From: Candidatus Saganbacteria bacterium | GTDB taxonomy: Bacteria > Margulisbacteria > WOR-1 > XYC2-FULL-46-14 > WPAF01 | DNA length: 64,000 nucleotides | Assembly (NCBI GenBank): GCA_009772965.1 | Contig: WPAF01000001.1 | Coordinates: 78,639 to 142,638, forward strand | Reading direction: 5' to 3' | Shown here: one piece after another, positions 1-64,000 of the stretch | Numbering within the stretch: position 1 is the first letter of the stretch | Layout of the letters: each line of letters starts with the position of its first letter | Notes under the pieces: model-generated | Databases searched by the model: none | Seen by the model: only the letters and a program-made list of their open reading frames with translations | What the model was told of the DNA's origin: nothing | Translations under genes and position numbers: made by a program

Positions 1-697
1 CGATACGATTGATCGCCAACAAGCACGCAGCAGCAACATCGCCAGCATAAATAAAATCTCTTAGAGTATCTCCTGACCCCCAAATTTCTAAAGGATTTTG
101 ACGCTTCGCCACCTTACAAACCAAGGCAGGCAAAACATGACAGGTCGCTGGATTAAAATCTCCATATTCCCCATAAACAGCGGTAGGCCGAAAGACAATT
201 GTAGACATTTTTCGTTCAAGTTTAGTAGCATACATTTTGCACATTATTTCAAGATATCTATTCATCCATCCTACTGCAAAATTAGAATTACAAGGATCAC
301 CCAAAAACATCTCTTCTTCTTTTGCCGGTCGATCTAAAGGAGGATACCCTGTAGCACTACTCAACCAAACTATTTTTTTAACTCCCGCTTCATAAGCGGC
401 TTCCATCATCTGAAAATTCATCGTAAGATTAGCTATTGCAAAAGAGAGATTTTTGGGCCGGCGATCAATTTTAGCTGCAAACATTATTGCAAAATCAATC
501 TCTTTGACCACTTCTTTGCACTGCTCCATCCGGCTTAAATCTGCAGAAACAAAAGAAATATTTTTTCCTCTGATCCGAAGCTCTTTTCCAAAATCTACAG
601 CTCTAACCAAATAATCATCTTGATTGGTTAATCTCAAAAGAATATGCGAACCAATCAATCCGGCAGCACCAGTTATTAATATGCGTTTAGCGCACAT
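1..697 (-). CDS. NAD-dependent epimerase/reductase, GDP-L-fucose synthase-like (C-terminus runs off the window start)
   Basis: Reverse-strand translation from the ATG at 695-697 gives MCAKRILITGAAGLIGSHI... (Rossmann GxxGxxG) and later VYGEYGDFNPATCHVLPALV, which resembles the Fcl/GMER motif. The start overlaps the stop of the upstream SDR gene by 1 nt. Not in the ORF track because it is truncated by the window edge. Confidence 0.6.
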   Translation of the reverse strand, partial: MCAKRILITGAAGLIGSHILLRLTNQDDYLVRAVDFGKELRIRGKNISFVSADLSRMEQCKEVVKEIDFAIMFAAKIDRRPKNLSFAIANLTMNFQMMEAAYEAGVKKIVWLSSATGYPPLDRPAKEEEMFLGDPCNSNFAVGWMNRYLEIMCKMYATKLERKMSTIVFRPTAVYGEYGDFNPATCHVLPALVCKVAKRQNPLEIWGSGDTLRDFIYAGDVAAACLLAINRI

Positions 698-1479
698 TAA
701 AACGCTTTCCCTTCGCCGCCATCCACCGTAATGGTAGCGCCGTTAACCAAACTCGCCTTTTCAGAACAAATAAAAGCCACTACATGGGCAACTTCTTCTG
801 GTGTACCCGGCCGACCCAAAGGGAACTGTTTGTCAGCTAACCTTTTAAACCCTTCAGGATCTTTTTTTCGCGCCTCATCCCACCCCGTATCTGGGATCAT
901 TATGGTTCCGGGCACGATAGTATTAAAAGTTATCCCATCTCTTGCCAATTCGGGCTTTGACGACAAAGTTTTCATGATAGCAATCTCTGAGGATTTGGCC
1001 GCAGAATACCAAGGGCGGCCACCTGTCTCTCGTCCGCATAAAGAACTTATAGTTACAACTCGTCCCCATTTTTGCTTTCGCATATAGGGAAGCGCTTTAA
1101 CCGTAAAACGGGCAGCAGCTAAAGCATTTTTGCTAAACACCTCTTGCCAAACTTTATCATCAGTTTCTTCAATGCTCTCTTTCCCCCATCGCCCACCACC
1201 ACCGACATTGTTAATTAAAATGTGAATAGTCCCCAATTGCCGTATAAAATGTTCCATAATATTTTCTATATCCGCAAGCACCATGGCATCACCAATAAGA
1301 CCCAAAGCTTTTACCCCTTTGGCTTCAATTTCTTTCTTAACCGCATTTACTAATTCCGGTCTGCGTGCACATATTCCGACATTGCATCCTTCTTCTGCCA
1401 GTGCCAGGGCAATAGCTCTCCCAATGCCATGACTTCCGCCAGTCACTAATGCATTTTTCCCCTTCAGCGCAAGCTCCAT
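697..1479 (-). CDS. SDR-family oxidoreductase (3-oxoacyl-ACP reductase-like)
   Basis: 260 aa. N-terminal ALVTGGSHGIGRAIA cofactor motif and a catalytic YSAAK (YxxxK) motif. Confidence 0.8.
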   Translation of the reverse strand: MELALKGKNALVTGGSHGIGRAIALALAEEGCNVGICARRPELVNAVKKEIEAKGVKALGLIGDAMVLADIENIMEHFIRQLGTIHILINNVGGGGRWGKESIEETDDKVWQEVFSKNALAAARFTVKALPYMRKQKWGRVVTISSLCGRETGGRPWYSAAKSSEIAIMKTLSSKPELARDGITFNTIVPGTIMIPDTGWDEARKKDPEGFKRLADKQFPLGRPGTPEEVAHVVAFICSEKASLVNGATITVDGGEGKAF

Positions 1480-1543
1480 ATAATCTCCTTAGTTTTTCAT
1501 TCCAACAAACACTTTACCGCAAAAAAGTGGTTTATTAAACTTT

Positions 1544-2584
1544 TTAAAATGGTCCTTTAAATCTATTTTCATGGCTATAGAAAGACTCTCCAGTCAAATC
1601 CATTGGTTCAAGACCAAGTTTTTTTTCAACCGACCTTATTATAGTTACAGCATTAGGATAGAAACAATTTTCTAAATGTCTTGCTGTCGGACAAGGTGTA
1701 TGCGCAAATCCAATCCGCTCAATAGGAGATTTTAGAACGCCAAAACACTTTTCGTAAATTTTGGTTGCAATTTCCGCGCTCACACCGAAATCCACCCAAT
1801 CATTATCTGCTATTATACAATGACCTGTTTTTTTGACGGATTTAATAATAATCTCATCATTTAAAGGAGCGATAGTCCTAGGATCAACAACTTCTACGCT
1901 TATACCAATTTTTTCCAAAACATCAGCAGCCTTAACAGCTTCAACATTCATCCATGAAGTGGCAACAATGGTTATATCTTTTCCTTTCTTCAAAATATTC
2001 GCTTCGCCAATTGGTATGCTGTAAGGTTCCTCAGGAACATCTCCAACTTGCCAATATAACCATCTATGCTCAATAAGAATAACTGGATTATCATCACGAA
2101 TTGCTGCAATAAGCAGTCCTTTTGCATCTTTAGGAGTAGTGGGAAGAACCACCTTCAAACCTGGGATATGGGCAAAGGTTGAAAACATGCTTTTGCTGTG
2201 TTGAAATGATTGTCCCCACCCCCTGCCAACCACAGCTCTAATAACCAAGGGCACTTTTAATGTTCCTCCAGTCCCGTATCTATAGCAAGAAATCATGTTT
2301 GCAAGTTGATTTATTGCCAAAAGCAAAAAGTCAACGCGAATATGAACATGTATTGGCCTCATTTTATTAATTGCAGCACCCAATCCAAAGCCAGTCATAG
2401 CATCTTCAGAAATAGGCGTGTCAAAGCATCTTTCTTTCCCAAACTTCTTTAATAGCCCAACCGTACTTCCAAACACACCCACATGGTCAGGAACACCTAT
2501 CCCATAAACAAAAATATTCGAATCTCGCTCCATTTCCTGCAACATTGCTTCATTCAGTGCTTCACAATAAGTAATATTCCTCAT
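1544..2584 (-). CDS. ThDP-dependent 2-oxoacid dehydrogenase E1 beta-like subunit (transketolase pyrimidine-binding + C-terminal domains), pair 1
   Basis: 346 aa with a PDH/acetoin-DH E1beta-like sequence (e.g. ...DTPISEDAMTGFGLGAA...). Overlaps the E1alpha stop by 4 nt. Confidence 0.8.
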   Translation of the reverse strand: MRNITYCEALNEAMLQEMERDSNIFVYGIGVPDHVGVFGSTVGLLKKFGKERCFDTPISEDAMTGFGLGAAINKMRPIHVHIRVDFLLLAINQLANMISCYRYGTGGTLKVPLVIRAVVGRGWGQSFQHSKSMFSTFAHIPGLKVVLPTTPKDAKGLLIAAIRDDNPVILIEHRWLYWQVGDVPEEPYSIPIGEANILKKGKDITIVATSWMNVEAVKAADVLEKIGISVEVVDPRTIAPLNDEIIIKSVKKTGHCIIADNDWVDFGVSAEIATKIYEKCFGVLKSPIERIGFAHTPCPTARHLENCFYPNAVTIIRSVEKKLGLEPMDLTGESFYSHENRFKGPF

Positions 2585-3552
2585 ATAACAGCCTCATTGT
2601 CACTAAATATATCTTTATACAATTCAGATTCGTCTGCAAAAGGGGCTTTCTTGGCTAAAAATATGCTCTTCTCGATTTTTTTATCAATTTGAAGCTCAAT
2701 TATTTCCAATTCTTTTCCATATCCTAATGCTAGCAATTTACTTTTTTGTAATTTTATAGGATCTCTTTTAGCCCAATCTATATATTCATTTTTTGAACGG
2801 TAACCAATATTAAAATCCTCATTAATCCCCACATGCTCAAGATACCTATAATATTTCAAATGAAGAAAACAAGGCATTTGATTTTCTTCATTCAATTTAA
2901 TTGCTTTTAAAACTAACTTATAAATTGTTTCAGCATCAGTTGATTCCTCTTTTAAAACATTGCACTTAAACTTACCAACAATGTCTGTTATTGAATCATA
3001 TCCATGCCTTTCAGATTCTGAAGTGTGAACAGCAAGCCCATTATCTTCACAAACAAACAAAACTGGTATTTTCATAAGGCAAGCAAGGTTTAAGCTTTCC
3101 CAAAAAGTACCTTCTTCAATAGCGCCATCGCCAAAAAACACGGCAACCATTTTTTTGTTTTTCAGTCTTAAATTTGCAAAAGCAGCTCCAACAGCAACTG
3201 AAATATGACTAGCCACAATTGCAGATGCTCCCATAAAACCTCTATTAGGATCACATAAATGCATTGATCCGCTTTTTCCTTTTTGCATCGAAGACACTTT
3301 CCCACACATTTCAGCAAAGAAATTATCAGTGTTTTCAGTTTTTGCCAAATATAAGGCATGAGATCGATAAGTACCAAAAACCTGATCATCATGACTTAAG
3401 GCATGACAAACCCCAACTACAATAGCTTCTTCTCCCATAGACATATGCATAGGAGTTTTCATCTCATTTTCAGGATATAATCTACGAATTTCTTCTTCCG
3501 ATTTTCTTATAAGATATAGCTTTCTATAAATATCCATACTTAAATTTGACAT
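2581..3552 (-). CDS. ThDP-dependent 2-oxoacid dehydrogenase E1 alpha-like subunit, pair 1
   Basis: 323 aa. ThDP-binding GDGAIEEG...NN/EDNG motif (FFGDGAIEEGTFWESLN...CEDNGLAVHT) and YRSH motif. Confidence 0.8.
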   Translation of the reverse strand: MSNLSMDIYRKLYLIRKSEEEIRRLYPENEMKTPMHMSMGEEAIVVGVCHALSHDDQVFGTYRSHALYLAKTENTDNFFAEMCGKVSSMQKGKSGSMHLCDPNRGFMGASAIVASHISVAVGAAFANLRLKNKKMVAVFFGDGAIEEGTFWESLNLACLMKIPVLFVCEDNGLAVHTSESERHGYDSITDIVGKFKCNVLKEESTDAETIYKLVLKAIKLNEENQMPCFLHLKYYRYLEHVGINEDFNIGYRSKNEYIDWAKRDPIKLQKSKLLALGYGKELEIIELQIDKKIEKSIFLAKKAPFADESELYKDIFSDNEAVI

Positions 3553-3572
3553 TATCTACTCTTCCTTAGGAA

Positions 3573-5579
3573 TTATCCATTTTGCTCTGTTTCGTTTTCA
3601 ATTTTAGGCTCACTGTTTGATTCCAAACATTCATTCAAATAAGCTCCCTTTTTTGTCCCATACCAGACAACTTCCCGGCACCATTCTTCCCATGTTTTCC
3701 GCTTGTTTTTGTCCCTATCGATCTGGTATTGGCATTTTCTCTTTTCCAAATGAATTTTTTCTCCATTTAGAGTTTTACGGTAAATATCATAAATGTTGTA
3801 ATCAAGGGTTATTTCTTCTTTCTCATTCGTAAAAGGCAATTTAATAAGCGCATTATTCAGCCGAATAGAATCGCCCAATAATCCATCCGGCAATTCTATT
3901 CGCTTGTTTTTTATGTATTCTTCGATGGCATCACTAGCTTCGTCATAGAACTGTTGCAAACCATTCTCATAACAAAGTTTTATAAAAACGTATTCATCAA
4001 CCGGCCACCAAATATTAAGCCACTCTTCGGAAGCAATATATTCATTGCTGCCCTGCTGGATTTCTTTCGCTTTTTTGATAAATGTTTCGTTTATTTCTGC
4101 TATCCTTTTTCGCTCACTGGTGTTTTTCATAAATATTTCAATCAACTCGCGATAGCTCACTTCTGCAACTTGATTCATTATAACAAAAACAAGCTGCATC
4201 AATTTATTAAAATGCAACAAAGATGTCACCCAGCAAAACACTCTGGCTTTTACCCATTCTTTTGCAGGCATCGTTTTCGTCCCCACAACAAGATATTGTT
4301 TTTCAGATATTTCCGAATGAACACTAATGCTTGTATGGTGCGGCGTATTAATAGATTCCACAATTTGCATGCCGTATTTAGATTGGTAGTCGGGATGGGA
4401 CATCTCCGTGTTATTTAAAATCGATAAATTAATAAACTGAATTCGATTATGCTGTCCGCTGCCAATCACACTTGCCACGCCTTCCGTAAAACTTTCATAG
4501 CTCTCGTTAGGCAACGCCAAAATCATGTCGCTGAAAGTAGATATATTATTTTTTGCAAACATTTTTTGCAGGTCTGCGTACGTCTTATTGTTTATGTTGC
4601 TACGATTGATGCTCTCTAATGTTTCTTGGTTCACAGATTGAAGCGCTAGGTTCACTCCTTTCTGTAGTCCGGAATCATTCAATATTTTTTGTATTTCAAA
4701 AATGCTTGCAGTAGAATTCTTGGTGTTTTGCACCGAAAAAGCCTCGGGATAACCATACTTTTCCTTGTTTTCCGCAACTTTTTTCGCTATTGCCATATCC
4801 CTTTTTAAAATTCCAAAATTAGCATCACAGCAGAAAACAAATTGAATTTTATTTTTGCTTATCCAATCAATTTCACAAAAAACCCGGTCTTGCGGAAATT
4901 GGAGAACTTTATTCCTTGTTTTATCTCCCCAGTAACAGTAGGAACAAGAAAAAGGGCATCCACGATTTGTTTCAATCAAAGCCGACCATTTTACATTGGG
5001 ATTAGCAGCCAATAAAGGATCAAAAGTCCCTTCCAAGTAGGGAGACGGGATCTCATTCAAGTCCTCTATTCTCTCCGAGGCACCATTAAAACAAAAAAGA
5101 CCTTCTTTGCCAAGAAAACCTATGGAAGGCACATTGTCCCATGAACGCTGCCTCGCACTCTCCAGAATTTTTAAAAATATTATTTCGCCTTCACCGTAAC
5201 AACCAATATCAATATATCTATGCTTCTTTAGAAATGTTTCCATTTCTTCCTTATTTTCAGGCACCTCGGGTCCCCCAAAAACAATTCTGCACTTCGGCGC
5301 ATTTAACTTGACTCTCTTTGCAATCTCAAGACTATTTTGATAATTCCAATTATAAACGCTAAAAAATATTATATCTGCAGATAAAAGATCTTTTACTTCC
5401 CTATCTATATCATCCTTTTTATAAATTGGCAGGAGAAAACAATAGTTTTCAGGGTTTTTCAGTTTCTTTTGGGCGTAGGATTGCAAAAGACCTATCGAAT
5501 ACGGCAGATAATACTGATCTCCGAATTTGTCGCCAATCTGAACCAATCCTACTGTTGTTTTACTGCTATTTTTATTCAT
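3573..5579 (-). CDS. B12-binding domain radical SAM enzyme (class B-like), long form
   Basis: 668 aa. CxxxCxxC cluster motif RGCPFSCSYCYW preceded by an N-terminal B12-binding-like domain; about 250-aa C-terminal extension. Confidence 0.75.
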   Translation of the reverse strand: MNKNSSKTTVGLVQIGDKFGDQYYLPYSIGLLQSYAQKKLKNPENYCFLLPIYKKDDIDREVKDLLSADIIFFSVYNWNYQNSLEIAKRVKLNAPKCRIVFGGPEVPENKEEMETFLKKHRYIDIGCYGEGEIIFLKILESARQRSWDNVPSIGFLGKEGLFCFNGASERIEDLNEIPSPYLEGTFDPLLAANPNVKWSALIETNRGCPFSCSYCYWGDKTRNKVLQFPQDRVFCEIDWISKNKIQFVFCCDANFGILKRDMAIAKKVAENKEKYGYPEAFSVQNTKNSTASIFEIQKILNDSGLQKGVNLALQSVNQETLESINRSNINNKTYADLQKMFAKNNISTFSDMILALPNESYESFTEGVASVIGSGQHNRIQFINLSILNNTEMSHPDYQSKYGMQIVESINTPHHTSISVHSEISEKQYLVVGTKTMPAKEWVKARVFCWVTSLLHFNKLMQLVFVIMNQVAEVSYRELIEIFMKNTSERKRIAEINETFIKKAKEIQQGSNEYIASEEWLNIWWPVDEYVFIKLCYENGLQQFYDEASDAIEEYIKNKRIELPDGLLGDSIRLNNALIKLPFTNEKEEITLDYNIYDIYRKTLNGEKIHLEKRKCQYQIDRDKNKRKTWEEWCREVVWYGTKKGAYLNECLESNSEPKIENETEQNG

Positions 5580-6571
5580 ATTTTTGCAACAAAATAACTC
5601 TTTTTATTCTTATATTCCTTGGGATTTTGAATAAACCATTCCCAAGTTTTTTTTAACCCTTCCTTAAGAGTTGTTTTTGGGCGATAATTTATGCTTTTCT
5701 CAGCTAAAGATATATCCATTATTCTTTTATTTGCTCCTGTTGGCATACTTGCATCAAAAATATACTTAAAATCAATAATTGAAGCCAACGTTTCCATTAG
5801 CTCTTTAATTGAAATAGGTTTACCGCTTCCGAGGTTTACAAAGCCGGAAGGAGTTCCATAGTATAATGCTTGTATAATACCTTCAGCCACATCACGGCTA
5901 TAAACAAAATCTCTAATTGCACTCCCATTACCCCAGACAACCAGCGGCTGTTCCTTGTGCAGTATGCGATAAAGCAAAGAAGGGATAACCAAGGAATTCG
6001 CGGGATCAAAATTGTCTCCCGGCCCATAGACGTTGGATGGCCTGACGATCGCAAAATTATCCAGACCGTGCTCCTCTCCATATGCAAAGATCTGCGCCTC
6101 CGCCATTCTTTTTGCCCAGCCCGCAAAATCCATTGGATTGCTGTCGATCCGATATTCAGATTCCTTAAATATTTCCGCAGGAGCATAAGCGCCAACCGAA
6201 CTCGTGTATACTATTTTTTTGACTTTATTGAGCCGACAGGCCTCCAGGACATTGCTGTTCATCATCAGCATCGGCACAAAATGGCTGGCGGCTTTTTCCT
6301 TAGCAGCTTTAACCGACGCCCCGATCCCGGCAATATGGAAAACAAAGTCCATGTCTTCGGTCAGCTTTTTACAAAGGTCGAAGGAAGTCAGATCTCCGAT
6401 TATATATTCAGCTTTTTTATTCAGCCTGAGGCTATCCAAGGAAACAATCTTCAGGTGGGCCCCGGTGTCTGCCAAAATATCCGCGACTTGCCTACCGATC
6501 AATCCGGTTCCACCAGTGACTAAAATATCTTTTTTATTAAAACTCTCTAAAATATCTTTACTTATCACCAT
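5576..6571 (-). CDS. GDP-L-fucose synthase-like NAD(P)-dependent epimerase/reductase
   Basis: The ORF-track entry is 5576..6622. The likely true start is the internal Met (MVISKDIL...) at 6571, which removes the 50-nt overlap with the upstream gene. [14 protein letters not shown] Rossmann motif and VYGPGDNFDPANSLVIPSLLYRI, which resembles the Fcl/GMER motif. Confidence 0.65.
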   Translation of the reverse strand: MVISKDILESFNKKDILVTGGTGLIGRQVADILADTGAHLKIVSLDSLRLNKKAEYIIGDLTSFDLCKKLTEDMDFVFHIAGIGASVKAAKEKAASHFVPMLMMNSNVLEACRLNKVKKIVYTSSVGAYAPAEIFKESEYRIDSNPMDFAGWAKRMAEAQIFAYGEEHGLDNFAIVRPSNVYGPGDNFDPANSLVIPSLLYRILHKEQPLVVWGNGSAIRDFVYSRDVAEGIIQALYYGTPSGFVNLGSGKPISIKELMETLASIIDFKYIFDASMPTGANKRIMDISLAEKSINYRPKTTLKEGLKKTWEWFIQNPKEYKNKKSYFVAKI

Positions 6572-6572
6572 G

Positions 6573-7631
6573 TCAAAACGGCCCCTTGAACTCTTTATAT
6601 AGCGTCTTCTTATATTCTTCATCCGGCAATGATTGATTATGTTTTTCCTTGCCAGAACAAAGCTGATAAATATTATCTACAATATCTCCCATATCAGCAT
6701 AAAAATGTTTTTCTAACGCCTTTGTCGTCGGACAGGGAGATTTGGCCATCGAAATTTCCTTTAATGGGACTTTTAAACTGTCAGGTGCATTAACAGCAAT
6801 TATTCTCGCCACTTCCGCGCAAACCCCAAAAGAAGCCCAGCTTGTATCAGCCACAATCACTTTTCCAGTTTTTTTAACACTTTCCAATATCATGTCGACA
6901 TCGGGATGCGTCAGGCAATTAATATCTATGATCTCGACTTCTATCCCGGCTTTTTCTTTTACGTATTTTGCCGCCCGCTGTGCTTCTTGCACCATAACGG
7001 AAACAGCAACGATCGTTACGTCGCTTCCTTTTCTGATAAGATATGAGGTAAAAGGATTTTGGTCATCTCTCCGCTCTTTTACTTCAAAACTATAATCGTA
7101 TTGCAATCGATGTTCGAAGGATATCACCGGAGATTTATATTCATTTACAGCATATCGGTAACAATCCATAATGCTCTGCGCCGCCGACGGCATAATGACT
7201 GTCAATCCGGGAACATGAGAAAAAAGAGATTGCAGGCTTTGTGAATGCTGCGCCCCTTGCCCCCAACTTCGCCCGATCACTCCGCGAACCAGCATCGGCA
7301 CGGTAAAACAGCCACCGTACATATATTTGTACTTGGCGGCAGAATTAACCAGCTGGTTCATCGCTAACAGCATGAAATCATTCCTGATATGCGTGTGGAT
7401 GGGATAATAACCGCTCAGAGCCAGCCCAATGCCTAAACCAGTCATGGCATCCTCGGAGATCGGCGTATCGAAGACTCGCTCTTTGCCAAATTCTTTTTCC
7501 AGCCCAAGCGTCGTACCGAATATCCCCGTATGGTCAGTTACGCCAAGTCCGTAAAGCACGGTTTTAGGATTATCTCTTAGTGCCTCACGCATTGCTTTTG
7601 CCAGCGCTTGCCTGTAAGTCATTGTTGCCAT
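6573..7631 (-). CDS. ThDP-dependent 2-oxoacid dehydrogenase E1 beta-like subunit, pair 2
   Basis: 352 aa, paralogous to 1544..2584 (..DTPISEDAMTGLGIGLA..). Confidence 0.8.
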   Translation of the reverse strand: MATMTYRQALAKAMREALRDNPKTVLYGLGVTDHTGIFGTTLGLEKEFGKERVFDTPISEDAMTGLGIGLALSGYYPIHTHIRNDFMLLAMNQLVNSAAKYKYMYGGCFTVPMLVRGVIGRSWGQGAQHSQSLQSLFSHVPGLTVIMPSAAQSIMDCYRYAVNEYKSPVISFEHRLQYDYSFEVKERRDDQNPFTSYLIRKGSDVTIVAVSVMVQEAQRAAKYVKEKAGIEVEIIDINCLTHPDVDMILESVKKTGKVIVADTSWASFGVCAEVARIIAVNAPDSLKVPLKEISMAKSPCPTTKALEKHFYADMGDIVDNIYQLCSGKEKHNQSLPDEEYKKTLYKEFKGPF

Positions 7632-8551
7632 TAATAAACGTCCTTCAGAAGCTCTTCCCGCGGCGGAAAACCACTTTTTTCCGCAAAATTTACCGCTTCT
7701 GCTATTTCATTTTCGATCCTTCCCCTGTATTTTTCAATCAGCGCCCTGTTCCCGACCAGTGGATCCCGGCGCATCCATTCTTCCAGTTCTTTTCTCCCTC
7801 TGTAACCTTTATCATAATCCTCAGCAACACCAACATGTCCTTTATACCTATAAGTCATAATCTCAAGAAGGAAGGGTCGTTTAGTGTTTACAATTCCTTC
7901 CCTTATCTTTATTGTTTTTTCAAAAATATTTTCCATATCAAAGCCATCTTCTGCTAAAAAATAATCAATGCCATACGATCCAGCTAATGCTCCAAGTGTG
8001 TATGACTGCCTGATGCAGAGCGGCGCATGGATCGCCAAGCCATTATTCTCAATTACATAAAGTATTGGCAGATTCTTCAAAGAAGAAAAATTCAGGCATT
8101 CGTGAAAAGCCCCCTCTTCAGTCGCGCCATCGCCCGCCAAGGCAACTGCAATCTTAGATTCTTTCTTTAATTTTGCCGCGTAGGCAACGCCCATTGCGTG
8201 AGAAAAAATCGAACCAACTATCGCGGATGATCCCATCGAACCGTTAGCAGGAGAACAAAGATGCATTGATCCGGCTTTGCCCTTTGCCATGCCGGAATGT
8301 TTACCATACAATTCGGCAAACATTGCTTTCAAGTCTCCTCCCTTGGCAAGATAAGGCGCATGGCTTCGGTAGGTTGCAAAGACCATGTCATCCTTTTTCA
8401 GCGCTGCACAGATGGCAACAACATGATGCTCCTGGCCAATGGAGAGATGAACAGGGCTCTGGATCTTATCAGAAGGGTAGATTTCCACGATCTTTTCTTC
8501 AATCATTCTTATCCTGAGAGCCTGATAAAATAATTTTTCGAATGTATCCAT
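7631..8551 (-). CDS. ThDP-dependent 2-oxoacid dehydrogenase E1 alpha-like subunit, pair 2
   Basis: 306 aa; LAGDGATEEGAFHECLN...IENNGLAIH ThDP motif; YRSHAPYLAKG. Confidence 0.8.
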   Translation of the reverse strand: MDTFEKLFYQALRIRMIEEKIVEIYPSDKIQSPVHLSIGQEHHVVAICAALKKDDMVFATYRSHAPYLAKGGDLKAMFAELYGKHSGMAKGKAGSMHLCSPANGSMGSSAIVGSIFSHAMGVAYAAKLKKESKIAVALAGDGATEEGAFHECLNFSSLKNLPILYVIENNGLAIHAPLCIRQSYTLGALAGSYGIDYFLAEDGFDMENIFEKTIKIREGIVNTKRPFLLEIMTYRYKGHVGVAEDYDKGYRGRKELEEWMRRDPLVGNRALIEKYRGRIENEIAEAVNFAEKSGFPPREELLKDVY

Positions 8552-9541
8552 TTAAACTGTTTCCCTGGCGACAGCTTCACGGCAATGGTCTAAGAGATAT
8601 TGAACGCTTTCTTCAAAAGAATATTTCGGCTGCCAGCCAGTCTCTTTTTTGAATTTACTCACGTCCGGAACCTGCAGCGTCACATCCGCAGGGCGCAAAA
8701 GTTTCGGATCGACTTCACTTTTGATCGGCACCCGCGCAAGTTTTTTTAATAACTCCATGAATTCACCTACTTTTATCGTAGTCGGACCGCCGATATTGTA
8801 AACTTCTCCATAACGGCATTTGAGCAACGCTACCCAGTATGATTCCATAGCATCGCGAACATCAATAATGGTCCGTATCGAATCCAGGTTTCCGTGAAGC
8901 AGTATTTTTTGCTGCCCAGCTTCGATCCTGGCGACTTGCATCGTAAAAGAGGTCGCAAAAAGATCTTGCCTCCTTGGATTCAGGTATGCAAACATCCTGG
9001 TTCGTATGATCTTCATCTTATAACTGAGGTAATAGGTATAACCCAGCAGATCCTGCGCTACTTTTGAGACGGCGTAAGGGCTGGAGGGATTGATCGGGCA
9101 ATCTTCTTTGATCGGAACATTCTTCGGGTCAACCTGGCCGTAAACCTCCGAAGTGCTGCAAAGCTGGACAACAGGGTCGAGCTCTGCGATCCTGATCCCT
9201 TCCAGCAGATTTGCTGTCCCCATAATATTGTTGTTCAAGACCGAAAGCGGAGTGATAAAAGAGGCGCGCACATTGGCATGGGAGGCAAGATGGAATATCC
9301 CGTCAGGTTTTACCTGTTTCAAGGTGGAAAGAACAGAACTCAGATCGTTCAGGTCGCATTCATGCACCGTCACATTGTCCCTGATATTACGCAGATTTTC
9401 GTTGGCTGCGGTGCTGTGCCATCTCGATATCCCGTGCACCTCAATTTCGGGGTGATGATTAACTACGTATTCAGCCAGATAGCTTCCGCCTGAACCGGAC
9501 ATCCCCGTAATGATCACTTTTCTTATTTTTCTTTCGCTCAT
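8552..9541 (-). CDS. GDP-mannose 4,6-dehydratase / GDP-6-deoxy-mannose reductase family sugar-nucleotide dehydratase
   Basis: 329 aa; ITGMSGSGGSYLAEYV...HGISR N-terminus and a PYAVSK (YxxxK) motif, as in Gmd/Rmd-type extended SDRs. Confidence 0.6.
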   Translation of the reverse strand: MSERKIRKVIITGMSGSGGSYLAEYVVNHHPEIEVHGISRWHSTAANENLRNIRDNVTVHECDLNDLSSVLSTLKQVKPDGIFHLASHANVRASFITPLSVLNNNIMGTANLLEGIRIAELDPVVQLCSTSEVYGQVDPKNVPIKEDCPINPSSPYAVSKVAQDLLGYTYYLSYKMKIIRTRMFAYLNPRRQDLFATSFTMQVARIEAGQQKILLHGNLDSIRTIIDVRDAMESYWVALLKCRYGEVYNIGGPTTIKVGEFMELLKKLARVPIKSEVDPKLLRPADVTLQVPDVSKFKKETGWQPKYSFEESVQYLLDHCREAVARETV

Positions 9542-9544
9542 AGG

Positions 9545-10477
9545 TTAAATATTGGCGTACTGGTTCCGTTTTATGATCCGGAACGCCTTAATCAGTTCCG
9601 CGATCCCTTCCTGCAGGGAAACCTGCGGCTTAAATCCCGTTCTTTCTATCTTTTCATTGCTTACGATATAATCCCTCTTATCCGGATCTTCACCTACTTC
9701 GGCTTCCACAAAATAAAAATCTGGGATCAATTTTTTTATCTCCTGGCATAATTCCAGCTTACTAAGATTTGCGTCGCTAAGCCCAACATTATACGGCTCA
9801 TTTTTCATTTTCTCAAAATTATCCAGCGAATGGATGAAAGCTCGAGCAATATCGCGCACGTGGATATAATTACGGTTAAAATGCGCTTCGAACAGCACAA
9901 TGAATCGGTCATAGAAGGCGCGGTAGGTAAAATCATTCACCAAGAGGTCAAGGCGCATCCTCGGGCTGACACCAAATGCGGTGGCAAGCCTTAATGTGAT
10001 CGCGTTGCCGGCCGCCAACAGCAAATTCTCAGCTTCTACTTTGATCTTTCCGTAAATTGAGATCGGATTCAAGGGAGTGGCTTCAGTGCAATGCTTACCT
10101 TTTTGCCCGATCCCATATCCACTGTTAGTGGTCGGATATATAATGACCTGATCTTTGCAACGCAATGACAGAATCATTTTGATGGCATCGACGATTACCG
10201 TGTGAGCCGCGATCGGATCCTTATTGCAGAGCGGGGCACCGGTAAGGCAGGCCAGCGGAAAAATGGCATCCATGTCCTTCATATGCTTCCTGACTAGCTC
10301 TTTATCCCGAGTATCACCTCTGATGATCTCAAGTTTTTTATCGTAGCAACATTCCAGCAGCGAGGTTTGGCCATACATAAAATTGTCAAGGACTGCTACT
10401 GCGTGCCCCTGTTTCAACAATTCAGGCACCATGACTGAGCCGAGATAACCGGCGCCGCCTGTAACCAATATTTTCAT
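9545..10477 (-). CDS. NAD-dependent sugar-nucleotide epimerase/dehydratase
   Basis: 310 aa; MKILVTGGAGYLGS Rossmann start and a YGKIK (YxxxK) motif. Confidence 0.7.
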   Translation of the reverse strand: MKILVTGGAGYLGSVMVPELLKQGHAVAVLDNFMYGQTSLLECCYDKKLEIIRGDTRDKELVRKHMKDMDAIFPLACLTGAPLCNKDPIAAHTVIVDAIKMILSLRCKDQVIIYPTTNSGYGIGQKGKHCTEATPLNPISIYGKIKVEAENLLLAAGNAITLRLATAFGVSPRMRLDLLVNDFTYRAFYDRFIVLFEAHFNRNYIHVRDIARAFIHSLDNFEKMKNEPYNVGLSDANLSKLELCQEIKKLIPDFYFVEAEVGEDPDKRDYIVSNEKIERTGFKPQVSLQEGIAELIKAFRIIKRNQYANI

Positions 10478-10707
10478 TTTTTTTCTTCCAACTCCCGTAT
10501 AACTTTCTTATAAACTTTTTTGACTTTTCCCGGAAGATTTGGATTCAATAAAATTAGAATGTTCTTGCCTAAAACCCTGTATTGTCCGCCGATCTTAGCG
10601 GCATTTAGGAAACCGCTTCTGATCAAACGCCGAAAGGTGGAATCAGAGATCTTTAAAATGGTCGTTACCTCTTGAGGGGTATAGACCTCATTTTCGTCAA
10701 CTATCAT
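10474..10707 (-). CDS. Small helix-turn-helix DNA-binding protein (excisionase/MerR-like HTH), first gene of the short operon
   Basis: 77 aa; TPQEVTTILKISDSTFRRLIRSGFLNAAKIGGQYRV matches the excisionase-family HTH pattern. Overlaps the downstream epimerase start by 4 nt. Confidence 0.6.
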   Translation of the reverse strand: MIVDENEVYTPQEVTTILKISDSTFRRLIRSGFLNAAKIGGQYRVLGKNILILLNPNLPGKVKKVYKKVIRELEEKK

Positions 10708-10716
10708 AGTTGAAAA

Positions 10717-10744
10717 ATTATAGCACCTAGGCTAATTTTGTCAA
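10717..10744 (-). promoter_or_regulatory. Sigma70-type promoter for the short operon: -35 TTGACA (10744->10739), 16-nt spacer, -10 TATAAT (10722->10717) on the minus strand
   Basis: Read directly. The plus strand has tgtcaa at 10739-10744 and attata at 10717-10722. The predicted TSS is about 3 nt from the HTH ATG, so the mRNA would be leaderless or near-leaderless, and no Shine-Dalgarno is visible. Confidence 0.55.
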
Positions 10745-10756
10745 GATGCAATATAT

Positions 10757-10780
10757 CTTGTCAATTCTTGTCAATTCTTA
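10757..10780. repeat. Tandem direct repeat cttgtcaatt x2.4 in the divergent intergenic region (candidate operator)
   Basis: cttgtcaattcttgtcaattctta read directly. A third TTGTCAA copy lies at 10738-10744, overlapping the -35 element. Confidence 0.6.
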
Positions 10781-10836
10781 CGGTTAAGCGTGCATGGTAG
10801 TGGGCGGATACCGACATGGAATTATGTTTGAAAATA

Positions 10837-10845
10837 TGATAATAT
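10837..10845 (+). promoter_or_regulatory. Candidate extended -10 element (TGaTAATAT) for the plus-strand radical SAM gene
   Basis: tgataatat lies 10 nt upstream of the ATG at 10855. No convincing -35 is present. Another near-leaderless arrangement. Confidence 0.35.
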
Positions 10846-10854
10846 AGATTTTAT

Positions 10855-11820
10855 ATGAAAACATTTTTTGTATCATTAAGTCGTTTTCCCCTTAGAATTG
10901 TCTATACCATAATCGGAGTTATATTTCGTGCAGATAAACGCATAGCGGAGAGGCTACCAAGATACTTTCCAACATACCGCGCATTTGCCGGAGAGACCAT
11001 AAACCAACTTTTCAAGTGTGTTAAGTCATCAAGATCGTTCTTGCCACAGGGGATCATCCTAGAGCCAACTAATATCTGTAATCTTAGATGCGCACATTGT
11101 GTTCCTCAATCCTTGAACGAAAAAAGAGGCATGATGGAATATGATTTTTATGTATCCATTCTCGATTCCAATCCTCAACTGACCAGTATGATCTTAAGCA
11201 GAAATGGAGAACCCTTTTTGCATCCAAATATATTTGATATGATATCTTATGCGAAGAGAAAAGGAATCTACATGGCTGTGTATACAAATGGGATGTTGCT
11301 TAAGTCGGACAGGTGTAGTGACATTATCTCGTCGGGATTAGATGAGATAAATTTTTCTTTAGAGGCCGTTGGCGATGCGTACGAGAAAAACAGAGGAGTT
11401 CCTTATAGCTTTTTTTCCGAGGCTTTATCCAGTCTTTTATCTAAACGTGCTATATCCGGATCGCGCCTTAGGGTGGGATTGAATATAGCAAAAATAGGTG
11501 CATGTGAAACCGCGCTCCGAAATATCTATGAAGAATGGGCTGGCAAAGTTGACGTTATTGATGTTGAGCCGATAATGGGTGGCAAGTCATCCAGAAGGCG
11601 TCTACCTTGCAGGACATTATGGCGCAATGTGGTTGTGCGCTGGGATGGAATTGTCCTGCCGTGTTGTATCGATATGAAGAGCAGTCTGGTTATGGGAGAT
11701 GCTAAAACGGCATCCCTTAAAGAAATATTTAATAGCCCGCAGGCAAGGGCGCTGAGATTGAAGCATATAAAAGGTGAATATCCTCCTGTGTGCGAATATT
11801 GTGATAGTCTTTTTGGTTAA
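10855..11820 (+). CDS. Radical SAM protein with C-terminal SPASM/twitch-like cysteine cluster
   Basis: 321 aa; CNLRCAHC (CxxxCxxC) and a C-terminal Cys-rich region (CRTLW...LPCCID...CEYCD). One of only two plus-strand CDS in the window. Confidence 0.75.
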   Translation: MKTFFVSLSRFPLRIVYTIIGVIFRADKRIAERLPRYFPTYRAFAGETINQLFKCVKSSRSFLPQGIILEPTNICNLRCAHCVPQSLNEKRGMMEYDFYVSILDSNPQLTSMILSRNGEPFLHPNIFDMISYAKRKGIYMAVYTNGMLLKSDRCSDIISSGLDEINFSLEAVGDAYEKNRGVPYSFFSEALSSLLSKRAISGSRLRVGLNIAKIGACETALRNIYEEWAGKVDVIDVEPIMGGKSSRRRLPCRTLWRNVVVRWDGIVLPCCIDMKSSLVMGDAKTASLKEIFNSPQARALRLKHIKGEYPPVCEYCDSLFG

Positions 11821-11851
11821 CAAGACAATGGTTGAATGAGAAAAAATAATT

Positions 11852-13597
11852 TCAGCCGTTTGAGAGTGCTGCTTCCATTTGTTGCAAGAAATCCTTTTTT
11901 GCTACCGGATAAGCTAATGCTTCTTTGAACCTTTTAATCGGTTCTTTCCTATCCTCAATAAAACCAGGCAAATCATTAACCACCCTATTAAAAGAATTAA
12001 TTCCGGATTTAACGTCATAAAAAACCATTCCGCATTTCACCAACTCCCGATTAATTTTTTTCCCTTCATCTGAAGAAATACAATTAAACTCATATTTCGA
12101 CTGAAACACTAGAGTTGGGACGCCAGTTTGTATTGATTCCGCAAAGCCAGTACTAATCGAATCCCACAAAACAAAATCCACTTTATCATAAAGTGACATT
12201 GGCAAAACATTAATATCGAGCACTTTAATTGAACCATCATTACAACTCTTTACAAGATCATTTTGAATTGGATCATAGCAGGAATCTGTTCCCGGGAACG
12301 GCTTATAAAGAATTTTAAGGTTATGATATAGTGTTTTAATTTCTTTGAGCAAACAAAGCATATTCAACCTGTGCTGATAAAACTTTTCGGGAGATAAAGA
12401 GTCAAGATCGCGCATAAATTCCGTAAGCGGCTGTGCAGGGTATAAAACAACAATATCTTCAGAATTATTATCTCGCCCTCTCCACTTCTTAAGCTTTAGA
12501 GAAGATAAGAGATAATACAAGAAAGGTGTGCCATAATTTATTATTTTTACATTTACGTGCGGCCTTTTGCTTTTAATCCAATCGCTATTGGCTTTGCCCC
12601 ATGTAAAGAAATAATCAATAAAACGCAATTCATTATCGGCATGCGCGAAGAAGGGCTGATAATTTACTACACCATGATCATGGCAAACAAGCAGCGCCCC
12701 TTTACGTTTGGCCAAAAAAGCGAATATCTTAAAGTTTTCATTCAAAGAATACCCCGTAAAGGAATGAACCTGTTTTATGTCCCATTGATTAAGACGGCTT
12801 TTATAATAAGCGTATTTTTCTTCGAACCCCTCAACAATTGATAAGGGCAATGCGCAATCCATAAACTCAGCATAAGCTTTTGAAACTTTCTTCGCCTGAA
12901 TTTCATCCATTGCACCGACAAACTTGTTGGCATATTTAAAAAATATATTTTCGTAACATCCCTTTATTTGGCTTCGAATGTCATAGTTTATTTCACGAGC
13001 ACTTCCCAAGAAATCGAAATGAAATAAATCACGAGAAGAGAGGGTGCTTTTCATCCAACCCGAATATTCCCCAATCACTTTAGGTTTTATCAATTTGACA
13101 TAAAAACTGTTTATGCTCGCCAATATTTTCCTAGCTTGCTTTTTCAAATTAAAACCATCTTCTCTCTTAAGCAATGATTCCTGCGGTTTCGGAAGATTTT
13201 TTATCGTTTGCATATGGAGAAATTCATTATGATTAAAAATGCATTGTATTTTATGTAAAATGGCATGGTTAATTGCATAATCATGGTAATAGCTTAAAAC
13301 AACTTCGCGGGTATTATTAAAATAATGCAGCTCATAATCGATTTTTGGATAAGCAACTCCCGACTTAGTTTCTATTTGGAAGGAAACCCTTAGCAATCTC
13401 TCAATGAACATATATGTAACAGAATTTATCGGGAAACGGAGCAGCAATAAAAGCTCCTTGGAACTAAGAGTTTTATATATTGATAATTTTTTATTATAAA
13501 TTTCAAGAATAACATCATCTGCAAGTTTGTTGGCATATTCGACCATTGTTTTCTGGTCATAAAGATCTGTCCAATCCATTCCGTTTTTTATCTCCAT
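11852..13597 (-). CDS. Large hypothetical protein (581 aa), possible novel transferase of a glycan locus
   Basis: Long uninterrupted ORF translationally coupled to the downstream PIG-L gene (stop at 13597, next start 13599). No motif I can name with confidence. It is soluble-looking (no long hydrophobic stretches). Confidence 0.5.
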   Translation of the reverse strand: MEIKNGMDWTDLYDQKTMVEYANKLADDVILEIYNKKLSIYKTLSSKELLLLLRFPINSVTYMFIERLLRVSFQIETKSGVAYPKIDYELHYFNNTREVVLSYYHDYAINHAILHKIQCIFNHNEFLHMQTIKNLPKPQESLLKREDGFNLKKQARKILASINSFYVKLIKPKVIGEYSGWMKSTLSSRDLFHFDFLGSAREINYDIRSQIKGCYENIFFKYANKFVGAMDEIQAKKVSKAYAEFMDCALPLSIVEGFEEKYAYYKSRLNQWDIKQVHSFTGYSLNENFKIFAFLAKRKGALLVCHDHGVVNYQPFFAHADNELRFIDYFFTWGKANSDWIKSKRPHVNVKIINYGTPFLYYLLSSLKLKKWRGRDNNSEDIVVLYPAQPLTEFMRDLDSLSPEKFYQHRLNMLCLLKEIKTLYHNLKILYKPFPGTDSCYDPIQNDLVKSCNDGSIKVLDINVLPMSLYDKVDFVLWDSISTGFAESIQTGVPTLVFQSKYEFNCISSDEGKKINRELVKCGMVFYDVKSGINSFNRVVNDLPGFIEDRKEPIKRFKEALAYPVAKKDFLQQMEAALSNG

Positions 13598-13598
13598 A

Positions 13599-14300
13599 TT
13601 AATTAACCCTTTTTAGACGTTCAAATGCTTCGGCATATTTATATTTCTGTGCCTTTCCCCTCTTTTGTGCCAGTTCTTCTACTGCTTGAGGGGAAAAGGG
13701 ATGTGGATAATCCTGCAATTCACTTTCGTATGCTTTTAAAGCCTTTAATTTAACTTCAATAAAATCTGACACATTCTCCACATATTCAGCTTTAAATGTA
13801 TTTGCTGACTTAGGCGGCAAAATATCCATATTGCCAGGGATCTCAAAACAAAAAATAGTAGCGTTTTTAACAATTTGCCTGCCAGGTCGAAACGCAGTTA
13901 GAGTCGCCTCACAAACCACCCTATGATCTTTGTTTAAATCCCCCCAATGGTGCGTATAAACAATATCGGGAGCATTTTTTTCGGTAAGTTTCTCTACTCT
14001 TTTTACTATGTCCAATAAAGGCAGCGCATCCAAACGTTGATCCGGAAGAACAAAATAGCTGCAATTTTCTTTTTTTACTCCCAACAGATTTATAGCCTTA
14101 AAGAATTCATTTTTGCGCATACCTACGGATTTTTTATCTTGTTTTTTGAGCCTATTCGGAAAATAGTGACGAGAAGTTACTCCATCGCCAAAAACAATAA
14201 TACGTACCTCATCCCCTACCTGGATATGTTTGGCGATGGTTCCACCACAACCCAAGATTTCGTCATCAGGATGAGCTACTACAACCAATACTCTTTTCAT
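13599..14300 (-). CDS. PIG-L / LmbE-family N-acetyl-sugar deacetylase
   Basis: 233 aa; N-terminal VVVAHPDDEILGCGG zinc-binding motif typical of PIG-L deacetylases. Confidence 0.75.
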   Translation of the reverse strand: MKRVLVVVAHPDDEILGCGGTIAKHIQVGDEVRIIVFGDGVTSRHYFPNRLKKQDKKSVGMRKNEFFKAINLLGVKKENCSYFVLPDQRLDALPLLDIVKRVEKLTEKNAPDIVYTHHWGDLNKDHRVVCEATLTAFRPGRQIVKNATIFCFEIPGNMDILPPKSANTFKAEYVENVSDFIEVKLKALKAYESELQDYPHPFSPQAVEELAQKRGKAQKYKYAEAFERLKRVN

Positions 14301-14301
14301 A

Positions 14302-15537
14302 TTATTTTCTCACGCTTTTATTGCCTTTGATATAATTCACTTTTGGCCTCATATTAATTACATCTGCGTCAATTTTCATATCCTTTAACTGATCCACTAT
14401 TTCTTTGTCATACATAGAAGCGACAATTATCAGATCTACAGGATCAGAAATCAATTGCTCGGGAGGATAAACCTTTAAATTATTATTAACAAAACACATA
14501 TCCCATTTTCTTTGATCAATATCTACAATATAGGAAATACGAGTAGCATCCAACCCATAAATCGGGAATAAATACCCGCCGAACCCACCCGCTCCCCAAA
14601 TGGCGATCTTTTTATCCTTTTTTATAAAAGGGTCAGTATGCTTTTTGAATTTTTTATGATTTCTCCCATATTCAAGAACAAAATTCTTTCCCAATCTATT
14701 TCCCGTATCTATTTTCACATCATGCGCTTTGCCCGTTTCAGCCGCAATAATAATCAGATTTTCGGGGGTCTTTTTATATTCAATCAATTTCAAACCGGAT
14801 CTTCTCAAAACCTCACAAACAGAAGAGATCGAAAACCCGTGAATATGTTGAAAATTAAATGATTCAAAAGAACCATTTTCTAAAAAATATTCAATATTCG
14901 GTGTCTCAAAAACGACCAGCCCTTTCTTTGTTAATACTTTTTTGACGTCCTTCAACAATTCAACAGGATATTCAACATGCTCAATAAAATGCCTAAAAAT
15001 TACAACGTCGAAATATGAATTATGGGCAATAAAATCCTGGCTTTTAAAATATCGCTTATACACTTTTATGCCGATTTCTTTTGCGATATCCGCCCCTTTG
15101 CTTGGATCACAGCCGCATACAAGAAAGTCTCTTTTAGATAGTTCCCTTAAAACATATCCGTCATAACAAGCAATTTCCAAAATATTTTTTAATTTGCCCT
15201 CAGCACAGATGGGGCTAACACTTTTATTAAACATGTCCAAGAACATATTTTCCCTTTTTTGGATAAACCCAGAAATAACGGCCGATGGATAATTATAAAA
15301 CTCGCTATAAATTGAATCCATTAACTTATCATTCGGCTTCATTGATTGAAACACATGGCCGCAATTAGTGCATTTTTTTACTTTTAAAGGCGCGTTAAGT
15401 TCCTTGATAGAATACCGTCTTAATATTTCTATTTTTTCTTCTTTTGAAACAGCAAAACCGATATAAGGGAATCGATCGGTTTGAAACAGCAAAGCTGATT
15501 TTTCGTTTTCACACACAGGGCATTTCATAAATTCCAT
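14302..15537 (-). CDS. Sugar C-methyltransferase (TylCIII/NDP-hexose C-methyltransferase architecture)
   Basis: 411 aa with three parts: an N-terminal zinc ribbon (CPVCEN...CTNCGH), a class I SAM-MTase core (ILEIACYDGY), and a C-terminal Rossmann-like domain (IAIWGAGGFGGYL...VDIDQRK) as in C-methyltransferase C-terminal domains. Confidence 0.65.
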   Translation of the reverse strand: MEFMKCPVCENEKSALLFQTDRFPYIGFAVSKEEKIEILRRYSIKELNAPLKVKKCTNCGHVFQSMKPNDKLMDSIYSEFYNYPSAVISGFIQKRENMFLDMFNKSVSPICAEGKLKNILEIACYDGYVLRELSKRDFLVCGCDPSKGADIAKEIGIKVYKRYFKSQDFIAHNSYFDVVIFRHFIEHVEYPVELLKDVKKVLTKKGLVVFETPNIEYFLENGSFESFNFQHIHGFSISSVCEVLRRSGLKLIEYKKTPENLIIIAAETGKAHDVKIDTGNRLGKNFVLEYGRNHKKFKKHTDPFIKKDKKIAIWGAGGFGGYLFPIYGLDATRISYIVDIDQRKWDMCFVNNNLKVYPPEQLISDPVDLIIVASMYDKEIVDQLKDMKIDADVINMRPKVNYIKGNKSVRK

Positions 15538-15548
15538 TTCGACTCTCC

Positions 15549-15776
15549 TTAAATTAATTTTTTCCCCAAAACATGAGCAATATCACCCAAATTATTAATT
15601 TGAAACATTTCATCAATTTCAAATTTAATAGAAAATTCTTTTTCTAAAGCCATAATTAAGCTTAAATGCCCCATTGAATCCCAAGCGGGAATATCAGCTG
15701 ACGTCCATCGCATATCTATTTTTCCATTATCAAATTTAAATGTCTCTCTAATAACTTTTTCTATACGCCTATCCAC
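15549..15776 (-). CDS. Acyl/peptidyl carrier protein
   Basis: 75 aa; WDSMGHLSLIMALEKEF places a Ser in the phosphopantetheine-attachment context (DSx...L..E.EF). Confidence 0.6.
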   Translation of the reverse strand: MDRRIEKVIRETFKFDNGKIDMRWTSADIPAWDSMGHLSLIMALEKEFSIKFEIDEMFQINNLGDIAHVLGKKLI

Positions 15777-15796
15777 ACGCCTTCTCCTTCCTGATA

Positions 15797-17212
15797 TTAA
15801 TCATGGTTATCCGCCCTTTCTTTTAACATGCCTAATTCCTCATAAACTTTTAATCGAAAATCAATAATATCTTGTTTCTCTAATTTATACGGTTTAATGA
15901 AAGGCGTGTCGTTGGCATAATAAAAAGAGCCCGTATTATGCAAATTTGCCTGGTCAATTATCAATAAATTATTGGCGACGCATTCATCGTAAAGCTTTGT
16001 CCCTGGGAAAGGGGTGGCAAAACTAATAACCGCACGTTTCAGCTCTAATTGTTTTATCAATTCATAGGTTTCCTGCAATGTTTCGTGTGTTTCATTGGGA
16101 AATCCAACTATAAAAAATACGTTATAAGCCAATTTCGGATATTTTTTTATATTATTAAAGGCAGCAATTATATTCTCCTGCGTTAACCTTTTATTTATTG
16201 ACATCCTAATTTCCGGCGAACCGCTTTCAACCGCCAAACACGTCCTAACAAGCCCGGCATTTATAAGCGCTTCAATTACTTCTTCATCAATAGTATTAAG
16301 ATCAAGCCCATTTGGAGTGTCAAATTGAATATTTAGACCTTTACTAATAATTAAATTACACATTTCAATGGTTCGATTTTTATTTAATGTTAGATTGTCA
16401 TCCATAAAAGAAAAATAATGATGGTTTAGATGAAAATACAAATATTCCAACTCGTCAACCACATTAGAAGCTGAACGCATCCGATGCTTTCGTCCGTGTG
16501 CCAGGAACATGCTACAATAAGTACATTGTCGAGGACAACTTCGGCTGGAAAGGACGTAAAGGCTAAGATTGATCGGCAGCTTTCTAGGGTTGATCCATTT
16601 TGAAGTATTAAAATAATAATCTTTAATATTAACCAAGCTATAATCAGGGAAAGGGATGCCATCTATATCTTCAATGTATTTTTCTTTCTTATTTACCGAT
16701 ACCTCCCCATTGATCCGATAGGCCAGCCCATCTATACGGTTAAAACCGTTTATCTTATTTTCGATTGCATTGACCAATTCGATCAGGCTTGATTCGCTTT
16801 CCCCCTGCAAGATAAAATCGACACAGTCATATTCAGCAAGGATTTGCCGCGAAAATATAGTGGGATGAATCCCCCCAAAAACTATCGGAATAAGCGGATA
16901 GTCCACTTTTATTGATTTACCAATTGCGATCGCCGGGGAAAAACGGACAGAACAATGGATCGAGATACCGATTAAATCCGGCTTAAAATCCGAAATAATT
17001 TTTTGCATCTTTGATTTATAGTATTCCTCAAAATTAAATTTCGTTTTTTCAGATACAGCCGTGATTTGATCATTGCTGACATCAATAAATAAGACCTCAT
17101 GGCCATTTTTTTTCAAAGAAGATGAAAGATATAATATTCCCAAGGGAATATGCCTTTCTTCTGAGAAGATAAAATCGGGATTGTGAGGATTTATTAAAAG
17201 GATCTTAGCCAA
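15797..17212 (-). CDS. B12-binding domain radical SAM enzyme
   Basis: 471 aa; CPRQCTYC motif after an N-terminal B12-binding-like domain. Confidence 0.75.
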   Translation of the reverse strand: MAKILLINPHNPDFIFSEERHIPLGILYLSSSLKKNGHEVLFIDVSNDQITAVSEKTKFNFEEYYKSKMQKIISDFKPDLIGISIHCSVRFSPAIAIGKSIKVDYPLIPIVFGGIHPTIFSRQILAEYDCVDFILQGESESSLIELVNAIENKINGFNRIDGLAYRINGEVSVNKKEKYIEDIDGIPFPDYSLVNIKDYYFNTSKWINPRKLPINLSLYVLSSRSCPRQCTYCSMFLAHGRKHRMRSASNVVDELEYLYFHLNHHYFSFMDDNLTLNKNRTIEMCNLIISKGLNIQFDTPNGLDLNTIDEEVIEALINAGLVRTCLAVESGSPEIRMSINKRLTQENIIAAFNNIKKYPKLAYNVFFIVGFPNETHETLQETYELIKQLELKRAVISFATPFPGTKLYDECVANNLLIIDQANLHNTGSFYYANDTPFIKPYKLEKQDIIDFRLKVYEELGMLKERADNHD

Positions 17213-18464
17213 CTTTTTTCTCCATTCTACCCTCCAATTTTGCTCTCATTTTGGGCAATACTGTGCCATATATCATAAGGGTTTCTTCGATAACTCTATC
17301 TGTATGCGCATAAGAAATCATATGCCATCCCGCGCTTAATATGCCATGTGCAGCAACTAGCTCAATCCAATACAAAAGGTCATCAGTGGGATCATAATTC
17401 AAATTATTTTTGTCAATAAAATTAATACCGAACCTGCAATCAAATCCTAATATTTCCATTCTGTCAGACAGATTGTATTTAACAATTAAACTTTTGATCC
17501 CTTCTCTAAGTTTCGCTCCTGATCTGGCTAACTGAGCAGGAACATCTGCTTGATCATAAAATGCAAGCACTGCTTTGGCGGCTGCCAGAGACAAAGTCTC
17601 TCCAGCATTAGTTAACGAAAAATAAACATCATTAAATTTAGACATAATTCCAGCCTTTCCTACTATAGCTGACAAAGGCATGCCATTGGCGATTGCCTTA
17701 CTAAAACACGATAAATCCGGGACAATATTAAACAATGCTTGCGCTCCACCCTTATGGAAGCGGAATCCTGTTACTACTTCATCAAAAATTAATACAACAT
17801 TATTATTTGTGGCTATTTCCCTTACTTTTTCAAGAAAATTATCCCTGGGCCATTCTTTAGCAGGAATTGGCTCCAAGATAATACAAGCAATATTATCTTT
17901 ATAATCTTTCAATAATTTCATCAGAAAATTAATATCATTAAAAACAAAACGATGCGATAATTCTCCTATGCATTTCGGTATGCCTCCATTTTTTGAAGTT
18001 TGACAAACATACCAATCCTGCCAGCCATGATAGCCGCAAAACAATATATGGTCTCTCCCAGTATAATAACGGGCCAGCCTCACCGCAGCAGAGGTAGCAT
18101 CATTGCCATTTTTACCAAATTTCACTTTTTCCGCGCTGGGAATTCTTTCAATTAACATCTCGGCAACCTGAATTTCTAATGGTGTTGGCAGAGAAAAAGA
18201 GATGCCTTTTTTTAATTGCTCGCTAATTGCCTTATTAACCACAGGATGATTATGCCCGAGAGTCATAGTCCCCAATCCAATAATATAATCAATATACTTA
18301 TTACCATCTACGTCCCAAGTATAGGCGCCATCACCTCTTACCAAACAAAAAGGCGTTCTGCCATTCCCAAACAATTGAACCTTGTTAAATGTTGAAGCGC
18401 TGGCTAAGGATTCCTGACTTCTTGCTAAATATTCATTACTGCTGGCCAAATTAGTATTCCCCAT
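17205..18464 (-). CDS. Class III PLP aminotransferase (glutamate-1-semialdehyde aminomutase-like)
   Basis: 419 aa; FDEVVTGFRF, an SKAIANG PLP-lysine region and N-terminal GxxxxD..G..YIDY, as in HemL-family enzymes. Confidence 0.8.
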   Translation of the reverse strand: MGNTNLASSNEYLARSQESLASASTFNKVQLFGNGRTPFCLVRGDGAYTWDVDGNKYIDYIIGLGTMTLGHNHPVVNKAISEQLKKGISFSLPTPLEIQVAEMLIERIPSAEKVKFGKNGNDATSAAVRLARYYTGRDHILFCGYHGWQDWYVCQTSKNGGIPKCIGELSHRFVFNDINFLMKLLKDYKDNIACIILEPIPAKEWPRDNFLEKVREIATNNNVVLIFDEVVTGFRFHKGGAQALFNIVPDLSCFSKAIANGMPLSAIVGKAGIMSKFNDVYFSLTNAGETLSLAAAKAVLAFYDQADVPAQLARSGAKLREGIKSLIVKYNLSDRMEILGFDCRFGINFIDKNNLNYDPTDDLLYWIELVAAHGILSAGWHMISYAHTDRVIEETLMIYGTVLPKMRAKLEGRMEKKVG

Positions 18465-18489
18465 TTATTATCATACCCCTTGATTTATC

Positions 18490-19317
18490 TCATAATAAGT
18501 CTTGTCGGTTATCTTTTCTAATAAAAATATATCCTTTGGTGAAATTATCTCCGTTAGAATCCAATTGATAATCAAGGCTTTTAAAATTGGATAAATCAAT
18601 TCTGGCATTCTCATTAAATTTTTCCAGCATAATAAAACCTATGCTTTTCACAAATTCGATCAATTCCTCTTCATTAAAAATAATAACGGGCAACCCTTTA
18701 TTGCCCTCCATGCAAAGAAGTGTTTTATATTCTTTATTCTGACCGGCAGTGACCCCGCAAAAATAAAGAACTTTGGGCTGAAAGGAATTGATTGTTTCTT
18801 TTAATGCCTCTTGATAATTTTCGAAAAATTGGAGAGCTTGACGAAAAAATAGAATATCTATTTTATTAATTTTTTTAACATCAGTATAAAAAGACAGGGT
18901 TGAATTGCTTTTATATTTTTCCTTTGCAATACTAACGAGTTCTGCAACATCCAAAACGTTCCATTTTACATTGTTGGGCGAGGATAAATATTTTTCAACC
19001 CCCCAAAAAACCTGGCCAACAGAACCGCCATAATCTAACACTTCAATTTTGCTCATGGATGAGAGCAAATTTATCAAAACAATCAATTTTGCAATGCTTA
19101 TATCTTGGAAAGTTTCTTTGGAATATAATTCGGCCCTTCTGAAAAAATATTCCGCATATTTATCAGATGCATAACCATTTATAATTAATTCACTGGGAAC
19201 ATCAGAAAATTCCGCATATACCATGCCGTTAAATTGATTATGACGCTTCAGTCCTTTTTTATTCAGCTTTTTGTACACTATTTTAACTTTTTCTCTTAAT
19301 CTATCAAAAATTGGCAT
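18490..19317 (-). CDS. Hypothetical protein, possibly a SAM-dependent methyltransferase fold
   Basis: 275 aa; only a weak glycine-rich LDYGGSVG motif. The call is uncertain. Confidence 0.35.
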   Translation of the reverse strand: MPIFDRLREKVKIVYKKLNKKGLKRHNQFNGMVYAEFSDVPSELIINGYASDKYAEYFFRRAELYSKETFQDISIAKLIVLINLLSSMSKIEVLDYGGSVGQVFWGVEKYLSSPNNVKWNVLDVAELVSIAKEKYKSNSTLSFYTDVKKINKIDILFFRQALQFFENYQEALKETINSFQPKVLYFCGVTAGQNKEYKTLLCMEGNKGLPVIIFNEEELIEFVKSIGFIMLEKFNENARIDLSNFKSLDYQLDSNGDNFTKGYIFIRKDNRQDLL

Positions 19318-20347
19318 TTTTCAACTTCCTATTTTTAGCAATTAAAATCGCATAGTCTATCGCATCCAACAAGCTTTTCTCGTCGGCAAGACCTTTCCCC
19401 GCTTTTCCAAAGGCAGTTCCGTGATCCACAGATGTTCTTATGATAGGCAATCCCATCGTAATGTTTACCCCCCCCACCGATTTCCACTTTTCCCCATCCC
19501 AGTCAAACCCATAAAACTTCAACGGGATATGCCCCTGATCATGATACATTGCAACGATAATATCGTATGTGCCGCTTTTACCTTTAGGGAAAATAGTATC
19601 CGGCGGTATTGGTCCCTCAACTAACAAACCTTCAGATTTTGCCCTTTGGATAGCGGGAATAATTTCTTTGATTTCCTCATCCCCCATAATACCTCCATCC
19701 CCCGAATGCGGATTCAAACCGGCAACTGCTATTTTAGGCGAAGAGATCCCCAATTGTTGGCAAGCATCAAAAGCTATTTTTATGGTTTCATAGACTCTAT
19801 CCGCTTTAATAAGATATACCGCTTTTCTAAGAGGAACATGAGTAGTAACATGTATCACTCGAAGATTATCATGTGCTAGAAGCATGGCATAATGTTTGGT
19901 TCCGGTTAATGCGGCCAGCATTTCGGTATGGCCTCGATATTTTTTTCCGTATCCAGCAAGATCAAATGATTCTTTATGGATCGGAGCAGTAACAATTGCA
20001 TCCACTTCTTTCTTTAAAGCTAATTCAATGGCCTTTTCTATATATTGACCAGCAGCTCTGCCGCACGCCTCGTTCACTTTCCCATATTTAAGGCTACTGA
20101 CATCAACATTATTTAGGTCACAAACATCAATGACCCCGGGTTTAAATCCGGCATCCGCAACAGCTTCAACACTATTTACTTTCAGGTCAAGATTGCTAAA
20201 TTTTATAGCCTCAAGCATAGCACTTCTATCTCCTATCACCAGAGGACTGCATTTTGAATATGTCTCCCTATTATGCAAAGCCTTAGAAATAATTTCAGAA
20301 CCGATCCCCGCCGGATCCCCCATAGTTATACAAATAATTGGTTTCAT
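19304..20347 (-). CDS. PdxA-family NAD-dependent 4-hydroxythreonine-4-phosphate/4-phospho-hydroxyacid dehydrogenase
   Basis: 347 aa; ICITMGDPAGIGSEI N-terminus and HDQGHIPLKF metal-site region typical of PdxA/PdxA2. Confidence 0.8.
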   Translation of the reverse strand: MKPIICITMGDPAGIGSEIISKALHNRETYSKCSPLVIGDRSAMLEAIKFSNLDLKVNSVEAVADAGFKPGVIDVCDLNNVDVSSLKYGKVNEACGRAAGQYIEKAIELALKKEVDAIVTAPIHKESFDLAGYGKKYRGHTEMLAALTGTKHYAMLLAHDNLRVIHVTTHVPLRKAVYLIKADRVYETIKIAFDACQQLGISSPKIAVAGLNPHSGDGGIMGDEEIKEIIPAIQRAKSEGLLVEGPIPPDTIFPKGKSGTYDIIVAMYHDQGHIPLKFYGFDWDGEKWKSVGGVNITMGLPIIRTSVDHGTAFGKAGKGLADEKSLLDAIDYAILIAKNRKLKNANF

Positions 20348-21123
20348 AGTTTTTCTCCTTTAAAAATTGCCAATAATTCGCCATGTATTTTACTGTTTGA
20401 TGCAACAACCTGTTTGGAATTCATACCACAGGGATGTCCGGAGAAGTCAGTTAATTCGCCGCCTGCCTCTGTTAAAATTACTATACCGGCTGCTATATCG
20501 CAAATCTTGGTTGCATTCCATACTCTTCCATCAATTTTGCCTGAAGCAATAAAGCATAGATCTCTGGTAGCTACCCCAAGGATCCTAGTGGTAAAAGCTC
20601 TCTCCGTCAATGTTTTATAATACTTAAAGGAATTTTCAGATAAATGAAACTGGTTATCATAGTTGACGATAGCCTTGGAAAGAACTCCATTGTCTGATAC
20701 GGAAATCGGTTCTCCATTACAAAAAGCTCCTTGCCCCCGCACTGCATAATATAATTCATTCTCCATAGGGAAATAGATAACTCCTAAATCAAATCTATCC
20801 CCTTCCATTAGAGCTATAGAGATGCCACTAAAAGGAAGACCTGCAATATAATTATGTGTGCCATCAATAGGATCGATGATCCAATTTTTGTCTCCCTTTA
20901 CATTCGAAAATCTTTTTTCTTCTGTAATAATTCCGCAAGAGGGGAAACCCCTACCCAATATTGCACATATCACTTCTTGAGATTTCATATCTACTTCTGA
21001 AACCATTTCCTTTGGAGATTTACGAATAATCCGATAATCTTTTTTAAAATTTGCTTTTAATATCTCACCCGCTGTCTTGGCCGCGTTAATAGCAATATCT
21101 AGGGCTTGATTGTCATCTTTCAT
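20344..21123 (-). CDS. Inositol-monophosphatase-family phosphatase
   Basis: 259 aa; EEKR, WIIDPIDGTHNY and CDIAAG motifs. Confidence 0.8.
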   Translation of the reverse strand: MKDDNQALDIAINAAKTAGEILKANFKKDYRIIRKSPKEMVSEVDMKSQEVICAILGRGFPSCGIITEEKRFSNVKGDKNWIIDPIDGTHNYIAGLPFSGISIALMEGDRFDLGVIYFPMENELYYAVRGQGAFCNGEPISVSDNGVLSKAIVNYDNQFHLSENSFKYYKTLTERAFTTRILGVATRDLCFIASGKIDGRVWNATKICDIAAGIVILTEAGGELTDFSGHPCGMNSKQVVASNSKIHGELLAIFKGEKL

Positions 21124-22654
21124 TTATTATCACCTTGGACTTTTCTCTTAGATCTTTTTTCAGCAGCTTTCCCGAATGGGTTTGAGGAATGCTTGCAACT
21201 ATTTCAATCACTTTGGGGAGTTTAAGCGCGGATAAATACTTTTTGCAGTGTTCCAATATTTCTTCCGATTCTATTAAACAATTATCTCTTAAGACAATAA
21301 AGCTCTTTATTTCCTCGCCAAAGAGGTCGTCGGGCATTCCTATTGTGGCCGCTTCTTTCACAGCTGGATTCAACAATAAAACCTCATCAATTTCGCCTGG
21401 CATTACATTGGATCCGCCTTTGATTATTAAATCTTTTTTCCTGTCAACAAAATAGTAAATCCCCTGCTCGTTTTTATAGCCCAAGTCGCCCGTATGGAAA
21501 AAGCCGTTCCTCATAACTTCTTTATATAATTTTTCATTCTTGTAATATCCCACAAAGACATTTGCTCCCTTAACTACAATTTCCCCAATTTCATTTGGAG
21601 ACAACTCCCGATCATTCTCATCAACAATTTTTACTTCGTTCACATCCAATGGGACGCCAATTCTGCCAGGCTCCCAATCGGGTTTTCGTGGATCATCGAT
21701 ATGAGTGGGCCCTGTTTCAGATAAACCATAAAGGTTTGCCGTTTTTAACCCGAATTTCTTCTCAAATTCAATTTGGATGCTTTTCTGTAGAGGTGCTGAC
21801 CCGCAGCCAACAAACTTCATAGAGGAGACATCACAACCTTTTGTATCTTGGTAGATATTCAAAATTGAATATAAAACCGTGGGTACCACCTCCATATAGT
21901 TAACGCGTTCTTTTTGAATCAGCTCCCAGATCCTGTTCCTTATCTGCCAAAATGATTCTGCTAAAATCATTTTTCCGCCAGCATACATGCAGGGTAAAAA
22001 AGAGTAGTTTGTGGAAGCGGTATGTCCTAAAGGAAGAAATACAAGATGTACTTCATTATCATTCATAAAATCAAAGCCGCGGCAAACGGAACTAATATCA
22101 GCGATCATATTCTTATGAGAGAACAATACCCCTTTAGGGTCGCCGGTGGTCCCGGAAGAATAATACAAACATGCGGGACAATTTTCGTCGATTTCCACCC
22201 TTGCCCGCAAACTATCCGCATGGACTTCTAAACTTTTTTCAAACAACCTTTCTTCCCCAACCGGGACTTCCACAAAACTCGCCCGTTCCCCCGCAAACTC
22301 ATTAAATCTTCTAGCATCCACCAACACAATGCTTGGGCCAACATAGCTGATATTTTTTTTCACTTCTTCCTTATGAGAAGTAAACGGCATAGGATTAAAT
22401 ATCGCGCCAATTCTTAGCGCGGCAAAATATAAAAAACAATACTCGGGCGAGTTTTCAATGAGCGCGGTAATTCTATCCCCTCTTTCTATCCCTTTTGAAA
22501 GCAAATAATTCGAGGCTTTTTCAACAATTAGATTGAATTCTTTAAAGTAGTAACATCTTCCAGAACGCACATCAGATATAAAAACCTTATCAGGATTTAT
22601 TCTACTTTGATAATAAAGAACTTCGGAAAAATTCTTACAATCTTTAAGTTCCAT
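21113..22654 (-). CDS. AMP-binding (adenylate-forming) acyl-CoA/ACP ligase
   Basis: 513 aa; LYYSSGTTGDPKGV AMP-binding motif, YGLSETG, C-terminal GK. Confidence 0.85.
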   Translation of the reverse strand: MELKDCKNFSEVLYYQSRINPDKVFISDVRSGRCYYFKEFNLIVEKASNYLLSKGIERGDRITALIENSPEYCFLYFAALRIGAIFNPMPFTSHKEEVKKNISYVGPSIVLVDARRFNEFAGERASFVEVPVGEERLFEKSLEVHADSLRARVEIDENCPACLYYSSGTTGDPKGVLFSHKNMIADISSVCRGFDFMNDNEVHLVFLPLGHTASTNYSFLPCMYAGGKMILAESFWQIRNRIWELIQKERVNYMEVVPTVLYSILNIYQDTKGCDVSSMKFVGCGSAPLQKSIQIEFEKKFGLKTANLYGLSETGPTHIDDPRKPDWEPGRIGVPLDVNEVKIVDENDRELSPNEIGEIVVKGANVFVGYYKNEKLYKEVMRNGFFHTGDLGYKNEQGIYYFVDRKKDLIIKGGSNVMPGEIDEVLLLNPAVKEAATIGMPDDLFGEEIKSFIVLRDNCLIESEEILEHCKKYLSALKLPKVIEIVASIPQTHSGKLLKKDLREKSKVIINER

Positions 22655-22659
22655 TATTT

Positions 22660-23067
22660 TTATTTCTTCTCCTTTTCAACAAGTTCAACTAGTTCTTTTT
22701 CAGATGTATAAAGCCAAACTGTTAATTGATCCTTGTGTCCTTTACCAGGAACAGGCTCCCCAAATATAAGAGAGCCCTTTGCCCTTAAGGTTTTAATTGC
22801 TTCATGTATATCATCAACCTCAAAACAAAGATGATGCAACCCTCCACCCTGTGACAGAAACTTACTCACAGGAGAATCTTCACTAACCGGTTTTATTAGC
22901 TCTATGGTTAAATCCCGCCCAAGGCCCATTTCCACAAAACAAACCTCCACCTTTTGGATTGGATCTATGACCGGCTCATCCAATTTTGAAAAGCCAAAAG
23001 TGCTTTTGTAGTATTCAACCGCTTCTTCTAAATTACTTACGACCTTACCAATATGATGCAATCTCAT
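22660..23067 (-). CDS. VOC-family protein (glyoxalase / methylmalonyl-CoA-epimerase-like)
   Basis: 135 aa; MRLHHIGKVVSNLEEAVEYY start typical of VOC/MCE fold proteins. Confidence 0.65.
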   Translation of the reverse strand: MRLHHIGKVVSNLEEAVEYYKSTFGFSKLDEPVIDPIQKVEVCFVEMGLGRDLTIELIKPVSEDSPVSKFLSQGGGLHHLCFEVDDIHEAIKTLRAKGSLIFGEPVPGKGHKDQLTVWLYTSEKELVELVEKEKK

Positions 23068-24054
23068 TTAAAATATCTCCGTCGAATCACCCATGGTAAA
23101 ATACCAACTTTTTTTATCTTTAACTTCACCCGCATATTTAAATTCTTTGTTTAAACGAATAACAAGAGGAATTCTCGTAGCTTCCTTAATAAATCCTTTG
23201 CCTTCTAAGACCTGCTCGATGAGCCGACTGCCCCATAGCCAACAGGTAACCTCATCAACCTTTTGTTCGCTAAAAAAGCTTAAAGAACCATTAATAATCT
23301 TGGTTATGGTATCTTCATCATGAAGATCAGCAAAAATATCTATTATATGTCCCCTTAAAAGCTTATCCTCTCTATACAGCTTCAAAACCGAATAACCCTT
23401 AAGCTCACCATTAGCATAAACTCCAAATGGATAATACTTCCAATCTGGCCTTTCCAAATATCGCCAATTTAAATAAGCTTTATTTCTAACAACTACAATC
23501 TTATACTTTTCGGAACATAAATCCCAAAGCCGATCAAAATCATCATCAAATTCCTTGACCGGACGGAAAGAAGCTGAATCAGTAATATTTAACGTGCTTT
23601 TATCTATGGCCGGTCTTGTTATTTTCCAGGTATCAAACTCAATCAGATCCTCATATCCCATATGAGTTCTATGCACACGATAAGCTTTTTCATTTGGGAA
23701 ACCATATGTAAAAGGAATATTATTTTGTGCTGCCTCTTCGAATAATTTATCACCAACAAATTTCAACAGTCCCCTATTCTGATATTTTGGTTCGACCATA
23801 GCACCTATTGAATGTGAAGCGACCAATTCCTCATCAAAAACTTGCAGTCGATAAGGAACAACAGCAAAATGGGCAACAATATTATTTCCTTCTTCCATAA
23901 CCCAAATAAATGATTTTCCTGCCGGATTCTGATCGGAATACTTCCAGTACCAATTACTTAATTCCCTTCTATTCCAGGGATGTACTTCTAATCTTCGATC
24001 TAATTCCCAAAGTTTTATTTCGTCGCCTTCTTTATAGAGCCGTATTTTCATCAT
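23068..24054 (-). CDS. Hypothetical protein, possible FemAB/CelD-like GNAT-fold acyltransferase
   Basis: 328 aa; region ...AMVEPKYQNRGLLKFV weakly resembles the GNAT motif A. Weak call. Confidence 0.35.
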   Translation of the reverse strand: MMKIRLYKEGDEIKLWELDRRLEVHPWNRRELSNWYWKYSDQNPAGKSFIWVMEEGNNIVAHFAVVPYRLQVFDEELVASHSIGAMVEPKYQNRGLLKFVGDKLFEEAAQNNIPFTYGFPNEKAYRVHRTHMGYEDLIEFDTWKITRPAIDKSTLNITDSASFRPVKEFDDDFDRLWDLCSEKYKIVVVRNKAYLNWRYLERPDWKYYPFGVYANGELKGYSVLKLYREDKLLRGHIIDIFADLHDEDTITKIINGSLSFFSEQKVDEVTCWLWGSRLIEQVLEGKGFIKEATRIPLVIRLNKEFKYAGEVKDKKSWYFTMGDSTEIF

Positions 24055-25107
24055 TTATTCCAACATGCCTTCTTGAATTACATCTTCTTTATCAATATCT
24101 ACTTTTACTTTTCTGCCAACAATCAAGCCCAGATTCTTTGGTTCAATTCCGGTTCCAGGCCTGGTCATTTTTAGTTTCTCCCGACTCAACTGCTCACCTT
24201 TATTGATCCTGCATCTGGCTACAATACTTCTTCTTATTATCTTTCTGGCATCCAATTCCGCTTGAGACAAATTTCTTTGATAAGAGCCTAACGATTTTTC
24301 AACTTCTCTCACTGCTCTCACAAGTTCCTGCATGCCACTTGGTTCAAGTGCAAAAGGATGATCTGGACCTTCCATCTTTCGATCAAGAGTTATATGTTTT
24401 TCAATAATGCAGGCTCCCAAAGCTATGGAAGCCATTGCCATATAGTTATCAGGGCTGTGGTCAGAAAACCCTACCGGTAATCCAAAAGTCTTAATCAAGG
24501 TTACGATGTTCTTAAGATTTACCACTTCGGGATTGGGAGGATAACAAGATACGCAATGAAGCAGAGCAATTTGATCGTTTCCGTTCCTTAATATGGTTTC
24601 TACCGCTTCTTCTATTTCCCGTAAATAAGACATGCCGGTAGACAAAATAATAGGCTTTTTAAATTTAGCCAGCTCGCCTAAAAAATCCAAATAAGCAACA
24701 TCTATAGAAGCAATCTTAAAAACCGGAGGATCGAACTGCATGATAAACTCAGCATCCTTAATTGAGTGGACAGTAGAGAAAACATCCAATTCTTTATCCC
24801 TTGCATATTCAAACATTTCCTTAAACCATTCCCGCGGCATCAAAATCCGGTCTCTGGCAACCTCCCACCATGGCTGGTAGCCATAGTCCTTTTCATAGGC
24901 AACGTCACGGGTTGTAATTTTGCCGCTGAATACTTCTAATGGTTCATAAGTTTGGAACTTTATAGCATCAAAACCTGCATCCGATGCAGTATCAATCATC
25001 TTTCTGACAATTGTCTTGTCTAAATTATGATTAGAGCCTATCTCTGCAATAATATAGGTTGGATATTCTGGCTCGATTATTTTTTTATTGATCATTATTT
25101 TTTTCAT
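24055..25107 (-). CDS. Nonulosonic acid synthase (NeuB/PseI/LegI family; PEP condensing enzyme with SAF domain)
   Basis: 350 aa; YIIAEIGSNHN...AIKFQTY NeuB signature and C-terminal SAF-like region. Confidence 0.85.
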   Translation of the reverse strand: MKKIMINKKIIEPEYPTYIIAEIGSNHNLDKTIVRKMIDTASDAGFDAIKFQTYEPLEVFSGKITTRDVAYEKDYGYQPWWEVARDRILMPREWFKEMFEYARDKELDVFSTVHSIKDAEFIMQFDPPVFKIASIDVAYLDFLGELAKFKKPIILSTGMSYLREIEEAVETILRNGNDQIALLHCVSCYPPNPEVVNLKNIVTLIKTFGLPVGFSDHSPDNYMAMASIALGACIIEKHITLDRKMEGPDHPFALEPSGMQELVRAVREVEKSLGSYQRNLSQAELDARKIIRRSIVARCRINKGEQLSREKLKMTRPGTGIEPKNLGLIVGRKVKVDIDKEDVIQEGMLE

Positions 25108-25120
25108 TTATTACTCCTAC

Positions 25121-26128
25121 TCATTTCAATACTTCTTCTACTGCTTTTTTAATGTCTACGACTTGCGGCAAAACTGCATCTTCTAAAATTTTAGTATTTG
25201 CTATCGGCACATTTTTGGCGGCTACTCTTTTAACTGGTGATTCCAATAATTCAAAACCATCATTTATTACTTGGGCTGCCATCTCAGCGCCCCATCCATT
25301 AAACAATGTCCCTTCTTCAACAATAACAAGTCTTCCTGTCTTTTCGACTGATTCCAATATTTCTGGCATAGATGCTTTATTAATATAACTGGGAACAATT
25401 ATTTCCGAAGTGACCTCATCTTCCAATAGCAATTCATTCAACGCAACCGTCACCCAAGGTAACATACCACCATAGGTCAAAACTGTCACTTGATGTTCTT
25501 TAAAATCATTATTCGACAAAATAATGGTCTCATATTCATCTTTACTTTTTCTGGCAGAATAATCAAAAATATGTCCGTTCTCTAATTCATCAATTTCCCG
25601 GGTGTACAAAACCTTGTTTTCAATAAAAAGAACCGGATCATTATCTTCAATCGCCTTGATTAGCTGCTCACCAGGATCATGAAAGTGACTGGGCGCAATA
25701 ATCTTTAATCCTGGAATGCCTAAAAACAACTTTTCCAGAGTTTGACTGTGGGTGGGGCCATAGCCTCTACGCCCCCCCATGGGAGTCCTGATAACCATGG
25801 GAACTGTTACTTTCCCTTTATACATCCAACCAAATTTTGTTGCATGATTAATAAGTTGATCGGCACATAATGTCAAAAAATCCCCAAACATTATCTCAAG
25901 TATCGGTCTTATTCCCCTCATTGCTAAGCCAGCAGCTAAGCCAGTCAATGCCCATTCGCTCATGGGAGTATTTATAACTTGATCGGGATATTTCGTTGAC
26001 AAACCTTTTGTTATTTTAAAAGCTCCTCCATAAGGGTCACAGACATCTTCCCCAAGGAGGATAACATTCTTGTCTTTCTTTAATTTATAATCTAATGCCT
26101 GACTAATTGATTGTGCATAGGTAATCAT
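25121..26128 (-). CDS. ThDP-dependent 2-oxoacid dehydrogenase E1 beta-like subunit, pair 3
   Basis: 335 aa; ..NTPMSEWALTGLAAGLA.. transketolase-like pyrimidine-binding domain. Confidence 0.8.
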   Translation of the reverse strand: MITYAQSISQALDYKLKKDKNVILLGEDVCDPYGGAFKITKGLSTKYPDQVINTPMSEWALTGLAAGLAMRGIRPILEIMFGDFLTLCADQLINHATKFGWMYKGKVTVPMVIRTPMGGRRGYGPTHSQTLEKLFLGIPGLKIIAPSHFHDPGEQLIKAIEDNDPVLFIENKVLYTREIDELENGHIFDYSARKSKDEYETIILSNNDFKEHQVTVLTYGGMLPWVTVALNELLLEDEVTSEIIVPSYINKASMPEILESVEKTGRLVIVEEGTLFNGWGAEMAAQVINDGFELLESPVKRVAAKNVPIANTKILEDAVLPQVVDIKKAVEEVLK

Positions 26129-26723
26129 TTAATTTCCTCTCCAGACAAATCTCAACTTCATTCGCTGAGTATTTATATCCCTCTTTCCCCAACGAAGTTA
26201 AAAAATCCTCGTGTTTTCTTTTAAGACGATAAGCAGGTTCCTTTGAGGGATGTTTCAAATATTTATTAATAATTTCCATTCTCGGGTTAATAAGCAAGGA
26301 GCCCTGATAAAAAAGAAGTTTTTGTTCTCTATACATCGAAGAACCTAAAATTTTATTTTCATTTATGCAGATATCTGATATACCCTTTTTACTCAAACCA
26401 TCAATATTTAAATCCCTAAGCCCTTGAACTATTAATTCATTTATCTGATTGAAATATAATTGATTGCCAAAATCACTCTCTACGAATTTAGCAATAGAAA
26501 TTATCAATACCCCTTCAGTTAGAACCACCGCACCACCACCACCCAACCTCCTTAATATCTTAATGTTGTCTTTTTTGGCTCTGCTAACAAAAACCTCAAT
26601 TTCCGGTTTGTTTGCCCTACCTAGAACGATAACAGTATCGAGTGCTGCCCAAATCCTAATCCTGTATTTCCCATCTTTCTTAACCAGTCCTATCATATCT
26701 TTCATATCTTTGTTAAAATTCAT
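26103..26723 (-). CDS. Short lipoate-protein ligase / octanoyltransferase family protein (BPL_LplA_LipB catalytic domain)
   Basis: 206 aa; RRLGGGGAVVLTEG resembles the LplA/LipB RRxxGGGAV motif. It sits between the E1alpha and E1beta genes. Confidence 0.6.
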   Translation of the reverse strand: MNFNKDMKDMIGLVKKDGKYRIRIWAALDTVIVLGRANKPEIEVFVSRAKKDNIKILRRLGGGGAVVLTEGVLIISIAKFVESDFGNQLYFNQINELIVQGLRDLNIDGLSKKGISDICINENKILGSSMYREQKLLFYQGSLLINPRMEIINKYLKHPSKEPAYRLKRKHEDFLTSLGKEGYKYSANEVEICLERKLNDYLCTIN

Positions 26724-27631
26724 TGAAATAACCCCTCATAGATGCTATCAATTTTTGGAAAATCAGCTTTACTAGCTTTTTCTACAGCTGATTCTATTCT
26801 ACTTGCACACTTTTCACGTATTGAATTTTTTACATCTTTATCCAAACGAGCCCCTAAAATGGTCAGAGGGTCTTTATCTTTCCATCCTATTTCTTCTTCC
26901 CTGGTTCTATAATTACAATCATCGCTTTTACTGTGTCCACACTGTCGATAAGTATTTATAACTAAAAAATGCGGCCTTGACTGCTTTCTAACACCATCGG
27001 CAATCTTTTCAAAAGAGGAATAAATTACTTCAACATCGTTTGTATTCAATTCTTGTGCTTCTATGCCAAAAGCTTTTGCCCGATCAATCATGCTCCCTGC
27101 CACTCCACAGGAAATATGCGTGCTCATTGCATAATAATTATTTTCTAAAACATACACTATAGGCAGTTTCCAAAGTGAAGCCATATTTAAAGATTCATAA
27201 AGCACTCCTTCGCCTAAAGCTCCGTCACCAAAAAAAGATATTACAATTCTCTCGCTTTTCTTCAATTTTTCAGCCAATGCCATTCCGGTCGCAACTGCGG
27301 TCATACCGCCGGTAATTCCGTTGGCATAAAAATCCCCTTTGCATAAATGCTGACTCCCGCTGCGTCCCGCACATATCCCCGTAGCTTTTCCCATAAGTTC
27401 AGCCATTAATCCATCAACATCATCTGTAGAAGCAATAAAATGACCATGCCCCCTATGATTACTGGTAATAATATCGCCTTCGTTCATTGCCTGAGTTATG
27501 CCAACAGCAACAGCTTCTTGGCCGATACAAGCATGGGTGGTTCCAAAAAGTATCCCTTGAGTAAAAAGTTCTTCTATCTTTTCTTCAAAAAGTCTGATTA
27601 AAAGCATTTGCTCAAAGAATTTTTTTCTCAT
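26720..27631 (-). CDS. ThDP-dependent 2-oxoacid dehydrogenase E1 alpha-like subunit, pair 3
   Basis: 303 aa; GQEAVAVG...NHRGHGH and FFGDGALGEGVLYESLN..LENNYYAMST motifs as in PDH E1alpha. Confidence 0.8.
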   Translation of the reverse strand: MRKKFFEQMLLIRLFEEKIEELFTQGILFGTTHACIGQEAVAVGITQAMNEGDIITSNHRGHGHFIASTDDVDGLMAELMGKATGICAGRSGSQHLCKGDFYANGITGGMTAVATGMALAEKLKKSERIVISFFGDGALGEGVLYESLNMASLWKLPIVYVLENNYYAMSTHISCGVAGSMIDRAKAFGIEAQELNTNDVEVIYSSFEKIADGVRKQSRPHFLVINTYRQCGHSKSDDCNYRTREEEIGWKDKDPLTILGARLDKDVKNSIREKCASRIESAVEKASKADFPKIDSIYEGLFQ

Positions 27632-28725
27632 TTACGTTTCCCTATAATTTTCCCAGGGACTCCTTCCACAACAGAATTATCCGGAATATCTCTTGTCACA
27701 CTACTTCCGACACCGATAATTACCTTGCTGCCAATTTTAACTTTCGTTGAAATACAGGCACCAATACCAACAATAGTTTGATTCCTAATTTCAATATTAC
27801 TGCCCAGAGAAACTCCCGGAGCCAAGTGACAGCCTTCTTCGATTATGTTGTCGTGCGCTATCATTACTCCGTTATCAATAATACAGCAGTCTCCGATAAT
27901 AGTGTTTGTCTCAATAATTGCCCCCGCTTTAATAAAAACCCCCTCGCCCAAAGTTACCGAAGGCGCAATAAAAGCTTTAGGATGTACAACATTAATATAC
28001 TTTAATCCAAAATTTTTCAGTTTTCCCCTTAGATTTAATCTGAATTCTGAATTTGCGATCTCTGAAGCTACTCCGACAACTCCATTCTTCTTTATTTCTT
28101 CTAACCGATCGCCACTTAAACATTGAATCCCTTCCACCTCAGAACCAATGTTGGGGTTGTCATCAATAAAATAGCCCACTTCGTATCCCCCCATTAGTTC
28201 TACGCATTCCTTAATCGTTAATCCCCCACGACCTGCGCCATAAATTGCAATGCGTTGCTTGTGATTAGTTTTCTTCTTCTCAATAAAAGCTTTTATGTCT
28301 TTCTCTCTTATAATTCCGATTTTTTCTACGCTAGAAATATTTATTCCCAATGAATCAGCCAAAGCCCTTGCTTTATTTGTTATCTTTTTTTTCGCAACAA
28401 AAACATTTTTTGTTGTGTCTGCAACCTTTTCATTGTTCTCTTGAACAGAAACAGGGATTTCATAATCGCAAGAATCGGAGATATAACCAATGGTATCTCT
28501 GATTCTAATTTGCTCTCCAGCCATGGCCTTCATAAAAATAAACCCAGATTCTTCTGCTGTTAATTCTGTTGCGACTTTAGTTGTTTCAATAATACATATT
28601 GGGTCACCTTTACTCACTTTTGCTCTGTCGCTAACAAGCCATTCAACAAGCATAGCAAAATCATCATTAACCCCCAGTTGAGGAATTTTAATTTCGTAAA
28701 CAGCATGCATTATATTACCTTCCAA
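27628..28725 (-). CDS. Fusion protein: N-terminal lipoyl (biotinyl/lipoyl hybrid) domain + PglD/NeuD-family left-handed beta-helix sugar N-acyltransferase
   Basis: 365 aa. Residues about 10-85: IKIPQLGVNDDFAMLVEWLVSDRAKVSKGDPICIIETTKVATEL...GEQIRI has a lipoyl-domain layout with candidate lipoyl-Lys in ETTKV. The remainder, IAIYGAGRGGLTIKE...hexapeptide repeats...VPGKIIG, is NeuD/PglD-like. Confidence 0.7.
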   Translation of the reverse strand: MEGNIMHAVYEIKIPQLGVNDDFAMLVEWLVSDRAKVSKGDPICIIETTKVATELTAEESGFIFMKAMAGEQIRIRDTIGYISDSCDYEIPVSVQENNEKVADTTKNVFVAKKKITNKARALADSLGINISSVEKIGIIREKDIKAFIEKKKTNHKQRIAIYGAGRGGLTIKECVELMGGYEVGYFIDDNPNIGSEVEGIQCLSGDRLEEIKKNGVVGVASEIANSEFRLNLRGKLKNFGLKYINVVHPKAFIAPSVTLGEGVFIKAGAIIETNTIIGDCCIIDNGVMIAHDNIIEEGCHLAPGVSLGSNIEIRNQTIVGIGACISTKVKIGSKVIIGVGSSVTRDIPDNSVVEGVPGKIIGKRK

Positions 28726-28746
28726 TTTATCTGCTCCTCATAATTA

Positions 28747-29757
28747 TTAGTTGCATGTTGTTTTGTCGAATTTTTCTAAGATTTGAGTAGCAACTCTGCT
28801 GCTTCCTATTCCATCTACATATTTTTTCCCAATCTCACTTGCTTCTTTTCTTATTTGCTGACTCCTCAATTCATCAAAACAATTTTTTACATTTTCAAGA
28901 AAGCGGGAGTCGTTATACCACCCTGCATATTTCATAAAACCAACTTCAGACCATCCCTTAAGATTCATCTCTTGATTATCAGCCACACAAATGCCAATTG
29001 CTGGCGTGCCAGTAACTGCCAGCTCAAAAGTGGTTTGTCCGCCCGCAGAAATTGCAATGTCACAGCTAAGCATTAAATCCCGCATTGCTTCGGCGCCAGG
29101 CTTAAAAATAAATCTTACCTTTTTGTTATTTTTATATTCATCCATATAATCAGTATTTATAAAACCCCAACCAATAACTACATTTAAGGTACAATCAAAA
29201 TTATTTAAAAGTAGTTCCATTATACGTGGGGTCGAGTTATTTGCATCATCCCCCCCAAAAGTTATAAGGACATTATTTATGTCTTTTTTTATAATTCGAT
29301 CATATGGCTTACAAAATTCTCTTCTTAAAAACGCATATTCAGAACCCAAAAGATAGATTATGTCCTCTTTTTCGGGATAACTAAACTTTCTAGCACAAAC
29401 CGATCCGTTGAGCACAATGCCAGACGGATAGTTAATTCGGTTAAAATCATCCAAACATACTAAAAGCTTAACCATTTTAGAAAGCCCTATATATTCCTCT
29501 GCTTTCATCTTATATGAATCTATTACTAACACATCTATCCCTTTTACCAGTTCGCTGGTACGCTCATAAGCATTTTGCCAATCAAAAGTAAAATGTTTAA
29601 TTACATTCTTAAACTGCCCCAAGACACTTTCATCAGAATTAACAATAAAAAATGGTTTTGCCCCTCTTTTTTCAAGCTCATAATACAAAGAAAGACAACG
29701 CATAATATGCCCAAAACCAATACCCTTTCCACCCTCAGTGCGGATTGCAATCTTCAT
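28747..29757 (-). CDS. pseG: PseG-like UDP-sugar hydrolase (UDP-2,4-diacetamido-2,4,6-trideoxy-hexose hydrolase family)
   Basis: 336 aa; N-terminal RTEGGKGIGFGHIMRCLSL matches the PseG signature (..GxGHxMRCLxLA). Confidence 0.7.
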   Translation of the reverse strand: MKIAIRTEGGKGIGFGHIMRCLSLYYELEKRGAKPFFIVNSDESVLGQFKNVIKHFTFDWQNAYERTSELVKGIDVLVIDSYKMKAEEYIGLSKMVKLLVCLDDFNRINYPSGIVLNGSVCARKFSYPEKEDIIYLLGSEYAFLRREFCKPYDRIIKKDINNVLITFGGDDANNSTPRIMELLLNNFDCTLNVVIGWGFINTDYMDEYKNNKKVRFIFKPGAEAMRDLMLSCDIAISAGGQTTFELAVTGTPAIGICVADNQEMNLKGWSEVGFMKYAGWYNDSRFLENVKNCFDELRSQQIRKEASEIGKKYVDGIGSSRVATQILEKFDKTTCN

Positions 29758-30482
29758 TTTTGTGCCTCCGGAATCAGTTTTCTATTTAAAACATATTCTA
29801 ATAAATAGAAATCTTCTTCATGATCAACTTCTAATATATAAGGGAAATCATGGATAAACGGCATTATTCTTCCCATGTAAAAATGCCCGTCTATTTGAGG
29901 TATGGATTCATCCATCAAGACTTTTGTTTTAATCGCCTGCACTGATCCATCATGCATATACGTCTTTGGCATTTCCTGCGTTCTAAAACGCAATACCATG
30001 GGTTTTTCTCTGAATTCTAAGAGATCTCCTCGAATAATTTTCATTGATTCCGGATGTTGATCTGCTTCGAAAACAGTAGACACGGTATCTGTTTTTTCAA
30101 AATTATCGATCAATTTTTTAATGACCCGATCAACCAATCCCTTTTCCCTAAAAGGAACATTGGGCTGCAACCAAACCACGATATCGGGAAGCCAACCTTC
30201 TGATCTTTCAATTTCTTTAACCGCATGCCTTAGAGCAAAATAAATGGGGGCTTCATCAGTGGCATACTCAATCGGGCGCATAATACACTTAACCCCTTCT
30301 TTTAGAGCTATCACAGCAATTTTTTCATCATCGGTAGAGACTACGCTTATAGCAACACTTTGTGCTTCTTGCGCATCCCTTATTGTATAAGCAATCAATG
30401 GGATGCCATTCAAAAGTCGAATATTCTTATTTTTTACGCGTTTACTTCCGCCCCGTGCAGGAATAACACATAAAGTTTTCAT
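29754..30482 (-). CDS. CMP-nonulosonic acid synthetase (acylneuraminate cytidylyltransferase family, PseF/NeuA-like)
   Basis: 242 aa; CVIPARGGSKRVKNKNIRLLNGIPLIAYTI. Confidence 0.8.
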   Translation of the reverse strand: MKTLCVIPARGGSKRVKNKNIRLLNGIPLIAYTIRDAQEAQSVAISVVSTDDEKIAVIALKEGVKCIMRPIEYATDEAPIYFALRHAVKEIERSEGWLPDIVVWLQPNVPFREKGLVDRVIKKLIDNFEKTDTVSTVFEADQHPESMKIIRGDLLEFREKPMVLRFRTQEMPKTYMHDGSVQAIKTKVLMDESIPQIDGHFYMGRIMPFIHDFPYILEVDHEEDFYLLEYVLNRKLIPEAQK

Positions 30483-31852
30483 GCAATTTTCTCCATTTTT
30501 GTATGTCTTTTTGTATTCCAGGCCTTTAATTCTTTTATCATATCTTCTCTAATTTCAAACAACTCCTCATTTGACCAATGGGTAAAATTGACCAATATTT
30601 GCTCTCCCTGCTCCCACAATTTACAAATATACTCAAATTCATTTTGGATCAGCCCTTTTTTTAACGCATAATCATATAATTCCGTCCCTGGGTAGGCTGT
30701 TGCAAAGAATATGGCTTCAGGGATAAAATCAATATCTTTACAAAACCCAACTGTCTCTCGGATTGTTTCTTTGGTTTCCCCTGGTAATCCAAGGACAAAT
30801 GTCCCCCCCACCTCGCCAAACACTTCCCGCGTAAGTTTAATGGCATTCTTGGTTTGCTCAACCGTAACATTTTTTTTCATCAGATCAAGCATCTTCTGGC
30901 TGCCGGACTCAATCCCATAACCAACCATATTACAACCCACTTCTTTCAAGTTTTGCAAAACTTCTTTATCTACCAAATTAACCCTGCCCGCAAAACAAAA
31001 TTGAAACCCCGGCTTTTCCTTTCTCATTAAGCCGCAAAAATCATCAATAAACCTTCGGTTGATCATTGATTCATCATCTGCCCAAATAAAATAAGTAACG
31101 CCATAATGCTCATTTAAAAAGCGCATCTCTTTTAAAACATATTCCGGCGAATGATGCCGATACCCTGCTCCCATAAAATCGTGATAGCAAAAAATACACT
31201 TATACGGGCATCCCCGAGTAACATTAATATTTGTTGACTTAGGCACGCCCGATTCAACCTGCTTCCCGTCTGCCCACTTATTCTTATTAATATGTCCAAC
31301 CGGATTGTTAACATAGATATCCATGGGGAATAGGTCATAAGCGGGCAAGGGGATAGCATCTAAATCGGCAATTGGTTTTCTCGCTGGTTTTTTTATAATT
31401 TTGCCGTCTTCACCTTTATAGTAGATCCCGGCCACGTTACCTAAATTGTCATTTTTGCTTATTGCATTTACAATTTCAACAATTGTAATTTCTCCCTCAC
31501 CGATACAAGCAATATCAGCTTGAGTGTTAGCTAAAATAAGTTCCGGAATAGAAGTGGAAACTCCTCCTCCTAAAATAATCTTCGCAGCGGGGCGATATTT
31601 TTTTATGGCTGCCACTAGCCATGTAATATATTTGGCGGTGGTCACAATTCCACCCGTACCTACAATATCATATTGCAGGCTCTGCAATTTATCCTCAACC
31701 TGTTCTTTTGTGTAACGAAAAGCATTGATATCTAATACTCCAACTTCATGTCCCGCTTCCCGCAAAACACTTGCCAGATAAGCCAACCCCAGGGGAACGC
31801 AATTTGGCGCAGCCCATTCCCTAATGGGTGGATTGATCAACAAAACCTTCAT
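30479..31852 (-). CDS. B12-binding domain radical SAM enzyme
   Basis: 457 aa; CPYKCIFC motif; N-terminal B12-binding-like domain (MKVLLINPP...). Confidence 0.75.
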   Translation of the reverse strand: MKVLLINPPIREWAAPNCVPLGLAYLASVLREAGHEVGVLDINAFRYTKEQVEDKLQSLQYDIVGTGGIVTTAKYITWLVAAIKKYRPAAKIILGGGVSTSIPELILANTQADIACIGEGEITIVEIVNAISKNDNLGNVAGIYYKGEDGKIIKKPARKPIADLDAIPLPAYDLFPMDIYVNNPVGHINKNKWADGKQVESGVPKSTNINVTRGCPYKCIFCYHDFMGAGYRHHSPEYVLKEMRFLNEHYGVTYFIWADDESMINRRFIDDFCGLMRKEKPGFQFCFAGRVNLVDKEVLQNLKEVGCNMVGYGIESGSQKMLDLMKKNVTVEQTKNAIKLTREVFGEVGGTFVLGLPGETKETIRETVGFCKDIDFIPEAIFFATAYPGTELYDYALKKGLIQNEFEYICKLWEQGEQILVNFTHWSNEELFEIREDMIKELKAWNTKRHTKMEKIA

Positions 31853-34131
31853 TTTGACCTCTTTAAAACATTAATATTCCGACATTTAAACTTGCGAATC
31901 TCACCATTATTTGAATCAACAACAATAAGCTGGGAGAAACCCATTTGTTTGACTTTCACGCAAAGAACGGCAGGATTTTTATCAGCAGAAGATTGCGGCC
32001 TTTCTCTTGGTTGATAAAATGGATAATACCCCTTTAAGAAATATATTTCATGTGCTTTATCTCCAAATGGAGGCAACCCGTCAATCAGCGCAATTTCCGT
32101 TAGAGCCGGCATTATAAACGGAACATGTCCTCTTTTTTTCGAAGAATACCAACACGACTCAACATTTGAAGCAAATAACAATGTTTTATTCTTTTCATAA
32201 TGCGGTAATTCGCCTAAAACTGAAACAGATTTCATCAATTTATATCTTGCGTTCTTTTTTAATCCGTTGCTAATAGAATCTTTGTTGTATAACGGACGGA
32301 TCAATGCCAATGTTTTTCCTATGTTTTTTTCTCTTCTGAACTGTTTTTCAATATCAGAAAAAGAAATTGGCTGATCACGCTTGTTTATAATCGCGATTCG
32401 ATAATCTATATTCTGCTCCAAAGTGTGATGGAACTTTGCTTTGGCATAAAACACCATGGCAACGACAAAAAATGAAAATATTAAAAACAAAAAAACATCA
32501 ATCATTTTCCTGGAAATACAAATATTCCCTTTAAAGAATTTGATGCTATTTTTATCCGGTAAAAACCTCGGCAAATATGCCAGCAAAAACAACATTGCAA
32601 TTATTCCTTGATAGTCCGCAAAATAGCCTTCTCCTCCAGAATTGATAAACAAAAATACTCCGGGCAAAAAGCCAAACAAAGCTAGAATAACTACCGTTTC
32701 AATGTCAACAAACTCATTTCTTCGCACCGCTTCATAAAACATACCTAGTGTTCTGACTTTTGTTTTATATATTCGCAAACCAATAAAGGTAATGGCAAGA
32801 AAATAATATAATAAAAAATAAACAGGAAGCAGGATGTGCGGAATGATACGAACAATATTACGCATCAAACTAGAATTGATTATTGTTAAAGGCGTATCTC
32901 CAGCCCCGCTATGAACTGAATGAGAGCCAAGGTTAAGAACTAAATATGGGTGAAATGCCACAATATATGAGGCGATTGATAAAATACACATCAAAATAAA
33001 ACTTATTGCAAATATTGGCCTCCTATATAATCTCATACGTAAAAAGAAATACCATCCCAACACCATTATTAAATAACCGATAGAAGCCTTAGCTAAAACG
33101 ATAAAACCCACAATAATTGGGACAATAACCAATAAAAAAAGACTATTGCCCGGAGTAAATCCTTCTTCTTTATTTGTGGACCAAAATCGGGCAAAAAGAG
33201 ATAATAGCAAAAGTGAAATAATGATCGAGAAAGCGTACGATTCACTAATATACCGATCATATCTAATGGCATAGTCAAATAGATTATAAAAACCAAAATT
33301 CAAAACACCGATCTGCATTATTATCAAAAGGATCCAAAATTTTATATCTGTTCCAATATTGAATTTCATATCCGGCAGCACAAGGCGCCTTATTTCAAAA
33401 ACAAACGACAGCATTACATTTATAAAAAGCGGGATAATAATAACCGGAAATCCCAGCTGATAAAATGTTATTGTTTTAATCTTTAACAAGCTGGAAAGAT
33501 GCGCAAAAATCAAATGACTTCCAAAATGATATCCAGTAAAGGGCACACCATTTAATCCGGTAGAAACTATCCCATATGTTTTAAGCATGCCCGCAATAGA
33601 ACTATGATACAGCGTATCTACATGTCCAAATCCGTAAAACACTCCTTCATAAAAGAGCGGATTAAGATACCCAGAACCCCAAACCAATCCCATTAACCAC
33701 AAAGAATATAAAATTATAAGCAATCCTGCTGGAATAAGAACAAGCGGTTTTACTTGCCTTAAACAATCAAATGCGCACCAAGCAAATAATGTCACCCCTA
33801 TTACGACAAATAATAAACTGATATTCATTCCAGTAAACGCTACCAAAATCCCTGCGCTAATGACAAAGAATAAAGCTAAAAGCAAAATCATTGCATCGCA
33901 AACCAACCAGGATTCTTTTTCTTTAATATTAAATCGCTGTTGAATATGCCTAATTCCAGATGGGAGCAAAATGATAAACCAACTGGTAGCCAACACAGTG
34001 AACACAGAAAATAACGATGTATCCCCTGAATTATCAAAACCTATTCTAAAGAAACAAAAAAAGGCCGCTAATACTAAAGCCACAACAGCAGAAAAAAAGG
34101 CGCCTATATTTTTTACCTGTGAATATGCCAT
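31849..34131 (-). CDS. Large polytopic membrane protein with C-terminal soluble domain (candidate GT-C-type glycosyltransferase or polymerase)
   Basis: 760 aa; many hydrophobic helices over the first ~560 residues and a C-terminal ~200-aa non-hydrophobic domain. No family assigned. Confidence 0.5.
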   Translation of the reverse strand: MAYSQVKNIGAFFSAVVALVLAAFFCFFRIGFDNSGDTSLFSVFTVLATSWFIILLPSGIRHIQQRFNIKEKESWLVCDAMILLLALFFVISAGILVAFTGMNISLLFVVIGVTLFAWCAFDCLRQVKPLVLIPAGLLIILYSLWLMGLVWGSGYLNPLFYEGVFYGFGHVDTLYHSSIAGMLKTYGIVSTGLNGVPFTGYHFGSHLIFAHLSSLLKIKTITFYQLGFPVIIIPLFINVMLSFVFEIRRLVLPDMKFNIGTDIKFWILLIIMQIGVLNFGFYNLFDYAIRYDRYISESYAFSIIISLLLLSLFARFWSTNKEEGFTPGNSLFLLVIVPIIVGFIVLAKASIGYLIMVLGWYFFLRMRLYRRPIFAISFILMCILSIASYIVAFHPYLVLNLGSHSVHSGAGDTPLTIINSSLMRNIVRIIPHILLPVYFLLYYFLAITFIGLRIYKTKVRTLGMFYEAVRRNEFVDIETVVILALFGFLPGVFLFINSGGEGYFADYQGIIAMLFLLAYLPRFLPDKNSIKFFKGNICISRKMIDVFLFLIFSFFVVAMVFYAKAKFHHTLEQNIDYRIAIINKRDQPISFSDIEKQFRREKNIGKTLALIRPLYNKDSISNGLKKNARYKLMKSVSVLGELPHYEKNKTLLFASNVESCWYSSKKRGHVPFIMPALTEIALIDGLPPFGDKAHEIYFLKGYYPFYQPRERPQSSADKNPAVLCVKVKQMGFSQLIVVDSNNGEIRKFKCRNINVLKRSK

Positions 34132-34147
34132 TTACATTTCCTTTCCT

Positions 34148-35725
34148 TTATCCGTTATTAACCAAAGTGTTTTTTGCCATGGCTTCCATGCATTTTTCCA
34201 ACTCTATTATACGATCATATCTATTTTTATTTTGAATCCTTATCGTCTGGCCAGCAATTCCTTTCTTGCCAACCACATCTTGCGAACTCTTTGACAAGAA
34301 ATCATAAAAATAATGTTTGAGCGTCCTCACGATCAATTCAACGTACTCCCTCAAAGTATGCTTAAAATAAAATATTTTTCTCCCGTATGTTGTGATCGCA
34401 AAAAAGTAATGAGTAAAAAAGAATAGTTTATTCGATTTCCAATAGATCAAGTGGTTAATGATAAGATTTCTCAAGGCCGGAAATTTCACCGCCACGATCG
34501 CCAGTTGGCAAAGATTGTACTGCGCATTCTTCTCCTTTTCCGGGAAGCAATCGAGCGGGCTGGCATTCCTCATGCCGTAATTGATATCCTCTTTATCCGC
34601 ATAATAAATACCGGCCTGTTTACAATAATCGCCGAGATCCGTTCCCGGATAAGGCATGAAAATAGAAAAATTCGGCATGTCAGGCTGCACCTTGATGGCA
34701 AAATCCACGGAAGCGATGTCCTGATCAAGAGTTGAGAACGGCAGCGCAAGCATTGTGTTCGCATAAACATTTATCTTGTGCTTTTTAAATATTTTGAAAG
34801 CTTCTTCCAGTTTTTCTTTGCTGATCCTGCGGCGCAACATGCGGTTTCGCAACATATCATCCCCTGCTTCGATAGACATACAAATAGAAAAACAGCCAGC
34901 TTTTTTCAAGTAATATGCCATTTCATCGCTTATTGTTTCCGAACGCAATAAACAATAAAAGGGTATTTTAATTTCTTCTGCCCATCGCTTAGCAAATTCC
35001 TTTAACCAATCATCAACTTTATGAACAAAAACATCATCCTGCATTCTTACAAAAGCAACCCTATAATTTTTAACGAGTTCTTTGGTTTCCCTTATTATGG
35101 AATCAACACTTCGCCGGCGGACAATCTTGCCCTTTCCTTTATACAAAGCGTTGAATCTGTTATTGAAACAATAAGGGCAAGGATACGGGCATCCCCTGCT
35201 TGCCCAGATACCTTTGATGCCGAATTTCGCCATTTCAGGGTACTGATAAACGAGATCCCTGTCCATAAATGGAAGAGCATCAAGGTCTTCGATAAAATCC
35301 ATCAACTCCAGCTTTGAATCGCTGGAAACCATGATGTTCGGTATGCCTTCCAAGCTCTTGCCCTTTTCCAGATTATTTACCACTTCAAGGATCGCTTTAT
35401 CTCCCTCCCCGACACAAATCGCATCAATATTGGGATCATCGATACAACTTCTATCAAGGGTAGCGTGCGGCCCGCCAAGCAGAGTAAAAACCTTTTTCCT
35501 CATCCTCAAATTGTCATTAAACTTCTTCATATCAGCCATATCAACCGACATCATGCTGTACGCGATCATATCAGGCTTCCATGAATCTATTTTCGCCTCG
35601 ACGTTTTCCTGCTGGAGGACGCCCAACGTCGTCTGATGCCCTTTTTGTTTGACGATTGCGGAAAGCATCATCGGCCCGAACGGCTCATTCACGCCCAGAT
35701 CATTGATAATAAACATTATTTTCAT
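34148..35725 (-). CDS. B12-binding domain radical SAM enzyme
   Basis: 525 aa; RGCPYPCPYCFN motif; N-terminal B12-binding-like domain. Confidence 0.75.
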   Translation of the reverse strand: MKIMFIINDLGVNEPFGPMMLSAIVKQKGHQTTLGVLQQENVEAKIDSWKPDMIAYSMMSVDMADMKKFNDNLRMRKKVFTLLGGPHATLDRSCIDDPNIDAICVGEGDKAILEVVNNLEKGKSLEGIPNIMVSSDSKLELMDFIEDLDALPFMDRDLVYQYPEMAKFGIKGIWASRGCPYPCPYCFNNRFNALYKGKGKIVRRRSVDSIIRETKELVKNYRVAFVRMQDDVFVHKVDDWLKEFAKRWAEEIKIPFYCLLRSETISDEMAYYLKKAGCFSICMSIEAGDDMLRNRMLRRRISKEKLEEAFKIFKKHKINVYANTMLALPFSTLDQDIASVDFAIKVQPDMPNFSIFMPYPGTDLGDYCKQAGIYYADKEDINYGMRNASPLDCFPEKEKNAQYNLCQLAIVAVKFPALRNLIINHLIYWKSNKLFFFTHYFFAITTYGRKIFYFKHTLREYVELIVRTLKHYFYDFLSKSSQDVVGKKGIAGQTIRIQNKNRYDRIIELEKCMEAMAKNTLVNNG

Positions 35726-35731
35726 CAGTTG

Positions 35732-36379
35732 TTATTCCACTCGCTTCTTTCCTGCTTTAATGACCAGGCAGGTGTACGGCACATAATACATGTTATTTAA
35801 TACATACTCTTCGGTGATGGAATAATCTCGGCCGACTAATCCCTCATATTCACTCTTTGTCCTGACGTTTTGCCCGCGGTCTTTAGACATGATGTATCTG
35901 GCCAGCCACGACTGATTTTCTATTTTAATTATGTCAATCGTCGACAGATAGCCGTCGTCTTTTAAGCATGCAAAAGCAATTTTAAAAACTCTTTTTGCGT
36001 CATCATTATTGAGATGATGGACGATATCATTGATCATCACAATATCAAAGGCACTCCCTCCTTTTACTTTCAACGAAGCAGCATCCTGGCAATAAAATTG
36101 CCCTCTTCCTCGAAATTTTTTCGAAGCGTAATCAATATATTCAGGTTGAAGATCGTAACCGTGATAATCAATACCTTCCGGCAAGTGTTCAAGAATATCC
36201 GCTGTGCCGCAACCGATATCCAGGATTCTCATTCCGCTGCGAGGATTCATGATAGAAACATAGCGCGCTTTGCAACGACTTAAACCTAGAAGTTTTTGAA
36301 ATTTATCAAAAATAAATGGATTAGAAAGGATTGATCGAAATCCCCTTCGTACATGCGCATCTTCTTTTTTTAATCCCAA
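35732..36379 (-). CDS. Class I SAM-dependent methyltransferase
   Basis: 215 aa; MRILDIGCGTADILEHL motif I. Confidence 0.75.
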   Translation of the reverse strand: MGLKKEDAHVRRGFRSILSNPFIFDKFQKLLGLSRCKARYVSIMNPRSGMRILDIGCGTADILEHLPEGIDYHGYDLQPEYIDYASKKFRGRGQFYCQDAASLKVKGGSAFDIVMINDIVHHLNNDDAKRVFKIAFACLKDDGYLSTIDIIKIENQSWLARYIMSKDRGQNVRTKSEYEGLVGRDYSITEEYVLNNMYYVPYTCLVIKAGKKRVE

Positions 36380-36400
36380 CTTAACACCCCCAATAAAACA

Positions 36401-37543
36401 TTATGCTTTTAAAGTCACGAATTCTTTTATCTTTTCGGCAATATATCGTATTCCATCATCTTCAATTTCCGGGTAGAGGGGCAAAGAAAGTATCGTTTCG
36501 GCGCTTCCCTCGGTTATCGAAAATTCATCGCATTTATAACCAAGATCCTGATAGCTTTCTTGCAGATGCACAGGAACAGGATAATGTATCAGAGTTTCAA
36601 TGCCATTATTCATCAGAAAATTTTGCAATTCATTCCTCTTTTTATGTCTAATGACAAACAAGTGATATACATGCTTTGCATAAGACATCTCGATCGGCAT
36701 GATAACATCCGGGAATTCATTTAGAAGCTTAAAATATAATCCTGCCTTTTCAGTTCTGATCCGATTCCAGGCATTAAGATGTTTGAGCTTTATTCTCAAT
36801 ATTGCCGCCTGCATCTCATCTAAGCGGCTGTTAAATCCTTTTATTTTATGGTGATAGCGTTTCTCCTGACCATAGTTTCTTAACATCCGAAGTCTGTTCG
36901 CTAGTTCCTTGTTGTTAGTAACCACCATCCCTCCGTCACCAAAAGCTCCCAGGTTTTTACTCGGATAAAAGCTGAAGCAAGCTAGGTCGCCAAGAGAACC
37001 CGCCCTTTGACCTTTGTATAAAGCACCATGGGCTTGGCAAGCATCTTCAATCACGGTCAACTTGTATTTTCGAGCAACATTAATAATCGGGTTCATATCG
37101 GCACACTGGCCGTACAAATGGACTGGTATTATCGCTTTTGTTTTGTTGGTAATCACCGCCTCAACCTTACCCGGATCCATGGTGTAAGTGTCAGGATCAA
37201 TATCAACCAGCACTGGAACCGCTCCGGCAAAAGAGATGGCGGAAATTGTCGGAATTGCGGTGTTGGGAACGGTAATTACTTCATCTCCTGTTTTTACCCC
37301 TGCCGCTACCAAAGCAAGATGTAATGCCTCGGTCCCGGAACCGACTCCAACTCCATAACTAACACCGCAATAACGGGAAAATTCATCTTCAAACGCTTCC
37401 CCTTCCTCACCCAAAATGTACCAACCGGCGCTGAGAACACGCCAAATAGCATCATCAATCTCATTTTTAACCTGCTGATAATGCATTTTTAAATTGCCAA
37501 AGGGTATCTTCATTAGCTTATTTCCAATAATATTGCGTCCCAT
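36401..37543 (-). CDS. DegT/DnrJ/EryC1/StrS-family PLP-dependent sugar aminotransferase
   Basis: 380 aa; GDEVITVPNTAIPTISAI and the overall DegT pattern. Confidence 0.8.
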   Translation of the reverse strand: MGRNIIGNKLMKIPFGNLKMHYQQVKNEIDDAIWRVLSAGWYILGEEGEAFEDEFSRYCGVSYGVGVGSGTEALHLALVAAGVKTGDEVITVPNTAIPTISAISFAGAVPVLVDIDPDTYTMDPGKVEAVITNKTKAIIPVHLYGQCADMNPIINVARKYKLTVIEDACQAHGALYKGQRAGSLGDLACFSFYPSKNLGAFGDGGMVVTNNKELANRLRMLRNYGQEKRYHHKIKGFNSRLDEMQAAILRIKLKHLNAWNRIRTEKAGLYFKLLNEFPDVIMPIEMSYAKHVYHLFVIRHKKRNELQNFLMNNGIETLIHYPVPVHLQESYQDLGYKCDEFSITEGSAETILSLPLYPEIEDDGIRYIAEKIKEFVTLKA

Positions 37544-38525
37544 ACTTTTTATAATATTCTATCGTTCTCGCTAGGCCTTCTTTGGGCAGAACCTTTGGTG
37601 CCCACCCTAATATTTTTTTGGCTTTTTTAAAGTCGGAATAATAATGCCCGATATCGATTTTTTTTAGTTCTCTCGGGAAAGGGATTAGTCGATACTTGCC
37701 TGATCCATTTACCCTAATCATCGTTTTAACTATTTCTTCCAAGGAAAGATAGACAGAATCGCCCAAATTCATTATTTGGCCTTCCGCTTTCTTTTCCGCC
37801 CCACAGAGAAGCAACGCTTCGACTACATCATCAATATAATTCAGATCCCTTAATTGCTTCCCATCACCAAAGATATTAATCTCTTTCCCCTCCAGCAAAA
37901 GCCTGATGAACCAGCCAAGGAAACCCTGGCGATTATGTTTGACCAGCAAACGCGGGCCATAAGTGTTGGTCAAGCGCAATACGACGCTTTTTATCCCATA
38001 GACATTATGGTAGAGAATATGGTATTGCTCGCCGGCTATTTTATTGATCCCATTCACATCGGTCGGCTGCAACGGATGTTTCTCGTCAACCGGCAAATAT
38101 TGCGGTTTGCCATATATTTGCCTCGTGCTGGCAAAAACGATTTTTATTCCGGGATTATTGTGGCGACAAGCCTCCAGTATTGAAAGCTGACTCTGGGTAT
38201 TGATTGCCAAGTCGGTATAGGGATCCTCCATGCTGTCAATATGGCTGACTTGTCCGGCCATGTTAAACATTATATCCTGGCTCCTGACAAGATAATTCAT
38301 GCCATGGCTATCCCGAACATCGGCTACATTAATTGCAACCAAATCTTTGACGGGCTCAATATTAAACATATTCCCGCCATAAGCTGGTATCAGCGAATCA
38401 ACAAGTGTAACTTTGGCACCCAGCTCAACCAATTTGATAGCGAGATTGCTTCCGATAAAACCTAAACCGCCGGTAATCAGGACACTCTTATTCCTAAAAT
38501 ATTTTTCAAGATTTGATATTGTCAT
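37518..38525 (-). CDS. NAD-dependent sugar-nucleotide epimerase/dehydratase
   Basis: The ORF-track entry extends to 38609. The probable start is the internal Met (MTISNLEKYF...) at 38525, which reduces the overlap with the upstream GT2. VLITGGLGFIGSNL Rossmann motif. Confidence 0.7.
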   Translation of the reverse strand: MTISNLEKYFRNKSVLITGGLGFIGSNLAIKLVELGAKVTLVDSLIPAYGGNMFNIEPVKDLVAINVADVRDSHGMNYLVRSQDIMFNMAGQVSHIDSMEDPYTDLAINTQSQLSILEACRHNNPGIKIVFASTRQIYGKPQYLPVDEKHPLQPTDVNGINKIAGEQYHILYHNVYGIKSVVLRLTNTYGPRLLVKHNRQGFLGWFIRLLLEGKEINIFGDGKQLRDLNYIDDVVEALLLCGAEKKAEGQIMNLGDSVYLSLEEIVKTMIRVNGSGKYRLIPFPRELKKIDIGHYYSDFKKAKKILGWAPKVLPKEGLARTIEYYKKYGTQYYWK

Positions 38526-39495
38526 TAAAGCCTCTCTGTTCCTGAATGATAAATTGGGGGGTTTGGTTGCTGGACAAAAACAAACGTCCCAAGTATTCGC
38601 CGATGACACCCAGAATAATAAGTTGAATCCCGGAAAACATAAAAATCGAAATTACTATTGTAGCCCAACCTGTGGGAGCTGTTGGATGAAAAATTTTATC
38701 TATTAGAAATATAATTGCCAAAATAAAACCTACTAAGGCGAAAAACAAACCTATGAGCATTGAAATTCTCAAGGGCAGAACAGAAAAATTGGTAAACATG
38801 TTCAACCAGAGGGAAACCAGTTTCCTGAATGTGTAACCGGATTCTCCCCTGAGACGCCTCCTATGCTCAACTTGAACCGTCCCAATATTCATGGTGCTCC
38901 TAAAAATCAGACCGTCAATATAAGGATATGGACCGCGATATTTTATAATCTCATTGATTAAAACCCGGCTAAAGATTTTAAAACTGCATAAATAGAGTCC
39001 CCTGGGTTTTTTCAATAGTATGGTCGCAACTCGATCGTTAAAAGCGCTGCCGAGATTCCGAAAAAAGCTGTGCTTCTTGACTTTATAATTTGCAAAGACT
39101 ACATCATAGCCCTTGTTGATCTCATCGATCAGTTTGGGTATTTCCTCCGGTGGATTTTGGCCATCGTCATCCATCACAATGGCAAAATCGCCCCGGACAT
39201 ATTTTAATCCTGCAATAACCGCATTATGTTCGCTAAAATTACGCGTGAGTTTTAAGATTTTAATTTTAGGATCAGCCGCATTGAGTTTTTTCATCACTTG
39301 CCATGAGTTATCCCGACTCCCGTCATTCACCAGGATAATTTCATAAGCCAGCCGCAATTTATTAAAAACCGCATTTACACTCAAGCAAACATCTTCCAGC
39401 ATCTGTTCACTATTATAAACCGGCATGACTATTGAATATTTCGGTGCTTCAATCACATTTCTCACATCCACTTTCGATCCGTTCGCAAACATCAC
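38506..39495 (-). CDS. GT2-family polyprenyl-phosphate glycosyltransferase (GtrB/ArnC-like)
   Basis: 329 aa; YSIVMPVYNSEQ...NDGSRDNS GT2 motifs and C-terminal hydrophobic helices, as in bactoprenol-P glucosyltransferases. Confidence 0.75.
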   Translation of the reverse strand: MMFANGSKVDVRNVIEAPKYSIVMPVYNSEQMLEDVCLSVNAVFNKLRLAYEIILVNDGSRDNSWQVMKKLNAADPKIKILKLTRNFSEHNAVIAGLKYVRGDFAIVMDDDGQNPPEEIPKLIDEINKGYDVVFANYKVKKHSFFRNLGSAFNDRVATILLKKPRGLYLCSFKIFSRVLINEIIKYRGPYPYIDGLIFRSTMNIGTVQVEHRRRLRGESGYTFRKLVSLWLNMFTNFSVLPLRISMLIGLFFALVGFILAIIFLIDKIFHPTAPTGWATIVISIFMFSGIQLIILGVIGEYLGRLFLSSNQTPQFIIQEQRGFNDNIKS

Positions 39496-40609
39496 GAAGC
39501 TTAGCTATAACGTAATCCTGCTGCTCATCGGTCATTTTCGGATACATCGGTATTGACAAGCATTTTCTATAATATTTTTCCGCATTTGGACATAGCCCGC
39601 GCTCGTAACCGAGGCTCTGATAATACGGCTGTAAATAAACCGGTAAATAATGCACATTCACCAAAACACCAAAACTTCGCATAAAATCAAATACTTTCCT
39701 TCTGTTTTCAACCGAAACAACATAAAGATGATAAGAGGACAATACTTCTTGAGTTTCTTCAAATATATTAATTTCAGAAGAATCTTTAAAAGCATTAGTA
39801 TATTTCTTGGCTATTTTCCTTCTCCTTTCAACAAATTTATCGAGTTTTTTTAGCTGACTCATACCCAGCGCGCACTGAAAATCTGTCATCCGATAGTTCA
39901 ACCCTAATTCGTGCATCTCATAATACCAATCGCCTCCATTTTGATTTTTCATTATTTTTGGATCTCTCGTAATTCCATGCGTTCTAAACATCAAAAGCTT
40001 CTCATAATAGACTTCGTTATTTGTCAGGAGCATTCCACCCTCGCCCGTTGTTATATTTTTTACTGCATGAAAGCTTAAAACCGTCATATCCGAATACTTG
40101 CAGACCCCGATTTTTGATCCTTTGTATTCGGCGCCAAGAGCATGGCTGGCATCTTCAATTATCAACAGATCATTTTTTTCGGCAATTGCTTTTATCTCTT
40201 CAAGATCACAAGGTTGGCCAGCAAAATGGACTGGGATAATTGCTTTGGTTTTATTGGTTATTTTCTTCTTAATATTTTTTGGATCAATATTAATAGTGTC
40301 TTCTTGGATATCAGCAAATACCGGTCTGCCCCCGCAATACAAAATACAATTAGCCGAAGCGACAAAAGTAATAGGGGAAGTAATTACTTCATCTCCGGTT
40401 TTTATTCCGGCGGCAAAACAAGCCGCATGCAATGCAGCGGTTCCGGAACTAACTGCTACCGCATATTTAACTCCGCAATATTTTGCAACCTTTTTCTCAA
40501 ACTCGGCTATTCTGGAGCCTTGTGTTAGGTAATCCGAACGTAGCGCCCCAATCACCGCCTTGACATCTGTGCCATCAATCCATTGCATCGCGTAGGGAAT
40601 TTGCTTCAA
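39449..40609 (-). CDS. pseC: PseC-like DegT-family aminotransferase (UDP-4-keto-6-deoxy-hexose aminotransferase)
   Basis: 386 aa; ...LTQGSRIAEFEKKVAKYCGVKYAVAVSSGTAALH...GDEVITSPITF. Confidence 0.75.
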   Translation of the reverse strand: MKQIPYAMQWIDGTDVKAVIGALRSDYLTQGSRIAEFEKKVAKYCGVKYAVAVSSGTAALHAACFAAGIKTGDEVITSPITFVASANCILYCGGRPVFADIQEDTINIDPKNIKKKITNKTKAIIPVHFAGQPCDLEEIKAIAEKNDLLIIEDASHALGAEYKGSKIGVCKYSDMTVLSFHAVKNITTGEGGMLLTNNEVYYEKLLMFRTHGITRDPKIMKNQNGGDWYYEMHELGLNYRMTDFQCALGMSQLKKLDKFVERRRKIAKKYTNAFKDSSEINIFEETQEVLSSYHLYVVSVENRRKVFDFMRSFGVLVNVHYLPVYLQPYYQSLGYERGLCPNAEKYYRKCLSIPMYPKMTDEQQDYVIAKLRDVCERIESGCEKCD

Positions 40610-40613
40610 AGAT

Positions 40614-41803
<1,190 letters not shown>

Positions 41804-41863
41804 TTTTTTATAAAATCTTGCGTAGCATAAACTTCGCCTTCATCAACAACCATAATTCCATAG

Positions 41864-41892
41864 ATTATACCGATTACAGCAGAACCTGTCAA
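41864..41892 (-). promoter_or_regulatory. Consensus sigma70 promoter (TTGACA-17-TATAAT on the minus strand) upstream of the epimerase remnant and pseB operon
   Basis: Plus strand has tgtcaa at 41887-41892 and attata at 41864-41869 with a 17-nt spacer, read directly. Confidence 0.6.
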
Positions 41893-41948
41893 GGAGTGTG
41901 TATTTTTGTCAAAGATATTCATTTGTATTCAGATGTTATCGAAATTTA

Positions 41949-42620
41949 TTAGTACGATTTTATTCTTATATTTTCAAAATACTCCAGAAAAAAAGCCAAT
42001 AATACTCCAATAAATAAACCCATTAAAGCTCCAACAAAAATATTTGTTTTGATGTCTTTATTAGCAGGGGTTTGTGGCGGAACAGCTTCATCTAATACTT
42101 GCAAATTTATACCAATAGCTTTCTGATTTAAAAATGCAATCAACCCTTTAGCATAAGCATTCGCAACTATTGCCGCAATTTCTGGATCTGTTGAAACCGC
42201 TACAATTTTTTTATCATCACCTGATTCAAGCCCAGACTTCAGCGCTGACGAAACATCATCAAGTGTTGGTTCCTCTCCAATCCAAAGATTATTCTTACTA
42301 TCCCACTTGTTTTTAAATATGATTTTTTTTAAATCGTTGTTTTGCGCAATTAATTTTGCCATAGCGCGGCTTTTTAAAATTTCTTCTATCGATGTCCCAC
42401 CCACTGCTCCACCTCCACCAAAAGACGAAGCCGCAAAAGCTGCTAGGCCTCCCGCACTAGAGCCCATGGAAAGAAAAGAAACTTCGGCTTTATACATTTT
42501 GGGCACACGTATAACTTGAATATAAGAAAAAACAACAGAAAAAATAATAAAGCAAGATATCAACAGTTTTCTTTTGCTAATAATTTTTATATAATCTACT
42601 AAGTTTATCTCATCATCCAT
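41949..42620 (-). CDS. Wzz/CpsC-like polysaccharide co-polymerase (chain-length determinant, no kinase domain)
   Basis: 223 aa; N-terminal IDLVDYIKIISKRKLLISCFII (Wzz motif + TM), a Gly-rich periplasmic segment and a C-terminal TM (FVGALMGLFIGVLLAFF). Confidence 0.65.
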   Translation of the reverse strand: MDDEINLVDYIKIISKRKLLISCFIIFSVVFSYIQVIRVPKMYKAEVSFLSMGSSAGGLAAFAASSFGGGGAVGGTSIEEILKSRAMAKLIAQNNDLKKIIFKNKWDSKNNLWIGEEPTLDDVSSALKSGLESGDDKKIVAVSTDPEIAAIVANAYAKGLIAFLNQKAIGINLQVLDEAVPPQTPANKDIKTNIFVGALMGLFIGVLLAFFLEYFENIRIKSY

Positions 42621-42632
42621 ATGTTTTCCTCA

Positions 42633-44822
42633 TTATCTTAATACTTTTGCCAATACAGTAACTGATACGATCGCCTCAAAAAGCCAACGCGAAAAATCTT
42701 GGACATTACTCCAAAAGTTTCTCGTATCAATTTTTTCAGGAACTATTATTGTGTCGCCCGGATAAAGTTTAGATGAATAAAGATTTATTTCCTGCCTCCT
42801 GCTTATCACTGACCCATTTGCCCTAATTACATAAGTTTCTAAATCGTTTGCAGTGGGAGTAGTTCCTCCAGCTATGTTCATGTAATCCTTTGTTTTCCTA
42901 CTAGGATCATAAGCTATTGCAGTTGGATTATAAACTTGTCCGAGGACTATTACACTTTTGGGAGTTTTGGGAATATTTAAAACATCGCCATCTTCAACCT
43001 CAATATCATTTTTACTATTCTTCAACTTTGCAATTTCATCCAAACTAATAACAACTCGGCCTTTTAAGGTTGAAGAAAATACCTTCATATAATCAACTAC
43101 ACCCTTTGTCTGTCCTATTGACGCCTGACGAAATCCAATGTCCTCTTTTGCAACAAAATCCGAGGATACATCCCTTTCTTTGCGCAAAAGATCTAATTCC
43201 ATGTTATTTATCATCCTGCTATAGTTTTCCTGCTGCACTTCCAGCACATTCTTTCTTGTTAGTATAGAACCATATAAATATGCCAAATTTGTATATCCCC
43301 CTGCCCTCTCAATTACTGAACTTATCCTTTCCCCATCCCTGATAACATATTCTCCTGGCCATTTCACTTCTCCTTTAATTGCAACTCTTTCTATTTTATC
43401 GCTTGAGGCAGATACATTGATTTCATCTTTAGAATATAAATTGATATTTATGGAATTATCTTTTTCTACAAATAATTTTTCATAGTCAATTGGGTAAACA
43501 TTAATCGTTGAATTTGAATCTTCACTAACCCGGGATACTTCAATGTGGGGAAATTGGTTATTATAAAATGGCAGGAAATCGTCTTCTTTTAAAACATCAA
43601 GTAGCCTAATCCCTTTTTTATATTCATATGTTCCCGGATATTTAACCTCGCCTTTAACAGTAATTCCATTGCTGATTTTTGAGTATATAGGGAAGATTTT
43701 GATTAAATCCATATCTTGGATAGGTATGTCTAAATTACTTTTTGTTTTAGCTAATAAAATTTCTTTATCAATCACAACATTTTTTTCGTGCGCGATAGTC
43801 CTTTCAATTTGAATACGATTTAAATAAGTTGAAGGATTTATTCCGCCAGCCAAAGAGAGCACATCCGCAAGATCTGCAGATCCTCTAATTTCATAAATTG
43901 CTGGGCGATTAACATTCCCCGCCACAGCAACAACGCTACTAATTAATGGGACAAAAACTGTATCCCCTGCCATTAAAGCCCGGTCTTGGCTATTATCCCC
44001 TTTTAATAAAAAACTATAAAGATCCAAATGCGCGACAACTTTCCCGTTGCGTAAAATTCTTACATCCCGCAAAGAACCTTTTTTGGTTGGACCGCCGGCA
44101 TAAAACAAAGCATTATATGCTGTTGAAAGCGAGCTCAACGGATAGTTGCCAGGGTTCTGCACTTCTCCAACAATATATATTTGAATCGTTTTAATATTAT
44201 CAAATGTTATCCCGATATTAATTCCTTCATAAAACCTATTAAGCTGGGTTTCAACAAAAGGCTTTAACTGAGAATAAGTTAGCCCCGCAACAGAAATCAA
44301 ACCAACCTTGGGCAAAGTTATTTCCCCATTTTGGTTGACGGCTACCTTAAAATTGCCTTCGCTTACTCCCCACATGGTTACGCTAAAGCTGTCTCCGGGG
44401 CCGATAACATAATTTTCACCAACAGGAGTATTTTTTTGAGGGGAAATAAAGCTAGAATTAGACTGTTTGAAGATATCATAGCCAAATTGCTTTATTTTTT
44501 TAAAACCCTCTAAGGAAACAGAATTAGAAAATATTCTTTCAATTTCTGAAGGTTTTTCTTTTTTCACCTCAATTATTCCATCTACACTTCCCCCATCGCT
44601 ATTCTGAATATTTTGTTCTTGCCCATTTTTAATTTTTGAGTTTTTATTAAGAACATTAGCAGTATTGTTGTTTAATTTTTCGTTAAATGAATCCTGTTGA
44701 TTCAACAGCGCTGAAGGATCCAATGCAGCATCAAGCATTTGCGTTTGAGCAAAAAGCGGGTTAAATGAAACAAACAAAAGAAAAACCACAAGACACTTCA
44801 TGGTAATTTTATTTTTCAACAC
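42633..44822 (-). CDS. Polysaccharide export outer-membrane protein (Wza-like, multiple SLBB domains)
   Basis: 729 aa. Signal-peptide-like MKCLVVFLLFVSFNPLFAQ. Repeated beta-grasp-like segments (..ITLPKVGLISVAGLT.., ..YPGTYEYKKGIRLLDVL.., ..GEVKWPGEYVIRDGERISSVI..). GTG start, or ATG at 44801. Confidence 0.7.
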   Translation of the reverse strand: MLKNKITMKCLVVFLLFVSFNPLFAQTQMLDAALDPSALLNQQDSFNEKLNNNTANVLNKNSKIKNGQEQNIQNSDGGSVDGIIEVKKEKPSEIERIFSNSVSLEGFKKIKQFGYDIFKQSNSSFISPQKNTPVGENYVIGPGDSFSVTMWGVSEGNFKVAVNQNGEITLPKVGLISVAGLTYSQLKPFVETQLNRFYEGINIGITFDNIKTIQIYIVGEVQNPGNYPLSSLSTAYNALFYAGGPTKKGSLRDVRILRNGKVVAHLDLYSFLLKGDNSQDRALMAGDTVFVPLISSVVAVAGNVNRPAIYEIRGSADLADVLSLAGGINPSTYLNRIQIERTIAHEKNVVIDKEILLAKTKSNLDIPIQDMDLIKIFPIYSKISNGITVKGEVKYPGTYEYKKGIRLLDVLKEDDFLPFYNNQFPHIEVSRVSEDSNSTINVYPIDYEKLFVEKDNSININLYSKDEINVSASSDKIERVAIKGEVKWPGEYVIRDGERISSVIERAGGYTNLAYLYGSILTRKNVLEVQQENYSRMINNMELDLLRKERDVSSDFVAKEDIGFRQASIGQTKGVVDYMKVFSSTLKGRVVISLDEIAKLKNSKNDIEVEDGDVLNIPKTPKSVIVLGQVYNPTAIAYDPSRKTKDYMNIAGGTTPTANDLETYVIRANGSVISRRQEINLYSSKLYPGDTIIVPEKIDTRNFWSNVQDFSRWLFEAIVSVTVLAKVLR

Positions 44823-44853
44823 TTATATTACGCCCCTTTACAATTAACATTCG

Positions 44854-45975
44854 TCATTTTATCATATAATTTACTAAGCCACAAACATAATCCCCCACCG
44901 CCAAACACGAAGTTAACCCCGGGGATTCTATCCCAATTAAATTGATAAAATTAGAAAGCCCATTGTTGCTTTCTTCCTTAATAATAAAATCCCTGAACCC
45001 ATCATTTGGTTCCTGCAGTTTTGGCCGCATGCCGGAGGTGTCTGGAGCAAGCATATCTTCTTTTAGCCAAGGCAGGTATTTTTTTGCCGAGTTAAAAAAT
45101 TCATTTCCTTTATTTTCGTCAACCTCATAATCAATCGTATCAACGTAATTCGCATCTGGGCCTAAGCGAATATTTCCATCCAAAGCCAGTGTAGTATGCA
45201 CTCCAAGCCCATATCCTTTTTCATGCGGCGGCGGATAAATCAAATGCTTCAGTTTATTTTGTGATTGCGTGATGGAAAAATAATCTCCCTTGCAATAGTA
45301 GAGTTTATATTTTAACGCTTCAATATCAAATCCTGCCATCCCTGCAACTTTATCAGAATCCAGTCCTGCACAGTTTATTACAATCCCAGAATGAATTTCT
45401 TCTCCACTTTTACTTCTTAAAATATATCTTTCTGCTTCTTTTTCAATGCCTACAACTTCGTTATTAAAAGAAAACAGAACACTTTGCTGTTTTGCGGTTT
45501 GATATAAATAATTCATCAACCCATGAGAATCAATTATTCCTGTGGAGCCGGAAAACACGGCATTTAAAGCAAAAACATCTGGTTCGAGTTTTGATATTGC
45601 ATCCTTGCCCAAAAGTTCAAGTATTGGGACACCATTATTTCTTGCGTTTTGATATATCGCTTCGATCTGAGATATTTCACCTTTATTGGTAGAAACTATT
45701 AATTTGCCGCATTTTTTGTATTTTATACCCTTTGCTTCGCATAGTTCATACAGCATTTTATTGCCGGAAAGACAAAGCTTACTCTTTAATGAATCTTTTG
45801 GATAATATATTCCAGCATGAATTACTTCACTGTTGCGGCTGCTTGTTTCCTGGCCATATTTCTCGTTTTTCTCTAAAACAATGATATCTCTATTTGCATA
45901 TTTCCGAGAAAGACTTTCAGCTATTGCCAAGCCAATTACTCCCGCCCCAATTATGGTTATGTCAACTTTTTCCAT
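44854..45975 (-). CDS. FAD-dependent oxidoreductase, L-2-hydroxyglutarate oxidase (LhgO)-like
   Basis: 373 aa; DITIIGAGVIGLAIA...SSRNSEVIHAGIYYP..SLK matches LhgO-type enzymes. Confidence 0.7.
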   Translation of the reverse strand: MEKVDITIIGAGVIGLAIAESLSRKYANRDIIVLEKNEKYGQETSSRNSEVIHAGIYYPKDSLKSKLCLSGNKMLYELCEAKGIKYKKCGKLIVSTNKGEISQIEAIYQNARNNGVPILELLGKDAISKLEPDVFALNAVFSGSTGIIDSHGLMNYLYQTAKQQSVLFSFNNEVVGIEKEAERYILRSKSGEEIHSGIVINCAGLDSDKVAGMAGFDIEALKYKLYYCKGDYFSITQSQNKLKHLIYPPPHEKGYGLGVHTTLALDGNIRLGPDANYVDTIDYEVDENKGNEFFNSAKKYLPWLKEDMLAPDTSGMRPKLQEPNDGFRDFIIKEESNNGLSNFINLIGIESPGLTSCLAVGDYVCGLVNYMIK

Positions 45976-47419
45976 TTAACTTTATTGCTTCCTTTGCAAT
46001 TTTTACATCATCAAACTCAACTTTTTTCCCATTAAAATCCTGACGCTTTTCATGCCCCCGGCCAGCCAAAACCACAACATCACCTTTTTGAGCAATGCTA
46101 ATAGCTCTTTTGATGGCTTCTTTTCGATCCACGTAATTCGAAACTCGTAAAGCGTAACGCGGGTCGATTCCAGTTAATATTTCATCGATTATTTGTTGTG
46201 GATTTTCGGAATGCGGATCGTCTGTTGTAACAATCATCTGATCAGCCAAGTCCGCAGCAATCTTTCCCATAATTGGCCTTTTTTCTTTATCCCTATCTCC
46301 GGGACAGCCAAAAACAAGAATTATTTTCCCTTTAATTAAAGGTTTAATTGTTCCAAGAAGCTTTTGCAAACCATCAGGAGTATGGGCAAAATCTATAATA
46401 ACAAAAAGATCCTGCCCGACATCAATCCTTTCAAACCTGCCGGGGATTACTGCTTTTTCGATTCCCGCTTTAATCTTTTTCTTCTCTATATTTAAAACCA
46501 AACCGCATTGAAAAGCGGCAAGAAGATTGTAGATATTATAAATTCCAATATAAGCAGTCCTGATTTCTGTCGTATCAATCCTAACTCTCATCAATTCAAA
46601 CTTAATATCATATTCTTTTAGGCGAACATCAAAGTTGCTCGTCTTTGTGCTCCTTAGCTCATGTTTGATATCTTTCATGCCGTAAAACACCACTTCTCCA
46701 TCAATTGATTCAATAATCTTTTTACTGCTCGGGTCATCGACATTTATCACTGCTGTTCCATTGTGCTTTAACATTTTAAATATTTTTAACTTGGCTGATA
46801 AGTATTCATCCATTGTTTTATGAAAATCAAGATGTTCATGCGTTAAGTTTGTAAAAATTACTTCATCGAATTGAAGCCCATACACCCTATCCTGGGCAAG
46901 CGCATGGGAAGAGACTTCCATAACCACATGGGTTATGCCTTCCTTAACCATTTGGCTCAATATTTCTTGAAGCTCGAGCGATTCCGGAGTGGTAAACGAA
47001 GAAGGCATTGATTTATTATTTATTTTTGTTTCAACTGTGCTGATTAACCCGACTTTATAACCCGCTTCTTTTAAAATTGATTCAATAAAATACGCAATTG
47101 TTGTCTTTCCATTGGTTCCAGTAATTCCAATAATTTTTAACTTGGAGGCAGGATAACCATAATACTTTGCAGAAAGTTCCGCTAGCGCCTGACGGGCATT
47201 AGCAACTTTAATTAATTTAACATTATCCGGGACAGCAGTTTCCGTTTCACATATTATAACCGATGCCCCATTTTCTATCGCTTGCGGAATGAAGCTCGCT
47301 CCGTCAAATTTTAATCCGGGTATAGCAACAAAGACATCGCCTTTTTTTATTTTACGGGAATCGTAAGCAATGCCCTTGATTTCAAAATTGTATAAATTTA
47401 TTGTTTGAGCTTCGGACAT
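45962..47419 (-). CDS. murE: UDP-N-acetylmuramoyl-tripeptide synthetase (MurE)
   Basis: 485 aa; GITGTNGKTT P-loop and Mur ligase layout. Confidence 0.85.
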   Translation of the reverse strand: MSEAQTINLYNFEIKGIAYDSRKIKKGDVFVAIPGLKFDGASFIPQAIENGASVIICETETAVPDNVKLIKVANARQALAELSAKYYGYPASKLKIIGITGTNGKTTIAYFIESILKEAGYKVGLISTVETKINNKSMPSSFTTPESLELQEILSQMVKEGITHVVMEVSSHALAQDRVYGLQFDEVIFTNLTHEHLDFHKTMDEYLSAKLKIFKMLKHNGTAVINVDDPSSKKIIESIDGEVVFYGMKDIKHELRSTKTSNFDVRLKEYDIKFELMRVRIDTTEIRTAYIGIYNIYNLLAAFQCGLVLNIEKKKIKAGIEKAVIPGRFERIDVGQDLFVIIDFAHTPDGLQKLLGTIKPLIKGKIILVFGCPGDRDKEKRPIMGKIAADLADQMIVTTDDPHSENPQQIIDEILTGIDPRYALRVSNYVDRKEAIKRAISIAQKGDVVVLAGRGHEKRQDFNGKKVEFDDVKIAKEAIKLNGKS

Positions 47420-47431
47420 TTATTTTTTATC

Positions 47432-48439
47432 TCAACGCTTTAAATACCAAGTGCTGTAGAATTCCTTGAATTCCTTCTGTTTATCTTTAATTTTTTTCCA
47501 CCATTTTGAATTGTTTATATACCATTCAACAGTTTTTTCAAGGGCTTCTTTAAAATCATGTTTTGGCGCCCAGCCGAGCTCTTTTTTTATTTTACTACAG
47601 TCAAGCGAATACCTGCGGTCATGGCCGGGACGATCTTTTACATATTCAAGTACATCTTCAGAAATATCCAATTTTTTTAGGATCAATTTAACTATTTCAA
47701 TATTTTGCTTTTCATTTTCCCCGCCAATATTGTAAACCTCGCCATCCTTGCCCTTTCTCAATACAATATCAATTGCCTCGCAATTATCTTCAACAAATAT
47801 CCAATCCCGGATATTTTTACCATCACCGTAAAGGGGCAGCTTTTCTTTGGATAAGGCATTGGTTATAAAAAGCGGAATAAACTTTTCCGGATATTGGAAC
47901 GAGCCAAAATTGTTTGACGACCGGGTAATAATTACCGGCAAATTATAAGTTTTCCTGTAAGCTTTAACAATCAAATCCCCTCCCGCCTTACTCGCGGCAT
48001 AAGGGCTATTGGGATTTGTCGGGCTTTGCTCTTTAAAGGATCCCGCTTCAATACTGCCGTATATTTCATCGGTTGAAATTTGGATAAATCTTTTAATATT
48101 GTGTGTTTTTACTGCCTCTAAAAGAATATATGTGCCATATACATCTGTGTTGATAAATGATCCGGCTGAAACAATCGAGCGGTCTACATGAGTTTCTGCA
48201 GCAAAGTTAATAATTGCATCCACGCCGCAAACCGCCTTTTCAACCGCTTTCGCATCGCAAATATCTCCCTTGATGAAACTATATCTTTTATCATTTTCAA
48301 CATCTTTAAGATTCTCAGGGTTTCCGGCATAAGTCAACTTATCAAAGTTGACAATTTCGCAGTCATCATATTTAGATAAAATATACTTAATAAAATTACT
48401 GCCAATAAATCCACAGCCGCCGGTAATCAGCAATTTCAT
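47432..48439 (-). CDS. rfbB: dTDP-glucose 4,6-dehydratase
   Basis: 335 aa; [21 protein letters not shown]...NFDKLTYAGN. Confidence 0.85.
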   Translation of the reverse strand: MKLLITGGCGFIGSNFIKYILSKYDDCEIVNFDKLTYAGNPENLKDVENDKRYSFIKGDICDAKAVEKAVCGVDAIINFAAETHVDRSIVSAGSFINTDVYGTYILLEAVKTHNIKRFIQISTDEIYGSIEAGSFKEQSPTNPNSPYAASKAGGDLIVKAYRKTYNLPVIITRSSNNFGSFQYPEKFIPLFITNALSKEKLPLYGDGKNIRDWIFVEDNCEAIDIVLRKGKDGEVYNIGGENEKQNIEIVKLILKKLDISEDVLEYVKDRPGHDRRYSLDCSKIKKELGWAPKHDFKEALEKTVEWYINNSKWWKKIKDKQKEFKEFYSTWYLKR

Positions 48440-49164
48440 AATGTAATTTTTCCTTCTTTAAGCAAAGTCGCCCTTTCAAGCGATTCAAAAGTACCCGCGT
48501 CAGACCACCAGCCGCTTAAATTGTCGTATTCAAGCTCGCCTTTTTTAAGGAAAGCATTATTAACATCGGATATTTCAAGCTCTCCGCGGCTTGATGGCTT
48601 AAGGTTTTTAATGACCTCAAAAACACTATCATCATAAAAATATATCCCGGTTACGGCAAATTTACTTTTTGGTTTTTTAGGTTTTTCCTCAATTTTGGTT
48701 ATTTTTCCGTCAATTATTTCAACAACTCCAAAACGATGGGGATCGGAAACCTCTTTAAGCAATACCATGGCGCCATTCTTTTGGTTTTTAAACTTCTTTA
48801 AAAATGGCGAAAGGTTATCCTCAAAAATATTATCGCCAAGAATCACTATCATATTATCCGTTCCAACAAACTCCTGGGCAAGAAACAAGGCCTGTGCGAT
48901 GCCGCCTGCTTCATCCTGCACCTTATAAGTAAATTTGCAGTTAAAAGATTTTCCCGATCCCAAAAGAGTAACAATATCTCCCATATGCTCAACGCCGGTA
49001 ACAATGAGAATTTCTTCAATGCCAATTTCTATCAGCTTGTTTATTGGATGATAAATCATGGGGAGCCTGCCCACCGGCAGAAGATGCTTGTTTGTCACTT
49101 TTGTTAACGGAAATAAACGCGACCCCGTTCCGCCGGCTAAAATTACCCCTTTCATTTTCTTCAT
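48436..49164 (-). CDS. Sugar-1-phosphate nucleotidyltransferase (RmlA-like, short form)
   Basis: 242 aa; [36 protein letters not shown]. Confidence 0.75.
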
Positions 49165-49874
49165 TTTTTTAACACCTTCTTTTGCTCTTTTACGAGTTTA
49201 TCAATCCCTTGCTGGGCATATTCCACCAATTCAATTAAATCGTTTTTTGAAAATGGTGCGCCCTCCGCCGTGCCCTGGATCTCAACCAATTTCCCTGATT
49301 CCGTCATAACCACATTCATATCAACCTCGGCATTTGAATCTTCAATGTAGCACAAATCAACAACTTTACTGTTTTCTATAATGCCTACGGAAACCGCCGC
49401 CAAAAATTCCTTAATCGGGTTGTTTTCAATCTTTTTGGATTTTAACAATCCAAAGACCGCATCCTGCATGGCTAAAAAACAACCAGTGATCGCGGCAGTT
49501 CTTGTCCCTCCGTCAGCTTGAATTACATCAGCATCTAAAATGATGGTTCTTTCGCCCAGGATTTTAAAATCAATTACTGCCCTTAATGACCTTCCAATTA
49601 ATCTTTGTATTTCATGGGTTCGTCCGCGAGTTTTAAATGTTTCGCGGGTGGTTCTTTGATGGGTGGCTCGAGGAAGCATCGCGTATTCGGCAGTAACCCA
49701 GCCTAATCCCGTGTTTTTCCTGTGGTAAGGGACATTTTCTTCAACTGTGGCGGAACAAATAACCTTTGTCTCTCCCAGCTCAATTAAAACAGAACCTTCC
49801 GCGTGTTTTAAATAATTTCTGGTCATCTTAACCGGACGGATTTGGTCGTCCCTGCGGCCGTCAGGCCTCGACAT
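49161..49874 (-). CDS. rph: Ribonuclease PH
   Basis: 237 aa; [38 protein letters not shown]. Confidence 0.85.
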
Positions 49875-50295
49875 TTTCAGTTTTCCCTTGAACGTTTTTA
49901 TTCAATCTTTCCCGCCCAGCCTTAATCGTTCGAAGTATTCTGGTAGTTGAAAGTTCAATATTAGATAAAACCTCATCGGCATATTTATCCGCGCCCTCTC
50001 TTATTTCTTTTGCCAGCAAATAAGCCTGTTTAACCATGTCCTCAGCTTTAACATCGCCGGATGGATTGGCGTTTGTCACAATTACTGTTTCAGTAATTTG
50101 CATTTCTGCTGTTTTATTTTCCTTATCAATGATTGATTTTTTCGCGAAATTATCGCCGCTTTGCAAAACCAGCCGCATTTTATCAATAATTTTCAATATC
50201 TGTTCTTCGTTTAGTAGCACCTTTTTAGTCAGGGGGATTTTAAAACCTTCAAGTATCATAGACTCGAGCGTATCAAGCAACCCTAGTATCTCCAT
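49861..50295 (-). CDS. Hypothetical protein (144 aa), charged and probably helical
   Basis: ORF tightly coupled between coaD and rph; no recognisable motif. Confidence 0.4.
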
Positions 50296-50296
50296 A

Positions 50297-50767
50297 TTAT
50301 CCTCCCTTTAACTCTTTTTCAACATTGTGCGGAACCATTCCAGAAACCGAACCGCCAAGCTTTGAAATTTGCCGAACCATGCTTGAACTCAGATAAGCAT
50401 ACTTATAATCAGTCATGAAGAAAATTGTTTCAATATCGGGACACATTTTCCTATTCGTTAAAGCCATCTGGAATTCATATTCAAAATCAGAAACCGCCCT
50501 CAATCCTCTTATTATAGCAGATGCGTTTTTCTTTTTCGCATAATCAACCAATAAGCCGTCAAAAATCTCAACCACTACATTTTTTAAGTACTTTACGGCG
50601 CCTTTTATCATTTTTTGCCTGGTTTTAAAATCAAAATTTTCTTTTTTATCAGGATTTTTTATAACCGCGACATACACTTTCCCAAAAATACTTGCCGCCC
50701 TCTCAACTATATCCACATGCCCATAAGTTACAGGGTCAAAACTTCCCGGATAGACAGCAATTTTCAT
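50297..50767 (-). CDS. coaD: Phosphopantetheine adenylyltransferase
   Basis: 156 aa; KIAVYPGSFDPVTYGHVDI. Confidence 0.9.
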   Translation of the reverse strand: MKIAVYPGSFDPVTYGHVDIVERAASIFGKVYVAVIKNPDKKENFDFKTRQKMIKGAVKYLKNVVVEIFDGLLVDYAKKKNASAIIRGLRAVSDFEYEFQMALTNRKMCPDIETIFFMTDYKYAYLSSSMVRQISKLGGSVSGMVPHNVEKELKGG

Positions 50768-51316
50768 TTACTGCTCCTTGTAAAAGCTAAAAACCGTATC
50801 GCCATATCTCTCTGACCTTATTTTTTTCAGTTTGCCAAATTCTTCGGCCAAATCCTGTTTATGCCTGTGTTCAGCGATAATAACGCCCGAATCCTTTAAT
50901 AAAGAATATTCCCCCAGATAAATAAGCGTTTCTTCCAACCCTTTAAAGCCGTAAGGCGCTCCTGCAAATATTATATCAAACTTCACCCCTTTTTTATTAA
51001 ATATTATTAATGCCCTGTTTACCGGAAGGGAATATACTTCCGCGTTATCGGCAAATCCGCATAATTTGAGATTTTCCCAAATAACAGGAATGCTTTTCCT
51101 GTCAATTTCAACAAAAAAAGCAATTCTTGCCCCGCGCGACAGGGCTTCTATTCCAACAGCGCCGCTTCCCGCGAAAAGATCCAAAAAATCACATTCAGGC
51201 GTTTTGGCCGCGAAAATATTAAACAAAGCTTCCTTGGCCTGTGAAGTAAGCGGACGGATATTCCCTTTAGGAACTTTTAATTGCCTTCCTTTGGCTTTCC
51301 CAGAGATCACTCGCAT
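50768..51316 (-). CDS. rsmD: 16S rRNA (guanine966-N2)-methyltransferase RsmD
   Basis: The ORF-track entry extends to 51361. The conserved start [13 protein letters not shown] is at 51316. DLFAGSGAVGIEALSRGA motif. Confidence 0.8.
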   Translation of the reverse strand: MRVISGKAKGRQLKVPKGNIRPLTSQAKEALFNIFAAKTPECDFLDLFAGSGAVGIEALSRGARIAFFVEIDRKSIPVIWENLKLCGFADNAEVYSLPVNRALIIFNKKGVKFDIIFAGAPYGFKGLEETLIYLGEYSLLKDSGVIIAEHRHKQDLAEEFGKLKKIRSERYGDTVFSFYKEQ

Positions 51317-53267
51317 TTTTAAAATCCTCCAAAATAAATTGTTCCGCTGCTGAGCGGGCATATCTCAGTATTTTCTCATCTTTTATAATATCTGCTAACT
51401 TAAATTCAGGCAATCCCGATTGCTTAGTGCCAAAAAAATCACCCGGCCCCCTTAATTTTAAATCAATTTCCGCGATTTTAAAACCGTCAATATGATCAAT
51501 CATCGCTTTTATCCTGGCTTTTGCTTCTTTTGTTTTTGGCTCAGACATTAAAAAGCAATATGATTCGCTGTCCCCCCTCCCAACCCTACCCCTTAATTGG
51601 TGCAGCTGTGACAAGCCAAACCTCTCCGCATGTTCAATAACCATAATTGAAGCATTCGGGATATCAATTCCAACTTCTATGACAGTGGTTGATACTAATA
51701 ATTGGATGATATTGTTTTTAAATTCTTCCATAACCTTTTCTTTTTCCTGGGATTTCATTCTCCCGTGGATCAGGCCGACTTTATATTCAGAAAAAATATT
51801 TTGAAGCAGTTTGGCCTCATCAATAGCCGCCTTTAAATCAAGAACCTCTGATTCTTCAACCAACGGGCATACCACAAATATTTGCCTGCCTTCTTTTATT
51901 TTTTTCTTCATAAACTCATAGGAGCTTTTTCTTTTCGCTTCAGAAACAAAGCAGGTTTTAATTGGTATCCTGCCTACAGGCATTTCATCAATTTCTGAAC
52001 GCTCTAAATCTCCGTAAAGTATTAGGGCGAGAGATCTGGGTATTGGAGTCGCAGACATGTATAAAATATTAGGACGATATCCTTTTTCTGAAAGTTTTGC
52101 CCTTTGGTCAACCCCAAACCGGTGCTGTTCATCAATTATTACAAGCCCCAACTTTTTGATTTTGATCTTCTCCTCTATCAGCGCGTGGGTGCCAATTAAT
52201 AAATCAGCGCCAGCGACTGGCAGGCAGGACTGTTTTAATGATGCCGACGTGATCAACCTGATTTTATAGCCAGGCAGTAATTTAGACATTTTTTCAAAAT
52301 GCTGGTTAGCCAGTATTTCTGTTGGAGCCATTACCGCCGCTTGATACCCATTGTTAATTGCAATTAAAGCCGAAAGCACCGCGATAATTGTTTTGCCTGA
52401 ACCAACGTCTCCCTGCAGCAGGCGGTTCATGGAATAATCATTTGCCAAATCAATTTTTATTTCGTCAAAAACCTTTTTTTGAGAAGTTGTTAGGGAAAAT
52501 GGCAGGTTTGCCATAAAACTTGAAACCAATTTTTCAGGTATCTTTAAGGCAATCCCTTTTTCTGCCGCGGTTATTTTTTTGTTTAAATTAAGCCCCATTT
52601 GAAAGATAAAAAATTCCTCAAAGACAATTCGATAGCGGGCTTTTTCAATTTGCGTAAAATTCTCCGGAAAATGAAGGCTTTTCACCGCAGGCGCTTTACT
52701 AATCAAATCATGTTTAGATTTTAAAGAATCGGGAAAATTATCAATTATCAAATCAGAATAATTTTCAAGCGCGAAAAACATTAAATTTCTAATTTTTTTT
52801 GGATAAAGGCCGTCGGTCAGCGAGTAAACCGGAATAATTGAAAGCGTTGTTTCAAAATCCCAATCTTTCGCGATGATTTGCATTCCTCCCTCGTAAAGAT
52901 CAACTTCTGGCCTGCCGGACAGCAGAATCTTCATGCCCGGCCTAAAAACATTCATTAAAAACGGCTGGTTAAAAAATACGGCTTTTATTTGCCCTGAATT
53001 GTCTGACATAATAATTTTAATGATTGACAGCCGATTCCTGGTTTGTTTAAGCTCAATATGATCAATTTGCCCTATAATTAAAACCTTATCAAGCCCGATA
53101 GAAATTTGTCTTATTGGCATTATTTTACTGCGGTCTTCATATTCGCGGGGAAAATAATACAGCAGGTCTTCAACAGTAAAAACATCTATTTTTGCAAATA
53201 TTTTGGCAAGCTTGGGGCCAACTCCTTTTAAGTACTGGATGGGCATTTTCTTTGACATTTTCACCAT
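51267..53267 (-). CDS. recG: ATP-dependent DNA helicase RecG
   Basis: 666 aa; Walker [16 protein letters not shown], helicase C motifs. Confidence 0.85.
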
Positions 53268-53289
53268 TTTATCATATAATATTTACATT

Positions 53290-53481
53290 ATGAGTAGAAA
53301 GTGTTACGTTTGCGGCAAGGTGCCGGTTGTTGGCAATTGCGTAAGCCACAGCAACAAAAAAACAAAAAGGCGCTGGCTTCCAAATCTTCAAAAAATCCAC
53401 ATTTTAGTTGGCGGCAAAAAGCTTCGCGAGTATGTTTGCACAAAGTGCATAAAAGCCGGCAAAATAAAAAAGACTATTTAA
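53290..53481 (+). CDS. rpmB: 50S ribosomal protein L28
   Basis: [37 protein letters not shown]... The conserved start is at 53290; the ORF-track entry begins upstream at 53203. Confidence 0.85.
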
Positions 53482-54481
53482 CCCTTGCTTTCTGGTGTTC
53501 CTTCAAGGTTTTTGAAAATATATGGCTACCATCTTTTTGCGCGGCAAAGTAAAGGAAGCTTGTTTTGGCAGGGAAAATCGCGGCTTTAATTGAGTCTAAC
53601 CCAGGATTGCAAATCGGCCCCGGCGGCAAACCCCTTAAAAGATACGTATTATAGGGGGATTTTACTTTTAACTGGTTAAAATAAACTATTTTGCTTGGTC
53701 TCTCAAGGGCATATTTTACGGTTGAACAGGATTCAAGCGCCATATTTATTGTTAAACGGTTATGAAAAACTGATGAAATCACGGCTCTTTCTTGGCTTGA
53801 CGCCGCTTCTTTCTCAATTACTGATGCCAATGTTATAACTTCATGCAGGCTAAGCTTTGTAAAATTTTTATTGCTTTCCCAGTAAGGAAGCACAACTTCG
53901 GCAAATCTATTTAGCATAAGCCTGGCCAAGGCCTCAGCTGTAATATTTTTATTGATTCTATAGGTATCCGGAAAAAGATATCCTTCAAGAGATCTGGTGG
54001 AAATGGTTTTAAGGAAAATATATTCTGAGCTGTTTCTTCTTTTAAAATCCGAATCGGTTAACTTCCTAAATTCGTAAAATGATGGAATGCCGTTTGCTTC
54101 AAGGATTGTCCCGATTTTATATATTGAAGAGCCCTCTGGGATAATTAATTTGACCGGTTTTTCTTGTGATATTTCGCCCGTTTTCAGCTTTAATACAACT
54201 TGATAAAGCTTGGAATTGGGGTAAAAAAGATATTTGCCGGCTTGAATTTTTTCCGTCAGCCCAAGCGTTTTTGCTACAATCGAAAAATCCCGCTTTCTTC
54301 TTATGACCTTGCTTTCTAAAAGCAGTCCTGCAATTTTATTCGCAGAAAAGCCTTTTTTTATTTCAATCTCTATGGGCTGGCTGTTTTTTCCTGTTTGAAA
54401 AAACATTGAGATGAAAGCAAATGACAACAAAACCGTTAAAACAATAGTAATGATAAAAGCTATTTTAGGTATTATTTTCAT
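53474..54481 (-). CDS. mltG: Endolytic murein transglycosylase MltG (YceG family)
   Basis: 335 aa; N-terminal TM then YceG-like domain. Confidence 0.75.
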
Positions 54482-54896
54482 GTTTTTTATAATCTAAGTA
54501 ACTTTGTAGAATATTGGCAGCGGCCGATTTATCAACCACTTTCCTGATTTTTCTGCTATTTAGGCCTGCGTCTTTTAGCGCCCTTTCAGCTTCTTTTGTG
54601 GACAATCTTTCATCCCAGGTATATATTGGAACCCGAAGCTTTTCCTTTATATAATCAACAAACCTTAAAACCTTTTCCGCCTGAATCCCAAGTTCTCCCG
54701 ACATTTTTTTAGGCAAGCCCACAACTATCCCATTAACCCCATCGAATTTTTTAATGACCTGGTTTATTTCTGCTAAATCCTTATCAAATGTATTTCCCTT
54801 GCCTACTACCGCCACACCCAAAGCAAATGATCCCAGCGGATCGCTTATCGCTATGCCAATTCTTTTATCTCCATAATCAATCCCCAATAATCTCAT
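54465..54896 (-). CDS. ruvX: Holliday-junction resolvase-like RuvX/YqgF
   Basis: 143 aa; MRLLGIDYGDKRIGIAISD. Confidence 0.85.
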   Translation of the reverse strand: MRLLGIDYGDKRIGIAISDPLGSFALGVAVVGKGNTFDKDLAEINQVIKKFDGVNGIVVGLPKKMSGELGIQAEKVLRFVDYIKEKLRVPIYTWDERLSTKEAERALKDAGLNSRKIRKVVDKSAAANILQSYLDYKKHENNT

Positions 54897-57517
54897 AATG
54901 TTTCAAGCGCTTTTGATAATGCTTGTTCAAGCATTGCCGGATTTCCCCCGCCAGCTTCCGCCCTTTGTTTTTTACCCCCGCCCTTTGAACCAATTATTTC
55001 AGAAATTACTTTAATAAAATCCGTCGCGCTGTATTTCCCTGTTAAATCATTGCTGACAGAGGCAAAGATGGAAATTTTTCCATTGATGTTCGCGGCTAAT
55101 ATTATTACCCCAATCCCTTGATTTTTCAGCAAATCGCCAATTATCCTTAAATTCGACATCGAAACATTTGTTAATTCTTCGGCTATTACTTTTATTCCTT
55201 TGATTTCCTTGGCTTTTTTTGCTATTTCTTCTATATCCTTTATCGCATTTTTCTCAATTATCTTTTCAATTTCTTTCTCAAGTTTTTTATTTCTTTCAAT
55301 AAGCCAATCAACTCGGCCTTTTAAATGGCTCATGAACTTATTTACGCTTATTATATCTTTGGCATCCACTGAGCGGCCAATCCTGATTAATTCTTCCTGG
55401 TCAATTTCAAAGATTCTCGTTTCAAGTTTTGCTAGGCCGCCAAGCTTTTCATATCCTGCGCTCAATTCGCTGTTAGTTTTCATCAGCTTAATAATTTCAT
55501 CCTTTATTTTTTTACCCTGGTATACAACATATATTTTGGCAAAAGACCCGGCAATTGCTTCGATCCTTCTTACTCCTGACTGAAGAGCTTCCTCTTTTGT
55601 AATTTTGAAGAATTGGATATCTTTTGTGTTTTTAACGTGGCAGCCGCCGCAAAGCTCGCTGCTTACCCCGTTAATTTTAACTACCCTGACTTTTTTACCA
55701 TATTTATCGCCAAAGAGCGCAATTACTCCCATTTTCATGGCCGATTCAATTGAAGTTTCAGCCGTTTCAACTTTTATTTCTTTGATAATATTGTCATTTA
55801 CAAATTTTTCTATCTTTTCAATTTCCTCAGTTGTTAATGGCTTATGCCAGCTGAAATCAAATCTTAAATGGTTTGGCCCGACAAATGAACCGGACTGCTT
55901 TGCGTCAACGCTTAAGATATTCCTCAAGCCGGCGTGCAGCAAATGGGTTGCGGTATGGTGCATTGCCGTGTTTTCTCGTCTGCTGGAATTTATTTTAACA
56001 TTTACGCTTTGTTTTACCGAAAATCCTTCCGTGCTTATAACTTTATGAAGTAATACCCCATTTATCTCCCCTAAAGTGTCAATAACAAGCATCTCTTTAT
56101 CATTTACATAAATTATCCCGGTATCTCCAACTTGTCCGCCGCTTTCAGGATAAAATGGGGATTTTTCCAGAATAATCATATCCTCTTCAATCCCTATTAT
56201 CTTGGCAGAACATTCATTTTTATCATAACCGATAAATTTTGTCGGCTGGTAATTATCATATTTTTTACTGGTTTCAATAGTTTTAATGCTTCTGGAGCGG
56301 CTGCGCTGGGTCTCCATTGCGGCGTTAAAACCAGCTTCATCAATTCTTATTCCCTTCGCGATTTCCTTTGTCAATTCAATAGGAAAGCCATAAGTATCAT
56401 GCAGCTTAAAAGCTTCTTCTCCAGAAATGGCCTTTTTTTTAAGCAACTGATTCAGCATTTTCATCCCGGATTCGAGAGTCAGCAAAAAGTTTTCCTGCTC
56501 ATTTTTCAAAATATCATGTATTTTTTTTGAATTATTTGAAATTTCAGGATAGGTGTTTTTTCCAAGCTCTATCGCAGTTTCCGCAATTTTAGGCAGGAAT
56601 ATCCCTTTTATTTTTTGGCCATGCAAAACCATCCGCCGAATTATCCTCTTTAAAACATATCCCCGCCCCTCATTGCCCGGAATAACCCCATCAGCAATTA
56701 AATATACGGCAGCCCTAATATGGTCGGCAATAATTCTCCTTGATATTTCATTCCCTTCAGGCATCATGCCCAATATCGGCATAAAAAGATCTGTGCCAAA
56801 ATTGCTGTCCGCATTTTGTAAAACCCTTGCAATGCGTTCAAGCCCCATGCCGGTATCAATATTTTTTGCAGGAAGTGTATTTAATTTCCCGTTTGCGTCC
56901 CTGTTAAACTCAATAAAGACCAAGTTCCATATTTCAAGGAACCTCTCACACTCACAACCCGGTGAGCAGTTTGGCCTGCCGCAGCCTTTTTCTCTGCCAA
57001 AATCATAATAAATCTCAGAACACGGCCCGCATGGGCCAACAGGCCCCGCCGCCCAGAAATTATTTTCCTCGTCCAGGCGAAAAATATTTTCTTTTCCCAC
57101 ATTAAAGCTTTGGTTCCATATATTAAACGCCTCGTCATCTTTTTCGTATACAGCAATTTTTAATTTATCCTGCGGGATATCAAAGACTTTTGTCAGGAGT
57201 TTCCATGCGAAATCAATTGCTTCTTTTTTAAAATAGTCGCCAAAAGAAAAGTTTCCAAGCATTTCAAAAAAAGTATGGTGCCGGCTGGTTTGCCCCACAT
57301 TTTCAATATCATTCATGCGGATGCATTTCTGGATTGTCGCGGCACGCTTATATTTTGGCTTAACATCCCCTAAAAAGATCGGCTTAAACGGCAGCATGCC
57401 GGCCAAGGTTAAAAGAACGGTTGGATCTTCAGGCACCAAGGAAGCGGACGGCAAAATCTTATGGTTTTGTTTTTCAAAATAATCAAGGAACGTTTTTCTT
57501 ATTTGGCCGCTTTTCAT
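54893..57517 (-). CDS. alaS: Alanine--tRNA ligase
   Basis: 874 aa; class II motifs, HxxxH/CxxxH editing motifs (HHTATHLLH..., CGGCH). Confidence 0.9.
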   Translation of the reverse strand: MKSGQIRKTFLDYFEKQNHKILPSASLVPEDPTVLLTLAGMLPFKPIFLGDVKPKYKRAATIQKCIRMNDIENVGQTSRHHTFFEMLGNFSFGDYFKKEAIDFAWKLLTKVFDIPQDKLKIAVYEKDDEAFNIWNQSFNVGKENIFRLDEENNFWAAGPVGPCGPCSEIYYDFGREKGCGRPNCSPGCECERFLEIWNLVFIEFNRDANGKLNTLPAKNIDTGMGLERIARVLQNADSNFGTDLFMPILGMMPEGNEISRRIIADHIRAAVYLIADGVIPGNEGRGYVLKRIIRRMVLHGQKIKGIFLPKIAETAIELGKNTYPEISNNSKKIHDILKNEQENFLLTLESGMKMLNQLLKKKAISGEEAFKLHDTYGFPIELTKEIAKGIRIDEAGFNAAMETQRSRSRSIKTIETSKKYDNYQPTKFIGYDKNECSAKIIGIEEDMIILEKSPFYPESGGQVGDTGIIYVNDKEMLVIDTLGEINGVLLHKVISTEGFSVKQSVNVKINSSRRENTAMHHTATHLLHAGLRNILSVDAKQSGSFVGPNHLRFDFSWHKPLTTEEIEKIEKFVNDNIIKEIKVETAETSIESAMKMGVIALFGDKYGKKVRVVKINGVSSELCGGCHVKNTKDIQFFKITKEEALQSGVRRIEAIAGSFAKIYVVYQGKKIKDEIIKLMKTNSELSAGYEKLGGLAKLETRIFEIDQEELIRIGRSVDAKDIISVNKFMSHLKGRVDWLIERNKKLEKEIEKIIEKNAIKDIEEIAKKAKEIKGIKVIAEELTNVSMSNLRIIGDLLKNQGIGVIILAANINGKISIFASVSNDLTGKYSATDFIKVISEIIGSKGGGKKQRAEAGGGNPAMLEQALSKALETL

Positions 57518-58107
57518 ATTTTTAAAAATCCCCTGATTTCACGCTGCACTTCATCTATACTCCTGTATGTGTCAATTACTTTAATCCTTTGCGGATTTTT
57601 TGACGCGATATCCATATACTTTTCTTTTACCCTTTCATGGAATGCCATTATCTCTTTTTCAAACCTATTCATAACCCCCCTCTCAACCGTCCGCTGCAAA
57701 CCTTCTTCGATTTTTATATCCAATAGAAAGGTAATATCAGGCAATAGCCCCCTTGAAGAAATCCAATTAATGTATCTTACCATGTCTTCAGGAAGACCCC
57801 TGCCGCCCAGCTGATAGGCAATTGTTGAATCTATATAGCGGTCGGATATTACAATTTTCCCCGCCGACAAAGCCGGTTTGATTATTTTTTCAACATGCTC
57901 CACCCTATCCGCGGCAAAGAGGAAGATTTCAGACAGCGCTTCCAATGATTGGTCGTTATCAAGCAATATCTTCCTTAAATTGTTTTTAAAACCGCCGGGT
58001 TCTTTTGTTAAAACAACTTCCTTTTGAAAAAGCTCAAAATAATCCTTAAGCATTTTCGCGTGAGTTGACTTGCCGCAGCCCTCCCCGCCCTCAAATGTAA
58101 TAAACAT
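57514..58107 (-). CDS. tmk: Thymidylate kinase
   Basis: 197 aa; MFITFEGGEGCGKSTH P-loop. Confidence 0.85.
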   Translation of the reverse strand: MFITFEGGEGCGKSTHAKMLKDYFELFQKEVVLTKEPGGFKNNLRKILLDNDQSLEALSEIFLFAADRVEHVEKIIKPALSAGKIVISDRYIDSTIAYQLGGRGLPEDMVRYINWISSRGLLPDITFLLDIKIEEGLQRTVERGVMNRFEKEIMAFHERVKEKYMDIASKNPQRIKVIDTYRSIDEVQREIRGFLKI

Positions 58108-58116
58108 TGCTCCTCC

Positions 58117-59562
58117 TTATTTTAAACTAAATCCCAAGACAAATTCCTGCCGCATAACTTTATATGTTAAATCCACATCAAAGCAATGAAAAGATAATCC
58201 CGCGGTATAATCAATTTCCTGCGGAATAAAATCCGAAACCGAATATTCGCAATTAAAAGCGAAATTGCTGAAAAAAGATTTTTTCTTCAGCATTAATCCG
58301 ACTTTGTCTTTTGAAACAAACCGGTATTTTTCATAATTAAACGGGCTTTGCCCTAAATTAGAAAAGAAGTGCGAAAATTTAAGCTCGCCATTAAGTGTTT
58401 CATCAAAAGATTTTCTATATGCCAGGATTCCAATAGTTTTCAACCAATGGGTGCTGTTTCCATAAAAAGAAAGGTCGGCATCAAGCGAGGGGTAAAAGTC
58501 ATCATAAAAGACATATGCAAGCTTGCCCAAAAAATTAAATCTATAATGCGTATTTTTTGTGGTTTCTTCATCAATATTTCCCAGCTCTAAACTTCCTTCC
58601 ATGGCGCCAATTTTTTTACCCGATATTTTAATGTTTGGAAGCATGCTGACTCTTTCGAAGTTTATTCTTTCCCTGCTTGAGATTTTCACATCAAGCTCAT
58701 ATTTTTTTTGTTTTGGGACATCAAAATATACCGTCTTTTGGTCGATTTCCTGGCCAAAATAGTTTCTGTATTCAAGCCATCCTCTTAGGGATTCATAATT
58801 ACTGATAAATATTTCTCCGCAATATTCCTTATTATTATCTAGTCTGTAAAGAATATTAAACATTCCTCCTGTGCCTTTTCTAACAGCATGGTTTATCCCA
58901 TATTTCCCATTAATATCGGGGCGAAGATACCAAGACATGCTTTCCGATATCCACAAACCATCCTCGTCGTTAACGCCGATTTCTGGATAAGGCATAACAT
59001 TTTTTTTGCCTAATAGGTCAGCCCTAAAGTCATAAACATATACCGGCACCGGCAGGGACGGCAGGGATCCAAGCCAAAAAACACCCCAATATGCGGCAAA
59101 CCAGCCCTGCTTTTGATAAAGATCCAAACCCAACGCGGCTAAATGATAATGCGGCGGGGCAAGCCCGCAAGCGTCAAAAACGGCTCCTTTGATTTTAATC
59201 TCATTGCTGTTGAATTTAATCTCATCGCCCGTAATATTCGCTTTTTCATATTTTATTTTTACTGACTTTCCGCTTCCGGTTTCCTCGTTTATGTTATAGT
59301 TCAATTCTTTCCCGATAAAGTTAACGCCGTTAAATTGGAAATCAAAGCCTGAATCAAGAAATACTTCACGGCTTATAGAATTATAAATTAAGTGCTCGCC
59401 CAAGATTGTGATGTTTTTATACTTTGCCTCAACCGAGCCAAAGGCTTCAATTATGCCCTTTTCCTGGTTGTAGTCCATTTTGGAGGCATTTATAACAAGA
59501 TCTTTTTCCTGCGCTAACGCGATGCTTGAAAAAATAAAAATTGCTAAAAAGTACTTTTTCAT
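58117..59562 (-). CDS. Secreted OstA/LptD-N-terminal-like protein (compact LptD-like outer-membrane protein candidate)
   Basis: 481 aa; signal peptide MKKYFLAIFIFSSIALAQ. The N-terminal region (INASKMDYNQEKGIIEAFGSVEAKYKNITILGEHLIYN) fits the OstA-like fold pattern. Aromatic-rich C-terminus. Confidence 0.45.
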   Translation of the reverse strand: MKKYFLAIFIFSSIALAQEKDLVINASKMDYNQEKGIIEAFGSVEAKYKNITILGEHLIYNSISREVFLDSGFDFQFNGVNFIGKELNYNINEETGSGKSVKIKYEKANITGDEIKFNSNEIKIKGAVFDACGLAPPHYHLAALGLDLYQKQGWFAAYWGVFWLGSLPSLPVPVYVYDFRADLLGKKNVMPYPEIGVNDEDGLWISESMSWYLRPDINGKYGINHAVRKGTGGMFNILYRLDNNKEYCGEIFISNYESLRGWLEYRNYFGQEIDQKTVYFDVPKQKKYELDVKISSRERINFERVSMLPNIKISGKKIGAMEGSLELGNIDEETTKNTHYRFNFLGKLAYVFYDDFYPSLDADLSFYGNSTHWLKTIGILAYRKSFDETLNGELKFSHFFSNLGQSPFNYEKYRFVSKDKVGLMLKKKSFFSNFAFNCEYSVSDFIPQEIDYTAGLSFHCFDVDLTYKVMRQEFVLGFSLK

Positions 59563-60899
59563 TATCCAACTTCTTCGTAGCGGGTTTCCTTGCTGCAGAA
59601 TTTTACTAGATCTTTTCTAAAAACAAGTTCAACCATGCCCACCGGGCCATTTCTCTGTTTCGCTATAATAATTTCCGCGACATTGCCTTTTTCTGACTGG
59701 GGATTATAATAATCTTCCCTGTGGATAAACATAACTACATCCGCCGTCTGCTCAATTTCTCCGGATTCCCTTAAGTCAGAAAGGCGGGGAATGCGATCAG
59801 TCCGCTGTTCAACGGCTCTTGAAAGCTGGGATAAAGCAATAACCGGAATTTCCAATTCTCTCGCCATTGTTTTTAAAGACCTGGCAATCTCTGAAATTTC
59901 CTGCACCCTATTTTCTATCCTGCCTTTGCTTGACATAAGCTGCAAATAATCAATAAAAACCGCGCCAATCCCCTTTTCCAATTTCATCCTGCGGCATTTA
60001 GCCCTTATTTCCATTGAAGTAATGGATGCGGAATCATCAATATATATTTTTGCTTCAGAAAGCTTAGCTAAAGCCCGTGTCAATTTTTTCCAGCCGGTAT
60101 CCGGTAATGATGCGGTCCTTAGCCTTAACGCGTCAATTTCGGCTTCAGAGCATAACATGCGCTGCGCCAGCTGTTCCTTGCTCATTTCCAAAGAAAATAC
60201 TGCGACCGGGATATTATGTTTAATTGCCATATTTTGGGCAATATTCATGGCTAATGCAGTTTTACCAACCGATGGGCGGGCCGCAATAATTATAAAATCA
60301 GAAGATTGAAAACCGGCTGTCATATTGTCTAAATCCGTAAAACCGGTTGGAATGCCAGTAATATGCTCCTTCTTGCCATATAACCTGTCTATTTTATCCA
60401 GGACATTTTTTAATACTTCATCAATCCTGTGAAATCCTTCATGAACTCTTTTTAAAGCGATTCCAAAAATTGATTTTTCCGCTTCATCTAAAATGTGATC
60501 GACATTATCAGGCTCTTCAAAGGCCTTCTGGACAATTCTTGTCCCGGCATCAATCAGCCTTCGAAGGGTTGCTTTTTCTTCAACGATTTTCGAATAGAAT
60601 TCCATATTTCCGGCAGTAGGCACAGAATTGATCAAATCCGCAACATAAACCGATCCTCCCGCCAATTCTAATTTATTACTTCTGCGCAGTGTTTCGGTAA
60701 TAGTAATTAAATCTATCGGCTCTCCCCTGTCAAACAGCTCGATTATCGCCTCAAAAACAAATCTATGCGCATCGCGATAAAAACTGTCCGGGGTGAGCAT
60801 TTCAAGCCCTTTAATAATCGCGGACTTATCAATCAGCATTGAGCCGATCACAGACTGTTCGGCCTGCAGGTTCTGGGGCGGAACGCGGTCTTCAGACAT
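59562..60899 (-). CDS. dnaB: Replicative DNA helicase DnaB
   Basis: 445 aa; PQNLQAEQSVIGSML N-terminus, GKTA Walker A. Confidence 0.9.
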   Translation of the reverse strand: MSEDRVPPQNLQAEQSVIGSMLIDKSAIIKGLEMLTPDSFYRDAHRFVFEAIIELFDRGEPIDLITITETLRRSNKLELAGGSVYVADLINSVPTAGNMEFYSKIVEEKATLRRLIDAGTRIVQKAFEEPDNVDHILDEAEKSIFGIALKRVHEGFHRIDEVLKNVLDKIDRLYGKKEHITGIPTGFTDLDNMTAGFQSSDFIIIAARPSVGKTALAMNIAQNMAIKHNIPVAVFSLEMSKEQLAQRMLCSEAEIDALRLRTASLPDTGWKKLTRALAKLSEAKIYIDDSASITSMEIRAKCRRMKLEKGIGAVFIDYLQLMSSKGRIENRVQEISEIARSLKTMARELEIPVIALSQLSRAVEQRTDRIPRLSDLRESGEIEQTADVVMFIHREDYYNPQSEKGNVAEIIIAKQRNGPVGMVELVFRKDLVKFCSKETRYEEVG

Positions 60900-60916
60900 G
60901 TATTGCCTCCAATAAA

Positions 60917-62842
60917 TTATTTTCTGATTTGAACTTTAAGCGAATTTTCCAGTTCTTTTTGGATATTTTCAAACGAAACGCTTACTTCTTCGTCTGTTAA
61001 AGTTTTATTTTTATCCCTAAATGATATCCGGTAGGCTTGGCTGTTTTTATAAATATCAAATATTTCAACCGATTCAACTAAATCTCCCCGTTTAATAGTT
61101 TCAAGAATGATTTGTGACGCAACACCTTGAGGGACAAACATGGCAAGATCCCTTTCTACTTTTGGATATTTTGGCAATGGCTTGTAAAATTTATTTGGTT
61201 TATTTAACGCCAAAAGCCGGTCAAGGTCAATTTCAAAGGCATAAACCTCAATATTCTTAAAAAGGTCGGGGTGAATTGCTCCAAATTTCCCAATTATCTT
61301 AAGCTGGGCAATAATTGAGGCGGATTTCCCTGGATGGAAGTGTTTTCCTATGTAGGATTCCAGCTTATAATCATGTGTAAATTCCTGCAGCAAACTTTCT
61401 ACCATTCCCTTTAATTTATAAAAATCCGCATCCCCTCCGGCAATCAAGCCGGATAAAACATTTTTTTCATCGGGTATTTTTTCTGTAGAATAAACCTTGC
61501 CAACCTCAAAAATATTTACTTTGCTTGCTTGATGCCTTAAATTATGCGATAAAACCCGCAAAAGGCTGTAAATCAAACTTGTCCGCATCACCGATTCTTC
61601 CTGCGCCATTGGATTTGAAATATTAATCGCGCCGGCTTCGGCCATTAAAGGCGCAACCATGCTAAAGGTTTGAACCTCAAAAAGCCCGCATCCTAGAAGT
61701 ATCTCCCTGACTTTTCTAATGCGATTATGGCTTGATTCAAACGTTTTTGCCTTTATTTCAGGCATCGTTTCGTTAATTTTATCAAACCCATAAATCCTCG
61801 CTATTTCTTCAATTAAATCTATTTCTCTTTCAACATCCCCCGCCCTCCATGACGGAACCTCTACAATAATTTTATCTTTCGTTTCTTTTTTAATCTTAAA
61901 GCCAAGAAGCTTTAATATTGCGGCCGATTCTTTTCTGTTGATATTAACGCCCAGAATGTTTTTTATCCTTTCATTTCTTAACGCGATAGTTTTATTTTTT
62001 TGGGGTTTGGCTTTAACATCAATTTTTCCCTTTAAAACTACTCCACCGGCAATTCCTGAAATCAATGCCGCCGCCCTATCAAGGGCTTCCTCAACCATGT
62101 CAAAATCAACTCTTTTCTCAAAACGCATGGAAGCCTCAGTCCTAAGCTTTATCTTTTTAGAGGATTTTACAATCGATGCTGGCTCAAAAAACGCGGATTC
62201 TAAAATTATTTTTTTAGTTCCGGGCATAACTGATGAATCTAGCCCTCCCATAATTCCCGCAATCGCGATTGGTTTTAGAGGGTCAGAAATCAATAAGGAT
62301 TCTTCATCAAGAATTCTTTCAAGCCCGTCGAGAGTTATTATCTTTTCCCCGTGCTTTGCCTGCCTGACAATTATTTTAGATATCTTCTCCGCGTCAAAAG
62401 CATGCATTGGCTGCCCAAGTTCAATTAATAAGTAATTGGTTATATCAACAATATTATTTACTGGCCTAATTCCTGCCAGAAGAAGCCTTTTTTTAAGCCA
62501 TTCAGGGGAATCCGCGACAACAACCCCCCCAATAACCCTAGCCATATACCTTGGGCAAAGTTTTTTTTCCTTTACTTCAACCGTTAATTTTATCTTCTCT
62601 TTTGATTCAACAACTCTAAATGGTTTTTTTATTAATCTGGTTTTCAATATTGCTGAAACTTCTCTTGCTGCCCCTAAAATGCTTTCGCAGTCGCCCCTAT
62701 TTGGCAGAATGTCCACAGCAATCACCTTAGCATCTTCCGCGACAATTGCCTCTAACCCGGCCAAAGTTAATTTTTTGGCCAAAGCCTCTGGAGGAACATT
62801 TATCTTAACAAACTCTTTTAACCAATCAATTGGAACTCTCAT
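60917..62842 (-). CDS. pheT: Phenylalanine--tRNA ligase beta subunit (short form lacking the N-terminal tRNA-binding OB domain)
   Basis: 641 aa; B3/B4 motif NNIVDITNYLLIELGQPMHAFD. It starts directly with the B1-like segment. Confidence 0.8.
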   Translation of the reverse strand: MRVPIDWLKEFVKINVPPEALAKKLTLAGLEAIVAEDAKVIAVDILPNRGDCESILGAAREVSAILKTRLIKKPFRVVESKEKIKLTVEVKEKKLCPRYMARVIGGVVVADSPEWLKKRLLLAGIRPVNNIVDITNYLLIELGQPMHAFDAEKISKIIVRQAKHGEKIITLDGLERILDEESLLISDPLKPIAIAGIMGGLDSSVMPGTKKIILESAFFEPASIVKSSKKIKLRTEASMRFEKRVDFDMVEEALDRAAALISGIAGGVVLKGKIDVKAKPQKNKTIALRNERIKNILGVNINRKESAAILKLLGFKIKKETKDKIIVEVPSWRAGDVEREIDLIEEIARIYGFDKINETMPEIKAKTFESSHNRIRKVREILLGCGLFEVQTFSMVAPLMAEAGAINISNPMAQEESVMRTSLIYSLLRVLSHNLRHQASKVNIFEVGKVYSTEKIPDEKNVLSGLIAGGDADFYKLKGMVESLLQEFTHDYKLESYIGKHFHPGKSASIIAQLKIIGKFGAIHPDLFKNIEVYAFEIDLDRLLALNKPNKFYKPLPKYPKVERDLAMFVPQGVASQIILETIKRGDLVESVEIFDIYKNSQAYRISFRDKNKTLTDEEVSVSFENIQKELENSLKVQIRK

Positions 62843-62857
62843 TAATAATTCTCCATG

Positions 62858-63874
62858 TTAAAATTGCTCCAAAAATCTTAAATCATTCTCAAAAAATAAC
62901 CTAATGTCGTCAATCCCGAATTTAAGCATGGCAATTCTTTCTATCCCCATGCCAAACGCGTAACCGGAAAATTTTTCCGAATTATACCCGACAAATTTAA
63001 AAACATTCGGGTCAACCATGCCGGAGCCCAATATTTCAAGCCAGCCGGTATTTTTACATAAACGACATCCAGCCCCATTGCAAAGGACGCATTCAACATC
63101 CACCTCCGCGGACGGTTCGGTAAATGGGAAATAGCTTGGGCGAAACCTGACTTTTTTTTCTTTGCCAAAAACCTGGCGTAAAAAATAAGAGAGTGTTCCT
63201 TTTAAGTCCCCAAAAGTTATTTTTTTATCCACCAATAATCCTTCCAGCTGATGAAAAACAGGAGAATGGGTTACATCTGAATCGCGCCGATAAACCCTGC
63301 CAGGCGCTATGATTGCCAGCGGCGGCTTTTGTTTTTCCATCACCCTAATCTGCACAGGAGATGTATGCGTCCGCAAAAGCAATTCATTATTTATCCAGAG
63401 GGTTGACCACATATCGCGGCTGGGATGATATTTGGGAATATTTAAAGCTTCAAAATTATAATATTCAGTTTCAATATCAGGGCCTTCCGCTATTGAAAAT
63501 CCCATGCGGATAAAAATCCCTATCATCTCATCCATAACTTGCGTGATTGGATGCAATTTTCCTCTTTTAATAAACTTGCCAGGCAAGGTAATATCTAAAA
63601 CTTCAGAATTTATCTTATTTTGGGTTAATTGGGCGCTGAATTGCGCTTTTCTTGATGCTATAAGCCCTTCAATTTTTATTTTTGTTTCATTTAATGCTTT
63701 GCCGAAATTGCGCCTTTCTTCTTCGGGTAGGATTTTCAGGTTTCTCATCAGTTCGGTAAGCAGGCCTTTTTTACCAAGATAGCGGATTTGGGCATCATCA
63801 ATATCTGATAAGCTTTTTGCATTTGTAATATTCTCTAACGCTTCATTTTCGATTGCTCTTATTCTTTCAACCAT
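62858..63874 (-). CDS. pheS: Phenylalanine--tRNA ligase alpha subunit
   Basis: 338 aa; class II motifs (FRPSYFPFTEPS, GMGIERIAML). Confidence 0.9.
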   Translation of the reverse strand: MVERIRAIENEALENITNAKSLSDIDDAQIRYLGKKGLLTELMRNLKILPEEERRNFGKALNETKIKIEGLIASRKAQFSAQLTQNKINSEVLDITLPGKFIKRGKLHPITQVMDEMIGIFIRMGFSIAEGPDIETEYYNFEALNIPKYHPSRDMWSTLWINNELLLRTHTSPVQIRVMEKQKPPLAIIAPGRVYRRDSDVTHSPVFHQLEGLLVDKKITFGDLKGTLSYFLRQVFGKEKKVRFRPSYFPFTEPSAEVDVECVLCNGAGCRLCKNTGWLEILGSGMVDPNVFKFVGYNSEKFSGYAFGMGIERIAMLKFGIDDIRLFFENDLRFLEQF

Positions 63875-64000
63875 CTCTGCCTCACTGCTTCATAAAGAAA
63901 AATCGATGCCGTCATTGCCGCATTTAACGATTCGGCTTTGCCTAGAATCGGCACGCTTGCTACATTGTCGCATAAATCCAAAATATTATCAGGTATTCCT
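63859..64000 (-). CDS. SpoU/TrmH-family RNA 2'-O-methyltransferase, C-terminal fragment (start lies beyond the window)
   Basis: Reverse translation of the window end gives GIPDNILDLCDNVASVPILGKAESLNAAMTASIFLYEAVRQRWLKE*, the SPOUT C-terminal knot motif. The stop overlaps the pheS start by 16 nt. Confidence 0.6.
   Translation of the reverse strand, partial: GIPDNILDLCDNVASVPILGKAESLNAAMTASIFLYEAVRQRWLKE

Follow-up and report, generated by a model that had tools for sequence, protein, structure and literature searches.

Two pyruvate-dehydrogenase-like E1 pairs in a GDP-sugar operon of a Candidatus Saganbacteria bacterium as probable sugar-branching carboligases

What do two pairs of pyruvate-dehydrogenase-type E1 subunits do in an operon of sugar-nucleotide genes? 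The question is raised by positions 1544-8551 of a 64,000-nucleotide stretch of contig WPAF01000001.1 (the window), where the minus strand carries genes for a B12 radical SAM enzyme of 668 aa and for two full E1 alpha/beta pairs. The first-pass annotation proposed two-carbon branching of a 6-deoxyhexose. The core of this idea is supported by synteny and by the absence of E2 and E3, but the sugar may be a heptose rather than a hexose in view of an HddA-like kinase. Each pair is probably an E2-independent, ThDP-dependent carboligase of the alpha-KADH2 type that branches a GDP-linked keto-sugar. The placing of two-carbon branches on a GDP-linked deoxysugar is the likely role, and relatives of both pairs are found in surface-sugar clusters of many phyla.

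Both pairs are part of one tightly packed minus-strand operon, in which all the previously reported reading frames are present and have unambiguous domains (ORF list, Pfam). The operon appears to start at a candidate sigma-70-like promoter (10717..10744, minus strand) that consists of TTGACA, a 16-nt spacer and TATAAT with a TG extension. This perfect consensus match is the sole 12/12 match within positions 1-12000 and lies just upstream of the start of the first gene at 10707. The first gene (10474..10707, minus strand) encodes a 77-aa HTH_17 protein (excisionase/MerR-like; PF12728 in the precomputed annotation of a contig identical to the window) and shares 4 nt with the gene that follows it. 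The last gene in the window, the second Fcl-like one, encodes a 317-aa SDR as judged from its translation; its 5' two-thirds (1..697, minus strand) are present before it leaves the window start. The operon, previously described as short, extends at least 9.3 kb further on the ENA contig, which matches the window over 11,479 bases with 0 mismatches, and includes seven more co-directional genes there. NCBIfam and PDB comparisons assign to this region, in order, a radical SAM enzyme of 435 aa, an Fcl-like SDR of 322 aa, an HddA-like GHMP kinase, a His-type DegT 3-dehydratase, a glycosyltransferase and an ABC exporter.

Pair 1 is comprised of the ThDP-binding subunit E1 alpha-1 (323 aa; 2581..3552, minus strand; PF00676, 5.6e-49) and E1 beta-1 (346 aa; 1544..2584, minus strand; PF02779, 1.1e-31, and PF02780, 1.5e-31). 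Pair 2 is comprised of the ThDP-binding subunit E1 alpha-2 (306 aa; 7631..8551, minus strand; PF00676, 1.5e-51) and E1 beta-2 (352 aa; 6573..7631, minus strand; PF02779, 3.5e-27, and PF02780, 2.4e-23). The 306-aa start of alpha-2 is favoured because its N-terminus then aligns with that of alpha-1. The genes of each pair are translationally coupled, and the ThDP motifs and catalytic His residues are intact. Alpha-1 carries a GDG...EDN motif and the loop EHVGINEDFNIGYR, and alpha-2 a GDG...ENN motif and the loop GHVGVAEDYDKGYR with a 3-residue insertion. The first-pass annotation had asked whether the three E1 pairs of the island are near-identical housekeeping copies. Their identities are 30-43% (40% for alpha-1/alpha-2, 43% for beta-1/beta-2 and about 30-34% for either pair against pair 3, the third and lipoyl-associated pair of the island), and all score below the cut-offs of every NCBIfam pyruvate dehydrogenase model (TIGR03182, 242 bits for alpha-1 and 246 bits for alpha-2, cut-off 394; PRK09212, 263 bits for beta-2, cut-off 321). 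Pairs 1 and 2 are old, distinct copies of a pyruvate-dehydrogenase-like pair.

The two pairs fall into separate, widespread families that occur in many phyla beside sugar-biosynthesis genes. The beta-1 family includes over 120 clusters, from various phyla, with 73-84% identity, and alpha-1 has orthologues at 57-66% identity in three related loci; the beta-2 family spans Elusimicrobiota, Acidobacteria, Syntrophobacteraceae and Methanoregula at 55-81% identity. Orthologues of both pairs lie beside 4,6-dehydratase-like genes, in some 25 loci that span over 10 phyla. Besides these GDP-sugar 4,6-dehydratase-like genes, the neighbours encode kinases and nucleotidyltransferases for sugars, ketoreductases and in many cases a His-type 3-dehydratase; enzymes of the B12 radical SAM, YerE-like and split-transketolase types are frequent companions of both families. 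The order around pair 1 is dehydratase, E1 alpha, E1 beta, (unknown), the 260-aa adh or an aldo-keto reductase, SDR, cupin epimerase, SDR and HddA-like kinase, to which GmhA, GmhB and HddC are often added. The order around pair 2 is the 310-aa SDR, dehydratase, E1 alpha, E1 beta, SDR, adh, SDR and His-type DegT. An Elusimicrobia locus, L009, has the same frame, with a YerE-like ALS-type ThDP enzyme, a split transketolase and an aldo-keto reductase in place of pair 1.

The proposed GDP-deoxysugar setting agrees with the enzymes that surround the pairs. The 329-aa GDP-sugar 4,6-dehydratase-like (GMD-like) SDR (8552..9541, minus strand; PF16363, 2.8e-69) has an STSE...YxxxK motif, as in GMD, and its best PDB match is 7US5, a GDP-D-glycero-D-manno-heptose 4,6-dehydratase (1e-54), followed by Rmd 2PK3 (3.4e-51) and then GMDs, so that all its best solved relatives are GDP-sugar enzymes. 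It presumably produces the 4-keto-6-deoxy acceptor, but could be an Rmd-type 4-reductase instead, the two activities being inseparable by sequence alone. The 310-aa extended SDR (GalE/RmlD-like 'epimerase'; 9545..10477, minus strand; Pfam Epimerase, 4.7e-28) is a recurring partner of the pair-2 family, with orthologues at 51-61% identity in four related loci, L009 among them, and on Azospirillum and S. magneticus plasmids. The Fcl/GME-like extended SDR (5576..6622, minus strand; Pfam Epimerase, 3.3e-44) overlaps beta-2 by 50 bases as listed (348 aa); an independent gene call starts at 6571, and the true length is probably 331 aa. It scores 137 bits against the GDP-L-fucose synthase model, below the cut-off, matches GDP-fucose synthases and GDP-mannose 3,5-epimerases in the PDB and shares 58-65% identity with the SDR encoded after the ketoreductase of pair-1 cassettes. 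The B12-binding radical SAM enzyme (3573..5579, minus strand; PF02310 and PF04055) is a presumed C-methyltransferase. Its best NCBIfam match is the KedN5 family, NF033712 (264.9 bits; cut-off 700); a homologue of 642 aa in L009 shares 46% identity with it over 644 aa, and relatives adjoin aldo-keto reductases in three other loci. The 260-aa classical SDR (697..1479, minus strand; adh_short, FabG / butanediol-dehydrogenase-like; adh_short_C2, 1.1e-45), encoded after beta-1, is the presumed ketoreductase of the acetyl branch. Its orthologues (50-66% identity) follow E1 beta-1 in eight loci, and an aldo-keto reductase takes its place at other pair-1 loci. The DegT protein has His at the PLP-lysine position and a Cys motif, and best matches CDP-4-keto-6-deoxyglucose 3-dehydrase and ColD.

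From gene content and order, homology and conserved neighbourhood we infer the donor, the branching position, each catalytic step and their order. Pyruvate, or another 2-oxo acid, would be decarboxylated to a ThDP-bound acyl-anion equivalent, which would be added to the carbonyl of a GDP-linked keto-sugar rather than to lipoamide, giving a tertiary alcohol that bears an acetyl branch. The acceptor, supplied by the 329-aa enzyme, would be a GDP-linked 4-keto-6-deoxy or 4-keto-3,6-dideoxy hexose or heptose, a colitose/yersiniose-like scaffold; it is probably 3,6-dideoxy, since the His-type PMP-dependent 3-dehydratase encoded just past the window start would remove the 3-hydroxyl. The sugar may be a heptose and not a hexose, as suggested by the HddA-like kinase and by the orthologous loci with GmhA, GmhB and HddC; neither these three genes nor a nucleotidyltransferase for the kinase product is present in the 73 kb of sequence covered. 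The branch ketone would be reduced to 1-hydroxyethyl by the 260-aa SDR, a methyl group would come from the KedN5-like enzyme, and the ring would be epimerised or reduced by the Fcl-like SDRs, although a C4 made tertiary by branching would leave three or four more of these SDRs with no explained role. Delivery to a surface glycan would then fall to the glycosyltransferase and ABC exporter encoded downstream.

The operon seems to have arisen by fusion of a pair-2 and a pair-1 type of cassette, which are usually found apart, so the pairs either act successively on one sugar or make two related branched sugars. The multiply C-branched sugar of the first-pass annotation is thus one of two readings, the fusion making two different branched sugars equally possible. 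It is a tentative alternative that both pairs branch sugars, but different molecules derived from one GDP-4-keto-6-deoxy precursor, for example sugars that differ in 3-deoxygenation or in having the branch at C3 or at C4; branching at either position is known among alpha-KADH2 enzymes (PMC12247030). In all of the about 27 other loci examined, only one of the two families is present, accompanied by tailoring genes of its own, and the loci of the closest relatives of beta-1 (84%, L036) and beta-2 (81%, L037) are also single-family ones. GC3 is 0.53 in the 310-aa SDR gene against a window mean of 0.35, and the sharp contrast between the upstream block (0.41-0.53) and alpha-1/beta-1 (0.22-0.29) suggests that the modules were recently joined. 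However, both pairs depend on a single gene each for the dehydratase-like enzyme, the kinase, the His-type DegT and the classical ketoreductase, no more than one dedicated glycosyltransferase gene comes after the operon, and the SDR330 and short reductase usual in pair-2 cassettes are absent; a single merged pathway fits the shared gene set at least as well.

It is unlikely that the pairs carry out a different ThDP chemistry on the sugar, with no acetyl branch at C4, such as extension or shortening of a C6/C7 heptose side chain, use of a longer or hydroxylated 2-oxo acid donor, or acyloin cleavage like that of acetoin-cleaving E1. The pair-1 family is linked both to genes for the supply of GDP-heptose (GmhA, GmhB, HddA-like and HddC-like) and to a full oxidase/epimerase/reductase-like trio, which requires a free C4. 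Up to three ThDP enzyme types are stacked in related loci, members of the YerE family use C4-C8 donors (PMC9306805), and acetoin:DCPIP oxidoreductase belongs to the same structural superfamily (PMC12247030). Yet all alpha-KADH2 cases with a known product give a pyruvate-derived C2 branch on a ring ketone (PMC12247030), in about 15 loci the pair comes immediately after a dehydratase-like gene and is followed by a ketoreductase, and the operon holds no aldolase or other obvious source of a longer 2-oxo acid.

No E2, E3 or lipoyl protein is encoded in the window part of the operon, as the first-pass annotation had stated, or in the 9.3 kb past the window start, where it had suggested looking for a cognate E2/E3. 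Nor is any found in the eight related loci with full Pfam annotation, and a lipoyl-domain homologue is absent from 28 related loci, 440 kb in total. A lipoyl-PglD-like fusion (lipoyl-domain/hexapeptide acyltransferase; 27628-28725) is encoded about 19 kb away in the same island. That pairs 1 and 2, like pair 3, load an acyl group onto the lipoyl domain of this fusion, which would N-acylate an amino sugar with no C-C bond formed, is very improbable, even though an LplA/B-like ligase is also encoded in the island and all three pairs keep the catalytic His residues for reductive acylation. The fusion gene is embedded between the subunits of pair 3, from which pairs 1 and 2 differ exactly at the loop that forms the lipoyl-lysine channel and at the beta C-terminus. 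Both families have the 3-residue insertion after the catalytic His and a C-terminal FKGPF tail (...ENRFKGPF in beta-1, ...YKEFKGPF in beta-2; 111 of 120 and 112 of 120 family hits, respectively); both features are absent from canonical E1s and from pair 3, an internal control whose alpha loop is of the canonical kind. The beta C-terminus docks E2 in the B. stearothermophilus complex, and beta-1, 40% identical to the E1 beta of that complex, has about 24 extra C-terminal residues. The tail is no marker of a sugar acceptor, since a similar one ends a Streptomyces plasmid E1 beta encoded beside condensation-domain and ACP genes, and a related glycan-locus pair of S. magneticus RS-1 is without it. 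That these are ordinary catabolic or housekeeping E1s (of a pyruvate, acetoin or branched-chain 2-oxo acid dehydrogenase) that happen to lie in a glycan island, as the automatic annotations (pyruvate dehydrogenase or acetoin:DCPIP oxidoreductase subunits) and the resemblance of beta-1 to a bona fide PDH E1 beta might suggest, is effectively refuted by context: sub-threshold equivalog scores, missing E2/E3, translational coupling to sugar-nucleotide genes in one operon and the same neighbourhood in some 25 loci of over 10 phyla.

The favoured reading, branching of a GDP-linked keto-sugar by each pair, has precedents. The AviB1/AviB2 precedent cited in the first-pass annotation is real and has since been widened to the named class alpha-KADH2 (PMC12247030, PMC4753412, PMC4802897). 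Pyruvate-derived C2 branching of keto-sugars has been proposed or genetically shown for AviB1/B2, Pau11/12 (= Plm8/9) and EvdU5/S3, KbDH-alpha/beta adds pyruvate-derived C2 units to ketones and ketone analogues in vitro, and Pau7, an aldo-keto reductase, reduces the resulting branch (PMC12247030, PMC4753412, PMC4802897, PMC10338323). YerE-type enzymes are experimentally proven sugar-branching catalysts (PMC9306805). Pairs 1 and 2 may be likened to AviB1/B2 and KbDH as E2-independent E1-type pairs.

Both E1 alpha/beta pairs are encoded in a single minus-strand operon, the genes of which are separated by gaps of 0-64 nt or overlap slightly. The operon begins with a sigma-70-like promoter that matches the consensus perfectly (10744-10717, minus strand). 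Its first gene encodes an HTH_17 protein (10474-10707) and is followed by the genes of a 310-aa SDR (SDR310, 9545-10477) and a 329-aa SDR resembling GDP-sugar 4,6-dehydratases (8552-9541). Pair 2, comprised of E1 alpha-2 (7631-8551) and E1 beta-2 (6573-7631), comes next, then an Fcl-like SDR (5576-6622, with its start probably at 6571). A B12 radical SAM enzyme of 668 aa (3573-5579) lies between pair 2 and pair 1, the latter consisting of E1 alpha-1 (2581-3552) and E1 beta-1 (1544-2584). A 260-aa classical SDR (adh260, 697-1479) directly follows beta-1, and the last gene inside the window, that of an Fcl-like SDR of 317 aa (SDR317), crosses the window start; all of these genes are on the minus strand. 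The domain matches have E-values of 1e-23 to 1e-51. These matches and the open reading frames lie where the first-pass annotation had placed two E1 pairs and a B12 radical SAM enzyme, and its observation is therefore confirmed.

The same annotation had called the operon short, but the operon runs on past the window start. Over 11,479 bases an ENA contig matches the window without a single mismatch, and it reaches 9,304 bases farther. The remainder of SDR317 is found there, followed in the same operon by genes for a radical SAM protein of 435 aa, an Fcl-like SDR of 322 aa, an HddA-like GHMP kinase (154.7 bits, under the cut-off of 600), a DegT homologue of 406 aa, a TIGR04440 glycosyltransferase, a 613-aa ABC exporter and a domain-less protein of 642 aa. 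The DegT gene is situated about 4-5 kb past the window start (19120-20340 in contig copy L001, which is 15020-16240 in copy L012). Neither an E2, an E3 nor a lipoyl protein is encoded in positions 1-10855 of the window or in the 9.3 kb past its start. The operon is thus free of a lipoyl carrier and an E2, as had been claimed, and the cognate E2/E3 beyond the window start, named beforehand as the chief observation that would speak against sugar branching, is missing from these 9.3 kb of the contig.

In both pairs, E1 alpha (PF00676) and E1 beta (PF02779 and PF02780) are separate subunits encoded by adjacent genes that overlap by 1-4 nt. The ThDP/Mg2+ motif GDG...E(N/D)N is kept in alpha-1 and alpha-2, the catalytic His of alpha lies within the motif YRY(x)(E/G)H, and His 129 of beta is invariant in an alignment of 54 sequences. 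The fold and the cofactor motifs are those of the E1 of lipoyl-dependent 2-oxo acid and acetoin dehydrogenases, which, however, works with E2/E3 or a lipoyl acceptor, whereas pairs 1 and 2 have no such partner and score under the family cut-offs. A housekeeping PDH or acetoin dehydrogenase was considered, beta-1 being 40% identical to the PDH E1 beta of B. stearothermophilus, yet about 24 residues longer. Alpha-1 and alpha-2 reach 241.8 and 246.4 bits against a TIGR03182 cut-off of 393.85; beta-1 and beta-2 reach 312.7 and 263.1 bits against 321 for PRK09212, and 294 and 247 bits against 454 for PRK11892. These scores, the missing E2/E3 and the conserved glycan context rule that identity out. 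No lipoyl-domain, E2 or E3 partner was found in the related loci examined either. Recent duplication, the other circumstance that had been held to count against the proposal, is excluded by identities of only 30-43% among the three pairs of the island (alpha-1 and alpha-2, 40%; beta-1 and beta-2, 43%; pairs 1 and 2 against pair 3, about 30-34%). Further identity matrices, a weak stand-in for a tree, compared the pairs with PDH beta of B. stearothermophilus, with two canonical E1s from genomes and with the pairs on the Azospirillum and Streptomyces plasmids.

Pair 3 provides a control from within the island, since it has a lipoyl partner and a ligase, a canonical alpha loop and no beta tail. 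Its E1 alpha (26720-27631) and E1 beta (25121-26128) flank the gene of an LplA/B-like lipoyl ligase (26103-26723), and the alpha gene adjoins that of a protein (27628-28725) in which a lipoyl domain is fused to a PglD-like hexapeptide acyltransferase, all on the minus strand. The fusion looks like an E2 substitute that could pass the acyl group generated by E1 to an amino sugar. NeuB (24055-25107) and a CMP-sugar cytidylyltransferase (29754-30482) are the neighbors of this set.

Two features distinguish pairs 1 and 2 from the lipoyl-dependent E1: the alpha loop past the catalytic His is remodelled, and beta is extended by 24-30 residues ending in FKGPF. The loop reads HVGxxED(F/Y)xxGYR in both pairs and in all the orthologues examined, which amounts to a 3-residue insertion directly after the catalytic His, whereas pair 3 (GHSKSDD) and two canonical E1s (loci L032 and L033) have the canonical form GH-S-x-S-D-D. 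The FKGPF codons occupy 1544-1558 in beta-1 and 6573-6587 in beta-2, and the same end is present in 111 of 120 members of the beta-1 family and 112 of 120 of the beta-2 family. Sequence comparison showed the tail to be absent from pair 3, the two canonical E1s, and the E1 beta of B. stearothermophilus and Thermus. When 1.84 billion representatives were searched exhaustively, the beta-1 family formed a single 50%-identity cluster; an FxGP(F/Y) end was found in 48 of the best 150 such clusters near beta-1, some of which are fused alpha-beta proteins. The AlphaFold2 model of the beta-1 monomer has a core pLDDT of 85.8, with values below 50 for the active-site loop 122-130 and for the tail, which the model leaves disordered.

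The tail was tried as a strict marker of sugar branching and rejected, because a pair in a Solidesulfovibrio glycan locus is devoid of it, whereas a similar tail is present in a Streptomyces pair that adjoins NRPS/ACP genes; it is no mark of a sugar acceptor. The latter pair, on plasmid pSGRIFU1 of Streptomyces griseofuscus (L035, 10989-13035), stands alone, has the 3-residue alpha insertion and ends in GFAGPY. It adjoins genes for a condensation-domain protein, ACPs and ketosynthases, not sugar genes, and the E2-less clade would therefore also serve non-sugar pathways.

Each pair belongs to a widespread family with its own conserved neighborhood. More than 120 clusters formed at 90% identity match beta-1 at 73-84% identity, with Syntrophales, Elusimicrobiota, Omnitrophota, Dehalococcoidia and Blastocatellia among the named sources. 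In species genomes, orthologues of 61-74% identity are found in Desulfobacteraceae, Peribacteria, Gemmatimonadales, Chloroflexi, Sedimentisphaerales, Betaproteobacteria, Pirellulales, Omnitrophota and the cultured Heliobacterium mobile DSM 6151. The usual order of the pair-1 loci is a dehydratase-like SDR, E1 alpha, E1 beta, in some loci a protein of about 310 aa, adh260 or an aldo-keto reductase, an SDR, a cupin 3,5-epimerase, another SDR and an HddA-like kinase; the loci often also encode GmhA, GmhB and an HddC-like guanylyltransferase. The protein of about 310 aa is domain-less and often follows E1 beta-1 (L005, 11864-13783; L013, 3274-4203; L036, 2233-3186; L007, 11049-12053). It is apparently fused in L005 to the C-terminal half of a split transketolase (639 aa), and it is not encoded in the window operon. 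In H. mobile (L018), GmhB, HddC and GmhA lie directly upstream of the E1 pair, and split transketolases and two aldo-keto reductases are also present.

The beta-2 family (55-81% identity) is found in Elusimicrobia, Acidobacteria, Syntrophobacteraceae and Methanoregula. Its loci are arranged in the order SDR310, dehydratase-like SDR, E1 alpha, E1 beta, SDR, short reductase, SDR and His-type DegT, the last resembling the PMP-dependent 3-dehydratases, with a kinase and a nucleotidyltransferase nearby. On plasmid AZO_p6 of Azospirillum lipoferum 4B (L034), SDR310, E1 alpha, an E1 beta ending in QFKGPF and the His-type DegT are encoded amid glycosyltransferases. The tail-less pair in the glycan locus on pDMC1 of Solidesulfovibrio magneticus RS-1 (L039) is flanked by a kinase and a His-type DegT, 56% and 57% identical, respectively, to those of the window operon, and by an SDR310 homologue and an HddC-like transferase.

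When its genes are mapped onto these two frames, the window operon appears to be a pair-2 cassette interrupted by a pair-1 module. This module (an SDR, the B12 radical SAM enzyme, alpha-1, beta-1, adh260, SDR317 and a radical SAM protein) occupies the position of pair 2's own SDR and reductase. No second E1 pair was found in the other approximately 27 loci, which include the closest relatives of beta-1 and beta-2. Against a window mean GC3 of 0.35 +/- 0.05 (sd), values of 0.53 for SDR310, 0.52 for the dehydratase, 0.41-0.44 for pair 2, 0.22 for alpha-1 and 0.29 for beta-1 were obtained, a mosaic that suggests modules of different origin. An Elusimicrobia locus on a metagenome contig (L009, 11126-17650) has copies, 57-69% identical, of the kinase, the His-type DegT, SDR310, the dehydratase, alpha-2, beta-2, adh260 and the 435-aa radical SAM protein, and a KedN5-like B12 radical SAM enzyme that is 46% identical to that of the window. 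At the pair-1 position it has an ALS-type, YerE-like ThDP enzyme, a split transketolase and an aldo-keto reductase. In six further loci (L005, L011, L016, L018, L028 and L029) an E1 pair is combined with split transketolases, ALS-like enzymes or both. Thus, non-homologous families of ThDP carboligases are interchangeable or additive within one genomic frame. The YerE-like enzymes are experimentally established sugar-branching catalysts (PMC9306805).

The best solved relatives of the 329-aa SDR are all GDP enzymes, with the C. jejuni GDP-heptose 4,6-dehydratase in first place; its STSE/YxxxK motifs fit a dehydratase and an Rmd-type reductase alike. Those of the DegT homologue are CDP-6-deoxy-L-threo-D-glycero-4-hexulose 3-dehydrase (3BCX, 1.3e-58) and ColD. 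It has a His at the position of the PLP-binding lysine (YVAHMIS, compared with YPAHHIT in the wild-type and YPAKHIT in the H220K mutant enzyme), as do the homologues of L010 and of the S. magneticus and Azospirillum plasmids, and it keeps a CxC...C...C motif. On the strength of the His-for-Lys exchange, the Cys motif and these relatives, the protein is predicted to be a 3-dehydratase rather than an aminotransferase. By analogy, the scaffold resembles the colitose, ascarylose and yersiniose route to a 3,6-dideoxy-4-keto sugar.

As for sugar supply, only the HddA-like kinase represents the GDP-heptose set, with 154.7 of the required 600 bits and outside the window. Searches of the window revealed neither GmhA, GmhB, HddC, cupin epimerase, split transketolase, ALS-like enzyme or aldo-keto reductase genes, nor a nucleotidyltransferase for the kinase product; supply genes of the GmhA/GmhB/HddC type are found in the orthologous loci L004, L005, L007, L016 and L018. 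The only sugar-nucleotide supply genes in the window are those of RmlA/RmlB (47432-49164), which lie outside the island amid housekeeping genes; RmlB scores 486 bits against an equivalog cut-off of 365 and adjoins a short RmlA-like thymidylyltransferase.

The proposal that such pairs attach a two-carbon unit to a keto-sugar stands in its core, the pairs being E2-less, not duplicates of one another, and set among GDP-type keto-sugar genes conserved across loci. The keto-sugar context consists of the dehydratase-like SDR, the His-type 3-dehydratase and the adh_short gene directly after beta-1, in a conserved neighborhood. We infer all the catalytic steps of the pathway as follows. The 329-aa SDR, by homology and context, would form a GDP-4-keto-6-deoxy sugar, from which the His-type DegT would remove the 3-hydroxyl. 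An E1 pair would then decarboxylate pyruvate and add the hydroxyethylidene-ThDP carbanion to the ketone at C4; the product would be a tertiary alcohol with a 4-C-acetyl branch. This branch would be reduced to 1-hydroxyethyl by the 260-aa SDR, a role that an aldo-keto reductase, the enzyme class of Pau7, would play in sister loci. The B12 radical SAM enzyme would be responsible for methylation and the Fcl-like SDRs for adjustment of stereochemistry, yet once C4 is tertiary the pathway leaves the many Fcl-like SDRs without an explained role.

Judging from the gene content, the two pairs may either work consecutively on a single sugar or each serve a sugar of its own. It is conceivable, though rather doubtful, that they act successively on a single GDP-linked sugar, giving a multi-carbon, multiply branched higher sugar of an undescribed type. 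Pair 2 would in that case place an acetyl branch on the 4-keto-3,6-dideoxy intermediate and leave it unreduced, in keeping with the absence of the reductase that normally accompanies pair 2. Further elaboration, at the branch carbonyl or at a second ring position, would fall to the B12 radical SAM enzyme and pair 1, and the 260-aa SDR would perform the closing reduction.

The island as a whole has four B12-binding radical SAM genes and one radical SAM/SPASM gene (3573-5579, 10855-11820, 15797-17212, 30479-31852 and 34148-35725), a density unusual for a sugar island. The radical SAM/SPASM gene is divergent from the promoter region of the operon, and that of the 435-aa radical SAM protein lies just past the window. 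Beside NeuB, the region 17205-24054 encodes a class-III aminotransferase, a LIC12133-family methyltransferase, a PdxA-like dehydrogenase, an inositol-monophosphatase-family protein, an AMP-ligase, a glyoxalase-fold protein and a GNAT, a set that may decorate a nonulosonic acid with an acyl group or side chain of an unusual kind.

These results describe two ancient E1 families that are common in surface-glycan loci across many phyla, are tied to GDP-sugar and heptose pathways, and frequently occur together with B12 radical SAM methylases and two other ThDP enzyme types, split transketolases and YerE-like enzymes. Should the proposed function be correct, the few known structures greatly understate how widespread C-branched deoxysugars are among environmental bacteria, and the families would be a convenient source of new carboligases for chiral tertiary alcohols. 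If the two pairs do act successively, the two FKGPF families, along with the neighboring split transketolases and YerE-like enzymes, would mark a large pool of C-branched surface sugars, so far unexplored, in anaerobic and uncultured bacteria. H. mobile DSM 6151, A. lipoferum 4B and S. magneticus RS-1 are cultured carriers and provide experimental handles.

Several known systems share parts of this logic. The GDP-heptose modification of C. jejuni, whose 4,6-dehydratase is the best structural relative of the 329-aa SDR, uses a dehydratase, C3/C5 epimerases and C4 reductases and is supplied by HddA/GmhA/GmhB/HddC. The HddA-like kinase of the operon and the GmhA, GmhB, HddC-like protein, cupin epimerase and Fcl-like reductases of the pair-1 loci recall this route, but the window itself, unlike it, has no GmhA, GmhB, HddC or cupin epimerase. 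The described C. jejuni GDP-heptose pathways are not known to contain ThDP enzymes. The GDP-colitose route (GMD, ColD, ColC) and the CDP-ascarylose E1 dehydrase have in common with the window operon a 4,6-dehydratase-like enzyme and a His-for-Lys DegT, and the Fcl/ColC-like epimerase-reductases are a further likeness to the colitose route. Colitose biosynthesis proceeds without ThDP, radical SAM or classical-SDR steps, whereas the window operon has all three, and its keto intermediate appears to be diverted to C-C bond formation.

YerE/YerF of CDP-yersiniose A, ErwE, MyGE and MMAR_2332 follow the same logic as the window operon: a 4,6-dehydratase and a PMP-dependent 3-dehydratase are followed by ThDP-dependent acyl branching at C4 of a 3,6-dideoxy-4-keto sugar and NAD(P)H reduction, and the products enter surface polysaccharides (PMC9306805). 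YerE-like genes accompany or replace the E1 pair in loci related to the window (L009, L011, L017, L028 and L029), but no single chain of this type (TPP_enzyme_N/M/C) is encoded in the window. YerE is a single-chain flavoprotein of the acetolactate-synthase type, from the decarboxylase superfamily, and uses CDP-linked sugars, whereas the E1 alpha/beta pairs represent another ThDP family and the window operon is of GDP type. The likeness is one of predicted function, not of family membership.

The alpha-KADH2 enzymes are an accepted class of E2-less E1 pairs that branch keto-sugars, by the proposed decarboxylation of pyruvate and addition of C2 to a sugar ketone; the class includes AviB1/AviB2 (avilamycin), Pau11/Pau12, identical with Plm8/Plm9 (paulomycin), EvdU5/EvdS3 (everninomicin) and KbDH-alpha/beta (kibdelomycin) (PMC12247030, PMC4753412, PMC4802897, PMC10338323). 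AviB1/B2 and Pau11/12 are supported by genetics and feeding and EvdU5/S3 has been hypothesised, while KbDH-alpha/beta, the sole enzyme of the family so assayed, couples pyruvate to ketone analogues in vitro (PMC12247030, PMC4753412, PMC4802897, PMC10338323). About 120 clusters, of the actinomycete antibiotic type, are predicted, and all 13 predicted split transketolases come from streptomycetes; in the same 2025 review, alpha-KADH2 enzymes and split transketolases are placed in secondary metabolism and YerE-like enzymes alone are linked to LPS, and branching in surface polysaccharides has been credited solely to the latter (PMC12247030). No paper on E1 pairs in GDP-sugar, GDP-heptose or O-antigen glycan loci was found in the literature, and a prior mention is possible. 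Like the alpha-KADH2 enzymes, pairs 1 and 2 are heteromeric PDH-E1-like subunits encoded without E2/E3 amid NDP-sugar genes of keto-sugar type, and by architecture, motifs, absence of E2/E3 and pathway context they are putative members of the class. A reductase follows the pair in both settings, an SDR in the window operon and the aldo-keto reductase Pau7 in paulomycin. The alpha-KADH2 pairs belong to antibiotic clusters and act on dTDP or UDP scaffolds, whereas the window operon, in an uncultured Saganbacteria MAG, and the related loci of many non-actinomycete phyla belong to cell-surface glycan regions; the window operon has a GDP-type scaffold and two paralogous pairs with a B12 radical SAM enzyme between them.

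Follow-up and report, generated by a model that had tools for sequence, protein, structure and literature searches.

Composition of the glycan island

The window (the whole 64,000-nucleotide stretch of DNA analysed) comes from a metagenome-assembled genome of Candidatus Saganbacteria; two proteins listed under that name (P0121, P0241) share 100% identity with proteins it encodes. It contains a surface-glycan island of ~48 kb (about 697-49164), centred on a pseudaminic-acid-type nonulosonic acid (NulO) cassette, and the region first described (3573-35725) forms the core of this island. Genes for Wzz-like and Wza-like proteins indicate that its product is a surface polysaccharide destined for export. 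Five of its approximately 43 genes encode radical SAM proteins: four B12-domain (class B) enzymes, rSAM1 to rSAM4, and one twitch/SPASM protein. Bit scores are followed by cut-offs where available.

697-10477, minus strand: NDP-6-deoxyhexose block around rSAM1, comprising the next seven entries
697-1479, minus strand: SDR
1544-3552, minus strand: second E1 alpha/beta pair, after rSAM1
3573-5579, minus strand: rSAM1, 668 aa, B12-domain radical SAM protein of TokK/CysS/KedN5 type; CPFSCSYC at residue 208
5576-6622, minus strand: Fcl-like epimerase/reductase
6573-8551, minus strand: first E1 alpha/beta pair
8552-9541, minus strand: Gmd/LegB-like dehydratase
9545-10477, minus strand: epimerase
10855-11820, plus strand: twitch/SPASM radical SAM protein, 321 aa; CNLRCAHC at residue 75
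11852-24054, minus strand: tailoring block that includes rSAM2 and the C-methyltransferase
14302-15537, minus strand: TcaB9/TylC3-type NDP-sugar C-methyltransferase (zinc ribbon, SAM domain, C-terminal domain)
15797-17212, minus strand: rSAM2, 471 aa, B12-domain radical SAM protein; CPRQCTYC at residue 226
24055-25107, minus strand: NeuB/PseI synthase (PseI 295.7, NeuB 316.2, both below cut-off)
25121-26128, minus strand: E1 beta of the NulO cassette
26103-26723, minus strand: LplA-like ligase
26720-27631, minus strand: E1 alpha of the NulO cassette
27628-28725, minus strand: lipoyl-domain::NeuD N-acyltransferase fusion (NeuD 169.3, cut-off 160.8; precomputed Pfam Biotin_lipoyl)
28747-29757, minus strand: PseG (167 bits, cut-off 153.6)
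29754-30482, minus strand: PseF-like cytidylyltransferase (PseF 94, below cut-off)
30479-31852, minus strand: rSAM3, 457 aa, B12-domain radical SAM protein; CPYKCIFC at residue 215
31849-34131, minus strand: polytopic membrane protein, 760 aa, between rSAM4 and rSAM3 (about 16 hydrophobic segments in a hydropathy scan)
34148-35725, minus strand: rSAM4, 525 aa, B12-domain radical SAM protein in an ArnC/ArnT-like lipid-carrier glycosylation module; CPYPCPYC at residue 179
35732-36379, minus strand: class I SAM methyltransferase, immediately upstream of rSAM4
36401-37543, minus strand: DegT aminotransferase
37518-38609, minus strand: SDR 4,6-dehydratase/epimerase-family protein
38506-39495, minus strand: ArnC-like GT2
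39449-40609, minus strand: PseC (TIGR03588 523 bits, cut-off 424)
40614-41588, minus strand: PseB (TIGR03589 544 bits, cut-off 408)
41949-42620, minus strand: Wzz-like chain-length protein
42633-44822, minus strand: Wza-like polysaccharide export protein

The preliminary description placed the radical SAM genes in a glycan locus, and this is supported: PseB, PseC and PseG score above their NCBIfam equivalog cut-offs and are accompanied by a NeuB/PseI-family synthase, Wza and Wzz. Both additional methyltransferases that it named also hold up. The 14302-15537 product displays a Cys4 zinc ribbon (C6, C9, C56, C59) and matches Methyltransf_23 (67.3 bits), Methyltransf_14/C-methyltransferase C-terminal domain PF08484 (29.2, cut-off 23.5) and, in the PDB, TcaB9 (E 2.3e-12), a sugar 3-C-methyltransferase and D-mycarose 3-C-methyltransferase (E 5.7e-11). 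The 35732-36379 product matches Methyltransf_25, _11 and _12 at 52-59 bits. New relative to that description are the identity of the locus, which serves nonulosonic acid synthesis, and the like pathway neighbours that relatives of rSAM3 and rSAM4 retain elsewhere.

The tailoring block encodes, in order, a GNAT, a glyoxalase/methylmalonyl-CoA-epimerase-like protein, an acyl-CoA ligase, an IMPase-family phosphatase, PdxA (355 bits, cut-off 290), a TIGR04325 methyltransferase (105, cut-off 80), a class III aminotransferase, rSAM2, the C-methyltransferase, a PIG-L deacetylase and a LIC12162-family transferase. GC content is mosaic across the island (0.44-0.46 at 6-10 kb versus about 0.37 elsewhere). 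No cobalamin riboswitch or cobalamin gene was found within the window, which weighs against the cobalamin chemistry proposed below.

The density of radical SAM genes has parallels: among 82 comparison loci, each centred on an rSAM3 relative, 22 carry two to four such genes, and some metagenome loci (L111, L115, L130) carry five or six.

Family standing of the radical SAM proteins

A six-frame scan of the window placed the five CxxxCxxC motifs in real genes, exactly as first described; the other five matches do not fall in frame with any gene-like ORF. All four of the N-terminal B12-binding domains proposed earlier exceed the Pfam gathering threshold for PF02310 (32.1 bits; rSAM1 36.6, rSAM2 60.8, rSAM3 71.7, rSAM4 52.3), and the same proteins exceed that for Radical_SAM, PF04055 (29.5 bits; 46.5, 78.1, 96.1 and 64.2, respectively). 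The four are 20-28% identical to one another. None of the five radical SAM enzymes reaches a curated cut-off in the NCBIfam search, and no function is transferred by orthology.

The highest NCBIfam scores of rSAM2 (BchE, 184 bits) and rSAM3 (HpnJ/BchE, 179 and 178 bits) are about 30-40% of the BchE and HpnJ cut-offs (481 and 578). Membership of the BchE family was rejected: the scores are no better than those to PhpK, Sden_1168 and MgmA, that is, to P- and C-methylases. The proteins are therefore orphans, rather than members of the BchE or HemN (coproporphyrinogen-oxidase-like) families.

Class B radical SAM enzymes also include the non-methylases BchE, HpnJ and OxsB, and sub-threshold scores to enzymes of these types are equally high. 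A further relative, AprD4, is a cobalamin-free sugar diol dehydratase with a B12-like domain, acting on an amino sugar. The nearest solved relatives of rSAM2, rSAM3 and rSAM4 include both AprD4 and the methylase MgmA, with AprD4 the best or second-best PDB sequence match of each (1.8e-19, 2e-18 and 8.5e-19, respectively). The AlphaFold2 model of rSAM3 (pLDDT 87.6) matches the cobalamin enzymes MgmA, TsrM, OxsB, CysS and TokK together with AprD4, the last giving the highest TM-score (0.75/0.76); that of rSAM4 (pLDDT 85.7) adopts the class B fold.

These likenesses raise the alternative, which we regard as somewhat unlikely, that rSAM2, rSAM3 and/or rSAM4 do not methylate but carry out some other radical reaction on sugars. 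This would be AprD4-like dehydration of a 1,2-diol (deoxygenation), an epimerisation, an oxidation that precedes transamination, or a ring or chain rearrangement of OxsB/HpnJ/BchE type, with an N-terminal Rossmann domain that is degenerate or has another role. In addition to the AprD4 matches, the amino-sugar substrate of AprD4 and the leading BchE and HpnJ scores, two observations favour this alternative: class III or DegT aminotransferase genes are frequent beside the radical SAM genes, as expected if radical oxidation feeds transamination, and the N-terminal domain of rSAM4, searched alone, matches no cobalamin-bound structure. However, the AprD4 alignments span the radical SAM core only (e.g., residues 207-404 of rSAM3), and scores to the AprD4 family do not exceed 88 bits (cut-off 500). 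The N-terminal domains align to cobalamin-binding enzymes (Pfam B12-binding 52-72 bits); that of rSAM3, searched alone, matches CysS (1.8e-6), MgmA, OxsB and TsrM and does not match AprD4. Finally, characterised class B enzymes are mostly methyltransferases, judging by the enzyme list of a 2026 review (PMC12931638).

The fifth protein (10855-11820) was described earlier as a SPASM enzyme, possibly BtrN-like. Its Radical_SAM (47.6 bits) and SPASM (56.8 bits, threshold 21.5) domains stand; yet it has only four or five conserved auxiliary cysteines (C252, C270, [C271], C313, C316), which fits one auxiliary cluster and thus a twitch-like protein rather than a full seven-Cys SPASM domain. A single cluster suits BtrN, but in sequence the protein resembles BtrN only weakly (E 5e-4), no more than it resembles peptide maturases; PqqE is likewise weakly matched (1e-5), and the highest-ranking matches are the peptide/cofactor maturases W-cofactor maturase and PqqE. 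Most plausibly, the protein would perform a BtrN-like alcohol oxidation or an epimerisation.

Conserved gene neighbourhoods

The island may be read as four modules, each with its own B12-type enzyme: (i) the NulO cassette with rSAM3, (ii) an ArnC/ArnT-like lipid-carrier amino-sugar module with rSAM4, placed here between PseC and rSAM3, (iii) a tailoring/side-chain module with rSAM2 and the TcaB9-type C-methyltransferase, and (iv) an NDP-6-deoxyhexose module with rSAM1 and two ThDP E1 alpha/beta pairs, from which the twitch-type gene is divergently transcribed.

rSAM3 has 3766 homologues at E<=1e-20, and a relative is present in 407 GTDB species genomes. Its orthologues occur in several phyla of bacteria and archaea, usually in the order PseB-PseC-rSAM3-PseF-PseG-NeuB; the slot between PseC and the CMP-transferase PseF is kept across many phyla. 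In 24 orthologue loci (at least 46% identity, each flank at least 5 kb long, one locus probably a duplicate), chosen by similarity rather than as an unbiased genome sample and searched by BLAST of window proteins against stop-to-stop ORFs, NeuB (within 10 kb) and PseC were each found in 20, PseF in 18, PseG in 16 and PseB in 14. As a control, NeuB was found in one of 16 loci of the rSAM4 set. In one locus (L005) a Poly_export and Wzz pair likewise lies upstream of the rSAM3 cassette. Cassettes bearing rSAM3 still contain PseH-type GNATs, which points to rSAM3 as an added step. No paper tying radical SAM enzymes to NulO pathways was found in the literature, and we know of no described C-methylated nonulosonic acid, a further point against the chemistry proposed below.

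Orthologues of rSAM4 (58-75% identical) occur in Omnitrophota and Elusimicrobiota. An ArnC-like GT2 is encoded in nine of 14 other rSAM4 orthologue loci; with flanks of at least 2.5 kb, the count is 6/8, versus 1/32 for rSAM3 loci, in loci selected and searched in the way given above. In an Elusimicrobiota MAG, counterparts of the GT2, SDR and DegT proteins (52%, 72% and 62% identical) are encoded beside the rSAM4 orthologue. The NCBIfam scores of this module (36401-39495) are all sub-threshold (ArnC 196.6, PgfS 183.8, ArnB 233, PseC 251 bits). The adjacent membrane protein (31849-34131), a candidate GT-C-type transferase or polymerase, has no Pfam or NCBIfam match; orthologous positions near rSAM4 elsewhere hold membrane proteins of PMT_2, DUF7024 or DUF6798 type, for which 10-12 TM segments are predicted.

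The start of rSAM2 overlaps the stop of the upstream class III aminotransferase gene. This aminotransferase-rSAM2 block is retained in a related 124-kb JGI contig, which has the same tailoring genes after NeuB. Members of the rSAM2 family are fused to NAD-epimerase/dehydratase (P0271-P0273) or NTP_transferase (P0325) domains.

rSAM1 matches the KedN5 family NF033712 over nearly its full length (264.9 bits, below the cut-off of 700), as well as TokK (E 2.5e-80) and CysS (E 7.5e-60). Its W217 aligns to TokK W215, a Trp between cobalamin and cluster (PMC12931638). The two E1 pairs flanking rSAM1 share 40-43% identity, compared with 30-34% between either of them and the third pair, in the NulO cassette. 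Beyond the window, the context of rSAM1 was viewed in one locus (L171), where a homologue (45% identity) directly follows a YerE-type ThDP enzyme, with RmlC and glycosyltransferases adjoining. A gene pair of ThDP enzyme and class B radical SAM recurs in L090, L103, L104, L110, L112 and L171. YerE adds an acetyl branch to a keto sugar (PMC9306805), as do the ThDP enzymes AviB1/AviB2 and Pau11/12 (PMC4753412).

Such neighbours suggest a second alternative, which we consider unlikely: that the enzymes, as methylases or other tailoring enzymes, act on non-sugar substituents—NulO N-acyl groups or an amino-acid-like side chain that the PdxA, phosphatase, acyl-CoA ligase, GNAT and E1/lipoyl genes would build—extending, for instance, acetyl to propionyl, isobutyryl and pivaloyl, in the manner of CysS/TokK alkyl extension. 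According to their structure descriptions, the targets of TokK and CysS are small groups linked to a carrier or to pantetheine rather than sugars; rSAM1 sits between two 2-oxoacid E1 pairs; the conserved rSAM2 block includes PdxA, phosphatase, acyl-CoA ligase, GNAT and class III aminotransferase genes; and the Pse cassette contains an E1, LplA and lipoyl-NeuD acyl relay, with diverse N-acyl groups known on NulOs (PMC8157484). On the other hand, the rSAM2-family fusion partners are sugar-nucleotide enzymes, the rSAM3 slot is kept in cassettes that lack acyl-building genes, and the window has no recognisable gene for a carrier protein.

Could the radical SAM genes be unrelated passengers, serving peptide, cofactor or lipid maturation within a variable glycan island? 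The missing curated family assignments, the maturase matches of the SPASM protein and the mosaic GC content would suit this, but we consider it very improbable. All four class B genes share a strand and are tightly packed with the sugar genes, with some stop/start overlaps (the twitch/SPASM gene is the only plus-strand gene of the island); synteny is conserved for rSAM3 and rSAM4, and rSAM2 has its gene fusions. Near the radical SAM genes we recognised neither a precursor-peptide-like gene nor one of a cofactor pathway.

Proposed chemistry and known counterparts

The best overall explanation, to which we assign a probability of roughly 0.55, is a four-module island with a set of radical SAM enzymes for oxygen-independent C-H functionalisation. 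The analysis shows which domains and fold the proteins have, that their families stand apart, and how their genes are placed and fused; that the B12-type enzymes bind cobalamin and transfer methyl groups, and on precisely which substrates, is inferred. The substrates would be nucleotide-activated amino-deoxy sugars, or ThDP-attached acyl/hydroxyethyl branches, and for the B12-type enzymes the default reaction would have three steps: (i) a 5'-deoxyadenosyl radical would take hydrogen from an unactivated sp3 carbon, (ii) methylcobalamin would deliver a methyl group, and (iii) the cob(I)alamin would be re-methylated by a second SAM.

There is good support for a role in glycan tailoring, with activated sugars as substrates, and, among the four B12-type enzymes, for C-methylation by rSAM1 only, which by its sequence is probably a cobalamin-dependent C-methylase. 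Given its kinship to TokK/CysS, it is possibly iterative and may place several methyls, one after another, on a ThDP-derived branch. For rSAM2, rSAM3 and rSAM4, C-methylation is our first guess; the main rival is radical chemistry of AprD4-like or another kind. The heavily C-methylated sugars predicted earlier would follow from superfamily membership; the substrate could be an N-acyl or ThDP-installed branch in place of the sugar ring. Given that relatives of at least two of the enzymes occur in like sugar pathways of many uncultured microbes, the island points to unexplored oxygen-free sugar chemistry.

Among known systems, the class B enzymes GenK, GenD1, MoeK5 and Fom3 methylate sugar or CMP-linked substrates (PMC12931638). 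Of the four enzymes described here, rSAM1 is clearly TokK/CysS-like, and it alone is closely tied to proven methylases.

Radical SAM genes of a surface-glycan island

Genes in the window lie almost all on the minus strand and are closely packed, with frequent overlaps of stop and start codons. A six-frame scan for the CxxxCxxC motif gave ten matches, five of them in frame within long open reading frames; these occupy exactly the positions named in the preliminary description, which was made from the sequence alone. Its reading of the corresponding proteins as four B12-binding radical SAM enzymes and one SPASM radical SAM enzyme agrees, in domain content, with Pfam thresholds, and domain matches likewise bear out the two methyltransferases that it listed. 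The features concerned are as follows (coordinates, strand, protein and motif).

3573-5579 (-), rSAM1, radical SAM protein with B12 domain (class B), CPFSCSYC
10855-11820 (+), twitch/SPASM protein, CNLRCAHC
14302-15537 (-), C-methyltransferase
15797-17212 (-), rSAM2, class B, CPRQCTYC
30479-31852 (-), rSAM3, class B, CPYKCIFC
34148-35725 (-), rSAM4, class B, CPYPCPYC
35732-36379 (-), plain class I methyltransferase

NCBIfam and Pfam scans identify ~697-49164 as a surface-glycan island, with housekeeping genes after it. We read the island as four modules: (a) a nonulosonic acid (NulO) cassette, (b) an Arn-like module, consisting of ArnC-like GT2, SDR, DegT aminotransferase, class I methyltransferase, rSAM4 and, last, a 760-aa membrane protein, (c) a tailoring block, in the order GNAT, glyoxalase-like protein, acyl-CoA ligase, IMPase-family phosphatase, PdxA, TIGR04325 methyltransferase, class III aminotransferase, rSAM2, C-methyltransferase, PIG-L deacetylase and LIC12162-family transferase, and (d) an NDP-6-deoxyhexose block with a Gmd/LegB-like dehydratase, epimerases, two further E1 alpha/beta pairs (ThDP-dependent 2-oxoacid enzymes) and rSAM1. 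Upstream of the modules lie Wza, Wzz, RfbA and RfbB. The same DNA is also present in ENA and Logan metagenome assemblies; the Saganbacteria (WOR-1) are placed in the Cyanobacteriota/Melainabacteria group. GC content at 6001-10000 is 0.44–0.46, against ~0.34–0.41 in the remaining island, and an ORF of an Omnitrophota metagenome-assembled genome (MAG; locus L014) shares 73% identity with the epimerase at 9545-10477; this sub-block may have been acquired horizontally. Across the whole window (1-64000) no Rfam family reached its gathering threshold, so the radical SAM genes have no cobalamin or SAM riboswitch close by.

The Radical_SAM domain (PF04055), inside which the motif lies, scores 46.5, 78.1, 96.1 and 64.2 bits in rSAM1 to rSAM4, respectively (cut-off 29.5), and the N-terminal Rossmann-type B12-binding domain (PF02310) 36.6, 60.8, 71.7 and 52.3 bits (threshold 32.1). 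By sequence the four are different families: their pairwise identity is only 20–28%. None reaches a curated NCBIfam cut-off, the top nominal matches being KedN5 for rSAM1 (265 versus 700 bits), BchE for rSAM2 (184 versus 481), HpnJ for rSAM3 (179 versus 578) and TIGR04013 for rSAM4 (96 versus 251). We rejected the identification of rSAM2 or rSAM3 as BchE or HpnJ, since the scores are 30–40% of the cut-offs and equal to those for unrelated methylases. The BchE equivalog cut-off (TIGR02026) is missed by rSAM2 and rSAM3 (184.5 and 178.5 bits), and the gene context of rSAM3, which also falls below the HpnJ model (TIGR03471), is that of NulO genes, with no hopanoid genes. For rSAM2–rSAM4, BchE and HpnJ scores are not above those for the P- and C-methylases PhpK, Sden_1168 and MgmA; the grouping with BchE-type families that the preliminary description had named as counting against its proposal is hence not seen. 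The JGI names carried by homologues, 'anaerobic Mg-protoporphyrin IX monomethyl ester cyclase' (BchE) and YgiQ, look like over-annotation.

rSAM3 and the pseudaminic-acid-type cassette

The canonical pseudaminic acid (Pse) pathway runs through PseB, PseC, PseH, PseG, PseI and PseF. In the window, PseB, PseC and PseG are equivalogs above cut-off (544 versus 408, 523 versus 424 and 167 versus 154 bits), and they are accompanied by a NeuB/PseI-family synthase and a CMP-transferase. The last two are family-level matches below equivalog cut-offs (PseI 295.7 versus 340, NeuB 316 versus 400, PseF 94 versus 206 bits), so the exact NulO stereochemistry is not fixed by these matches. The cassette differs from the canonical pathway in two respects. 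Firstly, an additional B12-type radical SAM gene, kept in many phyla, lies between PseC and PseF. Secondly, the place of the N-acyltransferase is taken by a lipoyl-domain::NeuD fusion, which comes with an E1 alpha/beta pair and a lipoate ligase of its own.

This fusion (27628-28725(-), an N-terminal Biotin_lipoyl domain joined to a NeuD/PglD-type hexapeptide acyltransferase) sits inside 25121-28725(-), where its neighbours are the two E1 genes (alpha and beta) and a gene for an LplA-like lipoate ligase. The architecture is recurrent, since full-length alignments extend to more than 100 cluster representatives (clusters at 50% identity); we know of no characterised example. Taken together, these genes look like a PDH-like relay, in which an acyl group from a 2-oxoacid could pass via lipoamide directly onto an amino sugar without an E2 catalytic domain.

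rSAM3 has thousands of homologues, and hundreds of clusters at least 54% identical carry generic names only. When one genome per GTDB species was scanned, 407 genomes carried a relative, and the best 80 of these are all MAGs. The bacteria include Omnitrophota, Nitrospirota, Planctomycetota, Elusimicrobiota, Thermodesulfobacteriota, Margulisiibacteriota, Patescibacteria and Actinomycetota; the archaea include Methanoregulaceae and Aenigmatarchaeota. In three individual contexts—an Omnitrophota MAG, a Margulisbacteria-like contig and a Thermodesulfovibrionales MAG—the rSAM3 gene stands directly between those for a PseC-type aminotransferase and a CMP-transferase, with NeuB near.

Gene context was counted by BLAST of window proteins against the stop-to-stop ORFs of similarity-selected loci, the comparison genomes all being MAGs. 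Among 24 rSAM3 orthologue loci (identity of 46% or more, both flanks 5 kb or longer; one is probably a duplicate), NeuB was found in 20, PseC in 20, PseF in 18, PseG in 16 and PseB in 14. As a control, NeuB was present in one of 16 comparably flanked loci gathered with rSAM4. PseC and rSAM3 are adjacent in other genomes (L012, L019, L021 and others), often with stop/start overlap; in the window they are separated by six genes, those of the Arn-like module (31849-39495, from GT2 through to the 760-aa membrane protein).

The position of rSAM3 raised the idea that it replaces PseH. This was rejected, because related cassettes retain a PseH-type GNAT, either as a PseG-GNAT fusion or as a separate 178-aa protein; rSAM3 is, for the same reason, an added step. 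One related Pse cassette (L021, 5286-7769) also encodes a HisH-like glutamine amidotransferase, a HisF-like cyclase and a 378-aa protein without a Pfam match. Gene sets of HisH/HisF-like proteins plus a third protein are usually linked to acetamidino groups on NulOs.

An AlphaFold model of rSAM3 (19-sequence alignment, pLDDT 87.6) matches MgmA, TsrM, OxsB, AprD4, CysS and TokK. These matches bear on the chief rival to methylation, namely non-methylating radical chemistry such as the dehydration catalysed by AprD4, the 1,2-diol dehydratase of apramycin biosynthesis. AprD4 (PDB 6fd2) is among the top structural and sequence matches for the radical SAM core, has a like fold (TM 0.75 to the rSAM3 model) and two-domain layout, and acts on an amino sugar. 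Its sequence alignment covers the radical SAM core only. The NF033070 model aligns only from about residue 145 onward, and rSAM2, rSAM3 and rSAM4 miss its cut-off of 500 bits (87.7, 80.5 and 76.5 bits; at most 88). The N-terminal domain of AprD4 is without cobalamin, that is, this fold can lack the cofactor; in contrast, the N-terminal domains of rSAM1–4 pass the B12-binding model. Searched alone, the rSAM3 N-terminal domain matches CysS (1.8e-6), MgmA, OxsB and TsrM, all cobalamin binders, and AprD4 is not among the matches. There is no universal cobalamin-binding sequence motif to consult, because binding is base-off and His-off.

A bolder reading, to which we give a probability of roughly one in five, would make rSAM3 an unrecognised, conserved extra step of a Pse-type NulO pathway, spread among uncultured anaerobes, both bacterial and archaeal, of several phylum-level lineages. 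By this step either the UDP-4-amino-6-deoxyhexose intermediate or CMP-Pse would be C-methylated in a cobalamin-dependent radical reaction, yielding C-methyl (formally ten-carbon) ulosonic acids; in parallel, rSAM4 would modify an amino sugar for an ArnC/ArnT-like lipid-carrier route. A mass spectrometry survey of microbial NulOs recorded rare 'potential 10 C' ulosonic acids whose origin is not known (PMC8157484). C-methylated Pse would match these by mass; a link between rSAM3 and those masses is speculative. Should it be true, the rSAM3 step would be the genetic basis for compounds seen by mass spectrometry only (PMC8157484).

Three further class B families and a twitch enzyme

Orthologues of rSAM4 (58–75% identity) occur in Omnitrophota, Elusimicrobiota and many metagenomes. 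An ArnC-like GT2, 45–53% identical to that of the window, is found in six of eight rSAM4 orthologue loci with flanks of at least 2.5 kb, versus one of 32 rSAM3 loci. The large neighbours of the orthologues are PMT_2, DUF7024 or DUF6798 polytopic membrane proteins with 10–12 predicted transmembrane segments. Such a layout would be expected of an enzyme whose amino-sugar substrate is handed first to a polyprenyl phosphate carrier and from there to a GT-C-type transferase. The genes for GT2, SDR, DegT and rSAM4 come directly after a Pse cassette in an Elusimicrobiota MAG; the Pse and Arn-like modules are thus linked in two phyla. The rSAM4 model (pLDDT 85.7) has the class B fold and, with that of rSAM3, superposes on MgmA, TsrM, OxsB, CysS and TokK. 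Its N-terminal domain, searched alone, matched no cobalamin-bound structure, and cobalamin use is therefore least certain for rSAM4.

At the position taken by the PMT_2/DUF7024/DUF6798 proteins in orthologous modules, the window encodes the 760-aa membrane protein (31849-34131(-), ~16 hydrophobic segments). It has no Pfam or NCBIfam match and no BLAST homologue in 170 comparison loci. Kinship with PMT_2, DUF7024 or the 775-aa neighbour in L004 was accordingly dismissed, polytopic topology alone being shared with them.

rSAM1 aligns with TokK over residues 22-480 (460 residues; E 2.5e-80, PDB search) and with CysS at E 7.5e-60. In TokK, W215 stands between the cobalamin and the cluster (PMC12931638); it aligns (CDWGSAT) with W217 of rSAM1 (CYWGDKT). 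The KedN5 profile NF033712 covers residues 67-622 (profile 62-600 of 624; 264.9 bits, E 1.2e-78), below its cut-off of 700. On these alignments rSAM1 is a homologue of the KedN5/TokK/CysS subfamily, not a curated member. Its gene overlaps, stop to start, that of an Fcl-like epimerase/reductase and is flanked on both sides by E1 alpha/beta pairs. Beyond the window its context comes from a single locus found in a viral-contig scan, L171 (IMGVR_UViG_3300044267_004484, filed as viral in IMG/VR), in which a homologue of 45% identity immediately follows a YerE-type ThDP enzyme, with glycosyltransferases, RmlC and a PanB-like enzyme as further neighbours.

ThDP enzymes are known to attach acetyl branches to keto sugars, examples being YerE (PMC9306805), AviB1/AviB2 and Pau11/12 (PMC4753412). 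Like AviB1/B2 and Pau11/12, two of the E1 alpha/beta pairs of the window adjoin genes for NDP-hexose dehydratases and epimerases, and a YerE-type enzyme adjoins the rSAM1 homologue in L171 and an rSAM2 homologue in L090. To our knowledge, a class B radical SAM enzyme has not been described alongside any of the YerE or AviB1/AviB2 systems. ThDP enzymes, as E1 pairs or YerE-type TPP_enzyme proteins, stand beside class B genes of three families in unrelated loci: window 1544-8551, L171 8116-12037, L090 8200-12313, L103, L104, L110 and L112. This recurrence suggests a pair of steps, in which a ThDP enzyme forms a branch and a radical SAM enzyme then acts. In the window, the E1 pairs beside rSAM1 would install a C2 branch, which rSAM1 would then methylate. 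For the radical SAM enzymes in general, the group modified may be either the sugar skeleton or an acyl or hydroxyethyl substituent.

Several rSAM2-family proteins are fused to sugar-nucleotide enzymes. Three (P0271-P0273, 763–780 aa) consist of an rSAM2-type part (49% identity) followed by an NAD-dependent epimerase/dehydratase domain, and a fourth (P0325, 704 aa) carries an NTP-transferase domain; these fusions argue for a nucleotide-sugar substrate. One rSAM2-type fusion is encoded directly after a YerE-type ThDP enzyme, amid dTDP-sugar genes. In gentamicin biosynthesis, the class B methylase GenK works with the GSA-like (class III) aminotransferase GenB, and rSAM2 likewise has a class III aminotransferase at its side.

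After NeuB, the block at 17205-24054(-) runs from GNAT to class III aminotransferase. Gene calls of a related 124-kb JGI contig show this same set, from NeuB to the aminotransferase and rSAM2, kept entire, plus a second B12-type enzyme. The TIGR04325 methyltransferase of the block is of the Leptospira O-antigen type, and the glyoxalase-like protein resembles glyoxalase/methylmalonyl-CoA epimerase. The probable product of the block is an unusual side chain, N-acyl or amino, for the NulO.

In the tailoring block, the C-methyltransferase at 14302-15537 has a Cys4 zinc domain visible in the sequence (C6/C9/C56/C59), a class I SAM domain (PF13489, 67.3 bits) and a C-terminal PF08484 domain (29.2 versus 23.5 bits); the N-terminal Pfam model PF08421 does not score on it. 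Against structures it matches TcaB9 (E 2.3e-12) and the TylC3-type D-mycarose 3-C-methyltransferase (E 5.7e-11). Judged by sequence, it has the three-part architecture of TcaB9/TylC3 NDP-sugar C-methyltransferases.

The protein at 10855-11820(+) is transcribed divergently from the NDP-6-deoxyhexose block. It combines a Radical_SAM core with a C-terminal SPASM domain (PF13186, 56.8 versus 21.5 bits), and no curated family matched. Four auxiliary cysteines (C252, C270, C313 and C316) are invariant in eight of eight relatives, and C271 is conserved in five of eight. Four conserved cysteines indicate one auxiliary cluster, making the protein twitch-like rather than a two-cluster, seven-Cys SPASM enzyme; of the earlier SPASM assignment, the Cys-rich auxiliary domain stands and the full SPASM designation does not. 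In at least nine other loci, all collected around other enzymes, relatives with 25–31% identity have class B enzymes and either NulO or amino-sugar genes as neighbours.

BtrN, the twitch dehydrogenase of butirosin biosynthesis, is likewise a small radical SAM enzyme with one auxiliary-cluster domain, and here too the gene context is one of amino sugars. The spacing C-x17-C-x42-C-x2-C resembles what we take to be the ligand spacing of BtrN. The similarity itself is marginal (E 5e-4, with no significant stretch) and weaker than that to PqqE (1e-5) or SkfB (3e-5), which are the best matches; none of the three is a convincing specific relative. A BtrN-like oxidation or else an epimerisation is plausible for this putative enzyme.

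Proposed catalytic roles and comparison with known systems

It is well supported that rSAM1–4 belong to glycan pathways and are not passengers, that synteny is conserved and pathway-specific in two of the families, and that one family is fused to sugar-nucleotide enzymes. The catalytic assignments for rSAM1–4 and the twitch enzyme are computational. We infer that the four would bind cobalamin and methylate unactivated carbons; methylation is probable for rSAM1, and for rSAM2, rSAM3 and rSAM4 alike it is a tentative assignment, to which we give slightly under an even chance.

What is new is a conserved, undescribed arrangement of known enzyme classes and a known sugar pathway. Nearly all known cases of class B radical SAM enzymes concern antibiotics, cofactors, lipids, or peptide and protein modification. 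A full-text literature search returned no paper in which radical SAM enzymes are tied to the biosynthesis of nonulosonic, pseudaminic or legionaminic acids, and nothing relevant on radical SAM enzymes with O-antigen or Saganbacteria. The words sugar, glycan and polysaccharide are absent throughout a 2026 review of class B (PMC12931638). The loci compared here place class B enzymes recurrently in cell-surface glycan pathways of many uncultured anaerobic lineages, with one family inside a sialic-acid-like (Pse) cassette. If rSAM1–4 act like their relatives, the surfaces of these cells bear undescribed C-methylated or otherwise radically modified sugars. The genes are targets for (i) finding enzymes that methylate unactivated nucleotide-sugar carbons, (ii) explaining unassigned NulO masses in environmental glycomics, and (iii) making modified Pse/Leg-type sugars that are hard to synthesise.

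Among characterised enzymes, the best Foldseek match of the rSAM3 and rSAM4 models (E 2e-22 and 1e-20) is MgmA/QCMT (PDB 9ccb), the MCR glutamine C-methyltransferase. MgmA is a cobalamin-dependent sp3 C-methylase and also the best PDB sequence match of rSAM3 (6e-23). It differs in identity (16–23%), in its family model (TIGR04014, 130 and 63 bits versus a cut-off of 360) and in its substrate, which is a protein. TokK, ThnK, CysS and KedN5 (NF033712) have in common with rSAM1 the B12 domain, the radical SAM core and the Trp after the cluster motif; TokK and CysS are cobalamin-dependent radical SAM methylases that add methyls successively. The four belong to natural-product clusters (carbapenem, cystobactamid and enediyne), and their substrates are pantetheinyl- or carrier-linked, whereas the neighbours of rSAM1 in its surface-glycan island are NDP-sugar genes and ThDP E1 genes. 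Listed class B methylases further include GenK, GenD1 and MoeK5 (aminoglycoside and moenomycin sugars) and Fom3 (a CMP-linked phosphonate) (PMC12931638). Likened here by description only, these enzymes belong to the same class as rSAM1–4 and act on sugar or cytidylylated substrates; they come from actinomycete secondary-metabolite (antibiotic) clusters, whereas rSAM1–4 lie in a cell-surface glycan locus of an uncultured anaerobe.

Follow-up and report, generated by a model that had tools for sequence, protein, structure and literature searches.

Introduction

Acyl groups resembling sugar acids have a precedent on bacterial amino sugars in the N-linked tetronate of V. cholerae O1 perosamine (PMC3441752), and a Pse-type (pseudaminic acid) sugar of T. 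denticola carries a 2-methoxy-4,5,6-trihydroxy-hexanoyl N-acyl group (PMC13439194). The group I Pse islands of Aeromonas, in turn, encode an aminotransferase of the class III type (AT3) without an acyl carrier protein (ACP) (PMC7874193).

In this article, I will discuss a carrier-protein module from the genome of a Candidatus Saganbacteria bacterium (assembly GCA_009772965.1, contig WPAF01000001.1), of which a stretch of 64 kb, the window, was analyzed; the module lies within a surface-polysaccharide locus. An earlier note on this DNA had proposed that the genes between positions 15549 and 24054 build an aminated and methylated acyl group on an ACP and transfer it to a sugar amine; its observation is now partly confirmed and its interpretation partly supported. 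The reading that I favor, with a fair degree of confidence, is N-acyl remodeling in a Pse-type pathway, in which the module would exchange the N-acetyl group of a Pse precursor for an ACP-borne small polyhydroxy acid.

Organization of the locus

The interval 15549-24054 is occupied by ten minus-strand ORFs that overlap or follow one another closely, and the six gene types previously named there (ACP, adenylate-forming ligase, AT3, VOC protein, B12 radical SAM enzyme and GNAT) are all present with significant matches, but a PdxA-family dehydrogenase (19304-20347) and an IMPase-family phosphatase (20344-21123) had been overlooked. The functional unit is 13599-24054 on the minus strand, since it runs past 15549 to add a TcaB9-like C-methyltransferase (14302-15537) and a PIG-L de-N-acetylase (13599-14300). 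The PdxA-like, IMPase-like and PIG-L genes, all three missed earlier, are the most informative on the chemistry, pointing to a phosphorylated hydroxy-acid precursor and to deacetylation followed by re-acylation. The gene order also needed correcting: the neighbor of the ACP is the radical SAM gene (15797-17212), with the ligase (21113-22654) 5 kb off, and minus-strand transcription puts the sub-cluster directly downstream, not upstream, of the nonulosonic acid synthase (24055-25107).

The free-standing ACP (15549-15776, 75 aa) matches PF00550 (PP-binding, 25.4 bits vs cut-off 20.8) and scores far under the NCBIfam AcpP equivalog cut-offs. Its DSM serine context was borne out (WDSMGHLSL), and the serine is invariant in an alignment of 14 cassette ACPs (14/14). 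Profile searches of the 64-kb window returned no phosphopantetheinyl transferase gene. The ligase (PF00501 and PF13193, E 3e-75) has intact SSGTTGDPK, YGLSE, HTGDLG and SGK496 motifs; its top NCBIfam model is a long-chain-fatty-acid-CoA ligase subfamily (380 vs cut-off 476), it reaches the cut-off of none of the NCBIfam FadD models, and it belongs to a cassette-specific clade (56-70% identity), placing it outside the housekeeping fatty-acyl-CoA synthetases. The module is a dedicated one and does not belong to housekeeping lipid metabolism. Its best PDB matches are feruloyl/fatty-acyl-, oxalyl- and malonyl-CoA synthetases (195-212 bits), the latter two being enzymes whose substrates are small anionic acids. 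Among homologues, the ACP is fused to the ligase in five proteins (P0362, P0364, P0376, P0379 and P0384), the ligase to the IMPase in two (P0299 and P0370), and P0364 is a triple ACP-ligase-IMPase fusion. These natural fusions indicate that the ligase loads the cassette ACP and mean that carrier, ligase and phosphatase belong to one pathway; in the window, the ligase and IMPase ORFs overlap by 11 nt.

The phosphatase, a phosphomonoesterase of the IMPase/HisN family (PF00459, 192 bits), has the IMPase/FBPase 2p3n as its best PDB match (150 bits). The NAD-dependent dehydrogenase (PF04166, 356 bits; TIGR00557, 355 vs cut-off 290) matches 4jqp (283 bits), PdxA2 2hi1 (280) and the D-threonate-4-P dehydrogenase 6e85 (265), with E. 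coli PdxA at 178 bits, and is by these scores closest to the PdxA2 (4-phospho-D-threonate/erythronate) branch. The VOC protein (22660-23067) has the glyoxalase fold of methylmalonyl-CoA-epimerase type (Glyoxalase_4, 78.6 bits; TIGR03081, 83.8 vs cut-off 115; human MCEE 3rmu, 60 bits), and its gene directly follows that of the GNAT in nearly all loci compared.

This GNAT, here GNAT328 (23068-24054, 328 aa), had been described as a possible FemAB/CelD-like acyltransferase; the acyltransferase fold stands, but by sequence the protein is not FemAB/CelD-like, as no such Pfam match was found. By sequence it matches the generic models Acetyltransf_9 (42 bits, N-terminal half only) and Acetyltransf_1 alone, with no match in NCBIfam (including the PseH model) or to PDB sequences. 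The AF2 model (pLDDT 93.4) finds Eis-like acetyltransferases and N-myristoyltransferases (NMT) as Foldseek neighbors (E 1e-15 to 1e-13), so that GNAT328 models as an Eis/NMT-like tandem GNAT. Conservation within the family is high, and its members share an invariant FTMGDxxEI[FY] at the C-terminal end. The confident model and the tandem neighbors, which use acyl-CoA donors, favor a role in acyl transfer; that the usual donors of GNATs are CoA thioesters counts against acyl-ACP as the donor here. Six related loci (L004 and L028-L032) have GNAT328 together with small PseH-like GNATs or PseG-GNAT fusions, so that GNAT328 appears to be an extra enzyme and not PseH.

At the downstream end, the PIG-L/LmbE-family de-N-acetylase (PF02585, 93.4 bits vs cut-off 28.2) carries the metal/base motif AHPDDE at residues 9-14, and the SAM-dependent C-methyltransferase beside it (Methyltransf_23 and Methyltransf_14), of TcaB9/TylC3 type, has an N-terminal Cys4 zinc ribbon and, as top PDB matches at ~50 bits, TcaB9, sugar 3-C-methyltransferase and mycarose 3-C-methyltransferase. 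The B12-binding (class B) radical SAM enzyme (PF02310 and PF04055; CPRQCTYC at residue 226), which scores below every NCBIfam equivalog cut-off, is a probable C-methyltransferase and an add-on paired with the AT3; a 46% homologue adjoins an AT3 homologue in L016. The GSA-aminomutase-like AT3 itself (17205-18464; PF00202 Aminotran_3, E 7e-50) includes GSAM, GenB C-6' aminotransferases and the mycosubtilin AMT domain among its PDB relatives; HemL was rejected as its identity (262 bits vs cut-off 527). An ORF listed earlier as unknown (18490-19317) had no match in a Pfam search and is annotated by profile as a TIGR04325 (LIC12133-type) methyltransferase (105.2 bits vs cut-off 80), found in the window only among the loci compared and absent from L003-L032.

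The pseudaminic acid context and the spread of the cassette

Directly upstream by transcription, and bordering the cassette in all related loci, is the NeuB/PseI-family synthase (PF03102, 262 bits; NeuB 316 and PseI 296, both below cut-off). It shares the minus strand with a PseG UDP-sugar hydrolase that clears its equivalog cut-off (TIGR03590, 167 vs 153.6) and a PseF-like cytidylyltransferase (CTP_transf_3; PseF model 94 vs cut-off 205.7), both within 28747-30482, and with a PseC-like DegT aminotransferase (PF01041, 414 bits) and PseB-like Polysacc_synt_2 dehydratase (PF02719, 362 bits) at 39449-41588. Homologues of PseB/PseC also accompany the cassette in L009, L011, L015, L030 and L031. 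Another amino-sugar pathway, with a DegT enzyme at 36401-37543, is encoded in the window as well, as are several other NDP-sugar enzymes.

The conserved core consists of the tandem GNAT, VOC, AMP-ligase, IMPase, PdxA, ACP and PIG-L genes, and adjoins pseG/pseI in Fibrobacterota, Aminicenantes, Clostridia, Omnitrophota and Altiarchaeota. The order PseG-NeuB-GNAT-VOC-ligase-IMPase-PdxA-ACP-PIG-L is shared, with identities of 53-72%, by the loci of Fibrobacterota (L004), Aminicenantes (L007), Clostridia (L009) and Omnitrophota (L011), and is rearranged in Altiarchaeota (L003); the PdxA-like enzyme is 57-72% identical in these five. As this gene set and its order recur in such distant phyla, it is not a chance grouping. 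PIG-L is linked to the GNAT, PseG or ACP in these same five loci and in L013, L014, L017 and L028-L032, and it adjoins GNAT328 or PseG in L003, L013, L014, L017 and L032; this deacetylase and the strict synteny with pseG/pseI support the proposed transfer to a sugar amine.

A variant cassette found in Pelagibacteraceae, Humidesulfovibrio and metagenome contigs lies between pseG and pseI and reads GNAT-VOC-ligase-(mannitol-1-P-dehydrogenase-like)-IMPase-[Zn-ADH-AT3]-C-MTase-ACP, the mannitol-1-P-dehydrogenase-like enzyme standing in place of PdxA. The TcaB9-like C-methyltransferase is a frequent accessory (adjoining the ACP in L013, L015, L028-L030 and L032), and the variants L013, L015, L016, L018, L031 and L032 encode AT3 homologues that are 41-51% identical. 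An archaeal locus, L033, has a fused ACP-ligase-IMPase, PdxA (56% identity) and VOC, lacks GNAT328, and has as neighbors a NeuD/PglD-type hexapeptide sugar N-acyltransferase and a DegT fusion. With a PglD-type transferase there and no GNAT328, the acyl-building set is portable and its transferase interchangeable.

Proposed pathway

The module would work on a small polar hydroxy acid derived from a phosphorylated sugar-acid-like metabolite, with a C4 phospho-tetronate as the likeliest candidate in view of the PdxA2-like dehydrogenase. The ligase would activate this acid and thioesterify it onto the ACP, the PdxA2-like dehydrogenase would oxidize the hydroxyl neighboring the CH2-O-phosphate, and the resulting beta-keto intermediate, being a thioester, would escape decarboxylation. 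The VOC protein would then epimerize or isomerize the acyl thioester at its activated alpha-carbon, and the IMPase-like enzyme would take off the phosphate. With free 4-phospho-tetronate, a PdxA2-type oxidation would lead to decarboxylation to DHAP and deprive the ligase of the carboxylate it acts on. This speaks against the scheme unless the oxidation takes place on the ACP, the substrate is longer or the enzyme is used reductively. The ligase-IMPase fusion fits dephosphorylation before or after loading equally well, and both the acid and the sequence of events, before loading or on the ACP, are what I infer from these genes. PIG-L would free an amine on the Pse precursor, most likely that of the UDP-GlcNAc 2-N-acetyl group, which becomes Pse N5, and GNAT328 would move the acyl group from ACP to this amine; which nitrogen is the acceptor, and when in the pathway the sugar is modified, are likewise inferred.

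In the window, the AT3 is proposed to convert a keto group of the acyl chain to an amine. A sugar site is less likely, although the enzyme may act there, since it is also found in Pse islands without an ACP; AKR-AT3 pairs occur in L028 and L034. The TcaB9-like, radical SAM and TIGR04325 enzymes would supply methyl groups. That the acid is aminated and methylated here is plausible and kept conditional, because the AT3, the radical SAM enzyme and the two methyltransferases stand outside the conserved core.

Alternative explanations

Could the module be real and its acyl group go elsewhere, either to another amino sugar of the same polysaccharide (such as the product of the DegT enzyme at 36401-37543) or into an O-ester? 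The archaeal L033 module adjoins an epimerase-DegT fusion 45% identical to this DegT_380 and has a PglD-type transferase and no Pse genes, which suggests that in the window, too, something other than Pse could be the acceptor, and the several other NDP-sugar enzymes of the window would fit this. I nevertheless regard this as unlikely: GNAT328 always adjoins pseG or pseI, a DegT_380-like gene is missing within the 10 kb examined in most GNAT328 loci, PIG-L acts on N-acetyl sugars and travels with GNAT328 and PseG, and GNATs are mostly N-acyltransferases. It is somewhat more doubtful again that GNAT328 is an acetyl-CoA-dependent PseH isozyme, leaving the ACP/ligase/PdxA/IMPase product to another transferase. 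Its generic acetyltransferase matches would suit this, as would the pseC-pseG stretches without a separate small GNAT in L007, L009 and L011, but PseH-like GNATs are already present beside it in the six loci named above, the PseH model does not match it, the cassette has no other conserved acyltransferase, the GNAT328, VOC and ligase genes sit side by side in nearly all loci, and its tandem architecture is that of Eis and NMT, handlers of bulky donors or acceptors.

Nor do I give much credence to an amino acid as the ligase substrate, for example alanine, or 4-hydroxythreonine from 4-phospho-hydroxythreonine, which would yield a DltA/DltC-like N-aminoacyl substituent with the VOC protein as aminoacyl-thioester epimerase. 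N-aminoacyl nonulosonic acids are known, the dehydrogenase passes the equivalog cut-off for PdxA, whose canonical substrate is an amino acid phosphate, and IMPase relatives include histidinol-phosphate phosphatase. The dehydrogenase is nearer to PdxA2, with its hydroxy-acid substrates, than to true PdxA, however, the variant cassette replaces it altogether, and the ligase is nearest to acyl/aryl-CoA ligases, with DltA and A-domains absent from its best 60 PDB hits. Ordinary FadD/AasS-like fatty-acid activation with an ACP, serving a lipid substituent or housekeeping and placed in a glycan locus by coincidence, is very improbable: the top NCBIfam model of the ligase and the public annotation of its homologues ('long-chain acyl-CoA synthetase') suggest it, yet ligase and ACP fall under the respective cut-offs, KS, KR, DH and ER genes are absent from the locus, and the ligase forms fusions with an IMPase-type phosphatase and keeps its linkage with PdxA, VOC, PIG-L and Pse genes in different phyla. 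The preferred reading thus remains remodeling of a Pse precursor by a cassette whose homologues are annotated under generic names only.

A carrier-protein cassette inside a pseudaminic acid-type locus

Between 11852 and 41588, minus-strand ORFs form a single unbroken run in which gaps are tiny or neighbours overlap, and this is a chromosomal surface-polysaccharide locus making a pseudaminic acid (Pse)-type nonulosonic acid. It holds PseB-like (40614-41588) and PseC-like (39449-40609) genes, a PseF-like cytidylyltransferase (29754-30482; 94 bits against the PseF cut-off of 206), PseG (28747-29757; 167 against 153.6) and a NeuB/PseI-family synthase (24055-25107; NeuB 316 against 400, PseI 296 against 340), with Wza- and Wzz-like export genes on the same strand at 41949-44822, and housekeeping genes (PheST, DnaB, AlaRS, RecG and others) at the high-coordinate end of the window. 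Because the synthase and the cytidylyltransferase fall below their cut-offs, though PseG passes, the sugar may differ from canonical Pse5Ac7Ac.

The cassette discussed here occupies 13599-24054 on the minus strand and begins, next to the synthase gene, with GNAT328, a putative 328-aa tandem-GNAT acyltransferase (23068-24054; Acetyltransf_9, 42 bits, N-terminal half only). There follow a VOC/glyoxalase-fold protein (22660-23067; methylmalonyl-CoA epimerase model 83.8 bits, cut-off 115), an ANL adenylate-forming ligase (21113-22654; PF00501, E 3e-75), an IMPase/HisN-family phosphatase (20344-21123; PF00459, 192 bits), a PdxA-family dehydrogenase (19304-20347; PF04166, 356 bits), a TIGR04325 (LIC12133-type) methyltransferase (18490-19317; 105 bits, cut-off 80), a class III aminotransferase (17205-18464; PF00202, E 7e-50), a B12-binding radical SAM enzyme (15797-17212; PF02310 and PF04055) and a 75-aa acyl carrier protein (ACP, 15549-15776). 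An earlier note had considered 15549-24054, and profile matches bear out every gene type that it named there, including an acyltransferase (although of another family, see below); its list omitted the PdxA and IMPase genes, and its gene order was mistaken, since it is the radical SAM gene, and not the ligase gene, that adjoins the ACP. The ORF at 18490-19317 that it left unassigned is the TIGR04325 methyltransferase, and the cluster, which it placed upstream of the NeuB-family synthase, lies downstream by direction of transcription. Directly beyond the ACP end of that interval come a TcaB9/TylC3-like C-methyltransferase (14302-15537) and then a PIG-L de-N-acetylase (13599-14300). No PPTase gene was found in the window.

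Conservation and portability of the cassette

A GNAT-family profile search gave 25 loci in reference genomes, with more from metagenome look-ups, and all window proteins were compared with these loci by tblastn. A Fibrobacterota SAG and MAGs of Aminicenantes, Clostridia and Omnitrophota have the core genes in one and the same order, PseG-NeuB-GNAT-VOC-ligase-IMPase-PdxA-ACP-PIG-L, at 53-72% identity, and an Altiarchaeota MAG has them rearranged. Wherever the GNAT homologue is at least 35% identical and the flank long enough, the ligase and an ACP are present as well, and nearly all such loci also have the VOC, IMPase and PIG-L genes. In Pelagibacteraceae, Humidesulfovibrio and several metagenome contigs there is a variant, inserted as an entire set between pseG and pseI, in which PdxA is swapped for a mannitol-1-phosphate-dehydrogenase-like enzyme (best NCBIfam match mannitol-1-P 5-dehydrogenase, 168 bits), a TcaB9-like methyltransferase adjoins the ACP, and a Zn-ADH and a class III aminotransferase are frequent extras. 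The add-ons of the window are the aminotransferase, the B12 radical SAM enzyme, the TIGR04325 methyltransferase and, in part, the C-methyltransferase; the aminotransferase and radical SAM pair is found together again in Humidesulfovibrio.

One of the relatives is an archaeal locus (L033, MAG GCA_043810755.1, 9001-15277), where an 849-aa ACP-ligase-IMPase fusion is followed by PdxA (56% identity) and VOC genes, and then by a NeuD/PglD-type hexapeptide sugar N-acyltransferase, an APH-like kinase, an epimerase-DegT fusion and a GT9, with neither Pse genes nor GNAT328 in the locus. Natural fusions of this kind, described below, together with a gene set that lies beside a different transferase, suggest that ACP, ligase, IMPase, PdxA and VOC are a portable acyl-donor factory and that the N-acyltransferase is its exchangeable output step.

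In L007, L009 and L011 (Aminicenantes, Clostridia and Omnitrophota) a 144-147-aa FdtA/WxcM-like cupin and a 640-690-aa DUF6044 membrane protein with weak Wzy_C similarity lie between the cytidylyltransferase and pseG, and in these three the stretch from pseC/pseF to pseG showed no small PseH-like GNAT. Another locus (L034, 7560-10812) has a holo-ACP synthase (ACPS) gene beside an ACP-ligase fusion, along with NeuB, a cytidylyltransferase, an AKR, a class III aminotransferase and a KpsC/S-like Capsule_synth gene.

Carrier protein and ligase

The ACP scores 25.4 bits against PF00550 (PP-binding), over the gathering threshold of 20.8, and has its Ser in a D-S-x motif (WDSMGHLSL) at the start of helix II; in keeping with the carrier role claimed for it in the earlier note, the Ser of this WDS(M/L/V)xH motif never varies among 14 cassette ACPs, the corresponding Ser is kept in five ACP-ligase fusions, and an ACP is found in every cassette having enough flank. 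Against the fatty-acid-synthesis AcpP equivalogs (TIGR00517 and related) the protein reaches only 21.7-30.6 bits, vs cut-offs of 66-106. The ligase (PF00501 254 bits, PF13193 56 bits) retains the ANL core motifs A3, A5, A7 and A8 and the A10 lysine (SSGTTGDPK at 166, YGLSE at 309, HTGDLG at 387, DRKKDLIIKGG, SGK496). Its closest solved relatives are feruloyl/fatty-acyl-CoA synthetases (212 bits), oxalyl-CoA synthetase (205) and malonyl-CoA synthetase (196), the last two of which accept small anionic acids; with identity to solved structures of about 30%, a pocket-based prediction of its acid was judged unreliable. A housekeeping FadD is rejected, the best model (PRK06187) giving 380.7 against 476 and every other FadD/FACS model also falling under its cut-off. 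The ligase does not group with housekeeping synthetases either, for its nearest homologues come from the same cassette and constitute a separate clade that spans phyla, with identities of 56-70%; the named homologues that were looked up bear generic names only.

Nature has repeatedly joined these activities in one chain: ligase with IMPase (P0299, P0370), N-terminal ACP with ligase (P0362, P0376, P0379, P0384, with the motif WDSFAH), and all three in P0364, the L033 protein (ACP residues 9-80, ligase 93-581, IMPase 592-848). Because of these fusions and of the portable five-gene set with its exchangeable transferase, there is strong, though indirect, support for a ligase that loads the ACP with a product destined for an amino-sugar amine.

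A tandem-GNAT family of its own

The AF2 model of GNAT328 is confident (pLDDT 93.4, pTM 0.90) and has two GNAT-like halves, so that an acyltransferase fold of the GNAT superfamily is predicted for 23068-24054; the best Foldseek matches are tandem-GNAT Eis-like acetyltransferases and N-myristoyltransferases (NMT), at E 1e-15. The FemAB/CelD-like identity suggested in the earlier note (PF02388, PF13480) has to be given up, since Pfam gives Acetyltransf_9 and Acetyltransf_1 only, with no match to FemAB or Acetyltransf_6, and no Fem protein stands among the top 50 structural neighbours. The donor-binding beta4-alpha3 segment of GNATs (Q/R-x-x-G-x-G/A) can be read as YQNRGLL at residues 91-97, with G95 invariant; the Leu in last position is found in Eis as well. 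All family members conserve a C-terminal end FTMGDxxEI(F/Y), and the catalytic base of both Eis and NMT is the C-terminal carboxylate, which offers a lead for GNAT328.

The family is large and anonymous: at E <= 1e-30 there are 983 (about 1,000) representative clusters in the wider superfamily, relatives are named only 'GNAT family N-acetyltransferase' or 'hypothetical', a sequence search of the PDB returned zero matches, and a search of NCBIfam at E <= 1e-3 gave none, PseH (TIGR03585) included. L004 (the Fibrobacterota locus) and L028-L032 contain PseH-like GNATs or PseG-GNAT fusions in addition to GNAT328, which is therefore not the PseH step; in L004, L028 and L031 these are separate small GNATs beside GNAT328 whose best match is PseH, at 38-46 bits against a cut-off of 93.1.

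Candidate tailoring enzymes

The PdxA-like dehydrogenase passes TIGR00557 (355, cut-off 290), and among solved structures PdxA2/D-threonate-4-phosphate dehydrogenases (265-283 bits) are closer than E. coli PdxA (178), while the PdxA2 equivalog (NF002891) is missed at 322 bits vs 583. A role in the PLP pathway seems unlikely from gene context despite the passing score, for in the compared loci the gene accompanies glycan genes and not pdx genes; the window yielded no gene for a DUF1537 kinase. The VOC protein stays under the methylmalonyl-CoA epimerase equivalog TIGR03081 (exact cut-off 114.95), and since that epimerase (3rmu, 60 bits) is nevertheless among its nearest solved relatives, it may act like one without being one. 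HemL is rejected for the GSAM-like aminotransferase (TIGR00713 262 bits vs 527; NF004856 334 vs 486), whose solved relatives include GenB C-6' aminotransferases as well as the AMT domain of mycosubtilin synthesis, an enzyme for the amination of a beta-ketoacyl thioester on a carrier protein.

PIG-L (PF02585, 93.4 bits, cut-off 28.2) has the His-x-Asp-Asp metal/base motif as AHPDDE at residues 9-14, following the LmbE-like definition in Table 1 of PMC4101496. The C-methyltransferase, whose substrate may be a sugar or the acyl chain, matches Methyltransf_14 (29.2, cut-off 23.5), carries an N-terminal CxxC...CxxC, and has the NDP-hexose 3-C-methyltransferases TcaB9 and TylC3 as its top, weak PDB matches at about 50 bits. 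The radical SAM enzyme of the cassette is class B (PF02310 60.8, PF04055 78.1 bits; CxxxCxxC as CPRQCTYC at residue 226) and reaches no NCBIfam equivalog cut-off.

That enzyme has company, because four B12-binding radical SAM genes (3573-5579, 15797-17212, 30479-31852 and 34148-35725, minus strand) and a SPASM radical SAM gene (10855-11820, plus strand) lie in one polysaccharide locus, all of them short of any NCBIfam equivalog cut-off. Such a set suggests a glycan that is unusually heavily C-methylated, or subject to other radical chemistry.

A proposed route and its rivals

I consider ACP-dependent N-acyl remodelling of a Pse-type sugar the probable function of the cassette, and from the gene identities, synteny, fusions and predicted GNAT fold I infer the following steps. 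The precursor would be a phosphorylated hydroxy acid, with a C4 phospho-tetronate as the best guess for the PdxA-type cassette and a longer phospho-aldonic acid for the mannitol-1-P-dehydrogenase type, and the ligase would couple it to the ACP. The dehydrogenase would oxidise the hydroxyl adjoining CH2-O-P, where the thioester form would shield the beta-keto acid from the decarboxylation normally triggered by PdxA and PdxA2; the VOC protein would epimerise or isomerise the acidic alpha-carbon, and the IMPase-like enzyme would take off the phosphate, the ACP-ligase-IMPase fusion being compatible with action in cis. In the window, the aminotransferase would change the keto group to an amine, the C-methyltransferase would put a methyl group on the position alpha to the ketone, like TcaB9 on 4-keto sugars, and the B12 radical SAM and TIGR04325 enzymes would supply further methyl groups. 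PIG-L would strip an N-acetyl from the Pse precursor, by analogy with PIG-L substrates the 2-acetamido beside the anomeric carbon that becomes N5 of Pse, and GNAT328 would move the acyl group onto the freed amine. A sugar-acid product is credible because sugar-acid N-acyl groups are known from Vibrio cholerae O1 and Treponema denticola.

A bolder version, which I hold to be possible if doubtful, makes the cassette a miniature carrier-protein assembly line in which a phospho-aldonic or tetronic acid from central metabolism would be oxidised at its beta-hydroxyl, epimerised, C-methylated, transaminated and dephosphorylated on the ACP, by way of a 3-oxoacyl-ACP intermediate, and moved to the N5 position of a deacetylated Pse precursor by a new family of tandem GNATs accepting acyl-ACP. 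If true, deoxysugar-style tailoring would have been moved onto an ACP-bound acid, and the origin of exotic polyhydroxy N-acyl groups on nonulosonic acids would be explained.

Several points weigh on the other side of ACP-dependent remodelling. The usual donors of GNATs are CoA thioesters, and free tetronate phosphate would lose its carboxylate in a PdxA2-type reaction. The ligase-IMPase fusions fit phosphate removal before loading equally well, and the class III aminotransferase may act on the sugar, because it is also present in ACP-less Pse islands (Aeromonas group I; PMC7874193); it occurs in L028 and L034 too. That the same module serves a different acceptor seems rather unlikely for the window, where it lies among pse genes; L033 shows it able to serve a non-Pse amino sugar, and a DegT similar to the one in L033 is also encoded at 36401-37543. 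That of a plain acetyltransferase is quite an unlikely role for GNAT328, which keeps company with the ligase and the ACP wherever flank suffices. An aminoacyl variant of the module, in which the ligase would activate an amino acid, I think very unlikely. Housekeeping fatty-acid activation is hardly believable beside the scores of ligase and ACP against the FadD and AcpP models.

Known systems and significance

The tetronate set of V. cholerae includes an ACP and the ATP-dependent ligase-like WbeL, and employs an iron alcohol dehydrogenase and LuxC/E-like proteins. A few genes within the V. cholerae O1 O-antigen locus are responsible for producing a short polyhydroxy C4 acid and joining it to a sugar amine, tetronate being the N-acyl group on perosamine (PMC3441752). 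The cassette shares its logic of carrier, ligase, tailoring and then N-acyl transfer, but the acceptor there is perosamine rather than a nonulosonic acid, and no PdxA-like, IMPase-like, VOC, PIG-L or tandem-GNAT member is described for the module (VC0248-VC0252, WbeK-O; compared by description only). The butirosin AHBA pathway assembles a hydroxylated amino-acyl chain while it is bound to an ACP (BtrI) and then moves it to an amino-sugar amine. That pathway (BtrI, BtrJ, BtrK, BtrO/V, BtrH, BtrG) resembles the cassette in its ACP-borne acyl chain and its PIG-L/LmbE-family deacetylase (BtrD, listed as LmbE-like in PMC4101496); however, its ACP is loaded by an ATP-grasp enzyme instead of an ANL ligase, its transferase BtrH is not a GNAT, its precursor is glutamate and not a phosphorylated hydroxy acid, and its acceptor is an aminoglycoside.

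Deacetylation followed by reacylation, as proposed here, is likewise known from teicoplanin/A40926 (Orf2*/Dbv21 and an acyltransferase), mycothiol (MshB and MshD) and lipid A (LpxC and LpxD), pairs in which a metal-dependent de-N-acetylase bares a GlcNAc-derived amine that is re-acylated afterwards. MshD is a tandem GNAT, and the donor of LpxD is an acyl-ACP. The teicoplanin deacetylase and MshB belong to the PIG-L family (PMC4101496). These pairs differ from the cassette in substrate (glycopeptide, inositol glycoside, lipid A precursor) and donor (acyl-CoA, cysteine or a fatty acyl-ACP of primary metabolism), and they work without a dedicated set of ACP, ligase, dehydrogenase and phosphatase.

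Aeromonas, Enterobacteriaceae and Campylobacter have flagellin glycosylation islands that hold an ACP and an AMP-dependent synthetase among pse genes, as well as deacetylases, class III aminotransferases, methyltransferases and phosphatases (PMC7874193; PMC4875605). Their ACP and ligase, uncharacterised and lying between pse genes like those of the cassette, are paired with FabG, LuxC and LuxE (fatty-acid-like chemistry) and a HAD phosphatase, and are set apart by descriptions that mention no PdxA/IMPase/VOC or tandem GNAT. The Pse-type sugar of T. denticola carries a 2-methoxy-4,5,6-trihydroxy-hexanoyl N-acyl, an O-methylated deoxy-aldonic-acid-like group (PMC13439194), a kind of product that the cassette, above all its mannitol-1-P-dehydrogenase/IMPase/methyltransferase variant, could yield; the link is chemical analogy only, with no Treponema protein among the named GNAT328 or ligase homologues. 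My literature search found no paper describing the cassette, and for PdxA, ACP or deacetylase in Pse pathways only descriptive genomics of flagellin glycosylation islands.

What distinguishes the cassette from known systems is its PdxA2-like or mannitol-1-P-dehydrogenase-like enzyme, IMPase-like phosphatase, MMCE-like VOC protein and dedicated tandem-GNAT family, as well as the tight pseG-pseI embedding and the spread over many uncultivated phyla; the structure of the acyl group is not deducible from sequence alone. Pse and other nonulosonic acids adorn flagella, S-layers, capsules and O-antigens, and their N-acyl groups set antigenicity, phage recognition and filament assembly, yet little is known of the enzymes that add unusual acyl groups (glyceroyl, hydroxybutyryl or the methoxy-trihydroxy-hexanoyl found in T. 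denticola). The cassette is a concrete and widespread candidate route, consisting of deacetylase, carrier protein, ligase, phosphatase, dehydrogenase, epimerase and dedicated tandem GNAT, and is carried by many uncultivated phyla and by SAR11-type marine bacteria. If confirmed, it would give functions to the PdxA2-like, IMPase-like and MMCE-like VOC clades and to the GNAT328 family, and make parts available for glyco-engineering of Pse derivatives.

Neighbouring genes

On the minus strand at 25121-28725, E1-beta, an LplA-like lipoate ligase, E1-alpha and a 365-aa protein are grouped. The last of these combines a lipoyl domain (IETTKVATEL), an E2 peripheral-subunit-binding-like segment ARALADSLGINISSVEKIGIIREKDIKAFIE and a PglD/NeuD hexapeptide sugar N-acyltransferase (TIGR03570, 169 bits vs cut-off 160.8), and thus looks like an 'E2' with a sugar N-acyltransferase in place of the catalytic core, a layout suggesting that an amino sugar is N-acylated CoA-independently, straight from a 2-oxo acid through acyl-lipoamide. 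The PF00364 plus PF00132 architecture is common to most of the 120 listed matches (of 449 homologues), which bear generic names only, and nothing was found in the literature on a lipoyl-PglD enzyme. The E1/LplA/lipoyl-PglD genes are absent from all GNAT328 loci compared, which rules them out as part of the cassette and makes them a separate acyl-donor system. Two further E1-alpha/E1-beta pairs without an E2 partner (1544-3552 and 6573-8551, minus strand) adjoin NDP-sugar epimerase/dehydratase genes, a 668-aa B12 radical SAM enzyme and an SDR, and presumably resemble AviB1/AviB2-type enzymes, which add two-carbon branches to keto sugars.

A 760-aa ORF with no Pfam match (31849-34131, minus strand) and a 581-aa protein weakly matching the LIC12162-family transferases (11852-13597, minus strand; 46.9 bits vs cut-off 225) are candidates for a nonulosonic-acid transferase or polymerase. 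The minus-strand array is broken at 10474-11820 by a 77-aa HTH_17 (excisionase-like) ORF and the SPASM radical SAM enzyme, the sole plus-strand gene of the region; GC is 0.44-0.46 at 6-10 kb vs about 0.36 in the cassette, and the break may be a junction of blocks acquired separately.
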